Shown here: piece by piece, positions 1 through 64,000 of the stretch
How positions within the stretch are numbered: position 1 is the stretch's first letter
How the letters are laid out: each line of letters starts with the position of its first letter
DNA from: Syncephalis fuscata S228
Lineage: Eukaryota; Fungi; Zoopagomycota
DNA: 64,000 bases
Reading direction: 5' to 3'
Assembly: GCA_025786725.1 (NCBI GenBank)
Contig: JAHLTZ010000046.1
Coordinates: 1-64,000, forward strand
The notes under the pieces: generated by a model
The model's database searches: none
What the model saw: only the letters and a program-made list of their open reading frames with translations
Told to the model about the DNA's origin: nothing
Translations under genes and position numbers: made by a program

Positions 1-168
1 TGGTGGTGGCAGAACGCTAAATGGTGGTGGCAGAACGGTGGACTGATGGTGGCAGAACGGTGAAATGATGATGGCAGAACGGTGAAATGGTGGTGGCAGA
101 ACGCTAAAATGGTGGTGGCAGAACGGTGGACTGATGGTGGCAGAACGGTGAAATGGTGGTGGCAGAAC
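1..168 (+). repeat. 22-bp minisatellite array R, copy 1 (G-rich on +; runs off the window start)
   Basis: Units are a constant TGGTGGCAGAAC plus a 10-nt variant (GGTGAAATGG, GGTGGACTGA, GGTGGACTGG or GCTAAAATGG). Confidence 0.97.
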
Positions 169-849
169 AGCGGTATTCCACCATCTCACCGTTTTGCCAG
201 TTCACCGTCCTGCCACTACCATTCTGCCATTCCGCCATTCTGCCTTGACAGTCTCTGACTATCGACTATCAGTCTACATTTAAAGCATTTGCCGTTTCTT
301 TGAAGCTACAGGTAAGCATTGTTATGTTTTATTAAATATGTATTATTGTGCGGACAAAGACGGTGTAGCACAAATAGCCATGTACGCTTTTATAATCGGC
401 TGTTTACTATGGTAAGACAACTGGCGCTGCTATGTAATAAATACTTGCTTATTTTTACTTCAAACTACTTACCATTTAATCAACTGTTATTTTTACATAG
501 ATATTTAGGTATGCAGTGTTAGTGTTGCTGTTTGCATTCATGCACTGTGTTTTGTTTTCAAATAATACTAGCTTTTAACAAGATCACAAGCCTTCTTCCT
601 TGCCGTGTTATAATATGGAATAATATAGATTCAAATGAATGGTCAAATAAAGTGTAAAATAATGGCAATAAAGGTATAGTATGCGTATTGCACAAGCAAT
701 CAAGTAAAATATACAAACAATACGGCGAGTAACAAATAAACGAGTTTTATCAATAAGACATGATGAGTATAGTTTAGAATAGAATCAATGGATAAAATAA
801 TAGTGAAGATATACATAGACGATTAAGTAAGTACAATAAATTGAACCTA

Positions 850-1111
850 TAGCAATAAAGCTAGCGGCAATAAAATACCTGCTGTAAATGGGTTGTGCTT
901 ATTATATGATCGATCGATATATGACTTAATAAATACAGAATAGTAATGATATGGGTGGATAGAAGGCATATGCATACTAAATACTAAATCTATAATGACG
1001 AGTATTTTAATGGCTAATGCCATCCACCACACAGTTTCATGCCCAATAGATTGGATGTTGTTAAATTTAGCCATTTATCTTTCAAATCATACTAGATCAT
1101 CAGCAAATTGT
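850..1111 (+). repeat. Copy of dispersed degenerate element E
   Basis: Contains ATATGCATACT..ATA.TAAATCTATAATGAC.AGT.TTTT, then CATG..CAATAG, then TAGCCATTT...CAAATCA...AATTGT. The same motifs occur at 5753, 6122, 19862, 22414 and 22855. Confidence 0.75.
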
Positions 1112-1646
1112 TTAATATTATTATACTAGGCTTAACACAATCAAACCAATCAAACGAACCACTATTGCTATTATTAAAATGACCAGTGTGGGTGTAGCTT
1201 TATAGAATGTAACTATTTTTAGTATACTAGCAGTATAGTACAATTCAAATAATTGAATGGCATAACAAAGCTACTAGACACTATACTAATGTTGATTTAT
1301 AGCATATTTATTTAGTTAAAGGATGCTAAATGTTAAAGCGTTTATAAAAAAGTAGCTGTATTTGCTACTACCTATAATCAGGTTAGGCATGGCATTACAA
1401 TGGGAATCAGCACTATGATATAAGCATCATGTCAAATAGTTGACCTCCATATACACACACATTCAACGATACAAGAAGGCAACAGCAATGGCAATGTCTA
1501 TTAGCGAGTATAAGTACGACAACCACCGCTCGTTATAGTTGCAATGTTGGTGGTAATATTCAACTGACATCAGCGGCGATCAATGTCAATACACGCCAGC
1601 AAGCTGCACATATTAGCTACTGTATTAATAAGCAGTATAGTTAAGC

Positions 1647-1686
1647 AACATACAGCAACATACAGCAGCATACAGCAACATACAGC
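1647..1686 (+). repeat. 10-bp tandem repeat (AGCAACATAC) x4; mirrored at about 12724-12763
   Basis: agcaacatacagcaacatacagcagcatacagcaacatac. Confidence 0.85.
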
Positions 1687-3629
1687 TGTTGAAACGCATG
1701 TTAGTACGCATGCAACACCAGCGATTGATTCTATGCTATAATTACAAAATAAATAGTAGCGTCATTATGGTTGATTGTAATCAAAATACGTGCCGACGGC
1801 CAATATATATTAAATATTGTTAATATTTAATGCTAATATTGCCATTTCTATTTGTGGTGCCTTTTCACGATTTTTCCAACATATGTCAGTTATATGCGCC
1901 AATGCGTCAACGCCATGCGGTTATAGTAGATGCTATTACGTATTTCTAGCTGTATGATTGATAGAATCAAGAATTGGTAAAGTTAATTAATAAAGGCTAT
2001 AATAGTCCTTTTTTTGTTATTTTGACAATAAAAGCCCACACAAATACTAATTAAAAAATGTATCGATTGCTTAATAGATAGCCAATTGCAACTTGACAGT
2101 ATCAATCCCTGTAGCCATAATTGACCGTTAACAATTGCCGTCGATTTGCTAGTTATGTCGGCCAACCAACAGCGTCGGTGACATGATATAATTAATAAAT
2201 ATATTAATGATTGGTATTGCATATAGCTACAGTATGTGTGTAATAGCACAATAGCACGCAATGGTACACCGTCAGCCACACGTGCTGTGAACGGTATGCT
2301 AATCATGTACATTGGTTGTTTTATTAGCATTGGTGGTGGCGTGTATCAAGTATAACCGGCATCATTGGTAGATCATGTTATGCGGCATTGCCACTGGCAA
2401 CTATACAGATGCTATCAGTCATCCGTAATAGTACTGACAATGTTAATGGCTGTGAATGTGTTATACAGACAATGGCGATTTTGGCTACATACCGTATACA
2501 ATTATGTAGTGGAGTGTATAACAATAACAGCCATTGGTATAGTATTGTCCATTGGTGCGCACACCATACTGTTGCTGGTATACAAAAGCAAATCTTATGC
2601 ATAGTCATCAGTTAGTAACAGTGCATATTATGCTGCCACTTGCTAAACGAGCAGACGTTAACTGTCCATGTTATTTGTAGATATGTTTCAAATTGGCAAG
2701 TACCAACACTAGGTTTACTACTTGTGTCGCCAATTACCCAGTAACAACTGGCATGACAATTCTCAATAGCCAGCATTAGTATACATGTTTATATTGACGA
2801 TCGGTAATCTTCAACAGTAATTTCAATTGTGGCATTTATTAAACACAGCTCACTACTGTCGTTGGCAATACAAATAGCAACTATTTTGCCAATTCCTAGT
2901 TGTTGCACTGCAATACATAGCATTGGTTTACAATGGTAGTAAGCTGTATAAATAGCGCTCACTAACTGTTAGTATCGGTAGCTATATCATGCCAATGATG
3001 CACGCAGTATATTCAACACTAACTGTCGACCAGTAACCAGCAATACACAATAACAGATAGCACTAATGTAGCCATATGATTAACTGATACCCATGTTACA
3101 TGTCTATTAACCTATAGCCGGCTATGGAAATAATCAAATATCCATACTTTATCGGTGTTGACGCGCGATTACTAGCATATTGCTTAACAGAATATTGCTA
3201 TACTATTATATTGGCTATTGTTAATCAGTTGATACAGCTAATCAGCAGGTATCCGTAAATACTATGCAACCAGCTAGTCGGTAAACAACATGGATTAATA
3301 GCGTTTGGCCAGCTATATATATATATTGAAAACATGCATGGTGCTTAGTTGTCCATTTGCTAATAGCGTTTGCTATTAATTTCTACTATTTAGATAGATA
3401 TTAACAATACGATCTTGTCAATAGAATAATGCTAATTTCTATAGTAATCATGAGCAATATTACAATGTTGCCATTGCCAGCTAACTAATACAGCTGGCTA
3501 TACGTTGATGGCAACAGTAATTTAATGTTTTCATGTTCACTACTGACCATTGACGGCTGCTTGATTGTTTATTAATGCTTATATATATATTATACAATTA
3601 TCCATGTTAGTAATGTAGCTGTTTATATG

Positions 3630-4620
3630 TTATAATTGATACATATTCATTATATAGCGCTCTGTAATAACGTTCATTGGCACTATTCCAGCGTCAAAAC
3701 TATTAACTTTGTCATAACATCGTTGGAAACTTTAAATAGCTGTATTAGCTCAATATCGATCTGTACCAAAATAGTTGCCATGTACATGCACAATAGTCTT
3801 TTTGTAATGCTCTATAGTCTGCAATACATTAATCGAATGATCTATGTCAAAGTATCACTATCATATCTATATGCTAAATATACTCATACATGTTTTGGTT
3901 ATTGCCAAGGTATGGCCAATTTCACTGTCGACTCGTTTATTGCACCGTTTAATCAATTTACCCATCACATCGGCTTTAATACTAAGAAGCCGTCCCAATC
4001 TTGTTGCCTTCTTTTGAATATGCTTAATTCAACGGAACATTTTACTTTGTTCTGTTTACTTACAAATCAACAACAGCTCATCAATACTACCAATTCCCAG
4101 TTGTAGACTGCCAATAAGCAGTGCAAATCCATCAGATATATCGTCGAAATTACATAATCGATTACGCCAGGTAGAACAACAACATAAGCGATCAGCTACT
4201 GAATACAACGTAATATGCTGTGTGCATGTGACGCTAATCGATGATGAAATAAAATGATACCTTTACGCATCAATGCCACAAATACTGACATTGGTTCTAA
4301 ATAATTAGCACTCTGTGTATTAGTATAGAATGAACGGAAACAGAATAGATCATAGCTACAAGGTAGCTAGCATTTCTTACGTGTATCCTCGAGCTTAATA
4401 GCATCAGTCGTCAATGGATGTATACGGAATATCTAGTATTCAATGTACTTTAATTCTGATTAATTGTCTATTCTATATCATTCATTAACAAATGCACGTA
4501 TTTCTGAATCAGTGGATGTTACTGCATCCACTTGGAACAAAGCTTTGCGCAATAGATTGGCTGTCTAGTGTATATCCATTAATATTATGGCTTCATTTTT
4601 CGCAGAAGCAATGCAGCTTT
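3630..4620 (-). pseudogene. Decayed CorA-family Mg2+ transporter (ALR1/MNR2-like), arm A copy
   Basis: Mirror of the 9790-10780 copy, with the same in-frame stops. Confidence 0.85.
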
Positions 4621-5399
4621 TCAATAATGCTGTCGCCGCATATTTGAACTAATATCAACCGACATTGCTGAAGCAAAGCTGTTACACCGGTCAGCTGTAC
4701 TTAATAGCGCTAATCAAATTCAACATCCTCCAGTCATAAATCCAATTTTCAGCGCTTGTATACAAATTTAATTGAGCAGTGCCGCGTATTGTATAGAAGT
4801 GGTCGCTGATCTAGCCGTTATTGGCATATTACGCCATAAATAAGCTGACAGTCTAAATTAACCACCAACAAAAGCTGTCGATTGAATAATCCTTGTAACT
4901 TCAAAATAAACAAAACACGGATTTACCAGAATATACATATACAATACAGTTTAATGATTTGTAGCGGCGTGTAGCAATAGCTGACGGCGTAATAAAAATC
5001 TCGACCCAATTAACAAGCGTGCTTATATACCACAAAAGGCTATGTAGCCGCTGCAACAACTGTAGCTTGCTATTTACAAATATTCAACAGCATAGAAGAA
5101 GCCATGCTGAATAGACTGAATGAAAGTAGACATGAACGACAAGCGGCAGATCTTACAACAAATAAAGCTACTAACAAGTGAACCACTGTAACAAACTGCG
5201 CACGTTTATTAGAAAACAAAGCACTACGCAATAAGACGAGTAGACACGCTAAAGTGTATAGACAGGAAAGTAACTGCTGCAGTGTATATGGACCAATGAG
5301 AGATAAAAAGGAATGAGCTGAGCTTTACAACCAATAGACCTAGCGCCAAATAAACAGCAGTTTTGAGTAGCGCATGGCTATCATATGACAGAACGATAC

Positions 5400-6270
5400 A
5401 GAATGAAACGAATATATAAAGTAAAAAGTATGAATAGCAGTGGTATAGCTACTAAGCATATATGCATGAGTGAATGAGCGACATTAGTCGACATTTATAA
5501 ATAATAAAGCTAGAACAGAAATAAACATATTTTTTGGATAGAGCAAGGCTATACGAGTATAGAGTGATGTATAGAATGATAAATGTACGGTAAGAAAGCA
5601 TGTAAAACGACATCAAAGCTATAGTGTATATAGCGCAATGAATGGAGAGAGAAAAGTGTATTGGGACAAACAGATGATAGAATGTACCTAGTATGTTATA
5701 AAATGGTATATAGAGGTGTGGGATATAAAAGAATGGTATACGTGAATAGAGGATATATGCATACTGGATAATGAATCTATAATGATGAGTATTTTGATGA
5801 TAGACGTCACTCACCGCCCATCATCATGTTCAATAGACTGGATGTTATTAAAAATAGTCATTTGACCACCAAGCAAACAACAAATGCGATGATGTGATAT
5901 TAAACAAAACCACCATTGTCCCATGTTCATAGAATAGATGTCTAGTTCAGTTACGCGATTATTATTAAAAAGTCATTTAACACAAATTATAATAAAGCTA
6001 TAGCGCACTGAGTGGACTGAGTGAAGCTGATTGAAATGCATAATAAATATAAAGTGTTCAACCTGTCATTGACTAATAGTAGGATGTAAAGATACAATTT
6101 AATGATATTATTAGATTAAAAATATATGCATACTAAATAATAAATCTATGATGGCGGTATTTTGGACCCTGACGTCAGGTACTTTTAATTTCATGTTCAC
6201 TAGAACGTGTGTGTAGGTCAGTTGCGCGAATACTATTAAATGTAGTCATCTAACACTAAATTGCAATTAT
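5400..6270 (+). repeat. Long copy of element E with internal sub-repeats, spanning the arm A / loop 1 boundary
   Basis: Clearly similar but diverged relative to 22100-22935, for example AATAAAGCTATA.CGCACTGAG.GGACTGAGTGAAGCTGATTGAAATGC at 5991 and about 22724. Confidence 0.85.
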
Positions 6271-8512
6271 CATTTAATTAAAAAACATTTTTTTTATAAA
6301 CATTCAAATTATTCTGCCCACTTAACCGGCTTAGAAGTCAAAGAACACCAACTGTAAATATGCTGTACCCTTTATTATGTTTTGAGGTTTTAAAGCTGTC
6401 TTTATCTTCAATTAATCTCTAAAAATTTAAAGTAATTATGGTTTTATAAGCTTAATATTTGCTAATTCGACGCATTTATAAAGTCGAATTTTAAACAAAA
6501 GCAATGCCATTTGCTAGTGCATAAACTATATTTTTGGAATAAAACTAGTATTTTTGTGAATAAAGAACTAATCAAACAGTTATTCTCTAAACATCATGAC
6601 CGCGAATAAATCACGTTGTCCAACGTGTGGAAAGGGTTTTCCGTCGTTAGCCAGCCGTAGGAAGCACGACTTTGAAGAACACAAGGCACAAATAAACGTA
6701 TGGAAAGGTGAAGGTAAGTAATGTAGCTACGACTGAATAAATCAATCCACTTAACGATCTTCTACGACAGAACTACTTTTTGTTTGTACTAAACAGATGG
6801 GCGTTTTGGATGTCCGTTTAAAAATTGCACTGGCAGTTGCGCTACAACGGAAGGATTCAAAAAGCATCTAAAAAAGCACGAAGCTTATATTACTTATTTC
6901 GAGATGGAAAACAAGGAAGCTCAAGTCGGAGCAAAACGACTTTATCAAGATGATAAAAAAGCGACAAGCTTTAAAAACAGTGATGACGACGTATCACTGT
7001 TCACCAAAAAAAAGCAGAAGATTGGAAAGGAGCTATATTCTACTCCTACTCCTACTCATAGCACACCACTGGCGGATGCATCGCTTTCCTACGATGATGC
7101 AATTCTTAGTGCATTCAACGCGCTTCAAGCGTCGCCAAAATGCCAACAGAAGGCAAAACTAGTTGCAAAATCTAGCAAGTTACATCCTCTGTCGCTCACA
7201 ACTGGAGATGGGCGTTCAACGTTTCACGTGCTGGCTGTCTCTGAAGCAATCTCACGGATTCTCTTTGCTCAGCCAAAAGGGGAAATTATTGCACCACTGA
7301 TTACACCCTCAGCAGCAGACAATGCCTGCCTTAATAGTAGCAAGACAGCTGACAACCGTTTACGTCATTGCTTGCAACATGGGCTGTTTGGTGAAAAACT
7401 GAAACAATGTGACATCATTGAAATGAACGATGAAATCGCCGAGCTATTACAAAGAGACTGGCATATTTGGCCACAAATGCGCTACGTATCAGCGCAATTA
7501 TTCAGCAATGCTATACTTGTTGAAGATAAGCAAATTCTACTGATCAACTGCGTGGAGGCGTACGGCCGCAGATGTACCATCGATGTACATCATGAGACAG
7601 CGTGGCGTTCACCATCTGTGCCAGATGATGACGACCTTCGCTATAATGGAATTAAAGTTGTGGTGGACACATACAACAACTCAAAAAGACTGTTAATAGG
7701 AACGCATTCTTCAAATCTTCTTGTGACGTCGAGTGTCCTATTAAGAAATAATCAACAGATTATCCAGCTCGGCCCAGTACAAAGGACATTAGTCTAAAAG
7801 ATCCACGGGTTTATTTGGACTCTAAAAGCATTGAAAAATCAATATGCCTTTTCAATAAGGGCAATAAATGTTGTCACATTGATTATCTTGATTCATGTCA
7901 CAGTTACGCCAGGTTCGGTCGAAGTTCCATTGTCCTTCGACATACACACTTTGCCGCTCAAGCTCAGCGGCAACCAATTCTGTCACTCGCCGCCCTTTTA
8001 CCATTTGGACATTGGCGGACTATGAAATTTCTCGATTAACACAAGCAAAAATCGGATCGCAGTTGTTCCAAACAATTGCAACTGCTGTAATCAATAATGG
8101 CGAAAGGCCAAGCTTCAAATGTCAGATGTGCAAAACATTGCAAACCAATGCAAAGAAGATAAAGTCTTGGTGTTCATAAAGCTTATTCTTAAACAGTTCG
8201 ACGGCCAAGATCATATTCTAATTATCGGCAACAAGATATTGGACACACATCTGCAAGGCTTAGCAAACATTGTTACAGGAAGTTTAAGCGATGCAAACAA
8301 GGCGGTAAAGAAAGAACTGTCTAAAATATTTCAAAAATAATTAATGCAATGCTATCTTATTCAGCTGTCTTGTTTGTATTAAAGCTATCGCATTAACATT
8401 AAACGACTTATTGACCATTTATTATAATTTGTGTTAAATGATTTTTTAATAATATTGCGTAATTGGACTACACATCTATTCTACTAAAGATAGGGACAAA
8501 TGGTGAGTTTTA
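5905..8512. other. Loop 1: unique 2.6-kb spacer of palindrome 1
   Basis: Lies between the near-identical arms. Its core is single-copy in the window. Confidence 0.93.
6596..8340 (+). CDS. Spliced gene for a ~550-aa protein with two N-terminal C2H2 zinc fingers and an unrecognised C-terminal domain (3 apparent single-base deletions)
   Basis: Exon 1 (6596-6713) reads MTANKSRCPTCGKGFPSLASRRKHDFEEH. A GTAAGT intron from 6714 to AG 6796 (or AG 6770 plus one indel) joins in frame to CPFKNCTGSCATTEGFKKHLKKH (6811-6879) and ORF 6904..7797. ORFs 7815, 7895 and 8119 overlap in successive -1 frames up to the stop at 8340. Basic NLS-like stretch KRLYQDDKK...KKKQK. Confidence 0.8.
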
Positions 8513-11500
8513 TTTAATATCACATCATCGCATTTGTTGTTTGCTTGGTGGTCAAATGACTATTTTTAATAACATCCAGTCTATTGAACATGATGATGGG
8601 CGGTGAGTGACGTCTATCATCAAAATACTCATCATTATAGATTCATTATCCAGTATGCATATATCCTCTATTCACGTATACCATTCTTTTATATCCCACA
8701 CCTCTATATACCATTTTATAACATACTAGGTACATTCTATCATCTGTTTGTCCCAATACACTTTTCTCTCTCCATTCATTGCGCTATATACACTATAGCT
8801 TTGATGTCGTTTTACATGCTTTCTTACCGTACATTTATCATTCTATACATCACTCTATACTCGTATAGCCTTGCTCTATCCAAAATATGTTTATTTCTGT
8901 TCTAGCTTTATTATTTATAAATGTCGACTAATGTCGCTCATTCACTCATGCATATATGCTTAGTAGCTATACCACTGCTATTCATACTTTATATATTCGT
9001 TTCATTCTGTATCGTTCTGTCATATGATAGCCATGCGCTACTCAAAACTGCTGTTTATTTGGCGCTAGGTCTATTGGTTGTAAAGCTCAGCTCATTCCTT
9101 TCTTATCTCTCATTGGTCCATATACACTGCAGCAGTTACTTTCCTGTCTATACACTTTAGCGTGTCTACTCGTCTTATTGCGTAGTGCTTTGTTTTCTAA
9201 TAAACGTGCGCAGTTTGTTACAGTGGTTCACTTGTTAGTAGCTTTATTTGTTGTAAGATCTGCCGCTTGTCGTTCATGTCTACTTTCATTCAGTCTATTC
9301 AGCATGGCCTTCTTCTATGCTGTTGAATATTTGTAAATAGCAAGCTACAGTTGTTGCAGCGGCTACATAGCCTTTTGTGGTATATAAGCACGCTTGTTAA
9401 TTGGGTCGAGATTTTTATTACGCCGTCAGCTATTGCTACACGCCGCTACAAATCATTAAACTGTATTGTATATGTATATTCTGGTAAATCCGTGTTTTGT
9501 TTATTTTGAAGTTACAAGGATTATTCAATCGACAGCTTTTGTTGGTGGTTAATTTAGACTGTCAGCTTATTTATGGCGTAATATGCCAATAACGGCTAGA
9601 TCAGCGACCACTTCTATACAATACGCGGCACTGCTCAATTAAATTTGTATACAAGCGCTGAAAATTGGATTTATGACTGGAGGATGTTGAATTTGATTTA
9701 GCGCTATTAAGTACAGCTGACCGGTGTAACAGCTTTGCTTCAGCAATGTCGGTTGATATTAGTTCAAATATGCGGCGACAGCATTATTGAAAAGCTGCAT
9801 TGCTTCTGCGAAAAATGAAGCCATAATATTAATGGATATACACTAGACAGCCAATCTATTGCGCAAAGCTTTGTTCCAAGTGGATGCATAACATCCACTG
9901 ATTCAGAAATACGTGCATTTGTTAATGAATGATATAGAATAGACAATTAATCAGAATTAAAGTACATTGAATACTAGATATTCCGTATACATCCATTGAC
10001 GACTGATGCTATTAAGCTCGAGGATACACGTAAGAAATGCTAGCTACCTTGTAGCTATGATCTATTCTGTTTCCGTTCATTCTATACTAATACACAGAGT
10101 GCTAATTATTTAGAACCAATGTCAGTATTTGTGGCATTGATGCGTAAAGGTATCATTTTATTTCATCATCGATTAGCGTCACATGCACACAGCATATTAC
10201 GTTGTATTCAGTAGCTGATCGCTTATGTTGTTGTTCTACCTGGCGTAATCGATTATGTAATTTCGACAATATATCTGATGGATTTGCACTGCTTATTGGC
10301 AGTCTACAACTGGGAATTGGTAGTATTGATGAGCTGTTGTTGATTTGTAAGTAAACAGAACAAAGTAAAATGTTCCGTTGAATTAAGCATATTCAAAAGA
10401 AGGCAACAAGATTGGGACGGCTTCTTAGTATTAAAGCCGATGTGATGGGTAAATTGATTAAACGGTGCAATAAACGAGTCGACAGTGAAATTGGCCATAC
10501 CTTGGCAATAACCAAAACATGTATGAGTATATTTAGCATATAGATATGATAGTGATACTTTGACATAGATCATTCGATTAATGTATTGCAGACTATAGAG
10601 CATTACAAAAAGACTATTGTGCATGTACATGGCAACTATTTTGGTACAGATCGATATTGAGCTAATACAGCTATTTAAAGTTTCCAACGATGTTATGACA
10701 AAGTTAATAGTTTTGACGCTGGAATAGTGCCAATGAACGTTATTACAGAGCGCTATATAATGAATATGTGTCGATTATAATATATAAACAGCTACATTAC
10801 TAACACGGATAATTGTATAATATATATATAAGCATTAATAAACAATCAAGCAGCCGTCAATGGTCAGTAGTGAACATGAAAACATTAAATTACTGTTGCC
10901 ATCAACGTATAGCCAGCTGTATTAGTTAGCTGGCAATGGCAACATTGTAATATTGCTCATGATTACTATAGAAATTAGCATTATTCTATTGACAAGATCG
11001 TATTGTTAATATCTATCTAAATAGTAGAAATTAATAGCAAACGCTATTAGCAAATGGACAACTAAGCACCATGCATGTTTTCAATATATATATATAGCTG
11101 GCCAAACGCTATTAATCCATGTTGTTTACCGACTAGCTGGTTGCATAGTATTTACGGATACCTGCTGATTAGCTGTATCAACTGATTAACAATAGCCAAT
11201 ATAATAGTATAGCAATATTCTGTTAAGCAATATGCTAGTAATCGCGCGTCAACACCGATAAAGTATGGATATTTGATTATTTCCATAGCCGGCTATAGGT
11301 TAATAGACATGTAACATGGGTATCAGTTAATCATATGGCTACATTAGTGCTATCTGTTATTGTGTATTGCTGGTTACTGGTCGACAGTTAGTGTTGAATA
11401 TACTGCGTGCATCATTGGCATGATATAGCTACCGATACTAACAGTTAGTGAGCGCTATTTATACAGCTTACTACCATTGTAAACCAATGCTATGTATTGC

Positions 11501-14241
11501 AGTGCAACAACTAGGAATTGGCAAAATAGTTGCTATTTGTATTGCCAACGACAGTAGTGAGCTGTGTTTAATAAATGCCACAATTGAAATTACTGTTGAA
11601 GATTACCGATCGTCAATATAAACATGTATACTAATGCTGGCTATTGAGAATTGTCATGCCAGTTGTTACTGGGTAATTGGCGACACAAGTAGTAAACCTA
11701 GTGTTGGTACTTGCCAATTTGAAACATATCTACAAATAACATGGACAGTTAACGTCTGCTCGTTTAGCAAGTGGCAGCATAATATGCACTGTTACTAACT
11801 GATGACTATGCATAAGATTTGCTTTTGTATACCGGCAACAGTATGGAGTGCGCACCAATGGACAATACTATACCAATGGCTGTTATTGTTATACACTCCA
11901 CTACATAATTGTATACGGTATGTAGCCAAAATCGCCATTGTCTGTATAACACATTCACAGCCATTAACATTGTCAGTACTATTACGGATGACTGATAGCA
12001 TCTGTATAGTTGCCAGTGGCAATGCCACATAACATGATCTACCAATGATGCCGGTTATACTTGATACACGCCACCACCAATGCTAATAAAACAACCAATG
12101 TACATGATTAGCATACCGTTCACAGCACGTGTGGCTGACGGTGTACCATTGCGTGCTATTGTGCTATTACACACATACTGTAGCTATATGCAATACCAAT
12201 CATTAATATATTTATTAATTATATCATGTCACCGACGCTGTTGGTTGGCCGACATAACTAGCAAATCGACGGCAATTGTTAACGGTCAATTATGGCTACA
12301 GGGATTGATACTGTCAAGTTGCAATTGGCTATCTATTAAGCAATCGATACATTTTTTAATTAGTATTTGTGTGGGCTTTTATTGTCAAAATAACAAAAAA
12401 AGGACTATTATAGCCTTTATTAATTAACTTTACCAATTCTTGATTCTATCAATCATACAGCTAGAAATACGTAATAGCATCTACTATAACCGCATGGCGT
12501 TGACGCATTGGCGCATATAACTGACATATGTTGGAAAAATCGTGAAAAGGCACCACAAATAGAAATGGCAATATTAGCATTAAATATTAACAATATTTAA
12601 TATATATTGGCCGTCGGCACGTATTTTGATTACAATCAACCATAATGACGCTACTATTTATTTTGTAATTATAGCATAGAATCAATCGCTGGTGTTGCAT
12701 GCGTACTAACATGCGTTTCAACAGCTGTATGTTGCTGTATGCTGCTGTATGTTGCTGTATGTTGCTTAACTATACTGCTTATTAATACAGTAGCTAATAT
12801 GTGCAGCTTGCTGGCGTGTATTGACATTGATCGCCGCTGATGTCAGTTGAATATTACCACCAACATTGCAACTATAACGAGCGGTGGTTGTCGTACTTAT
12901 ACTCGCTGATAGACATTGCCATTGCTGTTGCCTTCTTGTATCGTTGAATGTGTGTGTATATGGAGGTCAACTATTTGACATGATGCTTATATCATAGTGC
13001 TGATTCCCATTGTAATGCCATGCCTAACCTGATTATAGGTAGTAGCAAATACAGCTACTTTTTTATAAACGCTTTAACATTTAGCATCCTTTAACTAAAT
13101 AAATATGCTATAAATCAACATTAGTATAGTGTCTAGTAGCTTTGTTATGCCATTCAATTATTTGAATTGTACTATACTGCTAGTATACTAAAAATAGTTA
13201 CATTCTATAAAGCTACACCCACACTGGTCATTTTAATAATAGCAATAGTGGTTCGTTTGATTGGTTTGATTGTGTTAAGCCTAGTATAATAATATTAAAC
13301 AATTTGCTGATGATCTAGTATGATTTGAAAGATAAATGGCTAAATTTAACAACATCCAATCTATTGGGCATGAAACTGTGTGGTGGATGGCATTAGCCAT
13401 TAAAATACTCGTCATTATAGATTTAGTATTTAGTATGCATATGCCTTCTATCCACCCATATCATTACTATTCTGTATTTATTAAGTCATATATCGATCGA
13501 TCATATAATAAGCACAACCCATTTACAGCAGGTATTTTATTGCCGCTAGCTTTATTGCTATAGGTTCAATTTATTGTACTTACCTAATCGTCTATGTATA
13601 TCTTCACTATTATTTTATCCATTGATTCTATTCTAAACTATACTCATCATGTCTTATTGATAAAACTCGTTTATTTGTTACTCGCCGTATTGTTTGTATA
13701 TTTTACTTGATTGCTTGTGCAATACGCATACTATACCTTTATTGCCATTATTTTACACTTTATTTGACCATTCATTTGAATCTATATTATTCCATATTAT
13801 AACACGGCAAGGAAGAAGGCTTGTGATCTTGTTAAAAGCTAGTATTATTTGAAAACAAAACACAGTGCATGAATGCAAACAGCAACACTAACACTGCATA
13901 CCTAAATATCTATGTAAAAATAACAGTTGATTAAATGGTAAGTAGTTTGAAGTAAAAATAAGCAAGTATTTATTACATAGCAGCGCCAGTTGTCTTACCA
14001 TAGTAAACAGCCGATTATAAAAGCGTACATGGCTATTTGTGCTACACCGTCTTTGTCCGCACAATAATACATATTTAATAAAACATAACAATGCTTACCT
14101 GTAGCTTCAAAGAAACGGCAAATGCTTTAAATGTAGACTGATAGTCGATAGTCAGAGACTGTCAAGGCAGAATGGCGGAATGGCAGAATGGTAGTGGCAG
14201 GACGGTGGACTGGCAAAACGGTGAGATGGTGGAATACCGCT
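8513..14241 (-). repeat. Arm A': right arm of palindrome 1; 13299-14241 is also the outer part of the left arm of palindrome 2
   Basis: Reverse complement of 169-5904 with a few substitutions and indels, including a 7-bp deletion near 8990. Confidence 0.97.
9790..10780 (+). pseudogene. Decayed CorA-family Mg2+ transporter (ALR1/MNR2-like), arm A' copy
   Basis: Manual translation gives FRIHPLTTDAIKLEDTRKKC*L...FCFRSF, YLEPMSVFVALMRKGIILFH, DGFALLIGSLQLGIGSIDELLLI, LGRLLSIKADV, VQIDIELIQLFKVSNDVMTKL and IVPMNVITERYIMNM. These match the fungal CorA motifs IHPLTTEDI..EETREK, YLEP, SIDELVL, LLSTKADV, NDVMTKL and PMNVITGLWGMNV. Several in-frame stops; the GMN motif has become IMN. Confidence 0.87.
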
Positions 14242-15210
14242 GTTCTGCCACCACCATTTCACCGTTCTGCCACCACCATTTCACCGTTCTGCCACCACCA
14301 TTTTACGTTCTGCCACCACCATTTTAGCGTTCTGCCACCACCATTTTAGCGTTCTGCCACCACCAGTCCACCGTTCTGCCACCACCATTTCACCGTTCTG
14401 CCACCATCAGTCCACCGTTCTGCCACCACCATTTCACCGTTCTGCCACCACCATTTTAGCGTTCTGCCACCACCATTTCACCGTTCTGCCACCACCATTT
14501 TAGCGTTCTGCCACCACCATTTTAGCGTTCTGCCACCACCAGTCCACCGTTCTGCCACCACCAGTCCACCGTTCTGCCACCACCAGTCCACCGTTCTGCC
14601 ACCATCAGTCCACCGTTCTGCCACCACCAGTCCACCGTTCTGCCACCATCAGTCCACCGTTCTGCCACCACCAGTCCACCGTTCTGCCACCATCAGTCCA
14701 CCGTTCTGCCACCATCAGTCCACCGTTCTGCCACCACCATTTTAGCGTTCTGCCACCACCATTTCACCGTTCTGCCACCACCATTTCACCGTTCTGCCAC
14801 CACCATTTCACCGTTCTGCCACCACCAGTCCACCGTTCTGCCACCACCATTTTAGCGTTCTGCCACCACCATTTCACCGTTCTGCCATCACCACTTCACC
14901 GTTCTACCACCACCATTTCACCGTTCTGCCACCACCATTTCACCGTTCTGCCACCACCATTTCACCGTTCTGCCACCACCATTTCACCGTTCTGCCACCA
15001 CCATTTTAGCGTTCTGCCACCACCATTTCACCGTTCTGCCACCACCATTTCACCGTTCTGCCACCACCATTTCACCGTTCTGCCACCATCAGTCCACCGT
15101 TCTGCCACCACCAGTCCACCGTTCTGCCACCACCATTTCACCGTTCTGCCACCACCATTTCACCGTTCTGCCACCACCATTTCACCATTTTGCCACCACC
15201 ATTTTACCGT
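14242..15210 (-). repeat. 22-bp minisatellite array R, copy 2 (about 44 units, C-rich on +)
   Basis: Tandem GTTCTGCCACCA followed by CCATTTCACC, CCATTTTAGC, CCAGTCCACC or TCAGTCCACC. Confidence 0.98.
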
Positions 15211-18200
15211 TGAACAATTGAACGGTTGAACCGTCGGACTCACTTCCACCACTTTTGACTCCACTCTCTTTTCATTCCTTTTAGTGAACATAAAATTAAA
15301 GTACCTGACATCTGGGTCCAAAATACCATCATCATAGATTTATTATCCAGTATGCATATATTTTTAATCCAACAATATCATTAAGATGTATCTTTACATC
15401 CTACTCTTAGTCAATGACAGGTTGAACACTTATATTTATTATGCATTTCAATCAGCTTCACTCAGTCCGCTCAGTGCGTTATAGCTTTATTATAGTTATT
15501 TTTATTATTAATAACTGTTTATTACAATTATTAACCATTTAATGTGATTTGTGTCAAATGGCTACTTTTGATATTCGCGCAACTGGCCTGCACATTTGTT
15601 CTATTGAACATGGGGACGGGTGGTGAGTTTTATTAACGATCAAATCATCACATTTGGTGTGATTTGGTGGTTAAATGGCTATTTTGATTATTTACGCGTT
15701 TGAACTAAACATTCAACCTATTGAACATGGAGCTGGGTGGTGAGCGACATCAAAGTTTAAAACACTTGTCATTATAGATTTATTATCCAGTATGCATATA
15801 TCTCTATCTACCTACACCACTCCCTTTTATTCCGCACTTCTATGTATCATTCTACGACATACTGGACACATTCTGTTCATTAAGCACACCAGCAACTCTA
15901 CTCATTCCCTCCTTGCGTTATATGCACTATAGTTTGACATCGTTTTATATGTCATTTTACACTCGCCCATCTATGCTCAATCCAAAACTGGTTTTATTTT
16001 TGTTCTAGCGTTATTATTAACAACTGTCGACTAATGTCGCTCATTGATCATGCATATATGCTCAGTAACTATACCACTGCTGTCCATACTTTTTACTTTG
16101 TATATTCGTTTTATTATCCAGTAAATACGCGCTAGCTATTACCGTTGTCTGTTTGGTTCTAGCACCACTATTAGAAAAGTTCACGCAAGTTGCTTATCTG
16201 CTCATGCATATATGCTCGATAGCTTTAACAAAGCTAGTTGTCTTTTAACTAGCATAGCTGATAGCTGTTATGCTATTTTACCGTACAGTTACTATGCGCC
16301 ATCAATAACTACTGTCAGCTTGACGCCAGCTTTAATATTGACAAGTTTGACTCGTTCCGCTTAGTCATTCCTTTCCAAGGCGCACTATAGCTTTAATGCT
16401 GCTACTCACACAATTACTTTTGGTATTTTATTTGCTCCATATTATTGTATGCTTAATGGCTATGCTTTATTTGCAGAAGCTATACGTTCCTTGTTAGCTG
16501 TTTGTTGCAAAGTTTAGCTCTGAGCACTTCTTTTACTCTTTGCACACAAACGCGCAAGTAGAATAGCCTTCTTACACTGCTAGTGCTCTTTTTGCTGTTT
16601 TCCAGTGCTGATATGTTGCAATGGTATCGAACGGGCCAGCGATGAACTGGTATAAGCTATTATACCAAATAAAGCTTGTTATTACAAAATAGATATTCGC
16701 TATGGGTGTTATGTATACGGCTTTAAAAGTGTCGTATAGCTTATTGCAGGTAATCATGTATTGCGCTATAGCTACTTGAGCACAAGGACAAAGTGTACGT
16801 ATATTTACCATGTGGCCGTAGACAGTGCTGGCTACTCTATTCGACACAGTTAAAAGCAATAATAAACTTGGCCAAAAACAATTTGCTTTAAAGATTTTAT
16901 TAGATGGATTGCATTAGTATTCAACATATAAGCCATTGGTATTTACTGTAGCTACAAGCTTGAAACTGGTCCCATTTAGCTGCTTTGCGTGCCGCCTAAA
17001 TGATCGGCATTGTTTGAAATAAAGCCATAGCTGATATTGCCAAATAGACAGATTTACTTGCTATGCTACATGTAAAGTTTAGCATAGATCATTTTTACGC
17101 TTAGTCGGTTAAGCCGTGTAATCTAGATTTAATCCATCAGCTTATCGCGTTGTAAAGAGCTTGCCAATATTAATGTTCAGACAATATAATGACAGCAATA
17201 AAGACTGTTTTGCAATAAGTGTACAAGAAAACACACGGTTTACTACATATTACACTAATAGTTACATGTACTGAAGATTCTACTGGAATGGTTGTAGCTG
17301 CTTATACGGAAGACTAAGAGCAATTGCGTAGTACATTGGTCATAGACGGTTTTAGACGACTCATGTTTTATTACGACATTTTCCACAACTATCACAATAC
17401 ATAAGCTGGCTTTACCGCTCCTCCGAACCAACATTGCACCTTTATCTTCTCTTTCTACTCTTTACCACTCGATATACGCTACACTCATTCGCCCTTACTG
17501 CCATTTGTTGTCCAATATGCTTTGCACTTGCTAGCCGTCTAATGATTACAAGATCACTGCTGGTTGCTGCTATATGTACTAAGGTCGGTAAACGGGCGTG
17601 GGAGGTGCGATGCAGTTGTGCCTTTTGGCTATGAAGCACTGGATATGCAGTGTTCTAGAAGCTATATATCACGCAGTGTGTACCCCAGCATGCTGTAGAA
17701 GGCGCTTGTCTGCACATAGTTGATTGGTCTTTTGTATAGTAACATTGGTACGCTTACCGTGTGTTTGTTTGCGAGGTTGCCTTGCTGAGTATCTGGCTGT
17801 TGAGGCGACATAAGGTTTGCGCTTGAAGATATCTGATATCTGATGGTGCAGAGCAAATGTTGTTTGGACAACCACTACTTATTGCGGTGTAGTCAAGCAG
17901 CAAACATCATTGGCACATGTGGCTCATCTCGTTTACTGACCCTCTTCAATAGATATAGATTTAAGCGATATTTAGATTTGGCAAGAACAGGGCCACAATA
18001 TGCTGTACAGTCATCCGGTTTGTACTAGTCTATCATTATTTATGTATTTCTTTGTTTAAATAAATAAATGTAGCATTTCTTATTTATTAACATACTACTA
18101 TTAGTTGCGTTCATATAAATACAGACATCTTCCCATTTAATAATAGTACTAGTTGTTTCTGCTATTGTTATTACACTGATAATAAACAACCTATTAAGCC

Positions 18201-18431
18201 ATTGAATGTGCTTTGAAGGCAAACGATTAAATTTGATGCATCCATGCAGTTGAGCTAGACAATTGCTCTGTTGAACATAATACGAGTGGTGAGTGAATCA
18301 AAGTTTAAAATATTTATTGGCATAGATGTATTATCCAGTACGCTTATATCCAACATTTACTTGTATCATTCGTCTATTATCGCATACTATTATGTATTAT
18401 TCTACAATACACTAGCCGCATTCTGGTTATT
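15211..18431 (+). repeat. Arm B: inner left arm of palindrome 2
   Basis: Reverse complement of 19781-23004. Position p pairs with about 38212-p, for example ORF 17843..18028(+) with 20184..20369(-). Confidence 0.97.
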
Positions 18432-19780
18432 TATGCGGCAACACACCTCACTCATCTCAACTATTACGCTGTACATTCACTAAATTGTATGCTGTTTATT
18501 GTATAACGCATAAGAGCTATGCAACGCCATTGTTGTTTTGATTCCAGATCTATTATTAAATAAGTGCTCTTTTATGTTTTAGCGCTTTTGGCATCGGAAA
18601 GGCGCTGTAGCATTAACACCATTTGTGCGGGCGCTTGAATGGCCATATTGGTACACTGTAGCTTTAGTACTGTAGATTTGACATAGATATTATATACTTT
18701 ATATTTATAGAGTGTTGTTATATATTGTTATACAGTATATTGGCCACACTACATCGATTGGCGTTGTCCATTTTACCCTAGCTTTATCTTTAAAGTTGGC
18801 CACTTATTACACTCATTTTGCTAATGCCCATGTTACACGGTTACAATTAGACATACTAGAAAATTAACAGTAAATTAACTAAAAATATACTGCAGTCCAA
18901 TTGATTCTGCCTACTCAAACGACAATTATGGCCATACTAAGCCAATAAAATGAGATGTGCAAATACTTAGTATTTTATCCAGAATTGTACATGCATATCA
19001 GAGTAATATTGGTTAAATATTGGTATAAATAATAAGTATACAGATAAATTTGTTTATTTACTGATGTAGTTTGTTTATTATGATAGTGCATTGATCAGTG
19101 TATGGTATATTGGCTATTAGCTATCAATTCAGCCTATTCTAGTGCAGCCACTGTAGCCACTGTAGCCATTTCAGCTAAGGGCCGCTTAGTATGGTCCTCG
19201 CAGGTCATTACTTGTATTTCAGCTACTGTATTTTGTTTATTTTACGTAGTTTTACGTAGTTTACGCATCACTTGCTTCCCTGCGTTGCTTCTACGTATTT
19301 GTCTATGTAATAGTGCACTGCACACCATACTTGCTCCATTTCACTTATGTTGGCCTCAGTCCACACTGTATATCGCTCAGTACCTTCCCAACAGTCCCAC
19401 TTTTTGATATGAATATATAACAGCATCAAAAGCTAAGTTGAGATAAACCCAAGGTTTAAAGCTGTGAGCCAACCATTGCACCATTTCCGGTTGGCCTTGC
19501 CATTGCTGTGAATACGCATTGTTCCGTTGATCAGCACCAAAGCCATTGCTAATTGACAACAGCTGGTTTGTCTACCAGAAGGTTAAACAGCGTGGATGTG
19601 CATGAGCAAAATAGTTTAATTTTATTAATGATAAAGCTAGTGCAAAAATAAATATGGTTGGATAGATGAAGGATGGACGATAATAAAATGATATGTAGAA
19701 TAGCAAATGTACGGTAAAAAACATAAAAGCAGTGTCAAACAGTGTATATAGCGTAATGAGCAAAGTATATTGCCGCATGT
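18432..19780. other. Loop 2: unique 1.35-kb AT-rich spacer of palindrome 2
   Basis: No credible intact ORF. Both edges are remnants of element E in inverted orientation. Confidence 0.92.
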
Positions 19781-22700
19781 AATAACCAGAATGCGGCTAG
19801 TGTATTGTAGAATAATACATAATAGTATGCGATAATAACGAATGATACAAGTAAATGTTGGATATAAGCGTACTGGATAATACATCTATGCCAATAAATA
19901 TTTTAAACTTTGATTCACTCACCACTCGTTATTATGTTCAACAGAGCAATTGTCTAGCTCAACTGCATGGATGCATCAAATTTAATCGTTTGCCTTCAAA
20001 GCACATTCAATGGCTTAATAGGTTGTTTATTATCAGTGTAATAACAATAGCAGAAACAACTAGTACTATTATTAAATGGGAAGATGTCTGTATTTATATG
20101 AACGCAACTAATAGTAGTATGTTAATAAATAAGAAATGCTACATTTATTTATTTAAACAAAGAAATACATAAATAATGATAGACTAGTACAAACCGGATG
20201 ACTGTACAGCATATTGTGGCCCTGTTCTTGCCAAATCTAAATATCGCTTAAATCTATATCTATTGAAGAGGGTCAGTAAACGAGATGAGCCACATGTGCC
20301 AATGATGTTTGCTGCTTGACTACACCGCAATAAGTAGTGGTTGTCCAAACAACATTTGCTCTGCACCATCAGATATCAGATATCTTCAAGCGCAAACCTT
20401 ATGTCGCCTCAACAGCCAGATACTCAGCAAGGCAACCTCGCAAACAAACACACGGTAAGCGTACCAATGTTACTATACAAAAGACCAATCAACTATGTGC
20501 AGACAAGCGCCTTCTACAGCATGCTGGGGTACACACTGCGTGATATATAGCTTCTAGAACACTGCATATCCAGTGCTTCATAGCCAAAAGGCACAACTGC
20601 ATCGCACCTCCCACGCCCGTTTACCGACCTTAGTACATATAGCAGCAACCAGCAGTGATCTTGTAATCATTAGACGGCTAGCAAGTGCAAAGCATATTGG
20701 ACAACAAATGGCAGTAAGGGCGAATGAGTGTAGTGTATATCGAGTGGTAAAGAGTAGAAAGAGAAGATAAAGGTGCAGTGTTGGTTCGGAGGAGCGGTAA
20801 AGCCAGCTTATGTATTGTGATAGTTGTGGAAAATGTCGTAATAAAACATGAGTCGTCTAAAACCGTCTATGACCAATGTACTACGCAATTGCTCTTAGTC
20901 TTCCGTATAAGCAGCTACAACCATTCCAGTAGAATCTTCAGTACATGTAACTATTAGTGTAATATGTAGTAAACCGTGTGTTTTCTTGTACACTTATTGC
21001 AAAAGAGTCTTTATTGCTGTCATTATATTGTCTGAACATTAATATTGGCAAGCTCTTTACAACGCGATAAGCTGATGGATTAAATCTAGATTACACGGCT
21101 TAACCGACTAAGCGTAAAAATGATCTATGCTAAACTTTACATGTAACATAGCAAGTAAATCTGTCTATTTGGCAATATCAGCTATGGCTTTATTTCAAAC
21201 AATGCCGATCATTTAGGCGGCACGCAAAGCAGCTAAATGGGACCAGTTTCAAGCTTGTAGCTACAGTAAATACCAATGGCTTATATGTTGAATACTAATG
21301 CAATCCATCTAATAAAATCTTTAAAGCAAATTGTTTTTGGCCAAGTTTATTATTGCTTTTAACTGTGTCGAATAGAGTAGCCAGCACTGTCTACGGCCAC
21401 ATGGTAAATATACGTACACTTTGTCCTTATGCTCAAGTAGCTATAGCGCAATACATGATTACTCTGCAATAAGCTATACGACACTTTTAAAGCACGTATA
21501 CATAACACCCATAGCGAATATCTATTTTGTAATAACAAGCTTTATTTGGTATAATAGCTTATACCAGTTCATCGCTGGCCCGTTCGATACCATTGCAACA
21601 TATCAGCACTGGAAAACAGCAAAAAGAGCACTAGCAGTGTAAGAAGGCTATTCTACTTGCGCGTTTGTGTGCAAAGAGTAAAAGAAGTGCTCAGAGCTAA
21701 ACTTTGCAACAAACAGCTAACAAGGAACGTATAGCTTCTGCAAATAAAGCATAGCCATTAAGCATACAATAATATGGAGCAAATAAAATACCAAAAGTAA
21801 TTGTGTGAGTAGCAGCATTAAAGCTATAGTGCGCCTTGGAAAGGAATGACTAAGCGGAACGAGTCAAACTTGTCAATATTAAAGCTGGCGTCAAGCTGAC
21901 AGTAGTTATTGATGGCGCATAGTAACTGTACGGTAAAATAGCATAACAGCTATCAGCTATGCTAGTTAAAAGACAACTAGCTTTGTTAAAGCTATCGAGC
22001 ATATATGCATGAGCAGATAAGCAACTTGCGTGAACTTTTCTAATAATGGTGCTAGAACCAAACAGACAACGGTAATAGCTAGCGCGTATTTACTGGATAA
22101 TAAAACGAATATACAAAGTAAAAAGTATGGACAGCAGTGGTATAGCTACTGAGCATATATGCATGATCAATGAGCGACATTAGTCGACAGTTGTTAATAA
22201 TAACGCTAGAACAAAAATAAAACCAGTTTTGGATTGAGCATAGATGGGCGAGTGTAAAATGACATATAAAACAATGTCAAACTATAGTGCATATAACGCA
22301 AGGAGGGAATGAGTAGAGTGTGCTGGTGTGCTTAATGAACAGAATGTGTCCAGTATGTCGTAGAATGATACATAGAAGTGCGGAATAAAAGGGAGTGGTG
22401 TAGGTAGATAGAGATATATGCATACTGGATAATAAATCTATAATGACAAGTGTTTTAAACTTTGATGTCGCTCACCACCCAGCTCCATGTTCAATAGGTT
22501 GAATGTTTAGTTCAAACGCGTAAATAATCAAAATAGCCATTTAACCACCAAATCACACCAAATGTGATGATTTGATCGTTAATAAAACTCACCACCCGTC
22601 CCCATGTTCAATAGAACAAATGTGCAGGCCAGTTGCGCGAATATCAAAAGTAGCCATTTGACACAAATCACATTAAATGGTTAATAATTGTAATAAACAG

Positions 22701-23004
22701 TTATTAATAATAAAAATAACTATAATAAAGCTATAACGCACTGAGCGGACTGAGTGAAGCTGATTGAAATGCATAATAAATATAAGTGTTCAACCTGTCA
22801 TTGACTAAGAGTAGGATGTAAAGATACATCTTAATGATATTGTTGGATTAAAAATATATGCATACTGGATAATAAATCTATGATGATGGTATTTTGGACC
22901 CAGATGTCAGGTACTTTAATTTTATGTTCACTAAAAGGAATGAAAAGAGAGTGGAGTCAAAAGTGGTGGAAGTGAGTCCGACGGTTCAACCGTTCAATTG
23001 TTCA
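19781..23004 (-). repeat. Arm B': inner right arm of palindrome 2
   Basis: Reverse complement of 15211-18431. Confidence 0.97.
22100..22935 (+). repeat. Long copy of element E next to the minisatellite (mirror at about 15280-16110)
   Basis: Three sub-repeats containing (C/T)ATGTTCA(A/C)TA; homologous to 5400-6205. Confidence 0.85.
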
Positions 23005-24192
23005 ACGGTAAAATGGTGGTGGCAAAATGGTGAAATGGTGGTGGCAGAACGGTGAAATGGTGGTGGCAGAACGGTGGACTGATGGTGGCAGAACGGTGGA
23101 CTGATGGTGGCAGAACGGTGGACTGATGGTGGCAGAACGGTGAAATGGTGGTGGCAGAACGGTGAAATGGTGGTGGCAGAACGGTGAAATGGTGGTGGCA
23201 GAACGGTGAAATGGTGGTGGCAGAACGGTGAAATGGTGGTGGCAGAACGGTGGACTGATGGTGGCAGAACGGTGGACTGGTGGTGGCAGAACGGTGGACT
23301 GGTGGTGGCAGAACGCTAAAATGGTGGTGGCAGAACGCTAAAATGGTGGTGGCAGAACGGTGAAATGGTGGTGGCAGAACGGTGAAATGGTGGTGGCAGA
23401 ACGGTGAAATGGTGGTGGCAGAACGGTGAAATGGTGGTGGCAGAACGGTGAAATGGTGGTGGCAGAACGGTGGACTGGTGGTGGCAGAACGGTGAAATGG
23501 TGGTGGCAGAACGGTGGACTGGTGGTGGCAGAACGGTGGACTGGTGGTGGCAGAACGGTGGACTGGTGGTGGCAGAACGCTAAAATGGTGGTGGCAGAAC
23601 GCTAAAATGGTGGTGGCAGAACGCTAAAATGGTGGTGGCAGAACGGTGAAATGGTGGTGGCAGAACGGTGAAATGGTGGTGGCAGAACGGTGAAATGGTG
23701 GTGGCAGAACGGTGGACTGATGGTGGCAGAACGCTAAAATGGTGGTGGCAGAACGGTGAAATGGTGGTGGCAGAACGGTGAAATGGTGGTGGCAGAACGG
23801 TGGACTGATGGTGGCAGAACGGTGGACTGGTGGTGGCAGAACGGTGAAATGGTGGTGGCAGAACGGTGGACTGGTGGTGGCAGAACGGTGAATGGTGGTG
23901 GCAGAACGGTGGACTGATGGTGGCAGAACGGTGAATGGTGGTGGCAGAACGGTGGACTGGTGGTGGCAGAACGGTGAAATGGTGGTGGCAGAACGGTGGA
24001 CTGATGGTGGCAGAACGGTGAAATGGTGGTGGCAGAACGGTGGACTGGTGGTGGCAGAACGCTAAAATGGTGGTGGCAGAACGGTGAAATGGTGGTGGCA
24101 GAACGCTAAAATGGTGGTGGCAGAACGGTGAAATGGTGGTGGCAGAACGCTAAAATGGTGGTGGCAGAACGGTGGACTGGTGATGGCAGAAC
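23005..24192 (+). repeat. 22-bp minisatellite array R, copy 3 (about 54 units, G-rich on +)
   Basis: Same four unit variants as copy 2, with a different order and length. Confidence 0.98.
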
Positions 24193-25135
24193 AGTGGTAT
24201 TCCACCATCTCACCGTTTTGCCAGTCCACCGTCCTGCCACTACCATTCTGCCATTCCGCCATTCTGCCTTGACAGTCTCTGACTATCGACTATCAGTCTA
24301 CATTTAAAGCATTTGCCGTTTCTTTGAAGCTACAGGTAAGCATTGTTATGTTTTATTAAATATGTATTATTGTGCGGACAAAGACGGTGTAGCACAAATA
24401 GCCATGTACGCTTTTATAATCGGCTGTTTACTATGGTAAGACAACTGGCGCTGCTATGTAATAAATACTTGCTTATTTTTACTTCAAACTACTTACCATT
24501 TAATCAACTGTTATTTTTACATAGATATTTAGGTATGAAGTGTTAGTGTTGCTGTTTGCATTCATGCACTGTGTTTTGTTTTCAAATAATACTAGCTTTT
24601 AAAAAGATCACAAGCCTTCTTCCTTGCCGTGTTATAATATGGAATAATATAGATTCAAATGAATGGTCAAATAAAGTGTAAAATAATGGCAATAAAGGTA
24701 TAGTATGCGTATTGCACAAGCAATCAAGTAAAATATACAAACAATACGGCGAGTAACAAATAAACGAGTTTTATCAATAAGACATGATGAGTATAGTTTA
24801 GAATAGAATCAATGGATAAAATAATAGTGAAGATATACATAGACGATTAAGTAAGTACAATAAATTGAACCTATAGCAATAAAGCTAGCGGCAATAAAAT
24901 ACCTGCTGTAAATGGGTTGTGCTTATTATATGATCGATCGATATATGACTTAATAAATACAGAATAGTAATGATATGGGTGGATAGAAGGCATATGCATA
25001 CTAAATACTAAATCTATAATGACGAGTATTTTAATGGCTAATGCCATCCACCACACAGTTTCATGCCCAATAGATTGGATGTTGTTAAATTTAGCCATTT
25101 ATCTTTCAAATCATACTAGATCATCAGCAAATTGT
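24193..25135 (+). repeat. Truncated third copy of arm A (A1): direct repeat of 169-1111 at offset 24,024
   Basis: Identity ends at CAGCAAATTGT|ATAAC, compared with CAGCAAATTGT|TTAAT at 1111. Confidence 0.96.
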
Positions 25136-25376
25136 ATAACAATGCTAAACGGAAATACAGCACAGCACACATATTAGTGCAATAACATTAATAGAAATAA
25201 ACTACAAACAAGTTAAGTAATTAGATGTCATATTTATCATTAATATAAAGTATAAAAATAATTAATAGAAACTATAGATTATTATTAATTAATTACAATA
25301 AAGAATATTAAGTTAAATCATTATTAATTAATAAAACAATCCATTTATTTAATATATAAAGGTTACAAACACTTTG

Positions 25377-28020
25377 TTAGCTATTGCCTCCGCCACCACA
25401 GCCTCCTCCGCCACCGCAGCCACCATTACCTCCACCGCAAGCAGAAACAGAAGTGCCACAAGCACTGGCATAGTTATCATGGCAATGATGGCGATTATCT
25501 ACAGTGCCACCTATATAGCCATCACCATACGAGTGATCCCGATGACTTTCAAATGTTGTATAAACACTAGAACTCCAGCCATCACTAAACGAATTAGTCA
25601 TATTACTTTCACCAGAAAACTGAACTGATCCATCGGTGCGATCAAGCATACTTGGAGCAAAACTAGGACCAGAAGCACAAGCAATCATCATTGTACCACA
25701 AGCCGTACTATATCAATATACATAGTATTAGTATGTATCTCTTCATTAAGAATATACATTTTACTTACCGATCTCGTTCTGCTTGATAAGCATGACTTTG
25801 TTGATTAGATCTACTGCTAGACTGGTGATTATTACTATGGTTATTACCATTACTATTACCATTGCTATTACTGCTGTTGTTGTTATTGTTGTTATGCTGA
25901 TTATTGCTATTTTGACAAGTAGAATCATGATGATGATGATTACAGTTAAAATCATGACTTGTTTGAATATTGCCATCATTAGGCGTATTGTCATCAAAGT
26001 CAATGTCATTACCATCATCACCACCGCCACCATCACCATCAACCTTATTTTTATCCTTATTTTTCTTCTTGTTTTGATTCCAACCATTAGCACCAACGCC
26101 ATAATGAACAAGACAGGCACCAATCATACTATTGGCCTGAGTCTTTTGTAGTTGTTTTCTTTTGTACAAGTAATATGGCAGTCCAATAGGACCTGTATAC
26201 AACACTTTAGATAGATTGGAGCGTTTTACTGCACTTTCAGATGAATACGGTTCTATCAATTCAAGCACTAACATTAGCTTTACTGTTGTCCAACTATAAT
26301 ATATTCTAATTACCATGAAATTGTTTATACCAATAATCGGCCGTATTTGAATAAGATGTATCAAGCTTTTTTTCTGATATCGTATCATCATGATTCACTA
26401 CTCTCCCTACTAATGTAGACGTGTAATTCTACATTTAAATGTCAATTCATTACATATAATAATAATAATAATAACAATAATACTAGTAAATAGCTTACAT
26501 GATATTTTTTAGGATGCAATTGATGTGTGTGCCAGGCCAGATCAATATCTACATAAAATAGCATATTAGTAATACATGTTACACATTATCATTTATAGTA
26601 CTTGCCTAGCGTCGGCACTAAGAATGCTTTTTTTTCAGCAGCCATCAAGGCAATAAACTTGCCATAACGATCAACGCCTTTGGCTAGTACCTGAGGCTGC
26701 TGCCAATGCAAACAATTTACAATACGACGTGTAAAACGTCGTGAACGCCGTACTGCATTAATCAAATCCAGCGAACACGGTGTACAGCTATGACATAACA
26801 CCGTTAGCCAACTAGTCCAGCTACCCTATATCATGTCATCCATCCATCCGTTCGCTTACCTATTACGATATGCTGATGGAATAAGACGCAGTGTAGGCTG
26901 TCTAATCCTTACTAAATGAGTACGTTCTTTTGTTTGACGGGCCTGATTAATACGTTCATCAATCATCTTCCACGTTAATGGTTCGCTCTTTTTTGTTTCA
27001 CACAATTTAGGCACGGCCGATCTAAGATACTGTATATCTAATTTGGCCGCTTTAATATCCGGTAGACCCGTGGTATGATCCAACCATGTGCCTCTAATAA
27101 ACATATTAATATTGATGACTGTATATACTCAATTTAATCAATTTACCGAAGCAGTAGCGACTGATTCCGTCCGAATGCATTAAATGCATCTTCAAATAAC
27201 TTGGCCGATAGCGTATCCGGTGACAGTGGCACATTACATAGTGGACAGTCAAATGGTGTGGCGTGAATACGCATACTATGATATGTTTCTAGTTGCGTTT
27301 AACCAATTGCTCAATACTGATCTATACCAATTCAACTTACCACATTTAACGGCAATAATAGATGAACAGAATGGACAAGTCATTGAAAATGGCGATTTAC
27401 TGGTAAGATTAGGCGTGTATGACAGTCCCGTCAACTGCTCCCATTCTAATTGAGATCGTGAATCCACATGGAATTTGCCATCAGCATCTTTCTCCGTCTA
27501 TGTCATGTCAGCTGCCTATTCTATGCCGCACTATTACTTTCTACAACACTTACCAACTGTTTTAATGGAATATTATAGGCAAGCATATGATCTCCAAATA
27601 AACGTATCATGTCCTCCATATATCGAAGCGGCGATAGCATATGTGTACACCATAACATGGCGACATCTAATAAATGACAGTGTAAGTAGTCGTCTATCTT
27701 CGATGAGTATGAATATTTGTTTAATTTACCAATAGGCGGGACTGGTATAGCATCGGGACGGCGTTTCTGTAAATAGGCTAGCCAGTGAAGATATCGCTGT
27801 TCTGCTCGCAGCAATACAATATTGTCATCGGCATCATTCTCTAACTCCAATTCGTTGAAGCGCTGCAGTAGAATAATATGGGCATTTACTAATAGTTGAA
27901 CCACTCTGTGTGTCAATAGGGTGGCTTCATGGCATTCTTCTACTTACAAGTTTCCACATTCACTATAGTGTCGACCGATGTTGTTAGAGCCACTTTAGAC
28001 TCGGTTGCTACTTGACTCAT
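25377..28020 (-). CDS. Glycine-rich domain-containing protein (DUF1399/GRDP-like), multi-exon, with some frameshifts
   Basis: Two repeats of the motif RY..(W/F)..L......(P/V)P(P/T)(I/L)DV..(L/A)W.TH.L.P..Y (AEQRYLHWL...PVPPI|DVAMLWCTHMLSPLRY and VDRYGKFIAL...LVPTL|DVDLAWHTHQLHP). C-terminal tail CGGGNGGCGGGGGCGGGG. Confidence 0.8.
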
Positions 28021-29654
28021 AATAGGCAATAGTACAAGGTTTGCGGAATCGATTAAAGATGCGAATTAGTGAGTTAATAAATGAGCGATTAAATAGGAAA
28101 AAGTCGGCAAATGCCATGCGAATGGGTGAGGCATGTGCTATTGTTAGCATGGCAGTGTGTAGCAACACCAGCGACAGTATCTGCTCCTTAATAGGATCGC
28201 CGTTGTTGTTGTTATATGATCATCGCTACCCTTTTGTTAGTATTTGTAGATTATATAAGTGATTTTCTATAAACATTTTACATCTTAACGTTAAGTAATA
28301 ATTACCAAAGAGATTTGTTATGTTATGATAGGATCATCACTTATGATATGGCCCAATATGGATATGATTAGATATTTTATAATTTATATTTATGCTTTAC
28401 ACTTATCAATACTGGTTAAAACAAAAAATAGCTTATTAATACTCAAAATATAATAATAAGCTAGAATTACAAAACTTGTTCTTTTAATTCGCATCCATAT
28501 CTGTGTTAATATACACGAGGTAAATTGACCATACGATATGGCTATTAGGGACAGCGTATATGATCACGCTGCTATTCTCTCCTTAGAACAGGTCAGCCTT
28601 GGTATTATTGGTATCAGCATTAGGAGTGCGTACTTCCAATAGTCAATTGTGTAACACGGCATTATAATGCAGTGGTAACTGAGCATCTATTAACTATTGT
28701 ACCTATCTATGAATATCATGCTGACTTGTAAGTATGCATGACAACGATGTACACCACTATAAATAAACTATGCATGAAAATACCTTTTTATAGCAACAAA
28801 ATGGCAGTGATGTGCACAACAAATCTACCAGTAAACATTCGTAATAATTTGATCTCCAATTGATACAGATTAAACAATTTAATAGCAATGCGTTATGCAT
28901 TTGAATGAAACAATGTTTAAAATGGCACAACAGTAGAGTTAATATTATCATCTCATAGCGACAAGCTATTGCATATTGATTAGTGAACATTTGAATAAAA
29001 ATAATAAACTTTGCCAAGATTTTTTACTTGTTTAAAGGGCCCCGTTAACTAGAAATAATGGATCGATACAGCCACTGGACAATTACTACGGAATACGGGT
29101 AATTTAACCAATATAGAAATAGAGGCACGTGGCGCTAATCTATTCGGACTGGGTGTTATGTTCGGCTTAATTTAGCAATTATACGGTATTAAGAATATTC
29201 TCGTGATCTATCCGACTATTACACCGAATAGGGAGCCGACTGGGAGCACCCAATGAGATTATTAGTGTTTTAAAAGTTTTGTTATGTACGTCACCATGCG
29301 TGCAATTTAGTGCTAGCGAAACAACAGCTGATCGGAGCTGTTACAAGTGCATGCGACAGTAAAATTGGATGTTTGAAATTAACATTACTACTTTTGGCCA
29401 TATCCACTATCCATGGCGTCGGTATTTCAAATGGCTTATTTAAATATTTGGTCCTGTTTTTACAAGGTTTTTTATTGATCGTATTTCTCATTTTTACAAT
29501 TTTGCTCTGCCTTTTTACCTTACGACTTTTTATTTAGTATCAATCTGGTATATACTTATGCTAGGTGTAAGTATACTACTTTTCATTGATCCCTTTTTAT
29601 TTCCAATTTATTCACGTAAATCAAACTCTACGATAGCTTACTCGCTTACAAAGC

Positions 29655-30970
29655 ATGCTATATCTTATGTATAGCCAAGGCAATAATACCACTTTGTTTA
29701 AGGGGATGCTGGTCCATTTATTTTTGTTGATTGCTTTGTTGCTCTGCGCTGGTCGCGACATTTTCACGTTTATAGATGCCCTTCCAGTGCCGCAAGCTGT
29801 TGCTACTGCCAATAATCCGCTATTATCTCCACAAGCAGCAGTTATTAACAACAACAACACGCAAATCATTGGATCCGCTGAACCGGTTGTGAACCAACCA
29901 CAAGTTATTGCTACTAGTAATAATAATCTACCACAACAAGCAGCCGTTATTAACGACAACAGCGTACAACCCATTGTGTCCGCAGAACAGGCAGTAAACC
30001 AGCCACAAGCTTCTTCTACGCCAAGCTCAACGGCGCTCGTTACCGATACGCCATCAACTGTGGCATTGCCGCCTACCGATGCATCTGATGTCACCGTCGC
30101 TCCTAATCTACTTGATGCCAGTGCCAAGACCGGTCCCACTACTATATTCTCCATTCCTAATAATGTGCAATTAGACAAGACGACGGTGGTGAAAGCACTC
30201 GTGCCTGAACAGCTACAGTCCATTGTTGATCCACAACTCGAAACTGATCCGGCCGCCACTAATATGACCAGAACAGAGACCCGGAAACACGCCATTTTTA
30301 CCAAGGGTATTCCGTTTGCCATAGCAGCTGGTGCAGGTTTGGCTTCCTCCATTGCTGCTGAAACAGCAATCGTGGGCTCTACAGTAGGCCTGGCGGCTGT
30401 TCCAGGCGTATTTGCAGCCGGTATGGTCGGTTCTACTGTCTTTAATACCACCTATACCTTTACCAATCGTATTGCTCGTAAAATTGCCAGCCAGAGTAGC
30501 GATAGCGACGTCGATACTATTCTCGATGGACCAAGCAGTAATCACTACAACAAAACCTTGGAGAGCGAACGAGTTAATGCCGAAATCGAGGCCGAAAAGA
30601 ACCGCCCCTTCTCTGAAAAGGTCAAGGATATGCTTCCGTTGGTTATTGCTGGTGGTATTGGTAATGTGGCCGGTACCGCTGTCTCAAGTGCTCTTGCTCC
30701 ATCCATCAAGAATGCTGTATCGCATCCATTCGGTGCAGAGGCATCTAAGCGTGCCACTGGTATGACCACAAGTGTTGGTACCACTGCATTGGTGAATCAA
30801 GGCATAAGGACAGCCGGAGATGCTATGAACCGGATGGCAATAATAGTACTGATATTCCTGTGGGCAACAATGCCGCCACGACTAAATCGGCCAACTCTAC
30901 TCCAGTAACGACCAATGCCGACAACAGCTCGCCTAATAGTGTTCCATTGAATACTTCAATTTTAACGTAA
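29655..30970 (+). CDS. Putative secreted Ala/Gly/Thr-rich protein of unknown function (start probably at the MLVHLF Met; C-terminus likely frameshifted near 30830)
   Basis: 417-aa ORF with signal-peptide-like MLVHLFLLIALLLCAG, a duplicated PQAAVIN...SAE..VNQPQ segment and hydrophobic Gly/Ala segments. An alternative frame continues DGNNSTDIPVGNN...SILT to a stop at about 30970. Confidence 0.7.
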
Positions 30971-31867
30971 ATCGCACTATTTTATAAATAAATCATTATG
31001 ATCCAAATGATTGAAGGCTTTATTAAGCATAGGATTATAATGTAATAGTTTTTTTACAAATAGCTTAAATAAATCATAATGAAATGCAATAGTTTATCAT
31101 GTTGGATGTTAGCTATTGTTATTAATATTGCTTGTTTGTTAATTATACTGATTAGATAAGATAACAGTGTTGATAAAAAATAAGAGCCATAATAGATTTG
31201 TTTAATTGAATCAGTTTTAAAAATAAAGTGCAATATTCATTGAAATTATATTAATATTATAATAGCGATTTCATTACTATTGTTTACACATTTCTATTCT
31301 TAATCGTTTGTCACAGATATTGCAATATGTATCGTAACTTGTATTTTTTAATCACTTCTCAAAGCGATACAGAACTTGGTCCGCAATTGAGTAGCAACAC
31401 TATCAAATACAAGTGTAAAATCTAGTTTACATTAATAGTCACACGGAAGCACATTGAATCTAGTCATCTTTAAAAACACCAAATAAAAACTTGTACTCGT
31501 TTCATATAAATAGACATTGTAAGGTGTGTATCATGGAATGTAATACTTTTGTTAATATTACTGGCAAATAGATCACGGTCTAATTATTAATCTCTTATAA
31601 CTAAACCAAATATGACATTAATATAAATTGTTTGCATTTGCAACTCTTTAATGCAAACAAAAAGTTACTACGACGTGGTGTATACCAATACGATAATGAG
31701 CATGACTATCATGATCCATAAAGCCTCATTTAAATTTATAGTTGCTGCATAGATAGAAAAAAACCACACCAAAAACACATGTTATTATTACTGCCGTTAT
31801 CTGGATTGTAAACGTACACGCGTCAGCACGATGAAACGCGTACGCATGCGGTGTCAGCCCGCTTTAT

Positions 31868-32407
31868 TTAGGCCTGTTGAGCGCGGATCATCTTCTTGAC
31901 AATCTTTTGCTCTTCAATCAAGAAAGCGCGAACAATACTAAACAAGAAAAAACATAACAAATTAGTATATTGTATCAGTAATAATTTTATAATAACTAGC
32001 GAGTATTTCTCTATATATTATCATTATTATTACTTACCGGTTGCGGACGCACTTGGCGCAACGGCTACCGCCATAAGCGCGGTTGACGGTCTTCTGGCGC
32101 TTGGAGATGCGAGAGAGGTCAATTGGGCGCAAAGCTGGGAGCTAAATATACATAAACACACATACAAACAGCATCAATCACCACCAATCCATTTGTTAGT
32201 ATCATTAAACTATATATTTCTTATATTCTATTCTACTCTATGGTACTTACACCGAGCAATTTGGTGCCGCAGTCACCGCACTTTGGGACGGAACCGGCCT
32301 TTTGATGTGTGGTACACCAAGCGGCCACCGGGGGTCTTGACGATCTTAACCCGGTTGGACTTTGTGTTATAGCCGTTGTGGCGACGGTATACGAGACGCT
32401 GGACCAT
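31868..32407 (-). CDS. RPL34: 60S ribosomal protein L34 (eL34), 3 coding exons
   Basis: [49 protein letters not shown]|LPALRP...[19 protein letters not shown]|[15 protein letters not shown]. One frameshift near 32305. Confidence 0.96.
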
Positions 32408-33199
32408 TGTGACAAATTACCTATACGCAAACAACGTCAGTCAAAACGTTCAATAGCATTCGCATAATACGTGTAAGAGTAACTAGTAGCAGTAGCAGTA
32501 GCAAGCAAACACAAGTGGAATTCACCATTGGATTCCATAGCTGGTGTTTAACAATTCCCTTTAGTATATTTATCCATCAATCAACCAATCCATCCATCTA
32601 TAGATTGATTACTGTTGCCTAACGACATGGATCTATGTAACGTCCTCATTATGACAGGCCGCGATATTACTAATCCATTGATAATAATGTGTATCTATCT
32701 ATAGCATACACAGCCACTTGGTCTAGCCATCAGCCTGTGACCAACCACGCTATTGATATCTATTGACCTACAGCATCCATCAATCTGCTCAATCATAGAT
32801 GGATGGATGGATGGATGAATGACCAAACGAATATCCATCTGGCGTCTTTTACTATTACTCTTACACGCGTATGCTGTAGTCTATGATGCTCACCGTCCGG
32901 TAAACAATGGATGGGCTTTGAGAAGGGAGAGGCCGAACACGGTAGGTGGCGTGTGGGCGGGTGATTGACTAGGCGACAGCCATACTACACGAAACCAGTT
33001 TGAGTGAGTCTGTATTTGAATTGCTCAAATATGGTCACAACAAACGATGCTTGCTAAGCCATATACTTATAAATCCTCGATTATCATTACGTACTATATC
33101 CTCTTTACACTCTATTTTTGTTAACCACTCAGTAATATTACTTTTATTAAATACACTCTATTGGTCATTCTACTTGTTTATTTAATAAATTAGTGAAAC

Positions 33200-33450
33200 T
33201 GTAAAGCTCTCCACTACTGTCGTTTGTATCATTGCCATAACTTTGTGGCCACTATCTCTATAGTGGACGCTATGCCTATTTAATCCGTCGCGATGTCACA
33301 TCTACAGCTAAAGCAAAAGCTGATGCGCTTAAGCTTCTTAATAACACTAGAAAGTCTCGTAAAAAGTTCTGTGCTGCTTATAATTTAGAAAATATCAAAG
33401 AGTTTGTAAAAGCTCTTGAGGATGCTATTCGACATCCGGGCAAGAAATAA
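33200..33450 (+). other. Possible small secreted basic peptide gene or remnant (frameshifted, no clear ATG)
   Basis: Stitched frames read KLSTTVVCIIAIT.VATISIVDAMPI.IRR-DVTSTAKAKADALKLLNNTRKSRKKFCAAYNLENIKEFVKALEDAIRHPGKK*. Confidence 0.4.
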
Positions 33451-33773
33451 CCAATGCTTTTAAGCTATTAATAACATTGACAGTGTAATTGGACCGCTGC
33501 TTTAATATGCTTTATTAGTATCTGAAAATATCAAGGTCATTTGACAATGTCACTGTTCAGTCCATTTACACAAGCTATAGCCAATGTTTCAATTTAATCA
33601 ACTTTTAATCAATGAATCTATACTATTATTATTAACAATTTTGCATTACCGGTGTTTATTTAGAAATGTATATTTATAGTAAAAATACTTTATTTTATTT
33701 CCGTTAATAGATAATCTAATATTTGTAAATAATACACTTTTCATAAAATGTTTATTATAATATTAGTTTATAT

Positions 33774-36700
33774 TTACTTTTTGTTGTTGTTCATTAAATT
33801 GGGATCGGTTTCTGTATCATTGTCAATCTTATCATTGTTATTGGTAGACTTTTTGACTATAGCGTCTACTGCACTTTCTTCTTCCTCTTCTTCTTCTTCC
33901 TCCTCTTTTGTCGTTCGTTTCTCTGCTTCAGCCAGTTCTTGTGACCACCACATATCACGGTAGACACCTTGGCCTACAACACCACTAAGCAGTGTTTCGT
34001 GGCGGCCCTGTTCAACTACCTCGCCTTCCCTAAGTACAACAATCATATCGGCATCGTTGATGGTACGTAAGCGGTGAGCAATAAATACACTAGTACACCG
34101 CTTCTCATTTAGTATACTATCAATATTGGCTAGAATAGACTGCTCTGTATGAGTATCAAGAGCCGATGTAGCCTCATCAAAGAATAAAATGGGTGGATTC
34201 TTTAGAATAGTACGCGCTAGAGCAACTCTTTGTTTCTCCCCTCCTATCATTTATCAATTACCATCGCCATTAATATTACCAATAGAATAATAGAGCGTAG
34301 TTATTTACCGGAAATCATTAGACCACGCTCACCCACTCGTGTCTGATATGATTCAGGCAATCTTTCAATGACATGATGGATTTGTGCCCGTCGAGCTGCC
34401 TCTTCTACTTGTTCTTTTGTTGCATTCGTGTTGCCATATGCAATATTATGATAAATAGTATCGTTGAACAAAGCCGTATCCTATAACCATAGCCATAGCC
34501 ATATTTCGATTCTATTAGTATAACTAACTGGCATTTATATCTAGCTTACTTGGGGTACTACACCAATAAAACGACGTAGACTGGCCAGTTGTATGTGGTG
34601 AATATCCTGTCCATCGACTAGAATACGGCCAGATTGTGGCTCGTAGAAACGGAACATTAACCGCAATACTGTAGACTTTCTATTTAACCAGTTATTAATT
34701 GCTTTTCTACATAACAACAACTAAAGCTGAATACTTGCCCACAGCCACTAGGTCCAACAATAGCCACTTTCTTTCCACGGGGAATGGTAAATGTGGCATT
34801 ACGTAAGATGGGTCGGTCTGGATGATAGCCAAATGTGACATTCTCGAATTTAATTTCACCTCCATTAAACACTAATGGTTTGGCATCGGGTGCATCCTAT
34901 ACCTCTATTATTAGCTGTGTATAGTGGCTATAAATGGGGTATTTACGGTAATGCGTTGATCAATAGCTTGGAGATTAAATAGTGTGTCCATATCGGTAAG
35001 TGCTTGTCGTAGATCTCGGTAAACCGAACCAAGAAAGTTGAGTGGCATAGATAGCTGAAACACTAGCTGATTAATAAGTACTAGATCGCCGACTGTCAAA
35101 TTGCCTATTTATTACAATAAATGATTAATAAGCGGCTATTATTTGCTATTTAGCCTATCCTGTTACCTTGAATGACACCATGGGCTGCCATAGCCATCAT
35201 ACTGGCCAGTGATGCACTAAAAATGGCATTCTGCCCTGCATTCAAAAAGGCCAAGCTACCGGCTATTTTAAGCGAGGCATGTTCATATTTGACCATGGCA
35301 CTATTGTAGCGTGTCAATTCATACTTTTCATTGCCAAAATACTATAGATAACTTGTATTATTATTCATAATAGCTATTAAAATGATGGTTTACTTTAACT
35401 GCTTCATAATTAATTAATGAATCAATAATACGTGTGGCGGCTTCGTTGTCAGCTGCATTGGCTTGACGACGAAACTTTGTTCTACAGTGTCATAACCACA
35501 ATAATGAGTATACTAAATAGCTTTATTTTAAAAACATACCGCCATGATGTAATGCCAACCGTAAATCCTGTATAAGCTGCCATTGTGCCCAGTGTGACCA
35601 GAGCATACGGTGTACCAAATTTATAAGACTAGTATGGTTGTAGTATAAATTTAATATTTATTAAATAGCCACTAGTCTATTAATACTAACCAGAATACCG
35701 CACACCATCGATATCTCTAATATAGTCGGGGCCAAATGTAATACAGTCGATGTAAGTACAAAACTTATACCTCTATCATATAAATCATCAATTAACACTA
35801 CCGTCCTAATGATAACAAAAAACAAAAACACTTACTTGGTACCACGATCAATGGCTCGAGATAGACCACCGGTTTGACGTGATAAATGAAATGATAAATC
35901 CAACGATAATAAATGGGCAAATATATTGTCAGCTACTCGTCTAATTGCACCTTGTGCTACTTTGGCAAATACAGCATTGCGTAACTCTTGAAAGGCAAAT
36001 GCACCCACTCTAGATAAACCATCTATAATACACTGATATCAATCATAATATAGCAATTTAATTAAGTTACTTACAGCCAATGAGTACAGCACCGGCCACC
36101 GTCATTACTGTACCATCTTCAGGTATAGGCATATTAAGTGAATCAATTACTTGCTTAAAGTAGAACGGCACTTGGACATTCAATAGCTGTATAAATACCT
36201 ATTATTAAAATACACTTTCCATCTAGTATTTCTACATACTTTACCGCTTGCTAATAACGCTAGAGCTAATATAACACGCCCTTTAATGGCATAATCGCCT
36301 TTTGGCCACACGTATCGCATCATACGTTTAATAATATCAATATCTGATGTGGATTTGCCAGATTCCAAATCTACTGCATTGGTTTTTTTGTTCTTTGTTG
36401 CATCTGTATTACTATTAGTTGTAGTGTTATTAATGCTACTCGATGCCAGTGAAAATGGTGATTTTGTTGTTGTTGTTGTTGTTGTGGTGGTGGTGGTGGT
36501 ACTTTTATGTCGACACTGCTGTTGCTGCTTTCTTTGTTGTTGTTGTTGTTCAAGTACAAGTTGACTATTAATGGCTGGCTATTCATTACGCTACATTAGA
36601 CGAAACTACGACTGTCTTACTTGCTACTTGCCAATAACGCATCACATGGCCAACTTAAATAGGGCAACACTTTTGTACCTGAAAGTACACTTAGTTGTCG

Positions 36701-36937
36701 TCTATATTTAATTGGCGAGTCTGGTACGGAATATAACTAAAAGTGGCAAGTTAGCTATGTGCATTCCTAAAGGCCAGTAACAATTGCAGTTGTTTAAGGA
36801 CTTACAGTGGATAGGCAGCGGTATGACGCGACCCATGTTGTTGCTGCTGCAATGACGCCATGTCTGCCTCTATTCAACTGTAGAATAGGCTGGTTTGCAG
36901 CTACCGTGACCTGTCTAGAGACAAACACACTAAGCAT
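33774..36937 (-). CDS. ATM1: Mitochondrial ABC half-transporter Atm1/ABCB7, multi-exon
   Basis: [83 protein letters not shown], Walker A GPSGCG, and [11 protein letters not shown]...[11 protein letters not shown]-terminal presequence-like region. Confidence 0.95.
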
Positions 36938-37300
36938 GACAAATGATAACAATGAAAGGAGTAGTAAAAGCAACTAGAACGGTTGAATATTCATGAATAC
37001 AGTTTTATAATTAAGACGTTGTTATGAGCATCATTTTAAATATAAATTGCGTTATTTTTGCCATCTTCAATTTATTACGTGTGGAGTTTTAAATCAATAA
37101 ATATCACGGTGCGGTATTATTGCCGTGACAAATCAGTGTCAATGTCGTCATATCGTGTATTTCTCGACGATATATCATCAAATATAAGTATTAATAAATA
37201 ATAGATAGATAGATAGATTTAATATGAATAATGTACAGTAAAGATCTGTTGGCTTTAGTTGTTTAGTAGTCCACAGCCATAAGCACATCTAATTCACATT

Positions 37301-37898
37301 CTATTCGAGTTTATCCAGATGATCTAAGCGCATTAATACAACATTCTTGCTCGTCTCTTGGATCTCTCCAGCTAGAAATATTTCATCTAAAATCGCGTAT
37401 ACCTGCTTTTGGTGTCAGTATTGTGCGTGTATTTGTACTAATATCGCCATCACTAATACCTTGTAGAAATTAAATACTAAATCAAGTTCGCAGACATTGC
37501 CAAAAAACGCATCGAGTACCTCGACAAAGAAATGGATCGCTTCTAATAGGCCAGCTCATTGTCGTTGGCATCGACGCAAAAGCAGAAGAATAGACCAGCA
37601 TATCGACGGTATACCACTTTGTAGCTACGAAACTATATGGCGTGTCGATATAGGTCATCACGGAAAAGATGATCAAGCATCCACGTTCTTACCTCAACAA
37701 AGTTTGATTGGTGTTTTGGTCTCGTGGTGCTACTAGTCGGTGCACCTCGCCCTTTAGCTTAAGCTTTTCTTCATCGTCAAAAGGCATATACCATTTGGCC
37801 AAACGCGTCTTGCCTTGACGATTCTGAACAAGAATAAAACGAATCTACTTTCTCCAGTTAATCTTGTGCATAGAACAACTAGATCAACAACCTACCAT
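37301..37898 (-). CDS. APS2: AP-2 adaptor complex sigma subunit
   Basis: M|[19 protein letters not shown]...[51 protein letters not shown]|[19 protein letters not shown]. Confidence 0.94.
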
Positions 37899-38328
37899 AT
37901 TGTATTAGTAACAATAAAGAATAACTGAAAATGTAAGAAAGATGAATAAGTAAATATGTGGAGAGCAAGTGTGCGTATGTGTGTGTGCGTGTGATACTTT
38001 CATCTTGAGTTACAAATGAACTACTAAATTTAGAAATGGTCTAATTTATTTGTCTGTTTCATTATTGTAGTTAAATGTATATTCAACCATCTATTTAACA
38101 GAAATTATGATAAATATAATTGTTGTAATAAATAGTGCAATTTAAAAAATATAAAGCATTAGTTTAATTAGCATAGCAATATTAAATATTTAAATGCTGC
38201 TACAAGTACATTTATTATAGCTATAATGTTTTATATTTTAACAAATTGTCTAGTTTATTTTTACGTAATTTTACTGTAATAAATGCTATGCTAATAGTAG
38301 GAAGAAAAAGGAATACACAATATAAAAT

Positions 38329-39677
38329 TTAGCAATGATGCTCGCGTTCTGAAGGATGTCGTGGAATCCAGCCTTCCTCTACACCTAGAAGATAGTCCCA
38401 CTCGGGTGACTGTTCGGTTTTAAAGTTCCAGAAGAACCAGCCGCGGCCCACTTCGTACGCATCCATTTGTAGTTCGGCAAATTGACGCAACCAGGTGCGA
38501 TATTCCTGCGTGAATGAAGAGATATCATTGTGATTGTCACAAGTTGCTTTGTCATGAATAGGCTTGCCGTTACGGGCCGGGAAGGTGCCATCCCATCGGG
38601 CGCCGACATTGAATCCATTTAACCATTTGGCGCAATCATTAGTGGCAAGCGACCTAATAAACATTAGCTTAACGAGTGCATAGCTGCTTATTGTCATGCT
38701 ATGACTTACCATTCACCGACAATAACCGGGTATTTCTGGGCAGCTGCTTCTAATTCCTTACGTTTATTGCACACCAGGTTGGCATGACCTTGCTTATCCA
38801 TTGAGAGTAAATCGTCCATAAACATTTGGTAGTGATGTGTATCAAGAATCAGATTGTCGTTTGAGTGCTTGGCCATAAAGTCGTTCCACTGGTGTATTGG
38901 TAGGAATGCATCGGCTACGACAATTGATTGGTCGCCCATCGTGTCGCGCATATGATCAATACTATCCTCGTAGAATTTACGTACAACATTCATATCGAGG
39001 CTCCAATTGGCCGGCTCGTTAACCAGTTCAATACCAACTACATTTCCGTATTCCTGGCCTGAAAACTCTTTGGCCAATCGACGCAGCACTTTGCCTGATC
39101 GCTGTACATTATCTACACTGGTTGTCCAAGTGGCTGTACCTTTTTTACCACTATTATCAAATCCGTTTTGCGAACCAGGTACACCGTGCAAATCAATAAT
39201 AACACGAATACCATACTGGTCGGCCCAGTTAATGCCTTGTGTTAGATAGTCAAGCTGGCCTTGCACCCAAGGTTCGTTTCGCCGTTTATCAATGGCCCAA
39301 TAGCCGATAGGAATACGAACGTGATTGATGCCAGCATCAGCCAATCGACGAAAGTCCTCCTCGGTCACCCAGCTGTCCCAGTGGCGTCGTAGTTGACGCT
39401 CCGCCTCTCTTCGGCCGAGTCGTGCGGAAAATGACCACTCGTCCTCGGTCTGGCTTTTAAGCGAGCCTGATTCAAATTGCTCAAATAGGCTAGGTGTAAT
39501 CCCTAATAGATATACTCGTTAGTTGTCAATAGATAGTCCGGCTAGTCTGATTGACTTACACGGTTCAATCACCAACCATCCACCTAGATTTACGCCGCGA
39601 ATAGGCTCTTGAGACTTGGCCAAAGCGGCCGTAGCACACAATGCTACACTTAGGCTATATAAAGATAACTTTAACAT
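38329..39677 (-). CDS. Secreted GH5 exo-beta-1,3-glucanase (EXG1-like), paralog 1, 2 introns
   Basis: Signal peptide, IRGVNLGGWLVIEP, RIPIGYWA, DLHGVPGSQNGFDNSG, ELVNEP (acid/base), VGEW (nucleophile), GWFFWNFKTE. Confidence 0.93.
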
Positions 39678-40149
39678 ATCAGCAGTCGTTGATTTGCTAT
39701 ACTTTAAGCGACAACAGTATTTTGCTACTACTAATGTATAGTATGGTACAAGAATGGTTGACAGGGTGAAATGACAGCTTATTTTTGCATCAATTGGAAC
39801 ATTTGCAAGTTAAGCAATGACAATAAGTGATTATGTCCCTTGTTTTCTTTGTCTAATCGGCGCGTTTTATAAGCGCCGAAATGTACAACTTGCATACTTT
39901 GCTGGTTGTCCAGTCAGCAACTCCTCAGCAGCATTGGTTGAATTGTCAACCAATGAGTAGACAACGTGCAATTAATCAACTAATAGTTTATTTCTACCCT
40001 GGCCCCTTAATTAAAAAACAAGGTTCGTTTATTAATTAATCTTATCTTGATGATGTCATCATATCTGTTCTTTTTGTAGCACTTGACGACATTGTTACCC
40101 CCACTAAAATCATGTTATGTTTTTATAATTATTCTTGAAACTTGATATT

Positions 40150-41100
40150 AAAGAGTAAGAATTGCCGTTTATCAGTTCCTAATAACACTTTTAGTGCTAT
40201 ATAAAAGACTGAGCCACAAATAATAATACATTTAAATCTATGTAACAATTCATGCTATCCCAAAGTTTGTAAAGACGACTTTGGAATTATCTCGACTACC
40301 TAACAACAATATGTTGTCAGGCTATTTAAACGTTAATGACAATGACGATGACGATAGATATTAATAAATTACGTACTTTGATATATAAATAGTAATAGTA
40401 ATATAATTTAGTGATTGTATTAATTAGCAGACCAATGTACTTACCGTGATGGATAGCATCTTTGCTATAAGGAACTATAAATTATATAAATTTCCACACT
40501 GAATTATGTAATTGTATGCATTTAATCACATTTAAACGCCATTTTTATTTATAAAGAAAAGAAATATGTAACTGAATAATCTCATTATTAATTAGAAAAT
40601 AAACTATTTTATTATTGTGCACGTTTTGTATGTTCCAAGTGTCTACTTTATTTATTTGTAGCATTGTAATTCACTACAATTAGATTAGTTGCTTGAAGAT
40701 ATGTTTTACTTCCATCTCTGGAAGTGGACCATGTTGAGATTTTGATCGCAGTACAGACCAACGTACTACGGCCAAATCCTAAATAAACTTTGCCGAGCGC
40801 ACCTCTATTGCAAATAATCGATTAGTTAGTTAGTTAGTTTAGTTTAATTACTTACTCTCCAATAGACTTATCGGTAATCATAAACCACGCGTTGATTTTC
40901 TACAGTATTAATAACAATGGTATATTAATAATACTTAAAGATATCTATAGACTTACCTCTTCGTATTCCTCGCTATCTTCTACTTTTATAGACTTATAAT
41001 GTTAGTTTATTGCTTCATATATTAGTTTATATACTTGCAATTTTTTACCGGTTCCAAAAATATAGTTCTCTCCTTTAGTGATTTGTGCTCTAAATAAATA
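40150..41100 (-). pseudogene. Decayed Ser/Thr protein kinase (CAMK group, possibly Mek1/Chk2-like)
   Basis: Minus-strand fragments in kinase order: IGE|GALGKVYLG...AIKI, GPLPEMEVKHIFKQLI*, SKDAIHH, PDNILLL...VVFTNFGIA*, CGSVFYIALKVL. HRD, DFG and APE are all mutated, and stops are present. Confidence 0.72.
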
Positions 41101-41305
41101 TCTTTTAGTCAATTATATGCTTAATGTTGGTTTAACTTGCTTTTATATGCTGATTCATATATTTCAACCCGTCCAAAAATCGTAATGCAATATTCGGCGG
41201 AAAAGGTGTGCCAGTTTTCTGGAACAGTGGAAAAAGGAGTGGAAGTCCTTATTATAAAGATATTGAGTTAAATGTACAAATGGATAATTATTACTTAGTC
41301 AAGTA

Positions 41306-41383
41306 GACACTTAAAACATAAACAGCACGTTGCTTATTTTATCGTAAGCAATTAAGCAATGTGCTGTTTATGTTTTAAGTGTC
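41306..41383. repeat. 31-bp inverted repeat (1 mismatch) with a 16-nt loop
   Basis: GACACTTAAAACATAAACAGCACGTTGCTTA ... TAAGCAATGTGCTGTTTATGTTTTAAGTGTC. Confidence 0.9.
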
Positions 41384-43122
41384 CAAAAGTTGTATTAATT
41401 TTTAAAAAGTAAGCATTAAAAGCGGAATAATAACGTTGTATGTAAAAGAGTAATTATTTTATTAAATGTAAATTGAATGGTAAGCATTTATAGAAAATGG
41501 GTGCATTCTCTAGTTGAATTTTACTGTATGCGTGGTAGCACAATGAAAACCGAAACAATTACACGTTATGTTGTAAACGCATTAGGCAATTTAAAGGAAA
41601 TGAACAATGTGCAATGAAAAAAGGCGGACAAAATAGAATGTATGGAGGGATGTGACGCAATTTGCTGATAAAATAGTAAATACAATGGATACCACTGCTT
41701 GCATTGAAATATATATTATCTATACGATAACAAATTTATCTATTAGTTGCTAATAATGAAATGAAATAAAGAAATATTATGTTTTTATTACTCTAATAAT
41801 AGTATAGCGCTTGAATATTGCCATTGAAATATTCCAGCTTGTACAGGAATATCAAATGAATGAATATAATAATAGGCATTTTTGTATCGTTCAAAAAATT
41901 TTACCGATGTAGAACATGAAACTAAAACAAGTAGCTTATTGCAACATCAATTGACAACAAAGACAATAAAGCAATGATAATGTTTTATTTCACAACTAAT
42001 TCGACGTAAAATTGGCTATAGCATAGTCCGTTTATTAGTATAACAGTTATTTTTCATAAATTTCAAACTGCACTATCATGGGTATTGACACTTTGAGTTA
42101 CTATGTGGCCTTTACACATGCTCTATATTATTGTAGACCTCATATTAAATCTTGGCAATAAATCATGTTTTATTTATAAATACTGTAATATTTTGATACT
42201 AGTTTGGTTGCATTGAAGATTATTTAGTATGAGTTTTTAGTTTTAGAAATTGCAACTTGGATAATCAAGCAACACTTATTCTGGTGCTGTCCTATAACGT
42301 TAATTTATGGTGCATATTAACGCTTACCTTAATGCATATAATACAATGTGTTGTTTGGTTATATTGATGTAATGATAAACTTATTCCGTATTGCTATTAA
42401 TTATCATAGCCAACTTATAATAAACTGAATAACTTGTATGACGCTAAATAAGAAATAATATTGGACTAGAAACTTCGTTATTTTTTTATTGATATGAATA
42501 AAGCCATCATTGTATAGTAAACATAACTAAAATAAACTGAATGTTTTGTAATATGTCATTATTAACGCAGCATGCTAGTTCATGTAATTGCTCATATACT
42601 CACAACTAACAAGTAGCTACTCGTCATATTGTCGCAATAGACGTTTTTTTATTAGTAATCGGTACTGATATTTGATAGGTATATTATTTTTATGACATAT
42701 ACAAATTTAACAAATCACCCAATTACATATTATATCTCTTAGTCGCGCTTTTACAAGATCTGTCTAAAATAGCAAAGCAGCAACAACGTGACTGTTTTAC
42801 TATTGAGTCATTCGGTCGACAACTTAATTTATCGGTGAGTCATCACAACTACTAATAGAATATTTAGGAGTAAATTCGCTATTTTAATTTTACCTTTACT
42901 TGAGTCATATTTTGCTTTCTACAATGTGACTAATTAGCGGTTCTCAAAGGCCTAAGTGTCAACACAGCAAGTAATAAGCGTATGCCTATTGCGATGTTCA
43001 ATATTTTGCTTAAAAAGCGGATTGCTTTTACAAAAACCAAGAAAAATTAACACGGTAAATAGTACTACTTTATCGCATTGTTTTATTAAGCTTATTTTTA
43101 TTGTTTATTACATTGTTTAAAT

Positions 43123-44446
43123 ATGGCTTTAACCACTATTATTAACACTTTGGTCAATTTACCAAATGGCCATACACAATCCAAATACGAATTAAGCGAC
43201 ACTGATTGCATTCTTGTTCCAATACATACACAGCGTGTTTTCTTTTATAAAAACCATGAAAATACACAGATTTCATGCCTACAGAAAGGCTGATTAGTGC
43301 GCTGCAAAAAACAATCGAGCAATATCCTATTGTTGCCGGCCGATTGGTATCCATTGGAAACGATCAATATGAGGTGCAATCACTTGATGAAGGTGTGCCA
43401 TACCGGGAATCATATTGTGAAAATGATATTTCAGCATATAATCAGAACTGGCCAGATAGCAGTATTTCACCTGAATGGCAGGCTGTCTTTGCAAATGAAG
43501 CAGAAGCCATACCGACAGTTATCCATGTCACGCGATTTGCAAATAACTCGGGATTAATGATTTGTCATGCTGGGAACCATTACATTGCTGATGGTATTGG
43601 TTGGTCAATGTTTTTAAAAACATGGGCGGCATTCGCACGAGGAGAGACACCGTCTCCACCAAATAATAATCGACAACTACTGCAACTTGAACCTGAATTA
43701 AGGCATGTACTGAGGAAGCCGAGGTCAAATCAGTCTCCAAAAGTACACAAAAATACACCAAGTGTTTTAGTCAGTCAATACTGCTTCGGTTCAGTCCAGA
43801 AAGCCTTGCACAGTTGAAGCGGGCAGCCATTGATTCACTTAGTGAAAAAGAACGTAACTCCGGATGGTTTTCTACAATAGATGCTGTCTTGAGCTTATTA
43901 TGGAAAACACATGTTAAAGTTCGGCGGATTCCAGCAGAAAAATTACTGCTTGAAGGTGCCGCTTTTAACATGCGGCCTTGTCTGGATAATATTCCCGACA
44001 ACTATTTGGCAATGTGGTTGATTCAACAATGCTAGAGATAACAGCAGGTGATTTATTAAATAGATCACTTGGTAGTATAGCTTTAGCACATCGTAAACCA
44101 CTTATTATTGAAAAAGAAGTAGTGCCAAAGAATGGATTTGTGGGCAAATGTTGAAAATGCAAAATCGACAGTTAATAGGTCATTTTTTAAAGAAGAAGGT
44201 TTGATTTTATTAGTTCGGATTGGTCTAAGTTTGATTACTATGCTAAAATGGACTTTGGCAACGGTGGTCCTGCGTGCTGTAGGCGATATGCACATATTAA
44301 TGCACTTGTTAACACTATTTGTGAAGCACCGCCTTGTCCGAAAACAGGAAAAAGTGGTCTTGATATAACCTTTATGGTTGAAACCGAATTCTACAGGATT
44401 TTATCAAGGACAGCGAGCTATTTACCTATGCTCATTACTTGAATAA
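43123..44446 (+). CDS. CoA-dependent acyltransferase (Transferase/BAHD-like), tandem copy 1, with several single-base frameshifts
   Basis: Colinear with 45538..46866 and carries NHYIADG and MDFGNG. The disruptions seen are 1-bp deletions, so pseudogene versus sequencing error is unresolved. Confidence 0.8.
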
Positions 44447-45537
44447 ATATTTATAGCAAGTTTTGCCAACAAATATAAATTAACTAAAATCGTTGTAGCC
44501 TAATGGATATCAATAATATTTTATACTCAATTGCTTATACGATACTGGCTTGATTAAGTATTACCTGCTTTTTATTGAGCAGTTGTTTAATAAATGTGCA
44601 CTCAGCTTGCACAATATACTTGATTTAATAAGTATTTATAATAAAAACTTTTTATTGGCAGCGATTACTACAGTTCTTGTCGACTTGTATGGTTTACGAT
44701 GATTTATGTGATAAATAAATAAATTATGTGGTGTGTTTGCGATATTTGCTTATTTTGTGGTGATACAATCTAATTAGTATAATTATTATTGCATTTACAA
44801 TAACATGTTGAAAGTAAAAACTCGCTACTTTCAACTGACTTATACTTGATTACTAAACAGTAAGCTTATTTGGCTCAATAAATTTAATACAACTAATACA
44901 CTTATTTTGATTTTACGCAAACACGTATAAAAACAGCAAAAAATTGCGATTGTATCGTGTTAAAAGGTTGTCATAGCAATAAAGCCAAACGCACCAGTCA
45001 GTAACTATAGCTGCTTAATATCAAAAGTCTAACTATGTAAAATATTTAGCTTATAGGTCATGCAATTCTGCACACAATTTACACAAAATATAATAATGAA
45101 TAAAATGTATGCACTGTGTATGAAGTAGCCAGCAGCGTCAGTTGCGTAGACAATTTCGGTATTGAGTAAAATCCAAGGCCTTAACAGTAACACAAAACAA
45201 CGTGACTGTTTTACTATTGAGTCATTCGGTCGACAACTTAATTTATCGGTGAGTCATCACAACTACTAGATAGAATACTTTAAGAGTAAATTCGCTATTT
45301 TAATTTTACTTTACTTGAGTCATATTTTGCTTTCTACAATGTGACTAATTAGCGCGTTCTCAAAGGCCTAAGTGTCAACACAGCAATAATAAGTGTATGC
45401 CTATTGCGATGTTCAATATTTTACTTAAAAAGCGGATTGCTTTTACAAAAACCAAGAAAAATTAACACGGTAAATAGTACTACTTTATCGCATTGTTTTA
45501 TTAAGCTTATTTTTATTGTTTATTACATTGTTTAGAT

Positions 45538-46866
45538 ATGGCTTTAACCACTGTTATTGACACTTTGGTCAATTTACCAAATGGTCATACACAATCCAAA
45601 TACGAATTAAGTGACACTGATTACAGTCCTATTCCAATACATACACAGCGTGTTTTCTTTTATAAAAACCATGAAAATACAGCAGATTTCATGCCTACTG
45701 AAAGGCTGATTAGTGCGCTGCAAAAAACAATCGAGCAATATCCTATTGTTGCCGGCCGATTGGTATCCATTGGAAACGACCAATACGAGGTGCAATCACT
45801 TGATGAAGGTGTGCCATACCGGGAATCATATTGTGAAAATGATATTTCAGCATATAATCAGAACTGGCCAGACAGCAGTATTTCACCTGAATGGCAGGCT
45901 GTCTTTGCAAATGAAGCAGAAGCCATACCGACAGTTATCCATGTCACGCGATTTGCAAATAACTCGGGATTAATGATTTGTCAGTCGGGACATCATTACA
46001 TTGCTGATGGTATTGGTTGGTCAATGTTTTTAAAAACATGGGCGGCATTCGCACGAGGAGAGACACCGTCTCCACCAAATAATAATCGACAACTACTGCA
46101 ACTTGAACCTGAATTAAGGCATGTACTGAGGAAGCCGAGGTCAAATCAGTCTCCAAAAGTACACAAAAATACACCAAGTGTTTCTAGACAGCCGACACTA
46201 CTTCGGTTCAGTCCAGAAAGCCTTGCACAGTTGAAGCGGGCAGCCATTGATTCACTTAGTGAAAAAGAACGTAACTCCGGATGGTTTTCTACAATAGATG
46301 CTGTCTTGAGCTTATTATGGAAAACACATGTTAAAGTTCGGCGGATTCCAGCAGAAAAATTGCTGATTGGATGTGATGCTTTTAACATGCAGCCTTATCT
46401 GGATAATATTCCTGATAACTATTTTGGCAATGTGGTTGACGTGACAATGCTAGAGATAACAGCAGGTGATTTATTAAATAGATCACTTGGTAGTATAGCT
46501 TTAGCACATCGCCAATTACTTACCCTTACAAAAAAAAGTAGTGCCAAAGAATGGATCTTGTGGACAAAAGTTGAAAATGCAAAATCAATAGCTAATAAGT
46601 CATTTTTTGAAAAAGGTTTTGATTTTATTAGTTCAGATTGGTCTAAGTTTGGTTACTATGCTAAAATGGACTTTGGTAGCGGTAATCCTGTGTGCTGTAG
46701 ACGATATACCCCCTCCAATACACTTATTCACACTATTTACGAAGCGCCACCTTGTCCGAAAACGGGAAAAAGTGGTCTTGATATAACCTTTACGGTTGAA
46801 ACCGAATTCTACGAGGATTTTATCAAGGACAGCGAACTATTTACCTATGCTCAATTACTTGAATAA
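45538..46866 (+). CDS. CoA-dependent acyltransferase (Transferase/BAHD-like, Tri101-type fold), tandem copy 2, intronless
   Basis: 442 aa with YPIVAGRL, the HxxxD motif HHYIADG, NYFGN and the DFGxG motif MDFGSG. Confidence 0.92.
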   Translation: MALTTVIDTLVNLPNGHTQSKYELSDTDYSPIPIHTQRVFFYKNHENTADFMPTERLISALQKTIEQYPIVAGRLVSIGNDQYEVQSLDEGVPYRESYCENDISAYNQNWPDSSISPEWQAVFANEAEAIPTVIHVTRFANNSGLMICQSGHHYIADGIGWSMFLKTWAAFARGETPSPPNNNRQLLQLEPELRHVLRKPRSNQSPKVHKNTPSVSRQPTLLRFSPESLAQLKRAAIDSLSEKERNSGWFSTIDAVLSLLWKTHVKVRRIPAEKLLIGCDAFNMQPYLDNIPDNYFGNVVDVTMLEITAGDLLNRSLGSIALAHRQLLTLTKKSSAKEWILWTKVENAKSIANKSFFEKGFDFISSDWSKFGYYAKMDFGSGNPVCCRRYTPSNTLIHTIYEAPPCPKTGKSGLDITFTVETEFYEDFIKDSELFTYAQLLE

Positions 46867-47856
46867 ATAGTTTATAGCAAGTTTTACCAACAAATATAAA
46901 CTAGCCAAAAGTTATTGTAACATTAATGGATATCAATAATATTTTCAATTCTAAAAATATTAAATGTAATGAGCAAATCCTAATATGTTGTAGCAGATTG
47001 CTTATACGATGTTGATTTGATTAAGTATTATCTACTTTCTTATTGAAAAGTTATTAATAAATATGCACCCAGCTTGACACAATATACTTTGTTTGGTAAG
47101 TATTTACAATAAACTCTCATTGTTAGCTAACAATTACTAATGCTTTTGAACAATAAACTAAACAATATTTGTAACTAAGACAAGAAAAACAAACTGAAAT
47201 AGATAAATATTATTTATTGAATAATAAAATATATCAATAGTTATATCAAAGTGTCATTTAAATATCATATAATTATTAATGATAAAGTTGAACACCATTA
47301 TATTTTTGCTTTATGTGATACTTTCAGCTCATGTGATAAACTATTTGTTGATAGCAGTCAATATTGAAATGAAATATGACTACAATAATTCTACTGCTGT
47401 TTTATACTAAGATGGATTACACTTGTAATGAAAACGCCACAGTTATATTTAATGACTGAATCGTATGCTTTACGATAGTTCATGTAATGAATGAGTTAGC
47501 TGCGTAATACAACGAATTGCTATTACTGCTTTGTAATAAGTTACCATTAGCCATATTTGCATTCATTATAAAAAATACTACAGTTTATAAATAAGTGTGT
47601 AATGAATAATTAAATATATTTAATATTAAAATAATAACCAATAATAGCTGATATATAAAGAAAAACAGTTATAAAGGCAGTGAATCGATGCAGTTGTTGT
47701 GATTTTATAATACAGTTAACCACTGTGATTGGACTGAAACAATAAATTCACATTTCGTAAGAGTATTTTAAACAAAGAATTATTTTAATAATTAAATTAG
47801 CCGTATGTAATAAGCTTCAAATAATGATATTCATGATTTGAATGGTCACCGTAAAT

Positions 47857-49275
47857 CTACCAACGTTTCTCACAGCTGTAGGTACGTTTAGATGGATCCT
47901 TTGGAATCCAGCCTTGCTTGACTCCTTCCAAGTAGCTCCATTGTGGCTCACGTTCAGTCTTGAAGTTCCAGAAGAACCAGCCTGAACCAGCTTCAAATGC
48001 ATCCATCTGGATTTCAGCATATCGCTTAAGCCATTGACGGTATTCTTTAGTGAAATAGCGTATGTCGCTATCGTTTTTACAAGTGGCACCTGGATGGACA
48101 GGTCCACGAAGATAGGTGCCATCCCAACGAGCTCCGACCAAAAATCCGTTAAGCCATTTGGCACAGTCAGTACGAGCTAGCGACCTTTTGTACAAATAAA
48201 AATTAGCAAATGCATTTACAGACTGTTGTATTTACATAAAATAATACTTACCATTCACCAGTAAATGTATCGACGAATGTTTGAGAACGTGCAACTTCTT
48301 TCTTAAGTTTACAAATGTCGTCCAGATGCTGTTCGTCTGACATTTCAATATGCTCATCATTAAATACTTGGTAACTGTGAAAATCCATAATTAATTTTGT
48401 ATTCTTGTATGGCGTTAGAAACTCCTCCCACTCTCCTAATGTCCTGAATGCATCTTGAATTACTGCATATCGATTTGGATTATTTTGCTGAACAACAGGC
48501 ACGCCCTTACGGTAAAAGTCTTCAATCTTGCCCATATCTAACTTCCATCGGAGCGGTTCATTGACAAGTTCCACCGCAATTACATTAGGGTATTTCTGTT
48601 CATTATACATATTGGTGAGCGTCCCGAGGACATGGAGTGTACGATCAATATTGCTTTGCTTCGATTGCCATCCAATGTCACCTCGCTTTCCGCTATTGTC
48701 AAAGCCATTTTGAGAACCAGGTGCACCGTGCAGATCAATGATAACTTTCATTTTGTATTTGGCGGCCCAGCCAATAGCTTTGGTCATGTACGGAAGATGG
48801 CCTTGGACCCATGGCTCGTCCTGAGCCACATCTACCGCCCAGTAGCCAATGGGAATACGAACTGAGTTGATGCCGGCGGCAGCCAAATCGCGAAAGTCTT
48901 TCTCTGTCACCCAGTTGTCCCAATGGGCGTGCAGTTGACGTTCGGCTTCCTGACGGCCAAGTTTTTCGCAAAATGTCCATTCGTCCGCAGCCTGTTGCTC
49001 CTTTGGACGTGAAACAAATTGCTCAAACAAGCTAGGTGTAATCCCTAAATAGCCCAAGGTAGCATAGTGATATTAGTTAATGCTGTCTATCATAATTAGA
49101 ACTGTAACTTACATGGTTCAAGCACCAACCAGCCACCAAGGTTTACACCGCGTAACTTATCATTTCCAAACTGAGATTTTGAAACACCAAAGTTAGCGGC
49201 AGAATTTACAGCATCTGCGGTCACGGCACCGATCAACAATGCGACGGCAGACAAGACTTTAAAGTGGTGTAGCAT
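47857..49275 (-). CDS. Secreted GH5 exo-beta-1,3-glucanase, paralog 2, same two intron positions as paralog 1
   Basis: LRGVNLGGWLVLEP|WITPSLF, DLHGAPGSQNGFDNSG, ELVNEP, TGEW, GWFFWNFKTE. Confidence 0.93.
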
Positions 49276-51439
49276 TGTGTAATAATTTATAATACGTATA
49301 ATAGAGTGTCAGATAATATAATCAAAATACTAGTAAAATTTAGATAAATTAACTGGCAAATTTAGAAAAGATACTACCCAATAACGCTAGTGATGCAAAA
49401 TGGTGTAGAGCGGATAAGGTGATTAGTTTAAATTAAACATGAAATCCATGGTTTTTTATATCAGATTCTAGCATGACGGCTTGTAGAATTGTATAGCATT
49501 GCGTGCTGAATTTTTAACCAGAATTGTGCCAAACCAGTTAGGTTCCTCGGGCTGTGCAACAACACAGGCCTAGAACCAATGCTCAGCAGCATGAATTTCT
49601 ATTGTGCTTGTTTTCCTCAATAGTTTTGGTGTTTCATAAACCGGAATAATGATACCTTTCTGTTAGTCTAATAAGATTAATGATGATATGTCGACGCTGA
49701 AATCACGTGTAAAGTAGTTGATATTTGCTCTATAGTCAAGTAGTATAATAATTGGATTTGTTACAATGCTTCCATAAAGATAGAGCCGACAAATATAGTA
49801 ATGTTTTAACAATAAAATAATATCAAGTGATTGCCATTAATGCAATTGATTTTATTAGATAATAATTTAACTTTACATGCAAATAAAAGCCGAACAACCA
49901 AGTCCAGTAGTTTCTGTAGATATTTGTTGAAACCAGGATTATTGAATACTAGTGTAGTACATATGTAAAACAGCTCGTGTGCGGCTATGGATTAATAGTA
50001 TTAAAAGTCCAATAACCAAATACTATGAGGATTTTTGGCGGATAAGGCGAATACCAGAACAGGAGCTAAGGCGGGGAGTGTACAATTTCTAAGTTGGATG
50101 TCAGGTTGCAGCGTAAGGGCAGCCTGTTGATTCGCACACTTACCGGTTATTACAAAAACGAAAATAATCATTAGTGCTACCGAGAAACTAAAAAGCAGCA
50201 ATGCAAGCAAAATAAAAATTGTTTTTCTTGATAAGTGTGCTAAACGTTATACAATTTATGCTAACTTGAGCAACAATAAACATATGTGGTCAGTGCCGTA
50301 TGACAAATAAATATAATAATAGGTCGTGTAAATAACACGAGGTGTATCATACAAATCCGAACTGTTGTTGCCTTAACTTAACGGAGCTGTAGTATCAGCT
50401 AAAAAACTAAACTAGTGTAGGCTATTGGTAGTATTTGATAGCTGAAGTATATCCAATGTTGTTCGTAAGAGTATAGTATAGAATTATTGCTGTTATAACT
50501 AATAAGCATAGCATGAGCATTAGGTTCAACTGTAGTAATTTTGTTTATTATTCATTACTGAACAACAATGTGCTTATCCGTAGTGCGTATGCATTTTCAC
50601 GCACGACTATCGTTGTCCGGTATTAAACAAGGCTTTGCGCGAAAATGTCTTATTGGTGAGTGGTGAAACATGTGATAGCAGCATATGTACAAATATGCGA
50701 CTGCCTTGTGTCTTTACCAGCAGTATCGAAATAATGTATAATTGTTTTTTCTATTATTTATTTAGAATTTGTAGCGTGATTTGCTTCCTCATTCGGTATT
50801 TGCATTGTTCGATAGCAAGGCAAAACCATTTTGTTGTTATCTTTTGATAAATATCAACACGATGGTGTAATTATGAATGTTTCCACGTGAATAACCAGAA
50901 AATATGATATAAGCTACTTATAGATTAACTAACTGAATACAGCTAGATAGCAATTGTCATTCGACTGCTATAAAACGCACGTTATTCCTTAAATAGTTTA
51001 GATTCAATAATTTTTCGGTGAAAATGGAATAGCTGTTATAGATAAGAAAACAGGATTAATAAACAAGTTAAATTTTTTAGCCATTAGTTTATCATGCATC
51101 CTATTGCCACTTGATATTGTTATGAGCAAATAGGCAATAAAAGTGCCATTTCAAACAATGTAAAATATACCATATGCATACGAAGATATACAATTAGTAT
51201 AACATGCAAATATCCAAATCCGCTTTTGAACTTGAAATAGCAAAAGCGGAAGGTGCAAAATGCGGCCTCTAACTATTTTAAACCACAAAGAGAGCTACTA
51301 AATATGATTATAATGCATTTAAAATACATTTTAATTATTTCTATAGATTGCAAATATTTTTTGCCAATTTTGTTTGTTTTTTCGCTGTTAGGACCATAAT
51401 TTATTTATTGGATATCAACTCCAGCAGCAATTCTATACA

Positions 51440-53400
51440 ATGCGTAATCATATAAGTTTCGTATTAGCCGTAGTACTTTTAACGCCATGTACCCATGGCC
51501 AAGAAAGTAATAATCTTTTAAAATTTATTCCACATGATCCACGAGGCAGCGCACTTGATTTTAAACTTGTTGCGGCCACTAACCAGCCACACTACTACTC
51601 AAGCGGTACTCATAGAATAGTTAAACCACCCAATAATTATGAAGTGACTGGTATTGACTTACTGCATTCGGAATACAACTTAGCTGGAAAAGATGTAAAA
51701 ATTGGTATCATTGATAGTGGCATTAGCTACAGCCATGATGCATTTAAAAAACACTTTCCAAGCACATCTAAAACGGCTTATTCTTTTGACTTTGTTGGAG
51801 ATTATTATGATGGTACAAACGTCCCACCTTCAAGTGGCTATTCTGTCATGGATTGTAAGGGAAGCGGTACCAATATTGCCGGAATCATTGGTGGGTTAAC
51901 AAAAACATTTTCTGGCATTGCGCCACAAGCCACCTTGGGCATTTATCGTGTATTTGGATGCAAAGGAACGACCGAAGCTAAATACGTTTTGAAGGCACTG
52001 AACAAGGCAGTAGAGCATGGTATGAATATTATTGTTTTACCTACCATCGTGGACACGAATGATTCCATCAAAGAGTTAAAAAGAGCTATCGACAAGGCAG
52101 CTAAGAATAATGTTATTATTATTGCACCTACGTTAAGCAGTAGCCATAATGTTCAGAATCAACATGCTATATCCCTAGCTGGTTCATCGGTTATTTCTGT
52201 TGGTGGAGTAGAAATACCCAACTACATTGCCCATTGGTTTTGGCTTAATGGATCATCTAGAACTCGTATTTTGTATCAACATTATTGCAACTATATGAAA
52301 GTAGATACAGGCAAAGCAAAAGTAGAACTGGTTAACGTTGTACTATTTCAAGGCAAATGCATTATACAGGGCGACATAAGCGGCAATGTGCTTTTAGTAA
52401 TGAATTTGCAATGCTCAGATAAATTTTTAGCAATGTTTGCCAAAACGCACAATGCCAAAGGTATTGTTATGCCCATTATGGACAGTCACCAATTCGCATG
52501 TTTAGAAAAAAACATGTATGCGAAGTGCCTATATTTAGCATTACCATGGAAGATGCACTGCTTATTAAACAACATATTCAAGGAAATGCGAATACTCAAC
52601 TCGAGTTTTTAGAAGAAACTGGTCAAGTAAATGAAGCAGACAAAGTACGCATCAATACACAATACAAGCAACAGATTAGAGAAAGCATTTTTTTGAGTCC
52701 AGAGTTTATGGCACCTGGCATCAATTTATTTACAACCTTTCCATATAGCAGTCAAAGCTACGGATATGATAGTAGTCCATCTGCTCCTGTTGCCTATACC
52801 GCTGGTGTAGTCGCCTTAATACTCGATATGTATCGTGATATGAAACTAGATGTTTGGGTCATTAATTCATTGCTGCAAAATACAGCTCGCCCCATCAGTT
52901 CAACCTTAGATGGTGTTCTAGAATCGGTGCTTTATCAAGGGGCTGGTATGATTAATGCCTATAGCGCAACTCATGCTACATTTACGGTAAAACCATCGGT
53001 GATAAGGCTATCGGAAAAATTGGAGTTGATAAACGGGCTATATCACCATTTAGTACAACCAATTACTATTCATAATACTAAATATGAGAGTCAGAAATAC
53101 CGGATATTTCATCGTGCGGCAGCTACAATTTGCAACAGCGACACTACATGCAGTAATTTCGACCCAAGCCAGTATAAATCCTATGCTGCTATTGTCGGAT
53201 TTAGTCAAGAGATTGTCGAAGTACCTGCCAAACAAAAAGTTATTGTATATGTCAATGTCATCCAACCGCTTTCCTTACCAAGTACTCAAAACTGGCTATA
53301 TTCCGGCTACATAGTAGTTGATCCATATCTAATAGAATCGAAAACACCTTCAAACTATGCCATGCATATTCCCTACGTGGGCTTAAAACCATCCCATTAA
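51440..53400 (+). CDS. Secreted S8 subtilisin-like protein (PA-like insert, C-terminal Fn3-like region), probably catalytically inactive; one frameshift near 52500
   Basis: GIIDSGI, FSGIAPQATLGIYRVFGC, LLQNTARP, QGAGMINAY and LYSGYIVV. The His motif reads KGSGTNIAGII instead of NGHGTHVAGII. Confidence 0.88.
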
Positions 53401-53747
53401 AAACAATGCTATTAGTAATTATTTACGATTGAATTTTACTAATATCGAAATAGCTTATCATCTAGTTCTTTTCACTATTACGCATTTTACAAAAAAGTAT
53501 AATAATTAAATTCATTTATATAATCATTGCTATTTTTCACTTTTACGTAATATAAATAAATAACTGAATAATTACTACTAAATAATTGATAAACATTCTC
53601 AAAATGCTCTTAATAAACAATATATATGTATATATGTATATAATATTAAGTAATAAATGGTACTTTAATTCACCATAAATAATCAAGTAGTACAGAATAA
53701 ATCAAGTTACGCTTTGCAAGATCATCAAATTTGAAACTACAATCCAT

Positions 53748-55717
53748 TTAAAACTCCATATCATCTAATAACAATTATAATTAAATCTGTTTTAATCATA
53801 TCTTACTACTTACCTTGGTTCTGTTTTACTTCATCTTTAACCACTTGATTAACAAAGCTTTTAAACGACTGTATATATGGCTTTAACGAAGTCTTTTCCA
53901 TATCTAATTACCGATAACTGTAAGCAATAGTAGCTACATCCATCTATTTATTACTACTTGCCTAATACTTTTCTTCGAGTAGAGCCGTTATTATCGTTCA
54001 CTTGCTGATCTTTGGCTACTTGTGCATCATATGCATTAATCTCGTTAATTAAATCATCAACAGTTGGCACTGTTAATGGATTAAATTGCTCGCATATTTC
54101 TGGATTAATCGGTACACATACGCGTCCTAAATAATCACTTATTAACAAACCATCCATAAATTTCCATTAAAACACTTACCAGTTTTAGGATGAACACAAA
54201 ATGGACTTTTAAGCAAGTGATTTAACTGAGCTGTAACTTTATCATCAAGTCGTGGATACATATATTGGAACATAATATCCCGTGCTAAATTACTTGGATA
54301 TAAACGTTTACCACGCTAATTAATGTTAGATTAATGTTATAATAACCATAACAACTAAAATAAACTACTTACCATATTAGGTGGATTATCCAGTAATTTA
54401 CGTAACGATTGCCATCTTTCTACAGAGTCTTGTGTGCTATTATCGGTCCATTGCTTATTTAATGTTTGCCGAATACCTATATTCCTATTAGATCAATCTG
54501 ATAGTTATTGTTTCTACAGCCATTACCGTCATCACTGATAATATCCAATACTTTTCGCCATTGGCTTGGCTCGCCTAATATATCTTGCTTCTCAAGAACA
54601 CAACTTTCAAAGTTATTCTCTAATACAGCCATCGCTTGTTGAAGTGATGGAGGAAGTACAGCGGGTAAATGGACCTTGCGTGTCTTTTGCATACCACCCT
54701 AGGAATAACAACCACTAGACTTAAACACACTCTAATAAATATAAACATCGACACTTACCTTTACCACTTCAATCCATCCTATAATCGCTTTTCTACCCTC
54801 ATTGTTTAATCGACGTGCCCGTGCATCACACACCCAACAATGGACACCACGTCGACCACTATACACCCACAATAAATGTTTAAATCCAAAATCATCTACT
54901 CAATAATAAGTATCTAAATAAACAACTATTATAATTGCTCTTATTACCTCTTAATGCTCTATCAATTATTTTAATAGCAATAGTCATAAAATCCCAACAT
55001 TTAAGACAAATATTGCCACCACTATTATAAATAATAAATATATATATATATATCTTCGTTGTACTATAGATTATTTACCTGCAACATGTACGTATATCGT
55101 CATAATCTGTCATATCAATATCGAATACCAATTCTTTTTCCAATGGTTGAAATGCACCTTGTCGTAATGTTTTCTTATCTTTAGGCTATTACATTATATT
55201 ATATTATATTATATTAGTGTTACTGTTATTTATAACTTTTAATAAATACCTTCGCGTTGTAGATGGCACCAATATCAATCTTGACCGGACACATACGTAA
55301 CAGTTCGGTGCGTAGGTCGTCCACGTCTTTAAATGACTGGTAGCGGACATAGACGTCGTTTTGAAGTGTAAAACTGAATTCACGGTTTTGAAACGTGGGT
55401 CCAGAGACTATATACACATATAAATATGTAAATATACATACTTATAAATACACAACGTATTTGTCCATATTACTTACTTGGACCGTAATTAAGCCATTGA
55501 AAATACTGTTTATAAGGAAATAGACGTTGATAGTAGGCGCGTAATAATAGTACTAGACTATCTTGCTGTAGTTCTTTTCGTTCACTAGTGGTCTGTGTCA
55601 ACACTCGCTAATAACTATACATTGAAGCAATACTTACGCCATCTCAAAGGCTGCCGCTGCCGCTTCAATCTCTCGCTGGCTTACACCGTCCAGTTGCATT
55701 TCAGTATCGGGTATCAT
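53748..55717 (-). CDS. PRI1: DNA primase small (catalytic) subunit, multi-exon
   Basis: [86 protein letters not shown]. Confidence 0.96.
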
Positions 55718-55847
55718 ACTGGCTAGTAGTATGTTAATGTCGACGCGGTTGAAATGGAAAAAAAGAAGCAAGGAAAAATAACACCACTCGTGTCTTTTTC
55801 TCTCCGCCACCACCACCATATTCATACTACATATATCTATTGGATCA

Positions 55848-56705
55848 ATGACACACAAAGCAGCGCCTTCAAAGGTAGCGCATACGGTGTCGCGTTTATT
55901 ACAAGCGCGTATTCTGAAAAAGAACCTGTATGGCTACGTGCTGTACAGCGTCACCCGCCCGGTCCATCGCTTATTCGTGCTTCTCAGGCTGACACGCGTG
56001 GTGCACAGCCATTCGAAGAGGCAGCGGAGGAGAGTGGCCGTGGCGATCCAGCATTGATCAGTAGACAGCGCCTTGACTCGGCACTTAGTCGTCAACGAAA
56101 AACAAAGAAATATACACCGGTACGGCCACCGGTGATTGTTTATCCAGAGGATGCATTGCGACGACGATTCTACAAAGAACACCCTTATGAACTAAGTAGA
56201 CCACGCCTACTACTTGAATGGGATGGCCATAATCGACGCGATTGGACCCACCTCTGCCAAGAGGGAGAAAGTCCCACCGGTGAACAGTAAGTAGCTGTGT
56301 GGTGTGTGTGTGTGTGTGTGTATGCATATATTTAACTATCATGTTAATTATGGTTGGTTAATTGATTATAGTGTGGTGCAATATCAATTGTATCTTATGT
56401 CAACGGGTCTGCCAGAACAACAAGCTTATGCCGAGGCCACATCGGAATTCTATGCTATTCGGGCCCGTGAAGATACGGAACGACGATTGGCACAACTTGA
56501 AGCGCAACACTTTGGTGCCGTGCCTATTAAGAGTGCACTGGCCATCGGTATTGAAAAGGAAGAGGCAGCACTGGCCAACAGCCGTGAAGTATTAAGAGTT
56601 CGACAAGAAATGTAAGTAGTAACAGTAGTAACAGTATTTACTTATTAATATTATTTATTCTGTAGGCGAATAATGCAAAATGCCGCGGCAGAACAACCCA
56701 TATAA
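55848..56705 (+). CDS. RSM25: Mitochondrial small-subunit ribosomal protein mS23 (Rsm25), 2 introns, one frameshift near 55920
   Basis: EPVWLRAVQRHPP, RPPVIVYPEDALRRRFYKEHPYELSRPRLLLE, VVQYQLYLM, AYAEATSEFYAIR, EAQHFGA. Confidence 0.85.
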
Positions 56706-56828
56706 ACAGCTTAATGATTCATTATTAATATAAATATATATTATATATTATATATATTATTTATGGCTATCATGTTAAATTATGACCAATATTAATGTTC
56801 CAACCACTACCACTATTCTTGTCATCTA

Positions 56829-59367
56829 CTAATCCATTTTAACATTACGGTAGATACGATAAACGAACCAACTTGACAATAAATAGCCAAGTGAACCTTG
56901 AGATGGTTGGTTAAAATATGTTATACATATATTTCTATAAAAAAGATCTACTTACCTAGTGCAACAAATAAAGCACCACAACCAATGGTCATATTGGCAA
57001 AATACAGGCTAGTTTGAAATAGACCGGTCATTCTATAAGCCAAAACCATTAATCTATCTATCTATGTCACACATTTATACATACTTTGTATTAGCAAAGA
57101 AAAAGTAGATAATATACAAATAGATGTAAAAGGCCACCGAGCCACCAGCCAAAAACGATCTCCAATGCCTAATTATTCGTGTGAGTAAACATATATACCA
57201 TTCAATAGATATAATCTACATACCATCGATGTTCTTCAGCATTTAACAGATGATAGGTAGATAGAACGGCAATACTGGAGGTTAAACAAGCCAGTAAACA
57301 TAAAGCCATTAAAGTAAATCCATAGATGTAAAATGTACTAAATGACCAGAATGATACTAGAATGTAGTACATGCCTGTAAAGATAGAACAGAATGGCAAG
57401 AATCCTGTCAATATAACCATAAACACTGGTTCCAAATATCTAATTCATCCATTCATCCATTCATTCATCAATTAATATAGATATAGATAGATGTACGCAT
57501 TACTATTGTTATGTAGTTACTTTGGTGGTTCTGGTACCATACGCGCTACTGGATGCACTCGACAAGGTGGTTCCCAACGACTAGCGTGATTACGTCCAAA
57601 TACCGCACCAAATAGCGATAATGGACAAATAAGAAAAAGCCAAATAGCTACCAACGATAACTAGAACCAATACCATTAATATCTATCGTATATCTGTATA
57701 ATAGCCATTAATGTGTCTATATAACCTACAATAGTGGTAAATGGAATGGCCCGTGTACTAGAGTAGACACTAGCAATTATATTGACCGGTAGAGTAGCAG
57801 ATACAGCAATTGTAGGCCACAAACCCGCTGTTACCATTGTGCACCGAATCCACCTTCGACCTTATACCATATTATATTAATATGACATGACAGGATAGCA
57901 TACTATCCAACCTACCTCCATACATGCGATAATACCGACCACTAATATAACTAGCTATAAAAGATGTCACTGCATAAAGCAGAAGAATGGCTGTAGTCAT
58001 TTCACCAGGTCTATATCATGTATAGGGGTTAAATTCATTACATAATAGAGCCTATTTAAATACGCACGCTTGAAACAAGTGTCCAAATAAATGTAATCCA
58101 ACGACAAGTAATAAAGTGGCAAATAAATGATATCCAGTGCCTAATAATGCGGCAAATAAACACAAATGACGCGGTGGACGGAAAGTGTCACCGTATAATT
58201 GTTTCCATCCATATTCATCACCTAAATCACAATCCTATCATTGTAAATACTTATTAATGGTTTACATTTTATGTTAACTGTGCTGGCCATTACCAAATCA
58301 CCTAGACCCACTTCACGGTCATATCGTATATAATCTTTACGTAGGGCCCGTAGTATGGTTATCGTTGTTAATCCAGTTATAAAAGCAGTAATCAAAATGA
58401 ACACAGAATAGAATACCAATAAATCTATATAAAATAGTCAATGATCAATGTATCATTATTATTATTATAATAATAATAATATGTAGTTACCTGAGGTGAA
58501 AAGAATTCATGGGTGGCATATCGTTCATAACGTATGTAAATGTCTTCTTAGTCGGTATCCATTGAACTGAATACGTAAAATGAATAGATAATGGTGTGGT
58601 CGATGATTGATTTGGTAATTGGATAGGATTACTTGGTTCAAGATACACTTCAATAATTTGATCATTATTATAATAGAAAGTGAAATTTTGATGTGTATAT
58701 ACTAATAGTGATTTATCCATAATTCCATTCTGTTTACCTACAAATGCCCATACTGGTAGTTCATCTATTCAATTATATTAATATTAATGTTGAATATAAT
58801 CTATTAGTCTATACTTACCCACTATTAATTCATACCAATAATTGTGCTCTATAGCAAAACGGAATTTGGCTATTTGGTGATGATCAAGTGTATATTCTTT
58901 ACACAGCGTCTTATTTAATTGATCCTCTAATTAATATATAGATATAGATATAGATATAGATATTAGATATGATTAACCGCTATTACTATTAGATGATTGT
59001 ATTTACGTAGAAATAAAAGACCCATATTGGCATCGACTAGTTCCATGCCTTGTAAGACTTCACCGAGTGATTCATGTTGATACATGACTGATGAAGTTGG
59101 ACGGCAATAAGGTAGCTGATCAAATGCATAGGTTTCTTGTCGATTATCAAAAGGTCCTATCGTATTACGCCAAACAACGACTTGTTCTCCCGGTGAATAC
59201 TGTATATTGTTCGTTACATTATATTGTTAATAAAAAGTACTAGGCTGACCACTAACTCATTACAGGTTACTTACTCGATGACTATGTTCATTTGCCGTAA
59301 CCAGGCTTCCCATAGCCACGATAGCTATCCAAACAGATAGTAATAATAGTAATAGTCGAGTCAACAT
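56829..59367 (-). CDS. Transmembrane 9 superfamily / endomembrane protein 70, multi-exon
   Basis: Signal peptide, IGPFDNRQETYAFDQLPYC, DELPVWAFVG, YGWKQLYGDTFRPP, GFLPFCSIF, LLNAEEHRW, and C-terminal IYRNVKMD*. Confidence 0.93.
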
Positions 59368-59705
59368 TATTGTAACGCTAGAGCCATACTGCATAGCAAA
59401 TTTAAAGAAGAACAGTGATAGTGATACTGTTACTATAAGCCATTAGAGCTATCGATACTGGTAGTTATTTGATAGTTTCTAGTCCAAGAATAGAACTGCC
59501 AATCGGAACTCAGTTCAGTTATAAATGTGTGTTTGTAGTAATTAATATAATTATAATTATAGATATTGATAGTGATGGCGGTAATAGACACTTGTAACTA
59601 CACACACACACACACACTTCCGACTAACAGACTTCTTTCTCTCTTATTTGTTGTTGCAAGTTATTGTTGAATCCACTAGCGTCTACGCTACTTATTACAA
59701 CTACT

Positions 59706-60424
59706 ATGCAGTTCCGTATTCTTTCATCGTCGATTGTACGCGCTGTGCGTCAGCCATCTTATCAGGTAAGTAGTTAATGGACATTTGTATGACTAAAGAT
59801 GTCATGATCGAAGGAATCAAAACTATAAATCGCGTGTTTTTTACTATATATTACCTATCTATATGTCTGTATATACTTACTAATAGTATTGAATCTATTA
59901 GGCGGTCCGTACATTTGTTGCGCCATCCACACCATTGGCCAAGGGTAAGCGCTCAATCTATACTAATTTATATTATCAACCACAAACTACTAACTATTAA
60001 CTGGTGTAATACTATAGATATAGTGCAAGATTTGTTTGTTAAAGAACTGCGTGGCTATAAGCCAAGTGCTACTGTAAGTTAAATGGACTGGATCGTTTAA
60101 GTAAGTATTAATGGGTAATTTAATAATGAATAGTCTAAATCGGCTGATCTTGATCAAGTAAAGACATTCCGTGCACCAGCTCAACCCACCGTAAGTATCT
60201 ACTATCCATAGTTATAGTAATTAGTATTGATGGATTGGTAAATGAATGACTAATTGTTGTGACGATGATAGGCACCTGTTGTTGACGAAAATATTGAGAC
60301 TGCCGTGGCTGATTATGCCCGTGCTGATGTAGTAGCCACTGCCCAGTCTACCGGTGCCGAAGAAGCCATTCCAGTTGAATATCTCTTCCCTAAAGAGTCT
60401 GAGGTCGTAGAAGAGGCTCACTAA
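59706..60424 (+). CDS. ATP14: Mitochondrial ATP synthase subunit h, 5 exons
   Basis: Presequence MQFRILSSSIVRAVRQ, then DIVQDLFVKELRGYKP, QVKTFRAPAQPT and an acidic C-terminus. Confidence 0.85.
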
Positions 60425-60852
60425 GCACTCCCTGGTATGCACGTAGGCACTGCCACCACCTCTACCAATCATATACAGACATGCGTATGACTATTATTGC
60501 TCCACCATTACCAGAATGATATGCTTTATTGTCTTTAATAAAGCGTTGATTTGCATGATGAGTCATTATTTCTTGACAACCGTTTACCAATAGCCATGTG
60601 TTTAAATTGAAACTATTTAACAATATGTAGTGTAGATATTTGTGTGTAGGTGTGTGCCTTGTCATTCACTCCTTTTCCCTTTCTTTTACCTTCCATTCTT
60701 CTTTTCTCTCCACTCACTTACCACTCTACTCTACTCACTCTTTCACTTGCCCCTGGCTTTTATTCTATTCTATTCTATTTGAATATCTACGGAGACTATC
60801 TACTGCTGTCTACTACTGTACTTCTTGGAACCTTTCCTCCTTTTTGCACTTT

Positions 60853-63800
60853 ATGTCTACAAGTGTGTAGACCAACAACGATTTATTCTTTGTGTAGTGT
60901 GTAAATACACCTTCAGGAAGGTTGCCCGTAAATATGTCAGTCACAACACCATTATACAGCTTGCACATTCGTTTATCACATTATGGTCGAGTACGTCGAC
61001 TCTTCTATCCTTGTCCTAACGAGGTGACCGTCACTAAAATAAAACAAGATGTAAGTAGTGGTGGTGGTGGTTGAGTGTATATAGGTGCTATGGTGTTGAT
61101 AGTTTGTTTCCACGGCGATGACTAATAACAACAATACGCTGTTTTAAATAGACGGCCCGGCTATTCTCTCTTACGGACAACAACGACGCTAACGACGATC
61201 GCCAGTTTCGACTCTTCTTCCGTGCTCCGTTTGGCACAGCCGACGATATTGTTGTCAATGACGACGAGAATCTGCAAAAGGTTATTGAGATTTGTAATCC
61301 AGATCAAGGAGACTTGGCCAAGCAAACTTGTTGCTATCTAAACTTGATTGTTGAGCAACTATCCACTTCCAATAGCCATTTAGGCTATAACGGCAGTACT
61401 AATGTGTCACAAACAACATTGACTACTGGTAAGTACTATGGCTGTTGTCGTTTTGGCTGATAGCTATCTAACACTATCTGCACTGGCTATTTTTATTACA
61501 GATGTGCCAACAAAAGGGGATTTAGCCGCAGTAGAGGATCAGCTGTCTATGATCTATAAGAAGATCAATGAGCTTGGTGAATCTATAGCATCTAATGCTT
61601 ATAGTCGGTCAAGTGACTCTACGGCTACGGCTACTACTACTACCACTGCCATGCCACAACTGGACACTTCTGTCATGATTGATGAATTGGGTGGTGTGCC
61701 CAATAGCCAGCTATTCTTACTGGAGCAACAAGCATTGGAACTGGCCGCTGAGATTCGTGAGAAGAGCCAGCGTATTGTTAATGGTGCCACAGATATTGCC
61801 TCGGTGATTGCTTCTGCTTCGGCCGTTGCTGCAGTGACTGCTGCCGAAAGAGCTGCTTCTAGTGAACCGGCACCTACGGTAGACAATAACGACCGCGAAG
61901 AACAGCTTAGTGTGATGTGCGATGGATGTGGCGAGCTAGTCGATGGCCATTGGTATCACTGTATGCACTGTAGCGACTTTGATTTCTGCCAAAGCTGTTA
62001 CAGTTCACTGACAGTACGCCAACACCACCCCATGCATCATGGATTTAAGCGAACCGAACAGGCAAGAACAACAGCACCAGTGCCATGTCCAACACCATCC
62101 GCACCACCAGGTAATTAGCTATTTTGATTATTAGTATATGCATGCCTTTATAGACTATAGCTAACTAACTACTTACTTATCTAACTGTAGCTGTAGCTCC
62201 TGTCTATCATCAAGCGTGGTGTGACTTTTGTGATACGATGATTGCTGGTCATCGCTACAAGTGCCAGCAATGTGCCGATTTCGATCTATGCTCCAAGTGT
62301 ATTGGCCGAGCCGTGTCTCATAGCACTCGACATACATACACAGTGATTGAGAAGCCAGATACCGATGACCGTAGCCATATTAACAGCAATCCCTATATTC
62401 AGTCGACGACAAAAACGACACCTACCACTGCGAGATGTCAAACTAGAACATCAAGCTCTACTTGTCGTAGCCGTTCGTCAAGAAATAACAATTGGACCCA
62501 AGCATATACCGACACTGTACGCCATCTTAACGTAGTGTGCGATCACTGCAACTGCCGTATTGTCGGTACTCGTTACAAGGTAATTAAATTGACTATTTAT
62601 TAATTAATTAATTAATTAATACTAATTGTTTACGTTATTAGTGTGGCAACTGTCTTGATTTTGATCTGTGCAGCAGCTGTGAAGCATCAAGTACACATCA
62701 ACATGACGCTGAACACGTCTTTTTAAAGATCAAACGACCATTGCCATCACCACTAGCCACTAAAACTGCTTTACTGCCATCACTATATGTACGTAAGCCT
62801 ATTTCATTATCGTCGTTCATAAATCGTTCTGTGGTCAGGTGTAAGTATTATTATATTTAATATATTATTTAATGATTTATTCATGTTTAATAGACTATCT
62901 GGCAATGAGGATCGTTCTGGTACACCAACACCAAGTACTAAGCCAAATCCTTCGGTCATAAATAACAACAACAACAACAACATGCCCACTACTCAGTCTG
63001 AATCAACTGGTGAAAAGACTGAAGAGATTATTTGTGACAGGGATGTATCAGAACGCCAGTCTATGTCTCAGCTACCAGGTAGCTTTGCTTCTTTAAGGTA
63101 TGTATCGTACTATTGCAACAGAATCAATTGACTCATTTTATTACCAGTCGATCGATAGCATCAAGTTTTACCACCATTGGCAGCTCCATTCGCAGCACTG
63201 CATCTTATCATGGCACTTTTATCAACGATGCTAGCACAGAAGATGGCACGGTCATTATGGCTGGAGAGAAATTTATCAAGTCATGGACTGTAGCCAACCA
63301 AGGTGATTCTAGCTGGCCTGAAAATACCCGATTGATCTGTGTAGGCGGTGAATCAATGGGCAGTGTTACTGCTACCACTGTACCATCACTGGCTGCAGGA
63401 CAACAAGCGGTATTAAGTGTTGATTTAGTGGCACCACAACAAATTGGACTGAAGACATCTTACTGGCGACTTGTAGCACCTAATGGTTCACGTTTTGGTG
63501 ACCATTTGTGGTGTGAGATTAGTGTCACCAAGCCCATTGTTACAGAAGAAGCTGAAGCCAGCAAAGAAGAATCAGCTACAACGGAAGAAGTAGCCAAGGA
63601 TGCTACACCGACTGTAGATAGAGTAGAGCCAATTACTCAAGAAAACCATTTATCACACTCAGCTCTACTGGTTATTCCAACATTGTCATTCTCCAATATG
63701 AACACTGATGATGAAGATGCCATGTCTACCACAACGACCTGTTCATCTGATTTGACCAATCGATCTGCCTATGCATCTGAGACAAGCAGTGTGCCATCAG

Positions 63801-64000
63801 GTGCCTCTTCTTTACACATGGAGCCAGAGCCATTTAACACCTCGTCGATTACCATCCAAACAGCTCAATGGTCGAATTCGGATATCGAAAGTGATAACTA
63901 CTATCAAGAAGAACAAGACCTGCATCCTATTGTATGGGAATCGGATGACAATCACTCAGAAACAGCTTCAATTGCTAACCAAGAAGAAGAAGTAACTGCT
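60853..64000 (+). CDS. NBR1-like selective autophagy receptor (3 ZZ zinc fingers plus FW/NBR1 domain); 3' end lies beyond the window; start uncertain
   Basis: ZZ motifs CDGC..WYHCMHCSDFDFCQSC, CDFC..RYKCQQCADFDLCSKC and CDHC..RYK|CGNCLDFDLCSSC. FW domain reads EDGTVIMAGEKFIKSWTVANQGDSSWP...SYWRLVAPNGSRFGDHLWCEISV. Confidence 0.88.

Follow-up and report, generated by a model that had tools for sequence, protein, structure and literature searches.

In laboratory yeast and in human disease, inverted triplications joined at interrupted inverted repeats are familiar as recently arisen copy-number changes under selection; at the yeast ODIRA junctions the spacers measure a few bases and the inverted repeats tens of bases. 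Other large inverted architectures are also generally known. The ampliconic palindromes of primate sex chromosomes have kilobase-scale arms that are more than 99.7% identical around a unique spacer, and several related palindromes occur together. The Foldback (FB) elements of Drosophila have long inverted arms with variable tandem outer ends, an arm length that varies by copy and an optional loop. The 2-micron plasmid and plastid genomes follow the order unique, inverted repeat, unique, inverted repeat. Inverted-repeat regional centromeres, such as those of Schizosaccharomyces pombe and Candida tropicalis, combine a core of 2–5 kb with homogenized inverted repeats of several kilobases and are repeated genome-wide.

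Here, we report an analysis of a 64,000-nucleotide window at the beginning of a 150-kb contig (C313) of the fungus Syncephalis fuscata, whose assembly comprises 29.4 Mb in 371 contigs. The first 25 kb of the window consist of two giant adjoining palindromes, whose modules follow the order R (a 22-bp minisatellite), A, loop 1, A', R', B, loop 2, B', R and A1, after which unique DNA begins; self-comparison bears out the four-part layout that a first-pass annotation had read from the sequence. On contig C304, B' passes into A over only ~1.5 units of the 22-mer, and B'-R-A can therefore be treated as one contiguous segment, S, of ~10.6 kb. Written in S units, this stretch reads S, loop 1, S', loop 2, S, which is an inverted triplication with an inverted middle copy; the contig begins inside the first copy, and the third is truncated. 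We consider that this unit is probably a chromosomal, essentially non-coding palindromic amplicon and one copy of a multicopy S. fuscata repeat family. Its features are as follows.

1–168, + strand: R copy 1, the 22-bp minisatellite, 7.7 units by TRF, top strand G-rich, incomplete because the contig begins inside it
169–245, + strand: degenerate inverted 22-mers that open A head-to-head with R, identified by reading the sequence and kept in all A copies
169–5996, + strand: A, the left arm of palindrome 1, non-coding, from self-comparison
945–1076 and 5732–5863, within A (+ strand): copies of a dispersed element of ~132 bp
5900–5996, + strand: inner zone of arm A, with 87% inverted identity to 8418–8517, a candidate pre-existing inverted repeat at the fold-back site
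5997–8417, + strand: loop 1, 2.4 kb, most of it filled by one gene
6596–8340, + strand: the loop-1 gene, BDF19DRAFT_486166
8418–14241, − strand: A', the right arm of palindrome 1, from self-comparison
14242–15211, − strand: R', the second copy of R, 44 units by TRF, C-rich strand on top
15212–18441, + strand: B, the left arm of palindrome 2
18442–19769, + strand: loop 2, 1.3 kb
19770–23003, − strand: B', the right arm of palindrome 2
23004–24196, + strand: R copy 3, 54 units by TRF, G-rich strand on top
24197–25139, + strand: A1, the third copy of A, truncated (equivalent to A positions 169–1115)

In the self-comparison, positions 4–5996 match 8418–14406 as the reverse complement with 99.2% identity over 6,001 nt (E = 0), and 14242–18441 match 19770–23972 in the same manner with 97.7% identity over 4,206 nt (E = 0); nearly all mismatches of the latter, the B/B' match, fall inside the 22-bp array. 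When the arrays are left out, 11 substitutions separate A from A' (169–5899) and nine separate B from B', and the arm divergence is ~0.2–0.3% in both palindromes (99.7–99.8% identity outside R). Owing to this equal divergence, the three copies of S look equally old. A direct repeat of 1–1115 at 24024–25139 (97.5%, E = 0) gives a period of 24,023–24,024 bp, which confirms the previously noted return to the start after 24,024 bp, and the end of the third copy, first placed at 25135, was located at 25135–25139. The previously given boundaries of the inverted block at 8513 and 18431 are the ends of the perfect arms; weaker inverted homology extends to 8418 and ~18490. The variants at 24195, 24538 and 24602/3, taken to be private to the third copy, are real, and those at 24538 and 24603 recur on C267 alone, which is a second assembly of this junction.

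The anatomy of the palindrome centers is informative about how the unit may have formed. At the center of palindrome 1 the arms are perfect up to 5899/8518; 97 bp of 87% identity follow, and then a loop without homology. Global alignment gives the same gradation, with 98/100 identities up to 5899, 87/100 in the next stretch and no homology beyond it. The center of palindrome 2 is graded likewise, with ~75–80% inverted homology in the first ~55 bp on each side of loop 2. In the 5900–5996 zone the arm-specific differences show an identical pattern on C26, C99, C217 and C263, which indicates that the palindrome formed once and was multiplied later. The breakpoints coincide with copies of the one ~132-bp dispersed element. 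A1 ends 39 bp past the core of this element in a non-homologous join to unique DNA, with microhomology of a few bases at most; the junction is present on both C313 and C267, the latter being its second assembly, and the flank at 25140–34000 has no similarity to the unit.

The diverged zones at both centers are what would remain if interrupted inverted repeats already in place had served for fold-back or template switching, as in ODIRA. Because the ancestral unduplicated arrangement 'loop2-S-loop1' was not found in the assembly, we can only infer that these repeats existed beforehand, and poor gene conversion near the loop could have produced the diverged zones instead. Like the ODIRA triplications at yeast SUL1 and in human inverted CNVs (PMC4689423), the unit has three copies with the middle one inverted, and both junctions are of equal age. 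Nevertheless, it departs from them in several respects. The first is size, with spacers of 1.3 and 2.4 kb and inverted repeats of 55–97 bp. The second concerns the third copy, which is truncated at a non-homologous junction (A position 1115) and lacks loop 1 and the original distal flank. Moreover, the unit has since been multiplied to many copies, its arms hold no selectable gene, and an origin or an extrachromosomal intermediate is only hypothetical here. The ODIRA-type origin suggested in the first-pass annotation thus agrees with the fold-back signature expected at both centers, but not with the third copy, which lacks the run-on into loop 1 and the original flank predicted by simple ODIRA integration.

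The same modules are found on at least 15 other contigs, and every single adjacency recurs on 3–9 contigs. C26 carries a second full unit, and its sequence continues beyond one period, with a third A copy that reaches at least position 2259 of A. The arrangement A-loop1-A' occurs on C313, C26, C99, C217 and C263, giving five full loop-1 copies in the genome, all 99% identical. B-loop2-B' is found on at least nine contigs (C313, C26, C206, C216, C220, C225, C304, C159 and C237), A'-R'-B on C313, C26, C99, C82 and C350, and B'-R-A on C313, C26, C206, C216 and C220. There are at least seven haplotypes of arm A, whose variants are shared in a mosaic. The arms of C99 are identical over 3,177 sites, whereas those of C313 and C26 differ at 9/3,177 each. 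Two large contigs, C304 (187 kb) and C320 (110 kb), begin within the repeat family, and a solo A'-R'-B lies inside the 819,655-bp contig C350, at 466.9–476.7 kb. Most of the other members are on short contigs (5–25 kb) that end in R, some of them with ends of raw-read quality; the short contigs may be partly redundant, and the assembly does not fix the number of units or whether they are tandem or dispersed.

The family also has older layers. Some copies are only 88–96% identical, and other module arrangements occur, including the joins A-X-B and B'-A without R. Within the unit itself, A 5402–6205 and B 15279–16115 share 72.7% identity as the remains of an older duplication. The core of B (15528–18404) recurs in dispersed form, in at least 20 copies of 86–98% identity on many contigs, and loop 2 belongs to a repeat family of ~80% identity, with tandem copies on C35. 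C89 holds a related gene-less palindrome of 5.4 kb, whose center consists of head-to-head R units. The additional arrangements, the older copies and the solo copy on C350 fit a long-resident chromosomal repeat family. In the Logan contigs from four small runs of one sample, matches fall on A1 only and on none of the 5 kb of flank; this fits a multicopy A and runs against a single genomic copy of A, R and B.

The R arrays occupy the outer ends of the arms, where their neighbors are always B and A. All of the ~15 arrays differ in length (5–73 units) and in unit order, with four unit variants interspersed. We considered R as a telomere repeat, and the R/A boundary as a telomere fusion, and rejected both, since perfect R dimers are restricted to contigs of the repeat family, four variants are present and only ~1.5 units remain on C304; in addition, four contigs open with the G-rich strand, opposite to the polarity of a telomere. 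Searches for a telomere motif were negative both for three consecutive TTAGGG units (one mismatch allowed) and for three TAGGG boxes at a spacing of 1–8 bases. A telomerase RBD gene is present in the genome.

Coding content is confined to loop 1. BDF19DRAFT_486166 encodes a protein of 372 amino acids from exons 6596–6712 and 6796–7797, and further conserved C-terminal pieces lie at 7892–8176 and 8098–8337, with a possible frameshift near 8100–8170. The protein has two C2H2 fingers and a conserved domain without a Pfam family, and it belongs to a widely distributed zinc-finger family; its closest homologs in two other fungal assemblies are ordinary genes with no inverted repeats around them. 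Foldseek gave no match, and a weak likeness of the fold to AAG glycosylase (VIA-align, Z 7.3) lies within the range of chance best matches and serves as a lead only. A role as the recombinase of the element was discarded, since Pfam gives C2H2 only and the homologs elsewhere are ordinary genes. The proposal that the unit depends on the loop-1 protein is likewise implausible for a widespread host family whose homologs lack inverted repeats, and we regard the loop-1 gene as ordinary cargo. The earlier observation that the unit contains no transposase, recombinase or polymerase agrees with our searches, which found no such domain. Apart from the loop-1 C2H2, the ORF pieces of A, B and the loops gave no Pfam match, the unit contains no replication, recombination or partition gene, and no rRNA, tRNA or other known RNA was found in it.

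A chromosomal amplicon family with these properties may have arisen in four steps. An older, partly tandem repeat region would have contained S adjoining the loop-1 gene and the loop-2 repeat. Fold-back, or a leading-to-lagging-strand template switch, would then have occurred at short, diverged interrupted inverted repeats around loops 1 and 2, themselves probably derived from the dispersed element; by ODIRA-class or break-induced fold-back chemistry, S would have been copied in inverted orientation to give two palindromes of equal age. Subsequently, the whole higher-order unit may have been multiplied through unequal or ectopic recombination or break-induced replication. Finally, gene conversion would homogenize the copies in patches while the R arrays mutate quickly, and recombination between arms could invert the loops. 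The other copies are presumably chromosomal as well, and the family would seem to have no function beyond carrying the loop-1 gene. The unit resembles primate ampliconic palindromes in its nearly identical kilobase-scale arms, unique spacers and related palindromes, and the data are consistent with gene conversion between the arms and inversion of the spacers; it differs in that its arms are non-coding repeat DNA, its sole gene is in a spacer, the palindromes alternate with a 24-kb period and the host is a fungus. RIP-like mutation of the arms was discarded, as their dinucleotide ratios equal those of the flank, and a genome-wide loss of hairpin-opening factors was dismissed as the cause of the palindromes, as Sae2/CtIP and Mre11 domains are present.

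The alternative that survives best, though still unlikely, holds that a ~24-kb extrachromosomal inverted-dimer circle, or the hairpin-ended linear form that precedes it, persists, that the window contains a copy recombined into a resident R-A1 module and that the short contigs are free variants. The four-part layout recalls the 2-micron plasmid and plastid genomes, and the assembly contains both relative loop orientations, loop 1 (+)/loop 2 (+) on C313 and loop 1 (+)/loop 2 (−) on C26; the link between the loops requires reads longer than 10.5 kb, and this difference could be an assembly choice. The length of C26, 25,290 bp, is one period plus ~1.2 kb, as assemblers produce for circles, but its final 2 kb are of raw-read quality, which makes the overlap of its ends uncheckable. 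The ODIRA signature at the junctions and the clean junction to unique DNA of only one young copy would also suit a circle. A is over-represented among the read-derived contigs, but not clearly above the ~14–19 assembled copies, and contig adjacencies would be identical for a circle and a tandem array. Unlike the 2-micron plasmid and plastid genomes, the unit has no recombinase, replication or partition gene, its only gene being an ordinary family member, and it is anchored to chromosomal unique DNA. Its many sequence variants, with at least seven arm haplotypes and R arrays that all differ, would be unusual for a single plasmid lineage, and the A-X-B and R-less B'-A joins, the solo copy in the 820-kb contig and the old diverged copies likewise speak against a circle. 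No observation points specifically to a free circular or hairpin-ended molecule, past or present, such as had been put forward. We find it quite improbable that a gene-poor 24-kb circle or 12-kb hairpin-ended 'dog-bone' is maintained while encoding no protein for replication or recombination, changes orientation through recombination between its arms and inserts into chromosomes; if it were, the replicon would be the wild counterpart of the ODIRA intermediate, so far seen only as an engineered or transient form.

It is also doubtful that the palindromes are two adjacent FB-like transposable elements, capped by variable tandem repeats, with loop 1 coding for their own zinc-finger, glycosylase-like enzyme. 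The arms do finish in a variable minisatellite like those of Drosophila FB elements, related gene-less palindromes such as that on C89 exist, and the loop-1 protein joins DNA-binding fingers to a domain weakly similar to AAG glycosylase. However, chance alone can give a fold match of that quality, and the nearest homologs of the protein are the ordinary genes described above. No separately placed whole palindrome with flanks of its own or a target-site duplication was found, R adjoins B and A on all contigs, and the tandem array is common to two adjacent palindromes of opposite polarity. In addition, the flanks of the palindromes are inverted copies of each other, which insertion would not yield.

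We similarly give little credence to the array having a chromosomal function, most likely that of an inverted-repeat regional centromere or of a subtelomeric domain shared between chromosomes, with selection keeping the palindromes. In favor of such a domain, the array is nearly gene-free and repeated, with homogenized inverted repeats of several kilobases around a core as in regional centromeres; three contigs longer than 100 kb begin in the array, and the flank contains duplicated and decayed secreted-enzyme genes, as do many subtelomeres. On the other hand, the base composition of the unit equals that of the flank (35–38% G+C), anchoring is limited to three large contigs, R does not qualify as a telomere repeat and no telomere motif was identified. 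In contrast to regional centromeres, the cores here are not chromosome-specific: the loop-1 copies are all 99% identical, one of the cores carries an intact gene and the copy pattern is not obviously one per chromosome.

It is very unlikely that the order and orientation of the modules are partly an artifact of arbitrary joining between near-identical inverted repeats that exceed the length of many reads, and that the true locus is simpler. The assembly, of the long-read type, does contain 1-bp indel errors, R is where many of its short contigs break off with ends of raw quality, and the loop 1–loop 2 link, for which reads must exceed 10.5 kb, is also where C313 and C26 conflict. Yet the arms are not identical, their substitutions are shared as a mosaic with other contigs, the single adjacencies recur as described, and the path from loop 2 to the unique flank spans just 5.4 kb. 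Missed-adapter or amplification chimeras, which are perfect palindromes without a loop, were dismissed, as substitutions shared with other contigs separate the arms here, which pass through a diverged zone into a loop of 1.3–2.4 kb, one of the two loops bearing an intact gene.

In the probable chromosomal amplicon family of S. fuscata, a wild fungus of an early-diverging lineage, the architecture of an inverted triplication is fixed and multiplied as a higher-order repeat. The family accounts for the failure to join ~15 short contigs, and the ends of three large ones, in the assembly. If the proposed mechanism of formation holds, errors at replication forks or by fold-back can build long-lived repeat domains, beyond transient amplicons, and the family would provide natural junctions at which the tolerance, homogenization and inversion of palindromes may be studied.

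The window, positions 1–64000 of contig C313 in a 29.4 Mb assembly of 371 contigs, begins with a 24-kb unit for which the first-pass annotation had claimed the order R A loop1 A' R' B loop2 B' R A1. Self-comparison of the window matches this layout exactly and gives a unit period of 24,023–24,024 bp. In the layout, R is a 22-bp minisatellite (R' when inverted), A/A' and B/B' are the arms of palindromes 1 and 2, and A1 is a third, partial A.

Modules of the 24-kb unit in the window
1–168: R copy 1, 22-bp minisatellite, cut off by the contig start; G-rich on the top strand
169–5996: A
5997–8417: loop 1
8418–14241: A'
14242–15211: R', 44 units
15212–18441: B
18442–19769: loop 2
19770–23003: B'
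23004–24196: R copy 3, 54 units
24197–25139: A1

Past 25139, the end of A1, the DNA is dissimilar to the unit. With the minisatellite set aside, 11 substitutions and a few 1-bp indels separate A from A' between 169 and 5899, and nine substitutions separate B from B'; arm divergence is thus about 0.2–0.3% in both palindromes. A search of the window for Rfam families, rRNA and tRNA included, found none, and the ORF pieces from A, B and the loops gave no match to a Pfam family.

The relation of these modules becomes clear on contig C304 (C-numbers denote contigs of the same assembly), where B' passes directly into A with only ~1.5 copies of the 22-mer in between. B', R and A thus form a single contiguous segment of ~10.6 kb, here termed S, in which R is a minisatellite that has expanded. 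The 24-kb unit then consists of S, loop 1, S inverted and loop 2, and in the window S is present as an inverted triplication. A telomeric identity of R was rejected on its distribution (perfect dimers are confined to contigs of the palindrome family), its four interspersed unit variants, the copy of ~1.5 units lying within continuous sequence, and its strand, the G-rich strand being found at the starts of C313, C26, C99 and C267. The genome carries a telomerase RBD gene (C328:679971–680530); neither TTAGGG runs of three units with one mismatch allowed nor three TAGGG boxes spaced 1–8 bases apart occur in the assembly. Contigs probably break in R because the copies have nearly the same flanks but different R arrays. 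Beside A1, the order of unit variants differs between 23004–24196 of the window and 1–338 of C267, two assemblies of one locus.

Genome-wide searches were performed with A, B plus loop 2, loop 1 and R as queries, and the contigs fetched were then mapped. Modules of the unit are present on at least 15 other contigs. The complete order R-A-loop1-A'-R'-B-loop2-B'-R-A recurs on C26 (25,290 bp), whose third A extends to at least A position 2259. Loop 1 is spanned with both arms on C99, C217 and C263, and loop 2 on C206, C216, C220, C225, C159, C237 and C304, while the junction of R, A1 and flank seen in the window is found again on C267. A solo A'-R'-B lies at 466.9–476.7 kb of C350 (819,655 bp), the starts of C304 (187 kb) and C320 (110 kb) fall inside the family, and older copies of 88–96% identity occur on C89, C320, C304, C86 and C203. 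Over 3,177 shared columns, A falls into at least seven substitution haplotypes whose variants are shared as a mosaic; across these columns the two A arms of C99 are identical, and those of C313 and of C26 each differ at nine sites. The R arrays all differ in length (5–73 units) and in how the four unit variants are ordered. By such differences, the family copies do not read as assembly duplicates. Furthermore, C313 and C267 have the private variants of A1 in common and an identical flank, yet R differs; variation of the minisatellite inside the culture that was sequenced seems likely. Logan contigs (four small runs of one sample) fell on A1 only, with none on 5 kb of flank, and at 24538 they lack the A1-private base and carry the family majority base in its place. 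This pattern fits a many-fold over-representation of A relative to unique DNA, although such depths are not copy numbers.

Older repeat layers underlie the unit. A dispersed element with a core of ~132 bp recurs in diverged form at least 25 times on other contigs, and every breakpoint adjoins a copy of it: the A end at loop 1, the B ends at R and loop 2, and the A1 end (25139).

Dispersed-element core in the window
945–1076: core copy
5732–5863: core copy
6100–6163: core copy
15320–15383: core copy
15708–15812: core copy
18286–18431: core copy

Positions 5402–6205 of A match the reverse complement of B 15279–16115 at 72.7%, an older layer; 22100–22936 is a further partner of 5402–6205. Within S, this duplication of ~0.85 kb lies as direct repeats on either side of R and the A body. 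The layer suggests a ~6.5-kb direct tandem repeat as the original form of the family. The core of B is itself a dispersed repeat of at least 20 copies, loop 2 is a member of a repeat family that is tandemly arrayed on C35, and on C237, C159 and C320 a 1.3-kb piece, X, links A to B in an alternative join. Taken together, the 72.7% layer, the dispersed B core, the loop-2 family, the X joins and the C89 palindrome described below show an old, repeatedly rearranged repeat region. On C35 (655802–659411), the repeat is ~80% similar to loop 2 and forms four tandem copies spaced ~845 bp apart; single copies lie on five more contigs. C89 carries at 443–5874 a 5.4-kb palindrome built from an older copy (91.6%) of A 3355–5796, with 5 + 7 R units head-to-head at its centre. 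Head-to-head units of this type persist, in degenerate form, at 150–245 of the window.

The palindrome centres bear on how the unit formed. The arms around loop 1 match perfectly as far as 5899/8518, after which identity falls to 87%, with small indels, for 97 bp and homology then ends; around loop 2 they match perfectly as far as 18431/19781, followed by ~55 bp of homology at ~75–80%. The arm-specific bases of the loop-1 zone are identical on C313, C26, C99, C217 and C263, and hence the palindrome arose once and was later multiplied as a unit. Near-identical arms, a short diverged inverted repeat and a unique spacer are the trace that fold-back or template switching would leave. Fold-back priming, or switching from the leading- to the lagging-strand template, would have taken place at pre-existing interrupted inverted repeats; the short diverged repeats would be the two original copies with their differences kept, and all outside them newly copied. 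[quoted passage not shown] The equal arm divergence of both palindromes is compatible with one event or with amplification of the already completed unit. The earlier proposal of an ODIRA-class inverted duplication with concatemer-like periodicity is supported in part: the junction anatomy speaks in favour, but the third copy does not conform. Under the full scenario this copy would extend across loop 1 and on into the flank of the original locus, whereas copy 3 ends at A position 1115, in a joint where microhomology amounts to a few bases at most. The joint could stem from a later deletion or break-induced event, or from spread of the array into a partial copy that already existed. The relative orientation of loops 1 and 2 also differs between C313 and C26, which could be produced by arm-to-arm recombination or by an assembler short of reads longer than 10.5 kb.

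The protein annotated in loop 1 (BDF19DRAFT_486166, Syncephalis fuscata, on a 150,201-bp contig) has 372 residues and two C2H2 fingers, with its stop at 7797. An exhaustive profile-free search returned 317 relatives at E ≤ 0.001, mostly of 450–600 residues, which combine C2H2 fingers with a ~230-residue domain that has no Pfam family. Their C-terminal part matches 7892–8176 (E 1e-24) and 8098–8337 (E 2e-11) in two other frames, past the annotated stop, and so the gene probably extends through the loop to ~8340 (6596–8340), probably spliced differently from the annotation or carrying a frameshift or assembly indel. The annotated model looks truncated, with an unannotated intron and a frameshift or assembly indel near 8100–8170 implied. 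AlphaFold2, with an alignment of 57 relatives, gave a pLDDT of 79.6, and Foldseek matched the fingers only. The top VIA-align match of the model, human AAG glycosylase (Z 7.3, r.m.s.d. 3.5 Å, 109 residues), lies within the range of chance best hits and does not establish an enzyme identity. Homologues in two other fungal assemblies lie among ordinary genes, without inverted repeats; the gene is therefore read as cargo between inverted repeats rather than as the machinery of the unit.

The flank contains ordinary fungal genes: GH5 cellulases, BAHD acyltransferases, a subtilase and MRP-S25. A BAHD-type gene is tandemly duplicated at 93.8% (42782–44522 and 45196–46945), the downstream copy being an intact 442-residue ORF and the upstream one having only a 180-residue open piece. 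Two GH5 fragments on the minus strand (38706–39368 and 48248–49057) and a subtilase split across two overlapping ORFs (51440–53400) form a cluster of duplicated or decayed secreted-enzyme genes adjoining the repeat unit.

A free circle or hairpin-ended dog-bone form of the unit, present or past, as first suggested for it, is a less likely possibility, and no such form was seen. On balance, the evidence points to a family of palindromic amplicons that has long resided in the chromosomes: copies are anchored in large contigs, haplotypes are numerous, modules are joined in alternative ways, old copies persist, and the unit yielded no replication or recombination gene.

Follow-up and report, generated by a model that had tools for sequence, protein, structure and literature searches.

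Large inverted repeats that enclose a gene and carry short tandem arrays have counterparts in several described systems. Foldback (FB-type) elements have terminal inverted repeats (TIRs) with tandem subrepeats and sharp, identical ends, and the movement of such elements is poorly understood. The 2-micron plasmid, with its Rep1/Rep2-STB and FLP/FRT systems, also has genes between large inverted repeats with an array nearby, whereas fold-back or breakage-fusion-bridge amplification leaves alternating palindrome centres with inverted copies of a dispersed repeat at their bounds. As for the encoded protein, the closest described counterpart of the one considered here is the alkyladenine/methylpurine DNA glycosylase (AAG/MPG). 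In the human enzyme, the catalytic Glu125 lies in an E-x-Y motif with Tyr127, Arg182 coordinates water and Tyr162 intercalates (PMC12347255).

Here we analyse a window of 64,000 nucleotides from the zoopagomycete fungus Syncephalis fuscata S228 (GCA_025786725.1, contig JAHLTZ010000046.1, positions 1 to 64,000), in which a gene for a two-finger C2H2 protein lies in the loop of a large palindrome. With guarded confidence, we favour the reading that this is an intact gene for an AAG-like protein, that it is the element's own, and that the palindrome arose through inverted copies of a dispersed element (DE).

Results

The product of the window gene consists of two C2H2 fingers plus some 520 other residues, about 560 aa in all (Table 1). 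It is a genuine protein-coding gene of S. fuscata and most likely intact. Exon 2 leads from finger 2 through a linker and a small alpha/beta domain to a glycosylase-like core and a helical tail. The initial annotation had described the first exon, the intron and the fingers as hidden; the structure is real and the coordinates match, but nothing had been missed, because the NCBI protein P0001 (BDF19DRAFT_486166, 372 aa) corresponds exactly to exon 1 joined to exon 2 as far as a stop at 7797 and thus already contains the intron and both fingers. The Mucor mucedo homologue has an intron at the same place. No splice joint across the intron was seen in read-derived contigs, and no run recorded as RNA holds the gene stretch, one run marked 'RNA?' being a guess.

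Table 1. Positions of the gene, palindrome, dispersed element and array features in the window
Feature	Position	Strand	Remarks
22-bp array	1..168	+	Cut by contig start
Left palindrome arm	105..5996		Inverted-repeat map
DE, left copy	4810..5974	-	Dispersed TIR element; outer terminus toward gene
Unpaired loop	5997..8417		Inverted-repeat map; promoter region, gene and 77 nt of 3' flank
Exon 1	6596..6716	+	40 codons + 1 base; from sequence; N-terminus of P0001
C2H2 finger 1	6617-6682	+	C-x2-C-x12-H-x4-H, read directly in exon 1
Intron	6717..6796	+	80 nt, between the fingers; GTAAGT ... TACTAAAC ... AG; splice used in P0001
Exon 2	6797..8340	+	From sequence; 1 base short after each of 7770, 7891 and 8098
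C2H2 finger 2	6811-6879	+	C-x4-C-x12-H-x3-H, read directly in exon 2
AAG/MPG-like glycosylase-fold core (predicted)	7381..8041	+	Residues ~160-380, numbered from the Met at 6904; AF2 domain model
Motif V-E-A-Y-G-R ... D-V-H-H-E	7552..7593	+	Conservation in 58 members; local hhalign path
Right palindrome arm	8418..14305		Inverted-repeat map
DE, right copy	8440..9600	+	Dispersed TIR element; outer terminus toward gene
22-bp array	14242..15211	-	44 copies, inverted relative to first array
22-bp array	23004..24196	+	54 copies

Read directly, both fingers conform to the C2H2 spacing C-x2-4-C-x12-H-x3-5-H and have the hydrophobic core. The Pfam zf-C2H2 match to finger 1 is weak and under the cut-off (E 0.004-0.01), and C2H2 models (PF00096/PF13894) match 10-13 of 58 family members. 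The family consensus retains finger 1 and has both fingers, and the family profile matches the fingers of CTCF (E 2e-8). The two fingers are separated by 15 residues without a TGEKP linker. In our own reading, their helix residues (S/A/S/K and T/E/G/K) do not appear to follow a code for G-rich DNA. Across the five ORF pieces, Pfam returned nothing beyond a weak C2H2 signal and weak matches to the GRF ribbon, CEP76_C and Pam3_gp32 that are noise. The two exons served as separate search queries, and a word search with exon 2 alone found the gene's own model and nothing else.

The coding sequence is spread over four ORFs in frames 1, 0, 2 and 1, that is, three -1 steps, which had been interpreted as three single-base deletions in one reading frame. 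Alignment with four sister copies (contigs C26, C217, C99 and C263, 98-99% identical to the window copy on contig C313) bears out this interpretation: the window has GG where the sisters have GGG after 7770 and after 8098, and TT where they have TTT after 7891. The sister copy on C217 is open from the methionine of MENKEAQ to the common ...SKIFQK end. Correction with short reads had been suggested, and every short-read-derived contig over 7770 and 7891 has the extra base, as does every one covering 8098 except a single X3 contig, which ends at 8100; these contigs are not assignable to the window copy as opposed to its sisters. As all three missing bases fall in homopolymers of 2-3 bases and the extra base is present in both the sisters and the short-read contigs, the frameshifts are most likely errors of the long-read consensus or assembly. 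Should they instead be real, the window copy would be a pseudogene even if its sisters are live. The deletions are present in the assembly, every assembled copy has at least one indel (a different, private one in each sister) and C304 holds a paralogue that has truly decayed. However, the non-coding flanks of the window copy only have at least 11 further one-base deletions in short homopolymers, substitutions or stops have not accumulated, and the deleted form occurs in no read-derived contig at 7770 or 7891 and at 8098 only in the X3 contig. We therefore consider a dead copy improbable. An intact sister copy (L003:1594-3030) was used as a stand-in for the frameshifted one.

The C-terminal part of about 400 aa, initially said to match no nameable family, has many relatives. 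Together they make up a large family without a name, counting at least 1,306 clusters at E <= 1e-3 and 312 at E <= 1e-30. It is so far confined to Mucoromycota and S. fuscata, all named members being from Mucorales, Mortierellales or S. fuscata itself. Outside the fingers, Pfam has no model for any of the 58 members checked; no score above 0.87 came from an ESM feature search, and literature searches turned up no description of the family. In the 58 members, with residues numbered from the Met at 6904, E218 and D227 do not vary, and Y220, R222, H229 and R279 are at least 90% conserved.

The core of this C-terminal part is predicted to have the fold of AAG/MPG. The AF2 models have a pLDDT of 85 (full model) and 91 (core domain). 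The AAG fold itself is a curved antiparallel sheet with flanking helices and resembles the FMT C-terminal domain. In VIA, the core matched AAG (1ewn_A) with Z 10.5 (157 of 200 residues aligned, rmsd 3.8 A) and the full model did so with Z 8.9; the next matches to the core were FMT C-terminal domains, a related fold, at Z 4.0. Foldseek gave the AAG match a probability of 0.98-0.99, and the best match in the ESM Atlas was a PF02245 cluster (TM 0.61). No significant sequence-profile match to PF02245 was obtained from Pfam, from an hmmsearch of the core profile against PDB sequences, which did not find AAG, or from hhalign against 15 bacterial PF02245 sequences (E 0.38), which was degenerate in global mode. 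The best local path of this non-significant alignment nevertheless puts E218, Y220 and H229 on the EAY...H of PF02245, where the motif in Table 1 meets VE-x-EAY ... D-x-A-x-H of the bacterial proteins, and, at low stringency, IGT..N.LVTSS.R on YG..c.NVVT..vLiR. On this alignment, the conserved residues appear to match the E-x-Y...H...R spacing of the AAG catalytic residues. The motifs A..LLG, VE-x-Y, D..H and G...N.VT and an Arg on a strand follow in the same order in both proteins, and the invariant Glu of the family would take the place of the catalytic Glu125. In contrast, where AAG has its intercalating Tyr162, the aligned residue of the family is Ile. The fungal protein also differs by its two C2H2 fingers, its N-terminal alpha/beta domain and its helical tail, and the family is multi-copy and fast-evolving, whereas AAG is one repair gene. 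In the S. fuscata assembly, a search for canonical PF02245 gave no match.

The gene had been described as the only apparently live one of the unit, in a loop at 4522-9888. No other ORF longer than 156 aa occurs in 1-25150, but these loop bounds were wrong: as the arms continue with small indels, the loop (loop 1) is the shorter one of Table 1. On either side it meets the outer end of a copy of DE, an element of about 1.2 kb; these two copies are inverted. The boundaries of loop 1, loop 2 and the outer junction all fall in DE copies. The palindrome unit continues into another 39 kb of sequence, and the whole contig measures 150 kb. No transposase domain turned up, either in the protein or in the rest of the unit. 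A role of the gene as the transposase of DE was rejected too, as the outer DE termini face the gene, which thus lies outside both copies.

In this geometry the locus resembles a product of fold-back or breakage-fusion-bridge amplification: the centres of loop 1 and loop 2 alternate, inverted copies of a dispersed repeat lie at the bounds and the arms are nearly 100% identical. The position of the boundaries in DE points to fold-back amplification rather than transposition. The gene might then be a passenger, an ordinary nuclear DNA-repair or regulatory protein of the host that happened to lie between inverted DE copies and was swept up as such amplification created the palindromes, without being functionally linked to the arrays. 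The DE boundaries, and the position of the gene outside the DE termini, agree with this explanation. Amplification of this kind accounts for the geometry, but not for the gene or its recurrence beside such structures in other fungi.

This recurrence argues against a random passenger. All three independent family loci of S. fuscata adjoin DE, which flanks both the paralogue on C35 and the dead copy on C304, and two of the three have palindromes with arrays; that of C35 has a 30-bp array containing GTGGTGG. A foldback-type TIR element of 4.1 kb with sharp bounds encloses the M. mucedo homologue. The perfect TIRs of this element, 1.06 kb long (~7831-8873 and 10725-11930 of locus L053), hold arrays of 13-18 bp and subterminal short repeats and include the homologue's own 5' exons. 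Both ends read TA-CAGCGG, the flanking TA being indistinguishable as a target duplication or part of a palindromic terminus. This element thus has the TIRs with tandem subrepeats and the sharp, identical ends of FB elements. The window resembles them in its 14-kb palindrome capped by inverted 22-bp arrays, with outer ends that are not visible. Both differ from known foldback elements in the encoded fungal protein, which is no transposase of the DDE, P or MuDR type. In S. fuscata, no dispersed copies of the 22-mer element occur outside the amplified block. As the M. mucedo homologue sits inside such an element with arrays, the mobilisation role that the initial annotation had offered beside a passenger origin is still alive.

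Inverted partial copies of the gene occur in M. mucedo, Dissophora, Absidia repens and C35. The initial annotation had asked whether homologues, too, lie in inverted repeats. In Sporodiniella (three tandem paralogues), Phycomyces and Lichtheimia ramosa, neither arrays nor inverted repeats were found beside the gene. Of the homologues looked at, about half have arrays nearby, but this is no more than suggestive: under a strict 3-kb rule at 10 foreign loci, the values were 6.1% versus 2.9%, about 2-fold, with a sign test of 4:5, and a crude count of events gave p ~0.08. The lack of significance of this enrichment, and the several homologues among ordinary genes without repeats nearby, favour a passenger. 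On the other hand, the DE beside every S. fuscata locus, the perfect TIRs around the M. mucedo copy and a family very large and rich in fragments by the standard of a housekeeping gene all speak against one, and we regard a passenger origin as rather unlikely.

The roughly 100 repeat sites of the initial annotation are confirmed, with 101 occurrences of TGGTGGCAG in the window against 0.3 expected by chance. The arrays lie 5.9 kb from the gene and, within the assembly, are confined to contigs of the amplified block. A terminal telomere was rejected as an identity of the 22-mer, the polarity of its G-rich strand being wrong at the left end of the contig; TTAGGGx4 was not found in the S. fuscata assembly. 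It had been proposed that the fingers bind these sites and that the protein acts as a partition or maintenance factor, like Rep with STB. The abundance of the sites, the GTGGTGG in the array of the C35 paralogue and the recurrence of arrays near homologues fit this proposal, as does the 2-micron-like placement of a gene between large inverted repeats with an array nearby. However, the protein resembles none of Rep1, Rep2 and FLP in sequence or in fold (no Pfam match), no recombinase is present and the unit is chromosomal rather than a circle. Moreover, the fingers are just two and non-canonically spaced, and the array units vary widely from locus to locus. The likeness to Rep/STB does not stand up, and a factor of this kind is very improbable.

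Discussion

Our analysis places the window gene in a large fungal family whose members combine two C2H2 fingers with a predicted glycosylase-like core. In the reading that we favour, the fingers would place the protein on DNA, and the core would flip a base and probably excise it. The large palindrome would have formed between the two inverted DE copies flanking the gene, which would explain why the gene sits in a spacer of 2.4 kb, and the whole block of about 24 kb would have been amplified afterwards. The gene would then be the element's own rather than a passenger, and its product may have a role in the spread or upkeep of the element.

A bolder version of this proposal is a new kind of selfish element in early-diverging fungi, with the family as its working enzyme. 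The zinc-finger-guided glycosylase would create a nick or an abasic site, either in the element's own repeats or at a target site, and this lesion would drive copying, foldback formation or homing of the gene-plus-repeat unit. We think this quite unlikely, but if it were true, mobility or amplification would be started by base excision and not by a transposase, recombinase or endonuclease.

Two public gene models are affected by these results: that of S. fuscata is truncated by assembly errors, and that of M. mucedo has its start inside a repeat array. If our reading holds, an unnamed fungal family without a Pfam model would gain a fold and a chemistry, zinc-finger-guided base flipping or excision, together with a recurring setting of inverted repeats with minisatellite arrays. 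A glycosylase-like protein would join the short list of proteins encoded by foldback elements, and the family may help to explain how large, near-perfect palindromes originate and persist in zygomycete genomes.

Gene model and frameshifts

The window lies on contig C313, which is 150 kb long and derives from Syncephalis fuscata, a zoopagomycete parasitic on Mucorales. As read from the sequence, exon 1 begins with an ATG at 6596, encodes the first C2H2 finger and ends at a GTAAGT donor at 6717; the intron carries a branch-like site (TACTAAAC) and an AG (acceptor 6797), after which the second finger follows in frame with the long open reading frame. The initial annotation presented a 5' exon and intron adding two fingers as overlooked features; they are real, but the NCBI model BDF19DRAFT_486166 (P0001, 372 aa) already includes both, being exactly the spliced model as far as the stop at 7797. 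The fingers lie 15 residues apart without a canonical linker, and in our own reading by the usual code their helix residues do not suggest recognition of G-rich triplets. Exons 1 and 2 served as separate search queries. None of the runs is recorded as RNA, and the short-read-derived contigs showed no splice joint.

Four further gene copies, 98-99% identical, lie on small contigs colinear with window 1-25 kb (C26, 25 kb; C217, 10 kb; C99, 18 kb; C263, 5.6 kb). Compared with each of the four, the window is one base short after 7770 (GG for GGG), 7891 (TT for TTT) and 8098 (GG for GGG), which bears out the earlier proposal that three -1 frame steps represent three single-base deletions. In the short-read comparison that had been recommended, the extra base was present at all three positions in contigs of three runs; at 8098 the sole contig without it, from run X3, ends two bases further on. 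At least 11 further single bases are missing from the non-coding flanks of the window copy, and every sister copy has a private indel: C26 lacks one base at 8219, C217 has an additional T at 6816, and C99 and C263 lack one A from the A8 run at 7006. In C217 the reading frame stays open from the Met at window 6904 through to the shared ...SKIFQK terminus. The flank deletions, the private sister indels, the open C217 copy and the extra bases in the short-read contigs all point to consensus errors, not mutations, as the source of the three frameshifts. A real lesion in the C313 copy alone is improbable, though the short-read-derived contigs, not being assignable to one particular gene copy, leave some room for it. 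One contig from run X1 differs at 7892-7897: it shows an additional C after 7892 and a G>C change at 7897 in place of the T after 7891 found in run X3, which reflects either a variant copy or another way of aligning the bases.

A large family with a glycosylase-like core

A Pfam scan recognised the fingers alone, and the C-terminal part had been regarded as matching no nameable family, a view that its relatives and fold now overturn. A profile built from the two S. fuscata proteins retrieved Mucorales proteins at 31-39% identity, and an exhaustive profile search reached 1,306 clusters at E <= 1e-3 (312 at E <= 1e-30). All named members are annotated 'hypothetical protein'; they come from Mucorales (Mucor, Rhizopus, Apophysomyces, Parasitella, Phycomyces, Absidia, Lichtheimia, Rhizomucor, Syncephalastrum and Sporodiniella) and Mortierellales (Linnemannia, Entomortierella, Mortierella and Dissophora), with S. 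fuscata alone outside these orders. Both fingers are kept in a 58-sequence alignment, in which P95, E218, D227, P365 and N444 (counted from the Met at 6904) are invariant and the near-invariant residues include Y220, R222, H229, Y247, R279 and D281.

Within S. fuscata, the copy on contig C304 is decayed, and a paralogue on contig C35 is diverged (34% identity) but open (497 aa), with its own upstream finger exon. In a quick tree of alignment A4 these two S. fuscata paralogues, of the window and C35, are not sisters: the window-type subclade (95% support) contains Mucor, Apophysomyces, Rhizomucor, Absidia and Phycomyces proteins, with the C35 paralogue outside. Because S. fuscata parasitises Mucorales, the window-type gene may have been acquired from a host; ancient paralogy could instead underlie its position in the tree.

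AlphaFold2, given the 58-sequence alignment, models the full-length protein at pLDDT 85 and the isolated core at pLDDT 91. A fold search on the C-terminal domain had been proposed with nucleases, recombinases or transposases in mind, and its answer was an AAG-like glycosylase fold. VIA-align against 48,161 PDB representatives placed human AAG first (Z 8.9 for the full model and 10.5 for the core, with 157 of 200 residues aligned at an rmsd of 3.8 A), followed at Z 4.0 by FMT C-terminal domains, which belong to the same fold class as AAG. Foldseek returned AAG entries at a probability of 0.98-0.99, though with E about 3e-3, and an ESM Atlas shape search placed a PF02245 cluster on top (TM 0.61 by target). 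The hhalign score of the core alignment against 15 PF02245 proteins from Bacteroidota genomes was not significant (E 0.38). The best local path at that E value sets the family's A-Q-L-L-A-G...V-E-x-Y-G-R...D-x-H on A-x-x-L-L-G...V-E-x-E-A-Y...D-x-A-x-H of PF02245, and a low-stringency extension sets I-G-T...N-x-L-V-T-S-S...R on Y-G...N-V-V-T...L-x-R. This non-significant path pairs E218 with the catalytic Glu, Y220 with Tyr127, H229 with His136 and R279 with Arg182; the roles assigned to AAG Glu125, Tyr127, Tyr159 and Arg182 follow PMC12347255. Spacing from the Glu is the same in family and AAG for Tyr (+2) and His (+11), and is +61 versus +57 for Arg. The S. fuscata assembly yielded no canonical PF02245 match. 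The modelled core thus shows a glycosylase-like fold; its homology to PF02245 glycosylases is likely, and catalysis by such a predicted core is plausible.

Palindromes, the dispersed element and amplification

The true loop between the inverted repeat arms (small indels included) consists of the gene, its promoter and little more, flanked on both sides by inverted copies of DE, a dispersed, non-autonomous element of 1.0-1.3 kb with about 260-bp TIRs (a first look at the genome gave about 1,000 candidates, at 78-81% identity). The gene is ruled out as DE cargo, as the outer DE termini face it. Every palindrome boundary lies inside a DE copy, including those of loop 2 and the outer junction near 25100. 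The palindromes therefore resemble duplications of the fold-back or breakage-fusion-bridge type, with inverted DE copies as their seeds.

Once formed, the palindromes were amplified. Arm and loop-2 segments occur on roughly ten contigs at 99-100% identity, many at contig ends, and pieces of a ~24-kb block (arm A, loop 2, arrays) turn up on many contigs at 96-100% identity, often at ends. This multi-copy block interrupts the assembly. The 22-mer arrays are confined to its contigs. A search of the whole 29-Mb assembly for four consecutive TTAGGG units found none; its telomeres have either not been assembled or belong to another type. The idea of a 2-micron-like partition factor is not supported: neither gene nor unit resembles 2-micron Rep/STB or FLP.

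Coordinates of features in the window, the S. fuscata assembly (G000) and foreign loci
Feature	Position	Strand
Gene	6596-8340	+
Long open reading frame	6904-7797	
Inverted repeat arms	105-5996, 8418-14305	
True loop	5997-8417	
DE copy, left	4810-5974	-
DE copy, right	8440-9600	+
DE partial copies	609-1076, 5999-6204, 15571-16205, 18267-18497, 19598-19945, 22009-22644, 24633-25100	
Partial block copies, G000	C304:561-1761, C304:12164-13045, C350:470851-472051, C123:13926-15126	
Partial block copies, small contigs (C82, C86, C89, C159, C206, C216, C220, C225, C237, C267, C320)		
C35 locus (L020, L021)	G000:C35:464600-477650	
Mucor mucedo element	about L053:7831 to 11930	
M. mucedo annotated N-terminus	L053:7990-8450	
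Sporodiniella umbellata paralogues	L055:7142-14508	
Absidia cylindrospora array	L057:13160-16997	

Repeat structures at other loci

Whether homologues also lie in inverted repeats or near the 22-mer had been put forward as a check. Inverted repeats with arrays occur at C35 and in Mucor mucedo, and the loci of Sporodiniella, Phycomyces and L. ramosa have neither non-coding arrays by the gene nor inverted repeats. At C35, an inverted fragment of the gene lies upstream of the paralogue and a DE copy downstream. Beyond the DE copy comes a palindrome: its 2.4-kb arms are 98.7% identical, and 30-bp arrays that include GTGGTGG fill the arms and the centre. The dead C304 copy has DE and B-arm-like sequence nearby.

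The M. mucedo element (JALPTJ010000013.1) has 1.06-kb inverted repeats comprising, from outside inwards, identical termini (TA then CAGCGGCTCC...), subterminal AAAGTTCG-type repeats, an array (about 25 copies of a 13-18-bp unit) and the start of the gene itself, including both finger exons. Over their inner 487 bp the repeats are 99.8% identical. The intron between the finger exons has the same position as its S. fuscata counterpart. In EV154DRAFT_477757 the annotated N-terminus reads MRDNV nine times, a translated minisatellite, and the true start is likely L053:8451. By its anatomy the unit is a foldback-type TIR element. Its mobility is putative: the flanking TA is indistinguishable from the palindromic terminus, and neither empty sites nor a known transposase were found for it.

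At five of the ten foreign loci examined for arrays and inverted repeats (Mucor mucedo, Syncephalastrum, Absidia cylindrospora, Lichtheimia corymbifera and Dissophora), a non-coding array measuring 350 bp or more lies no further than 3 kb from the gene. Absidia cylindrospora carries about 52 and about 130 copies of a 16-bp unit at 1.4-5 kb downstream of the gene; the annotation turns part of the array into a 744-aa protein, which has no Pfam hit and is probably a spurious ORF. The Apophysomyces array, at 5.5 kb, adjoins a decayed paralogue, and Absidia repens has just two short arrays (90 bp upstream and 78 bp within the gene) and an inverted partial gene copy 10 kb away. In Sporodiniella umbellata, three paralogues (736, 526 and 662 aa) stand head to tail among ordinary genes, without arrays or inverted repeats; not all members reside in repeat elements. 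By strict count over the ten loci, arrays occupy 6.1% of bases within 3 kb of the gene versus 2.9% beyond (sign test 4:5), and our own crude event count gives p of about 0.08; the association of the family gene with arrays is suggestive only. Taken together, what the initial annotation saw is confirmed with corrections, and its interpretation receives partial support. A truly new way of moving DNA has a low probability. The description that fits the protein best is a member, with zinc fingers and an AAG-like glycosylase fold, of a large unnamed family linked to inverted-repeat/array elements.
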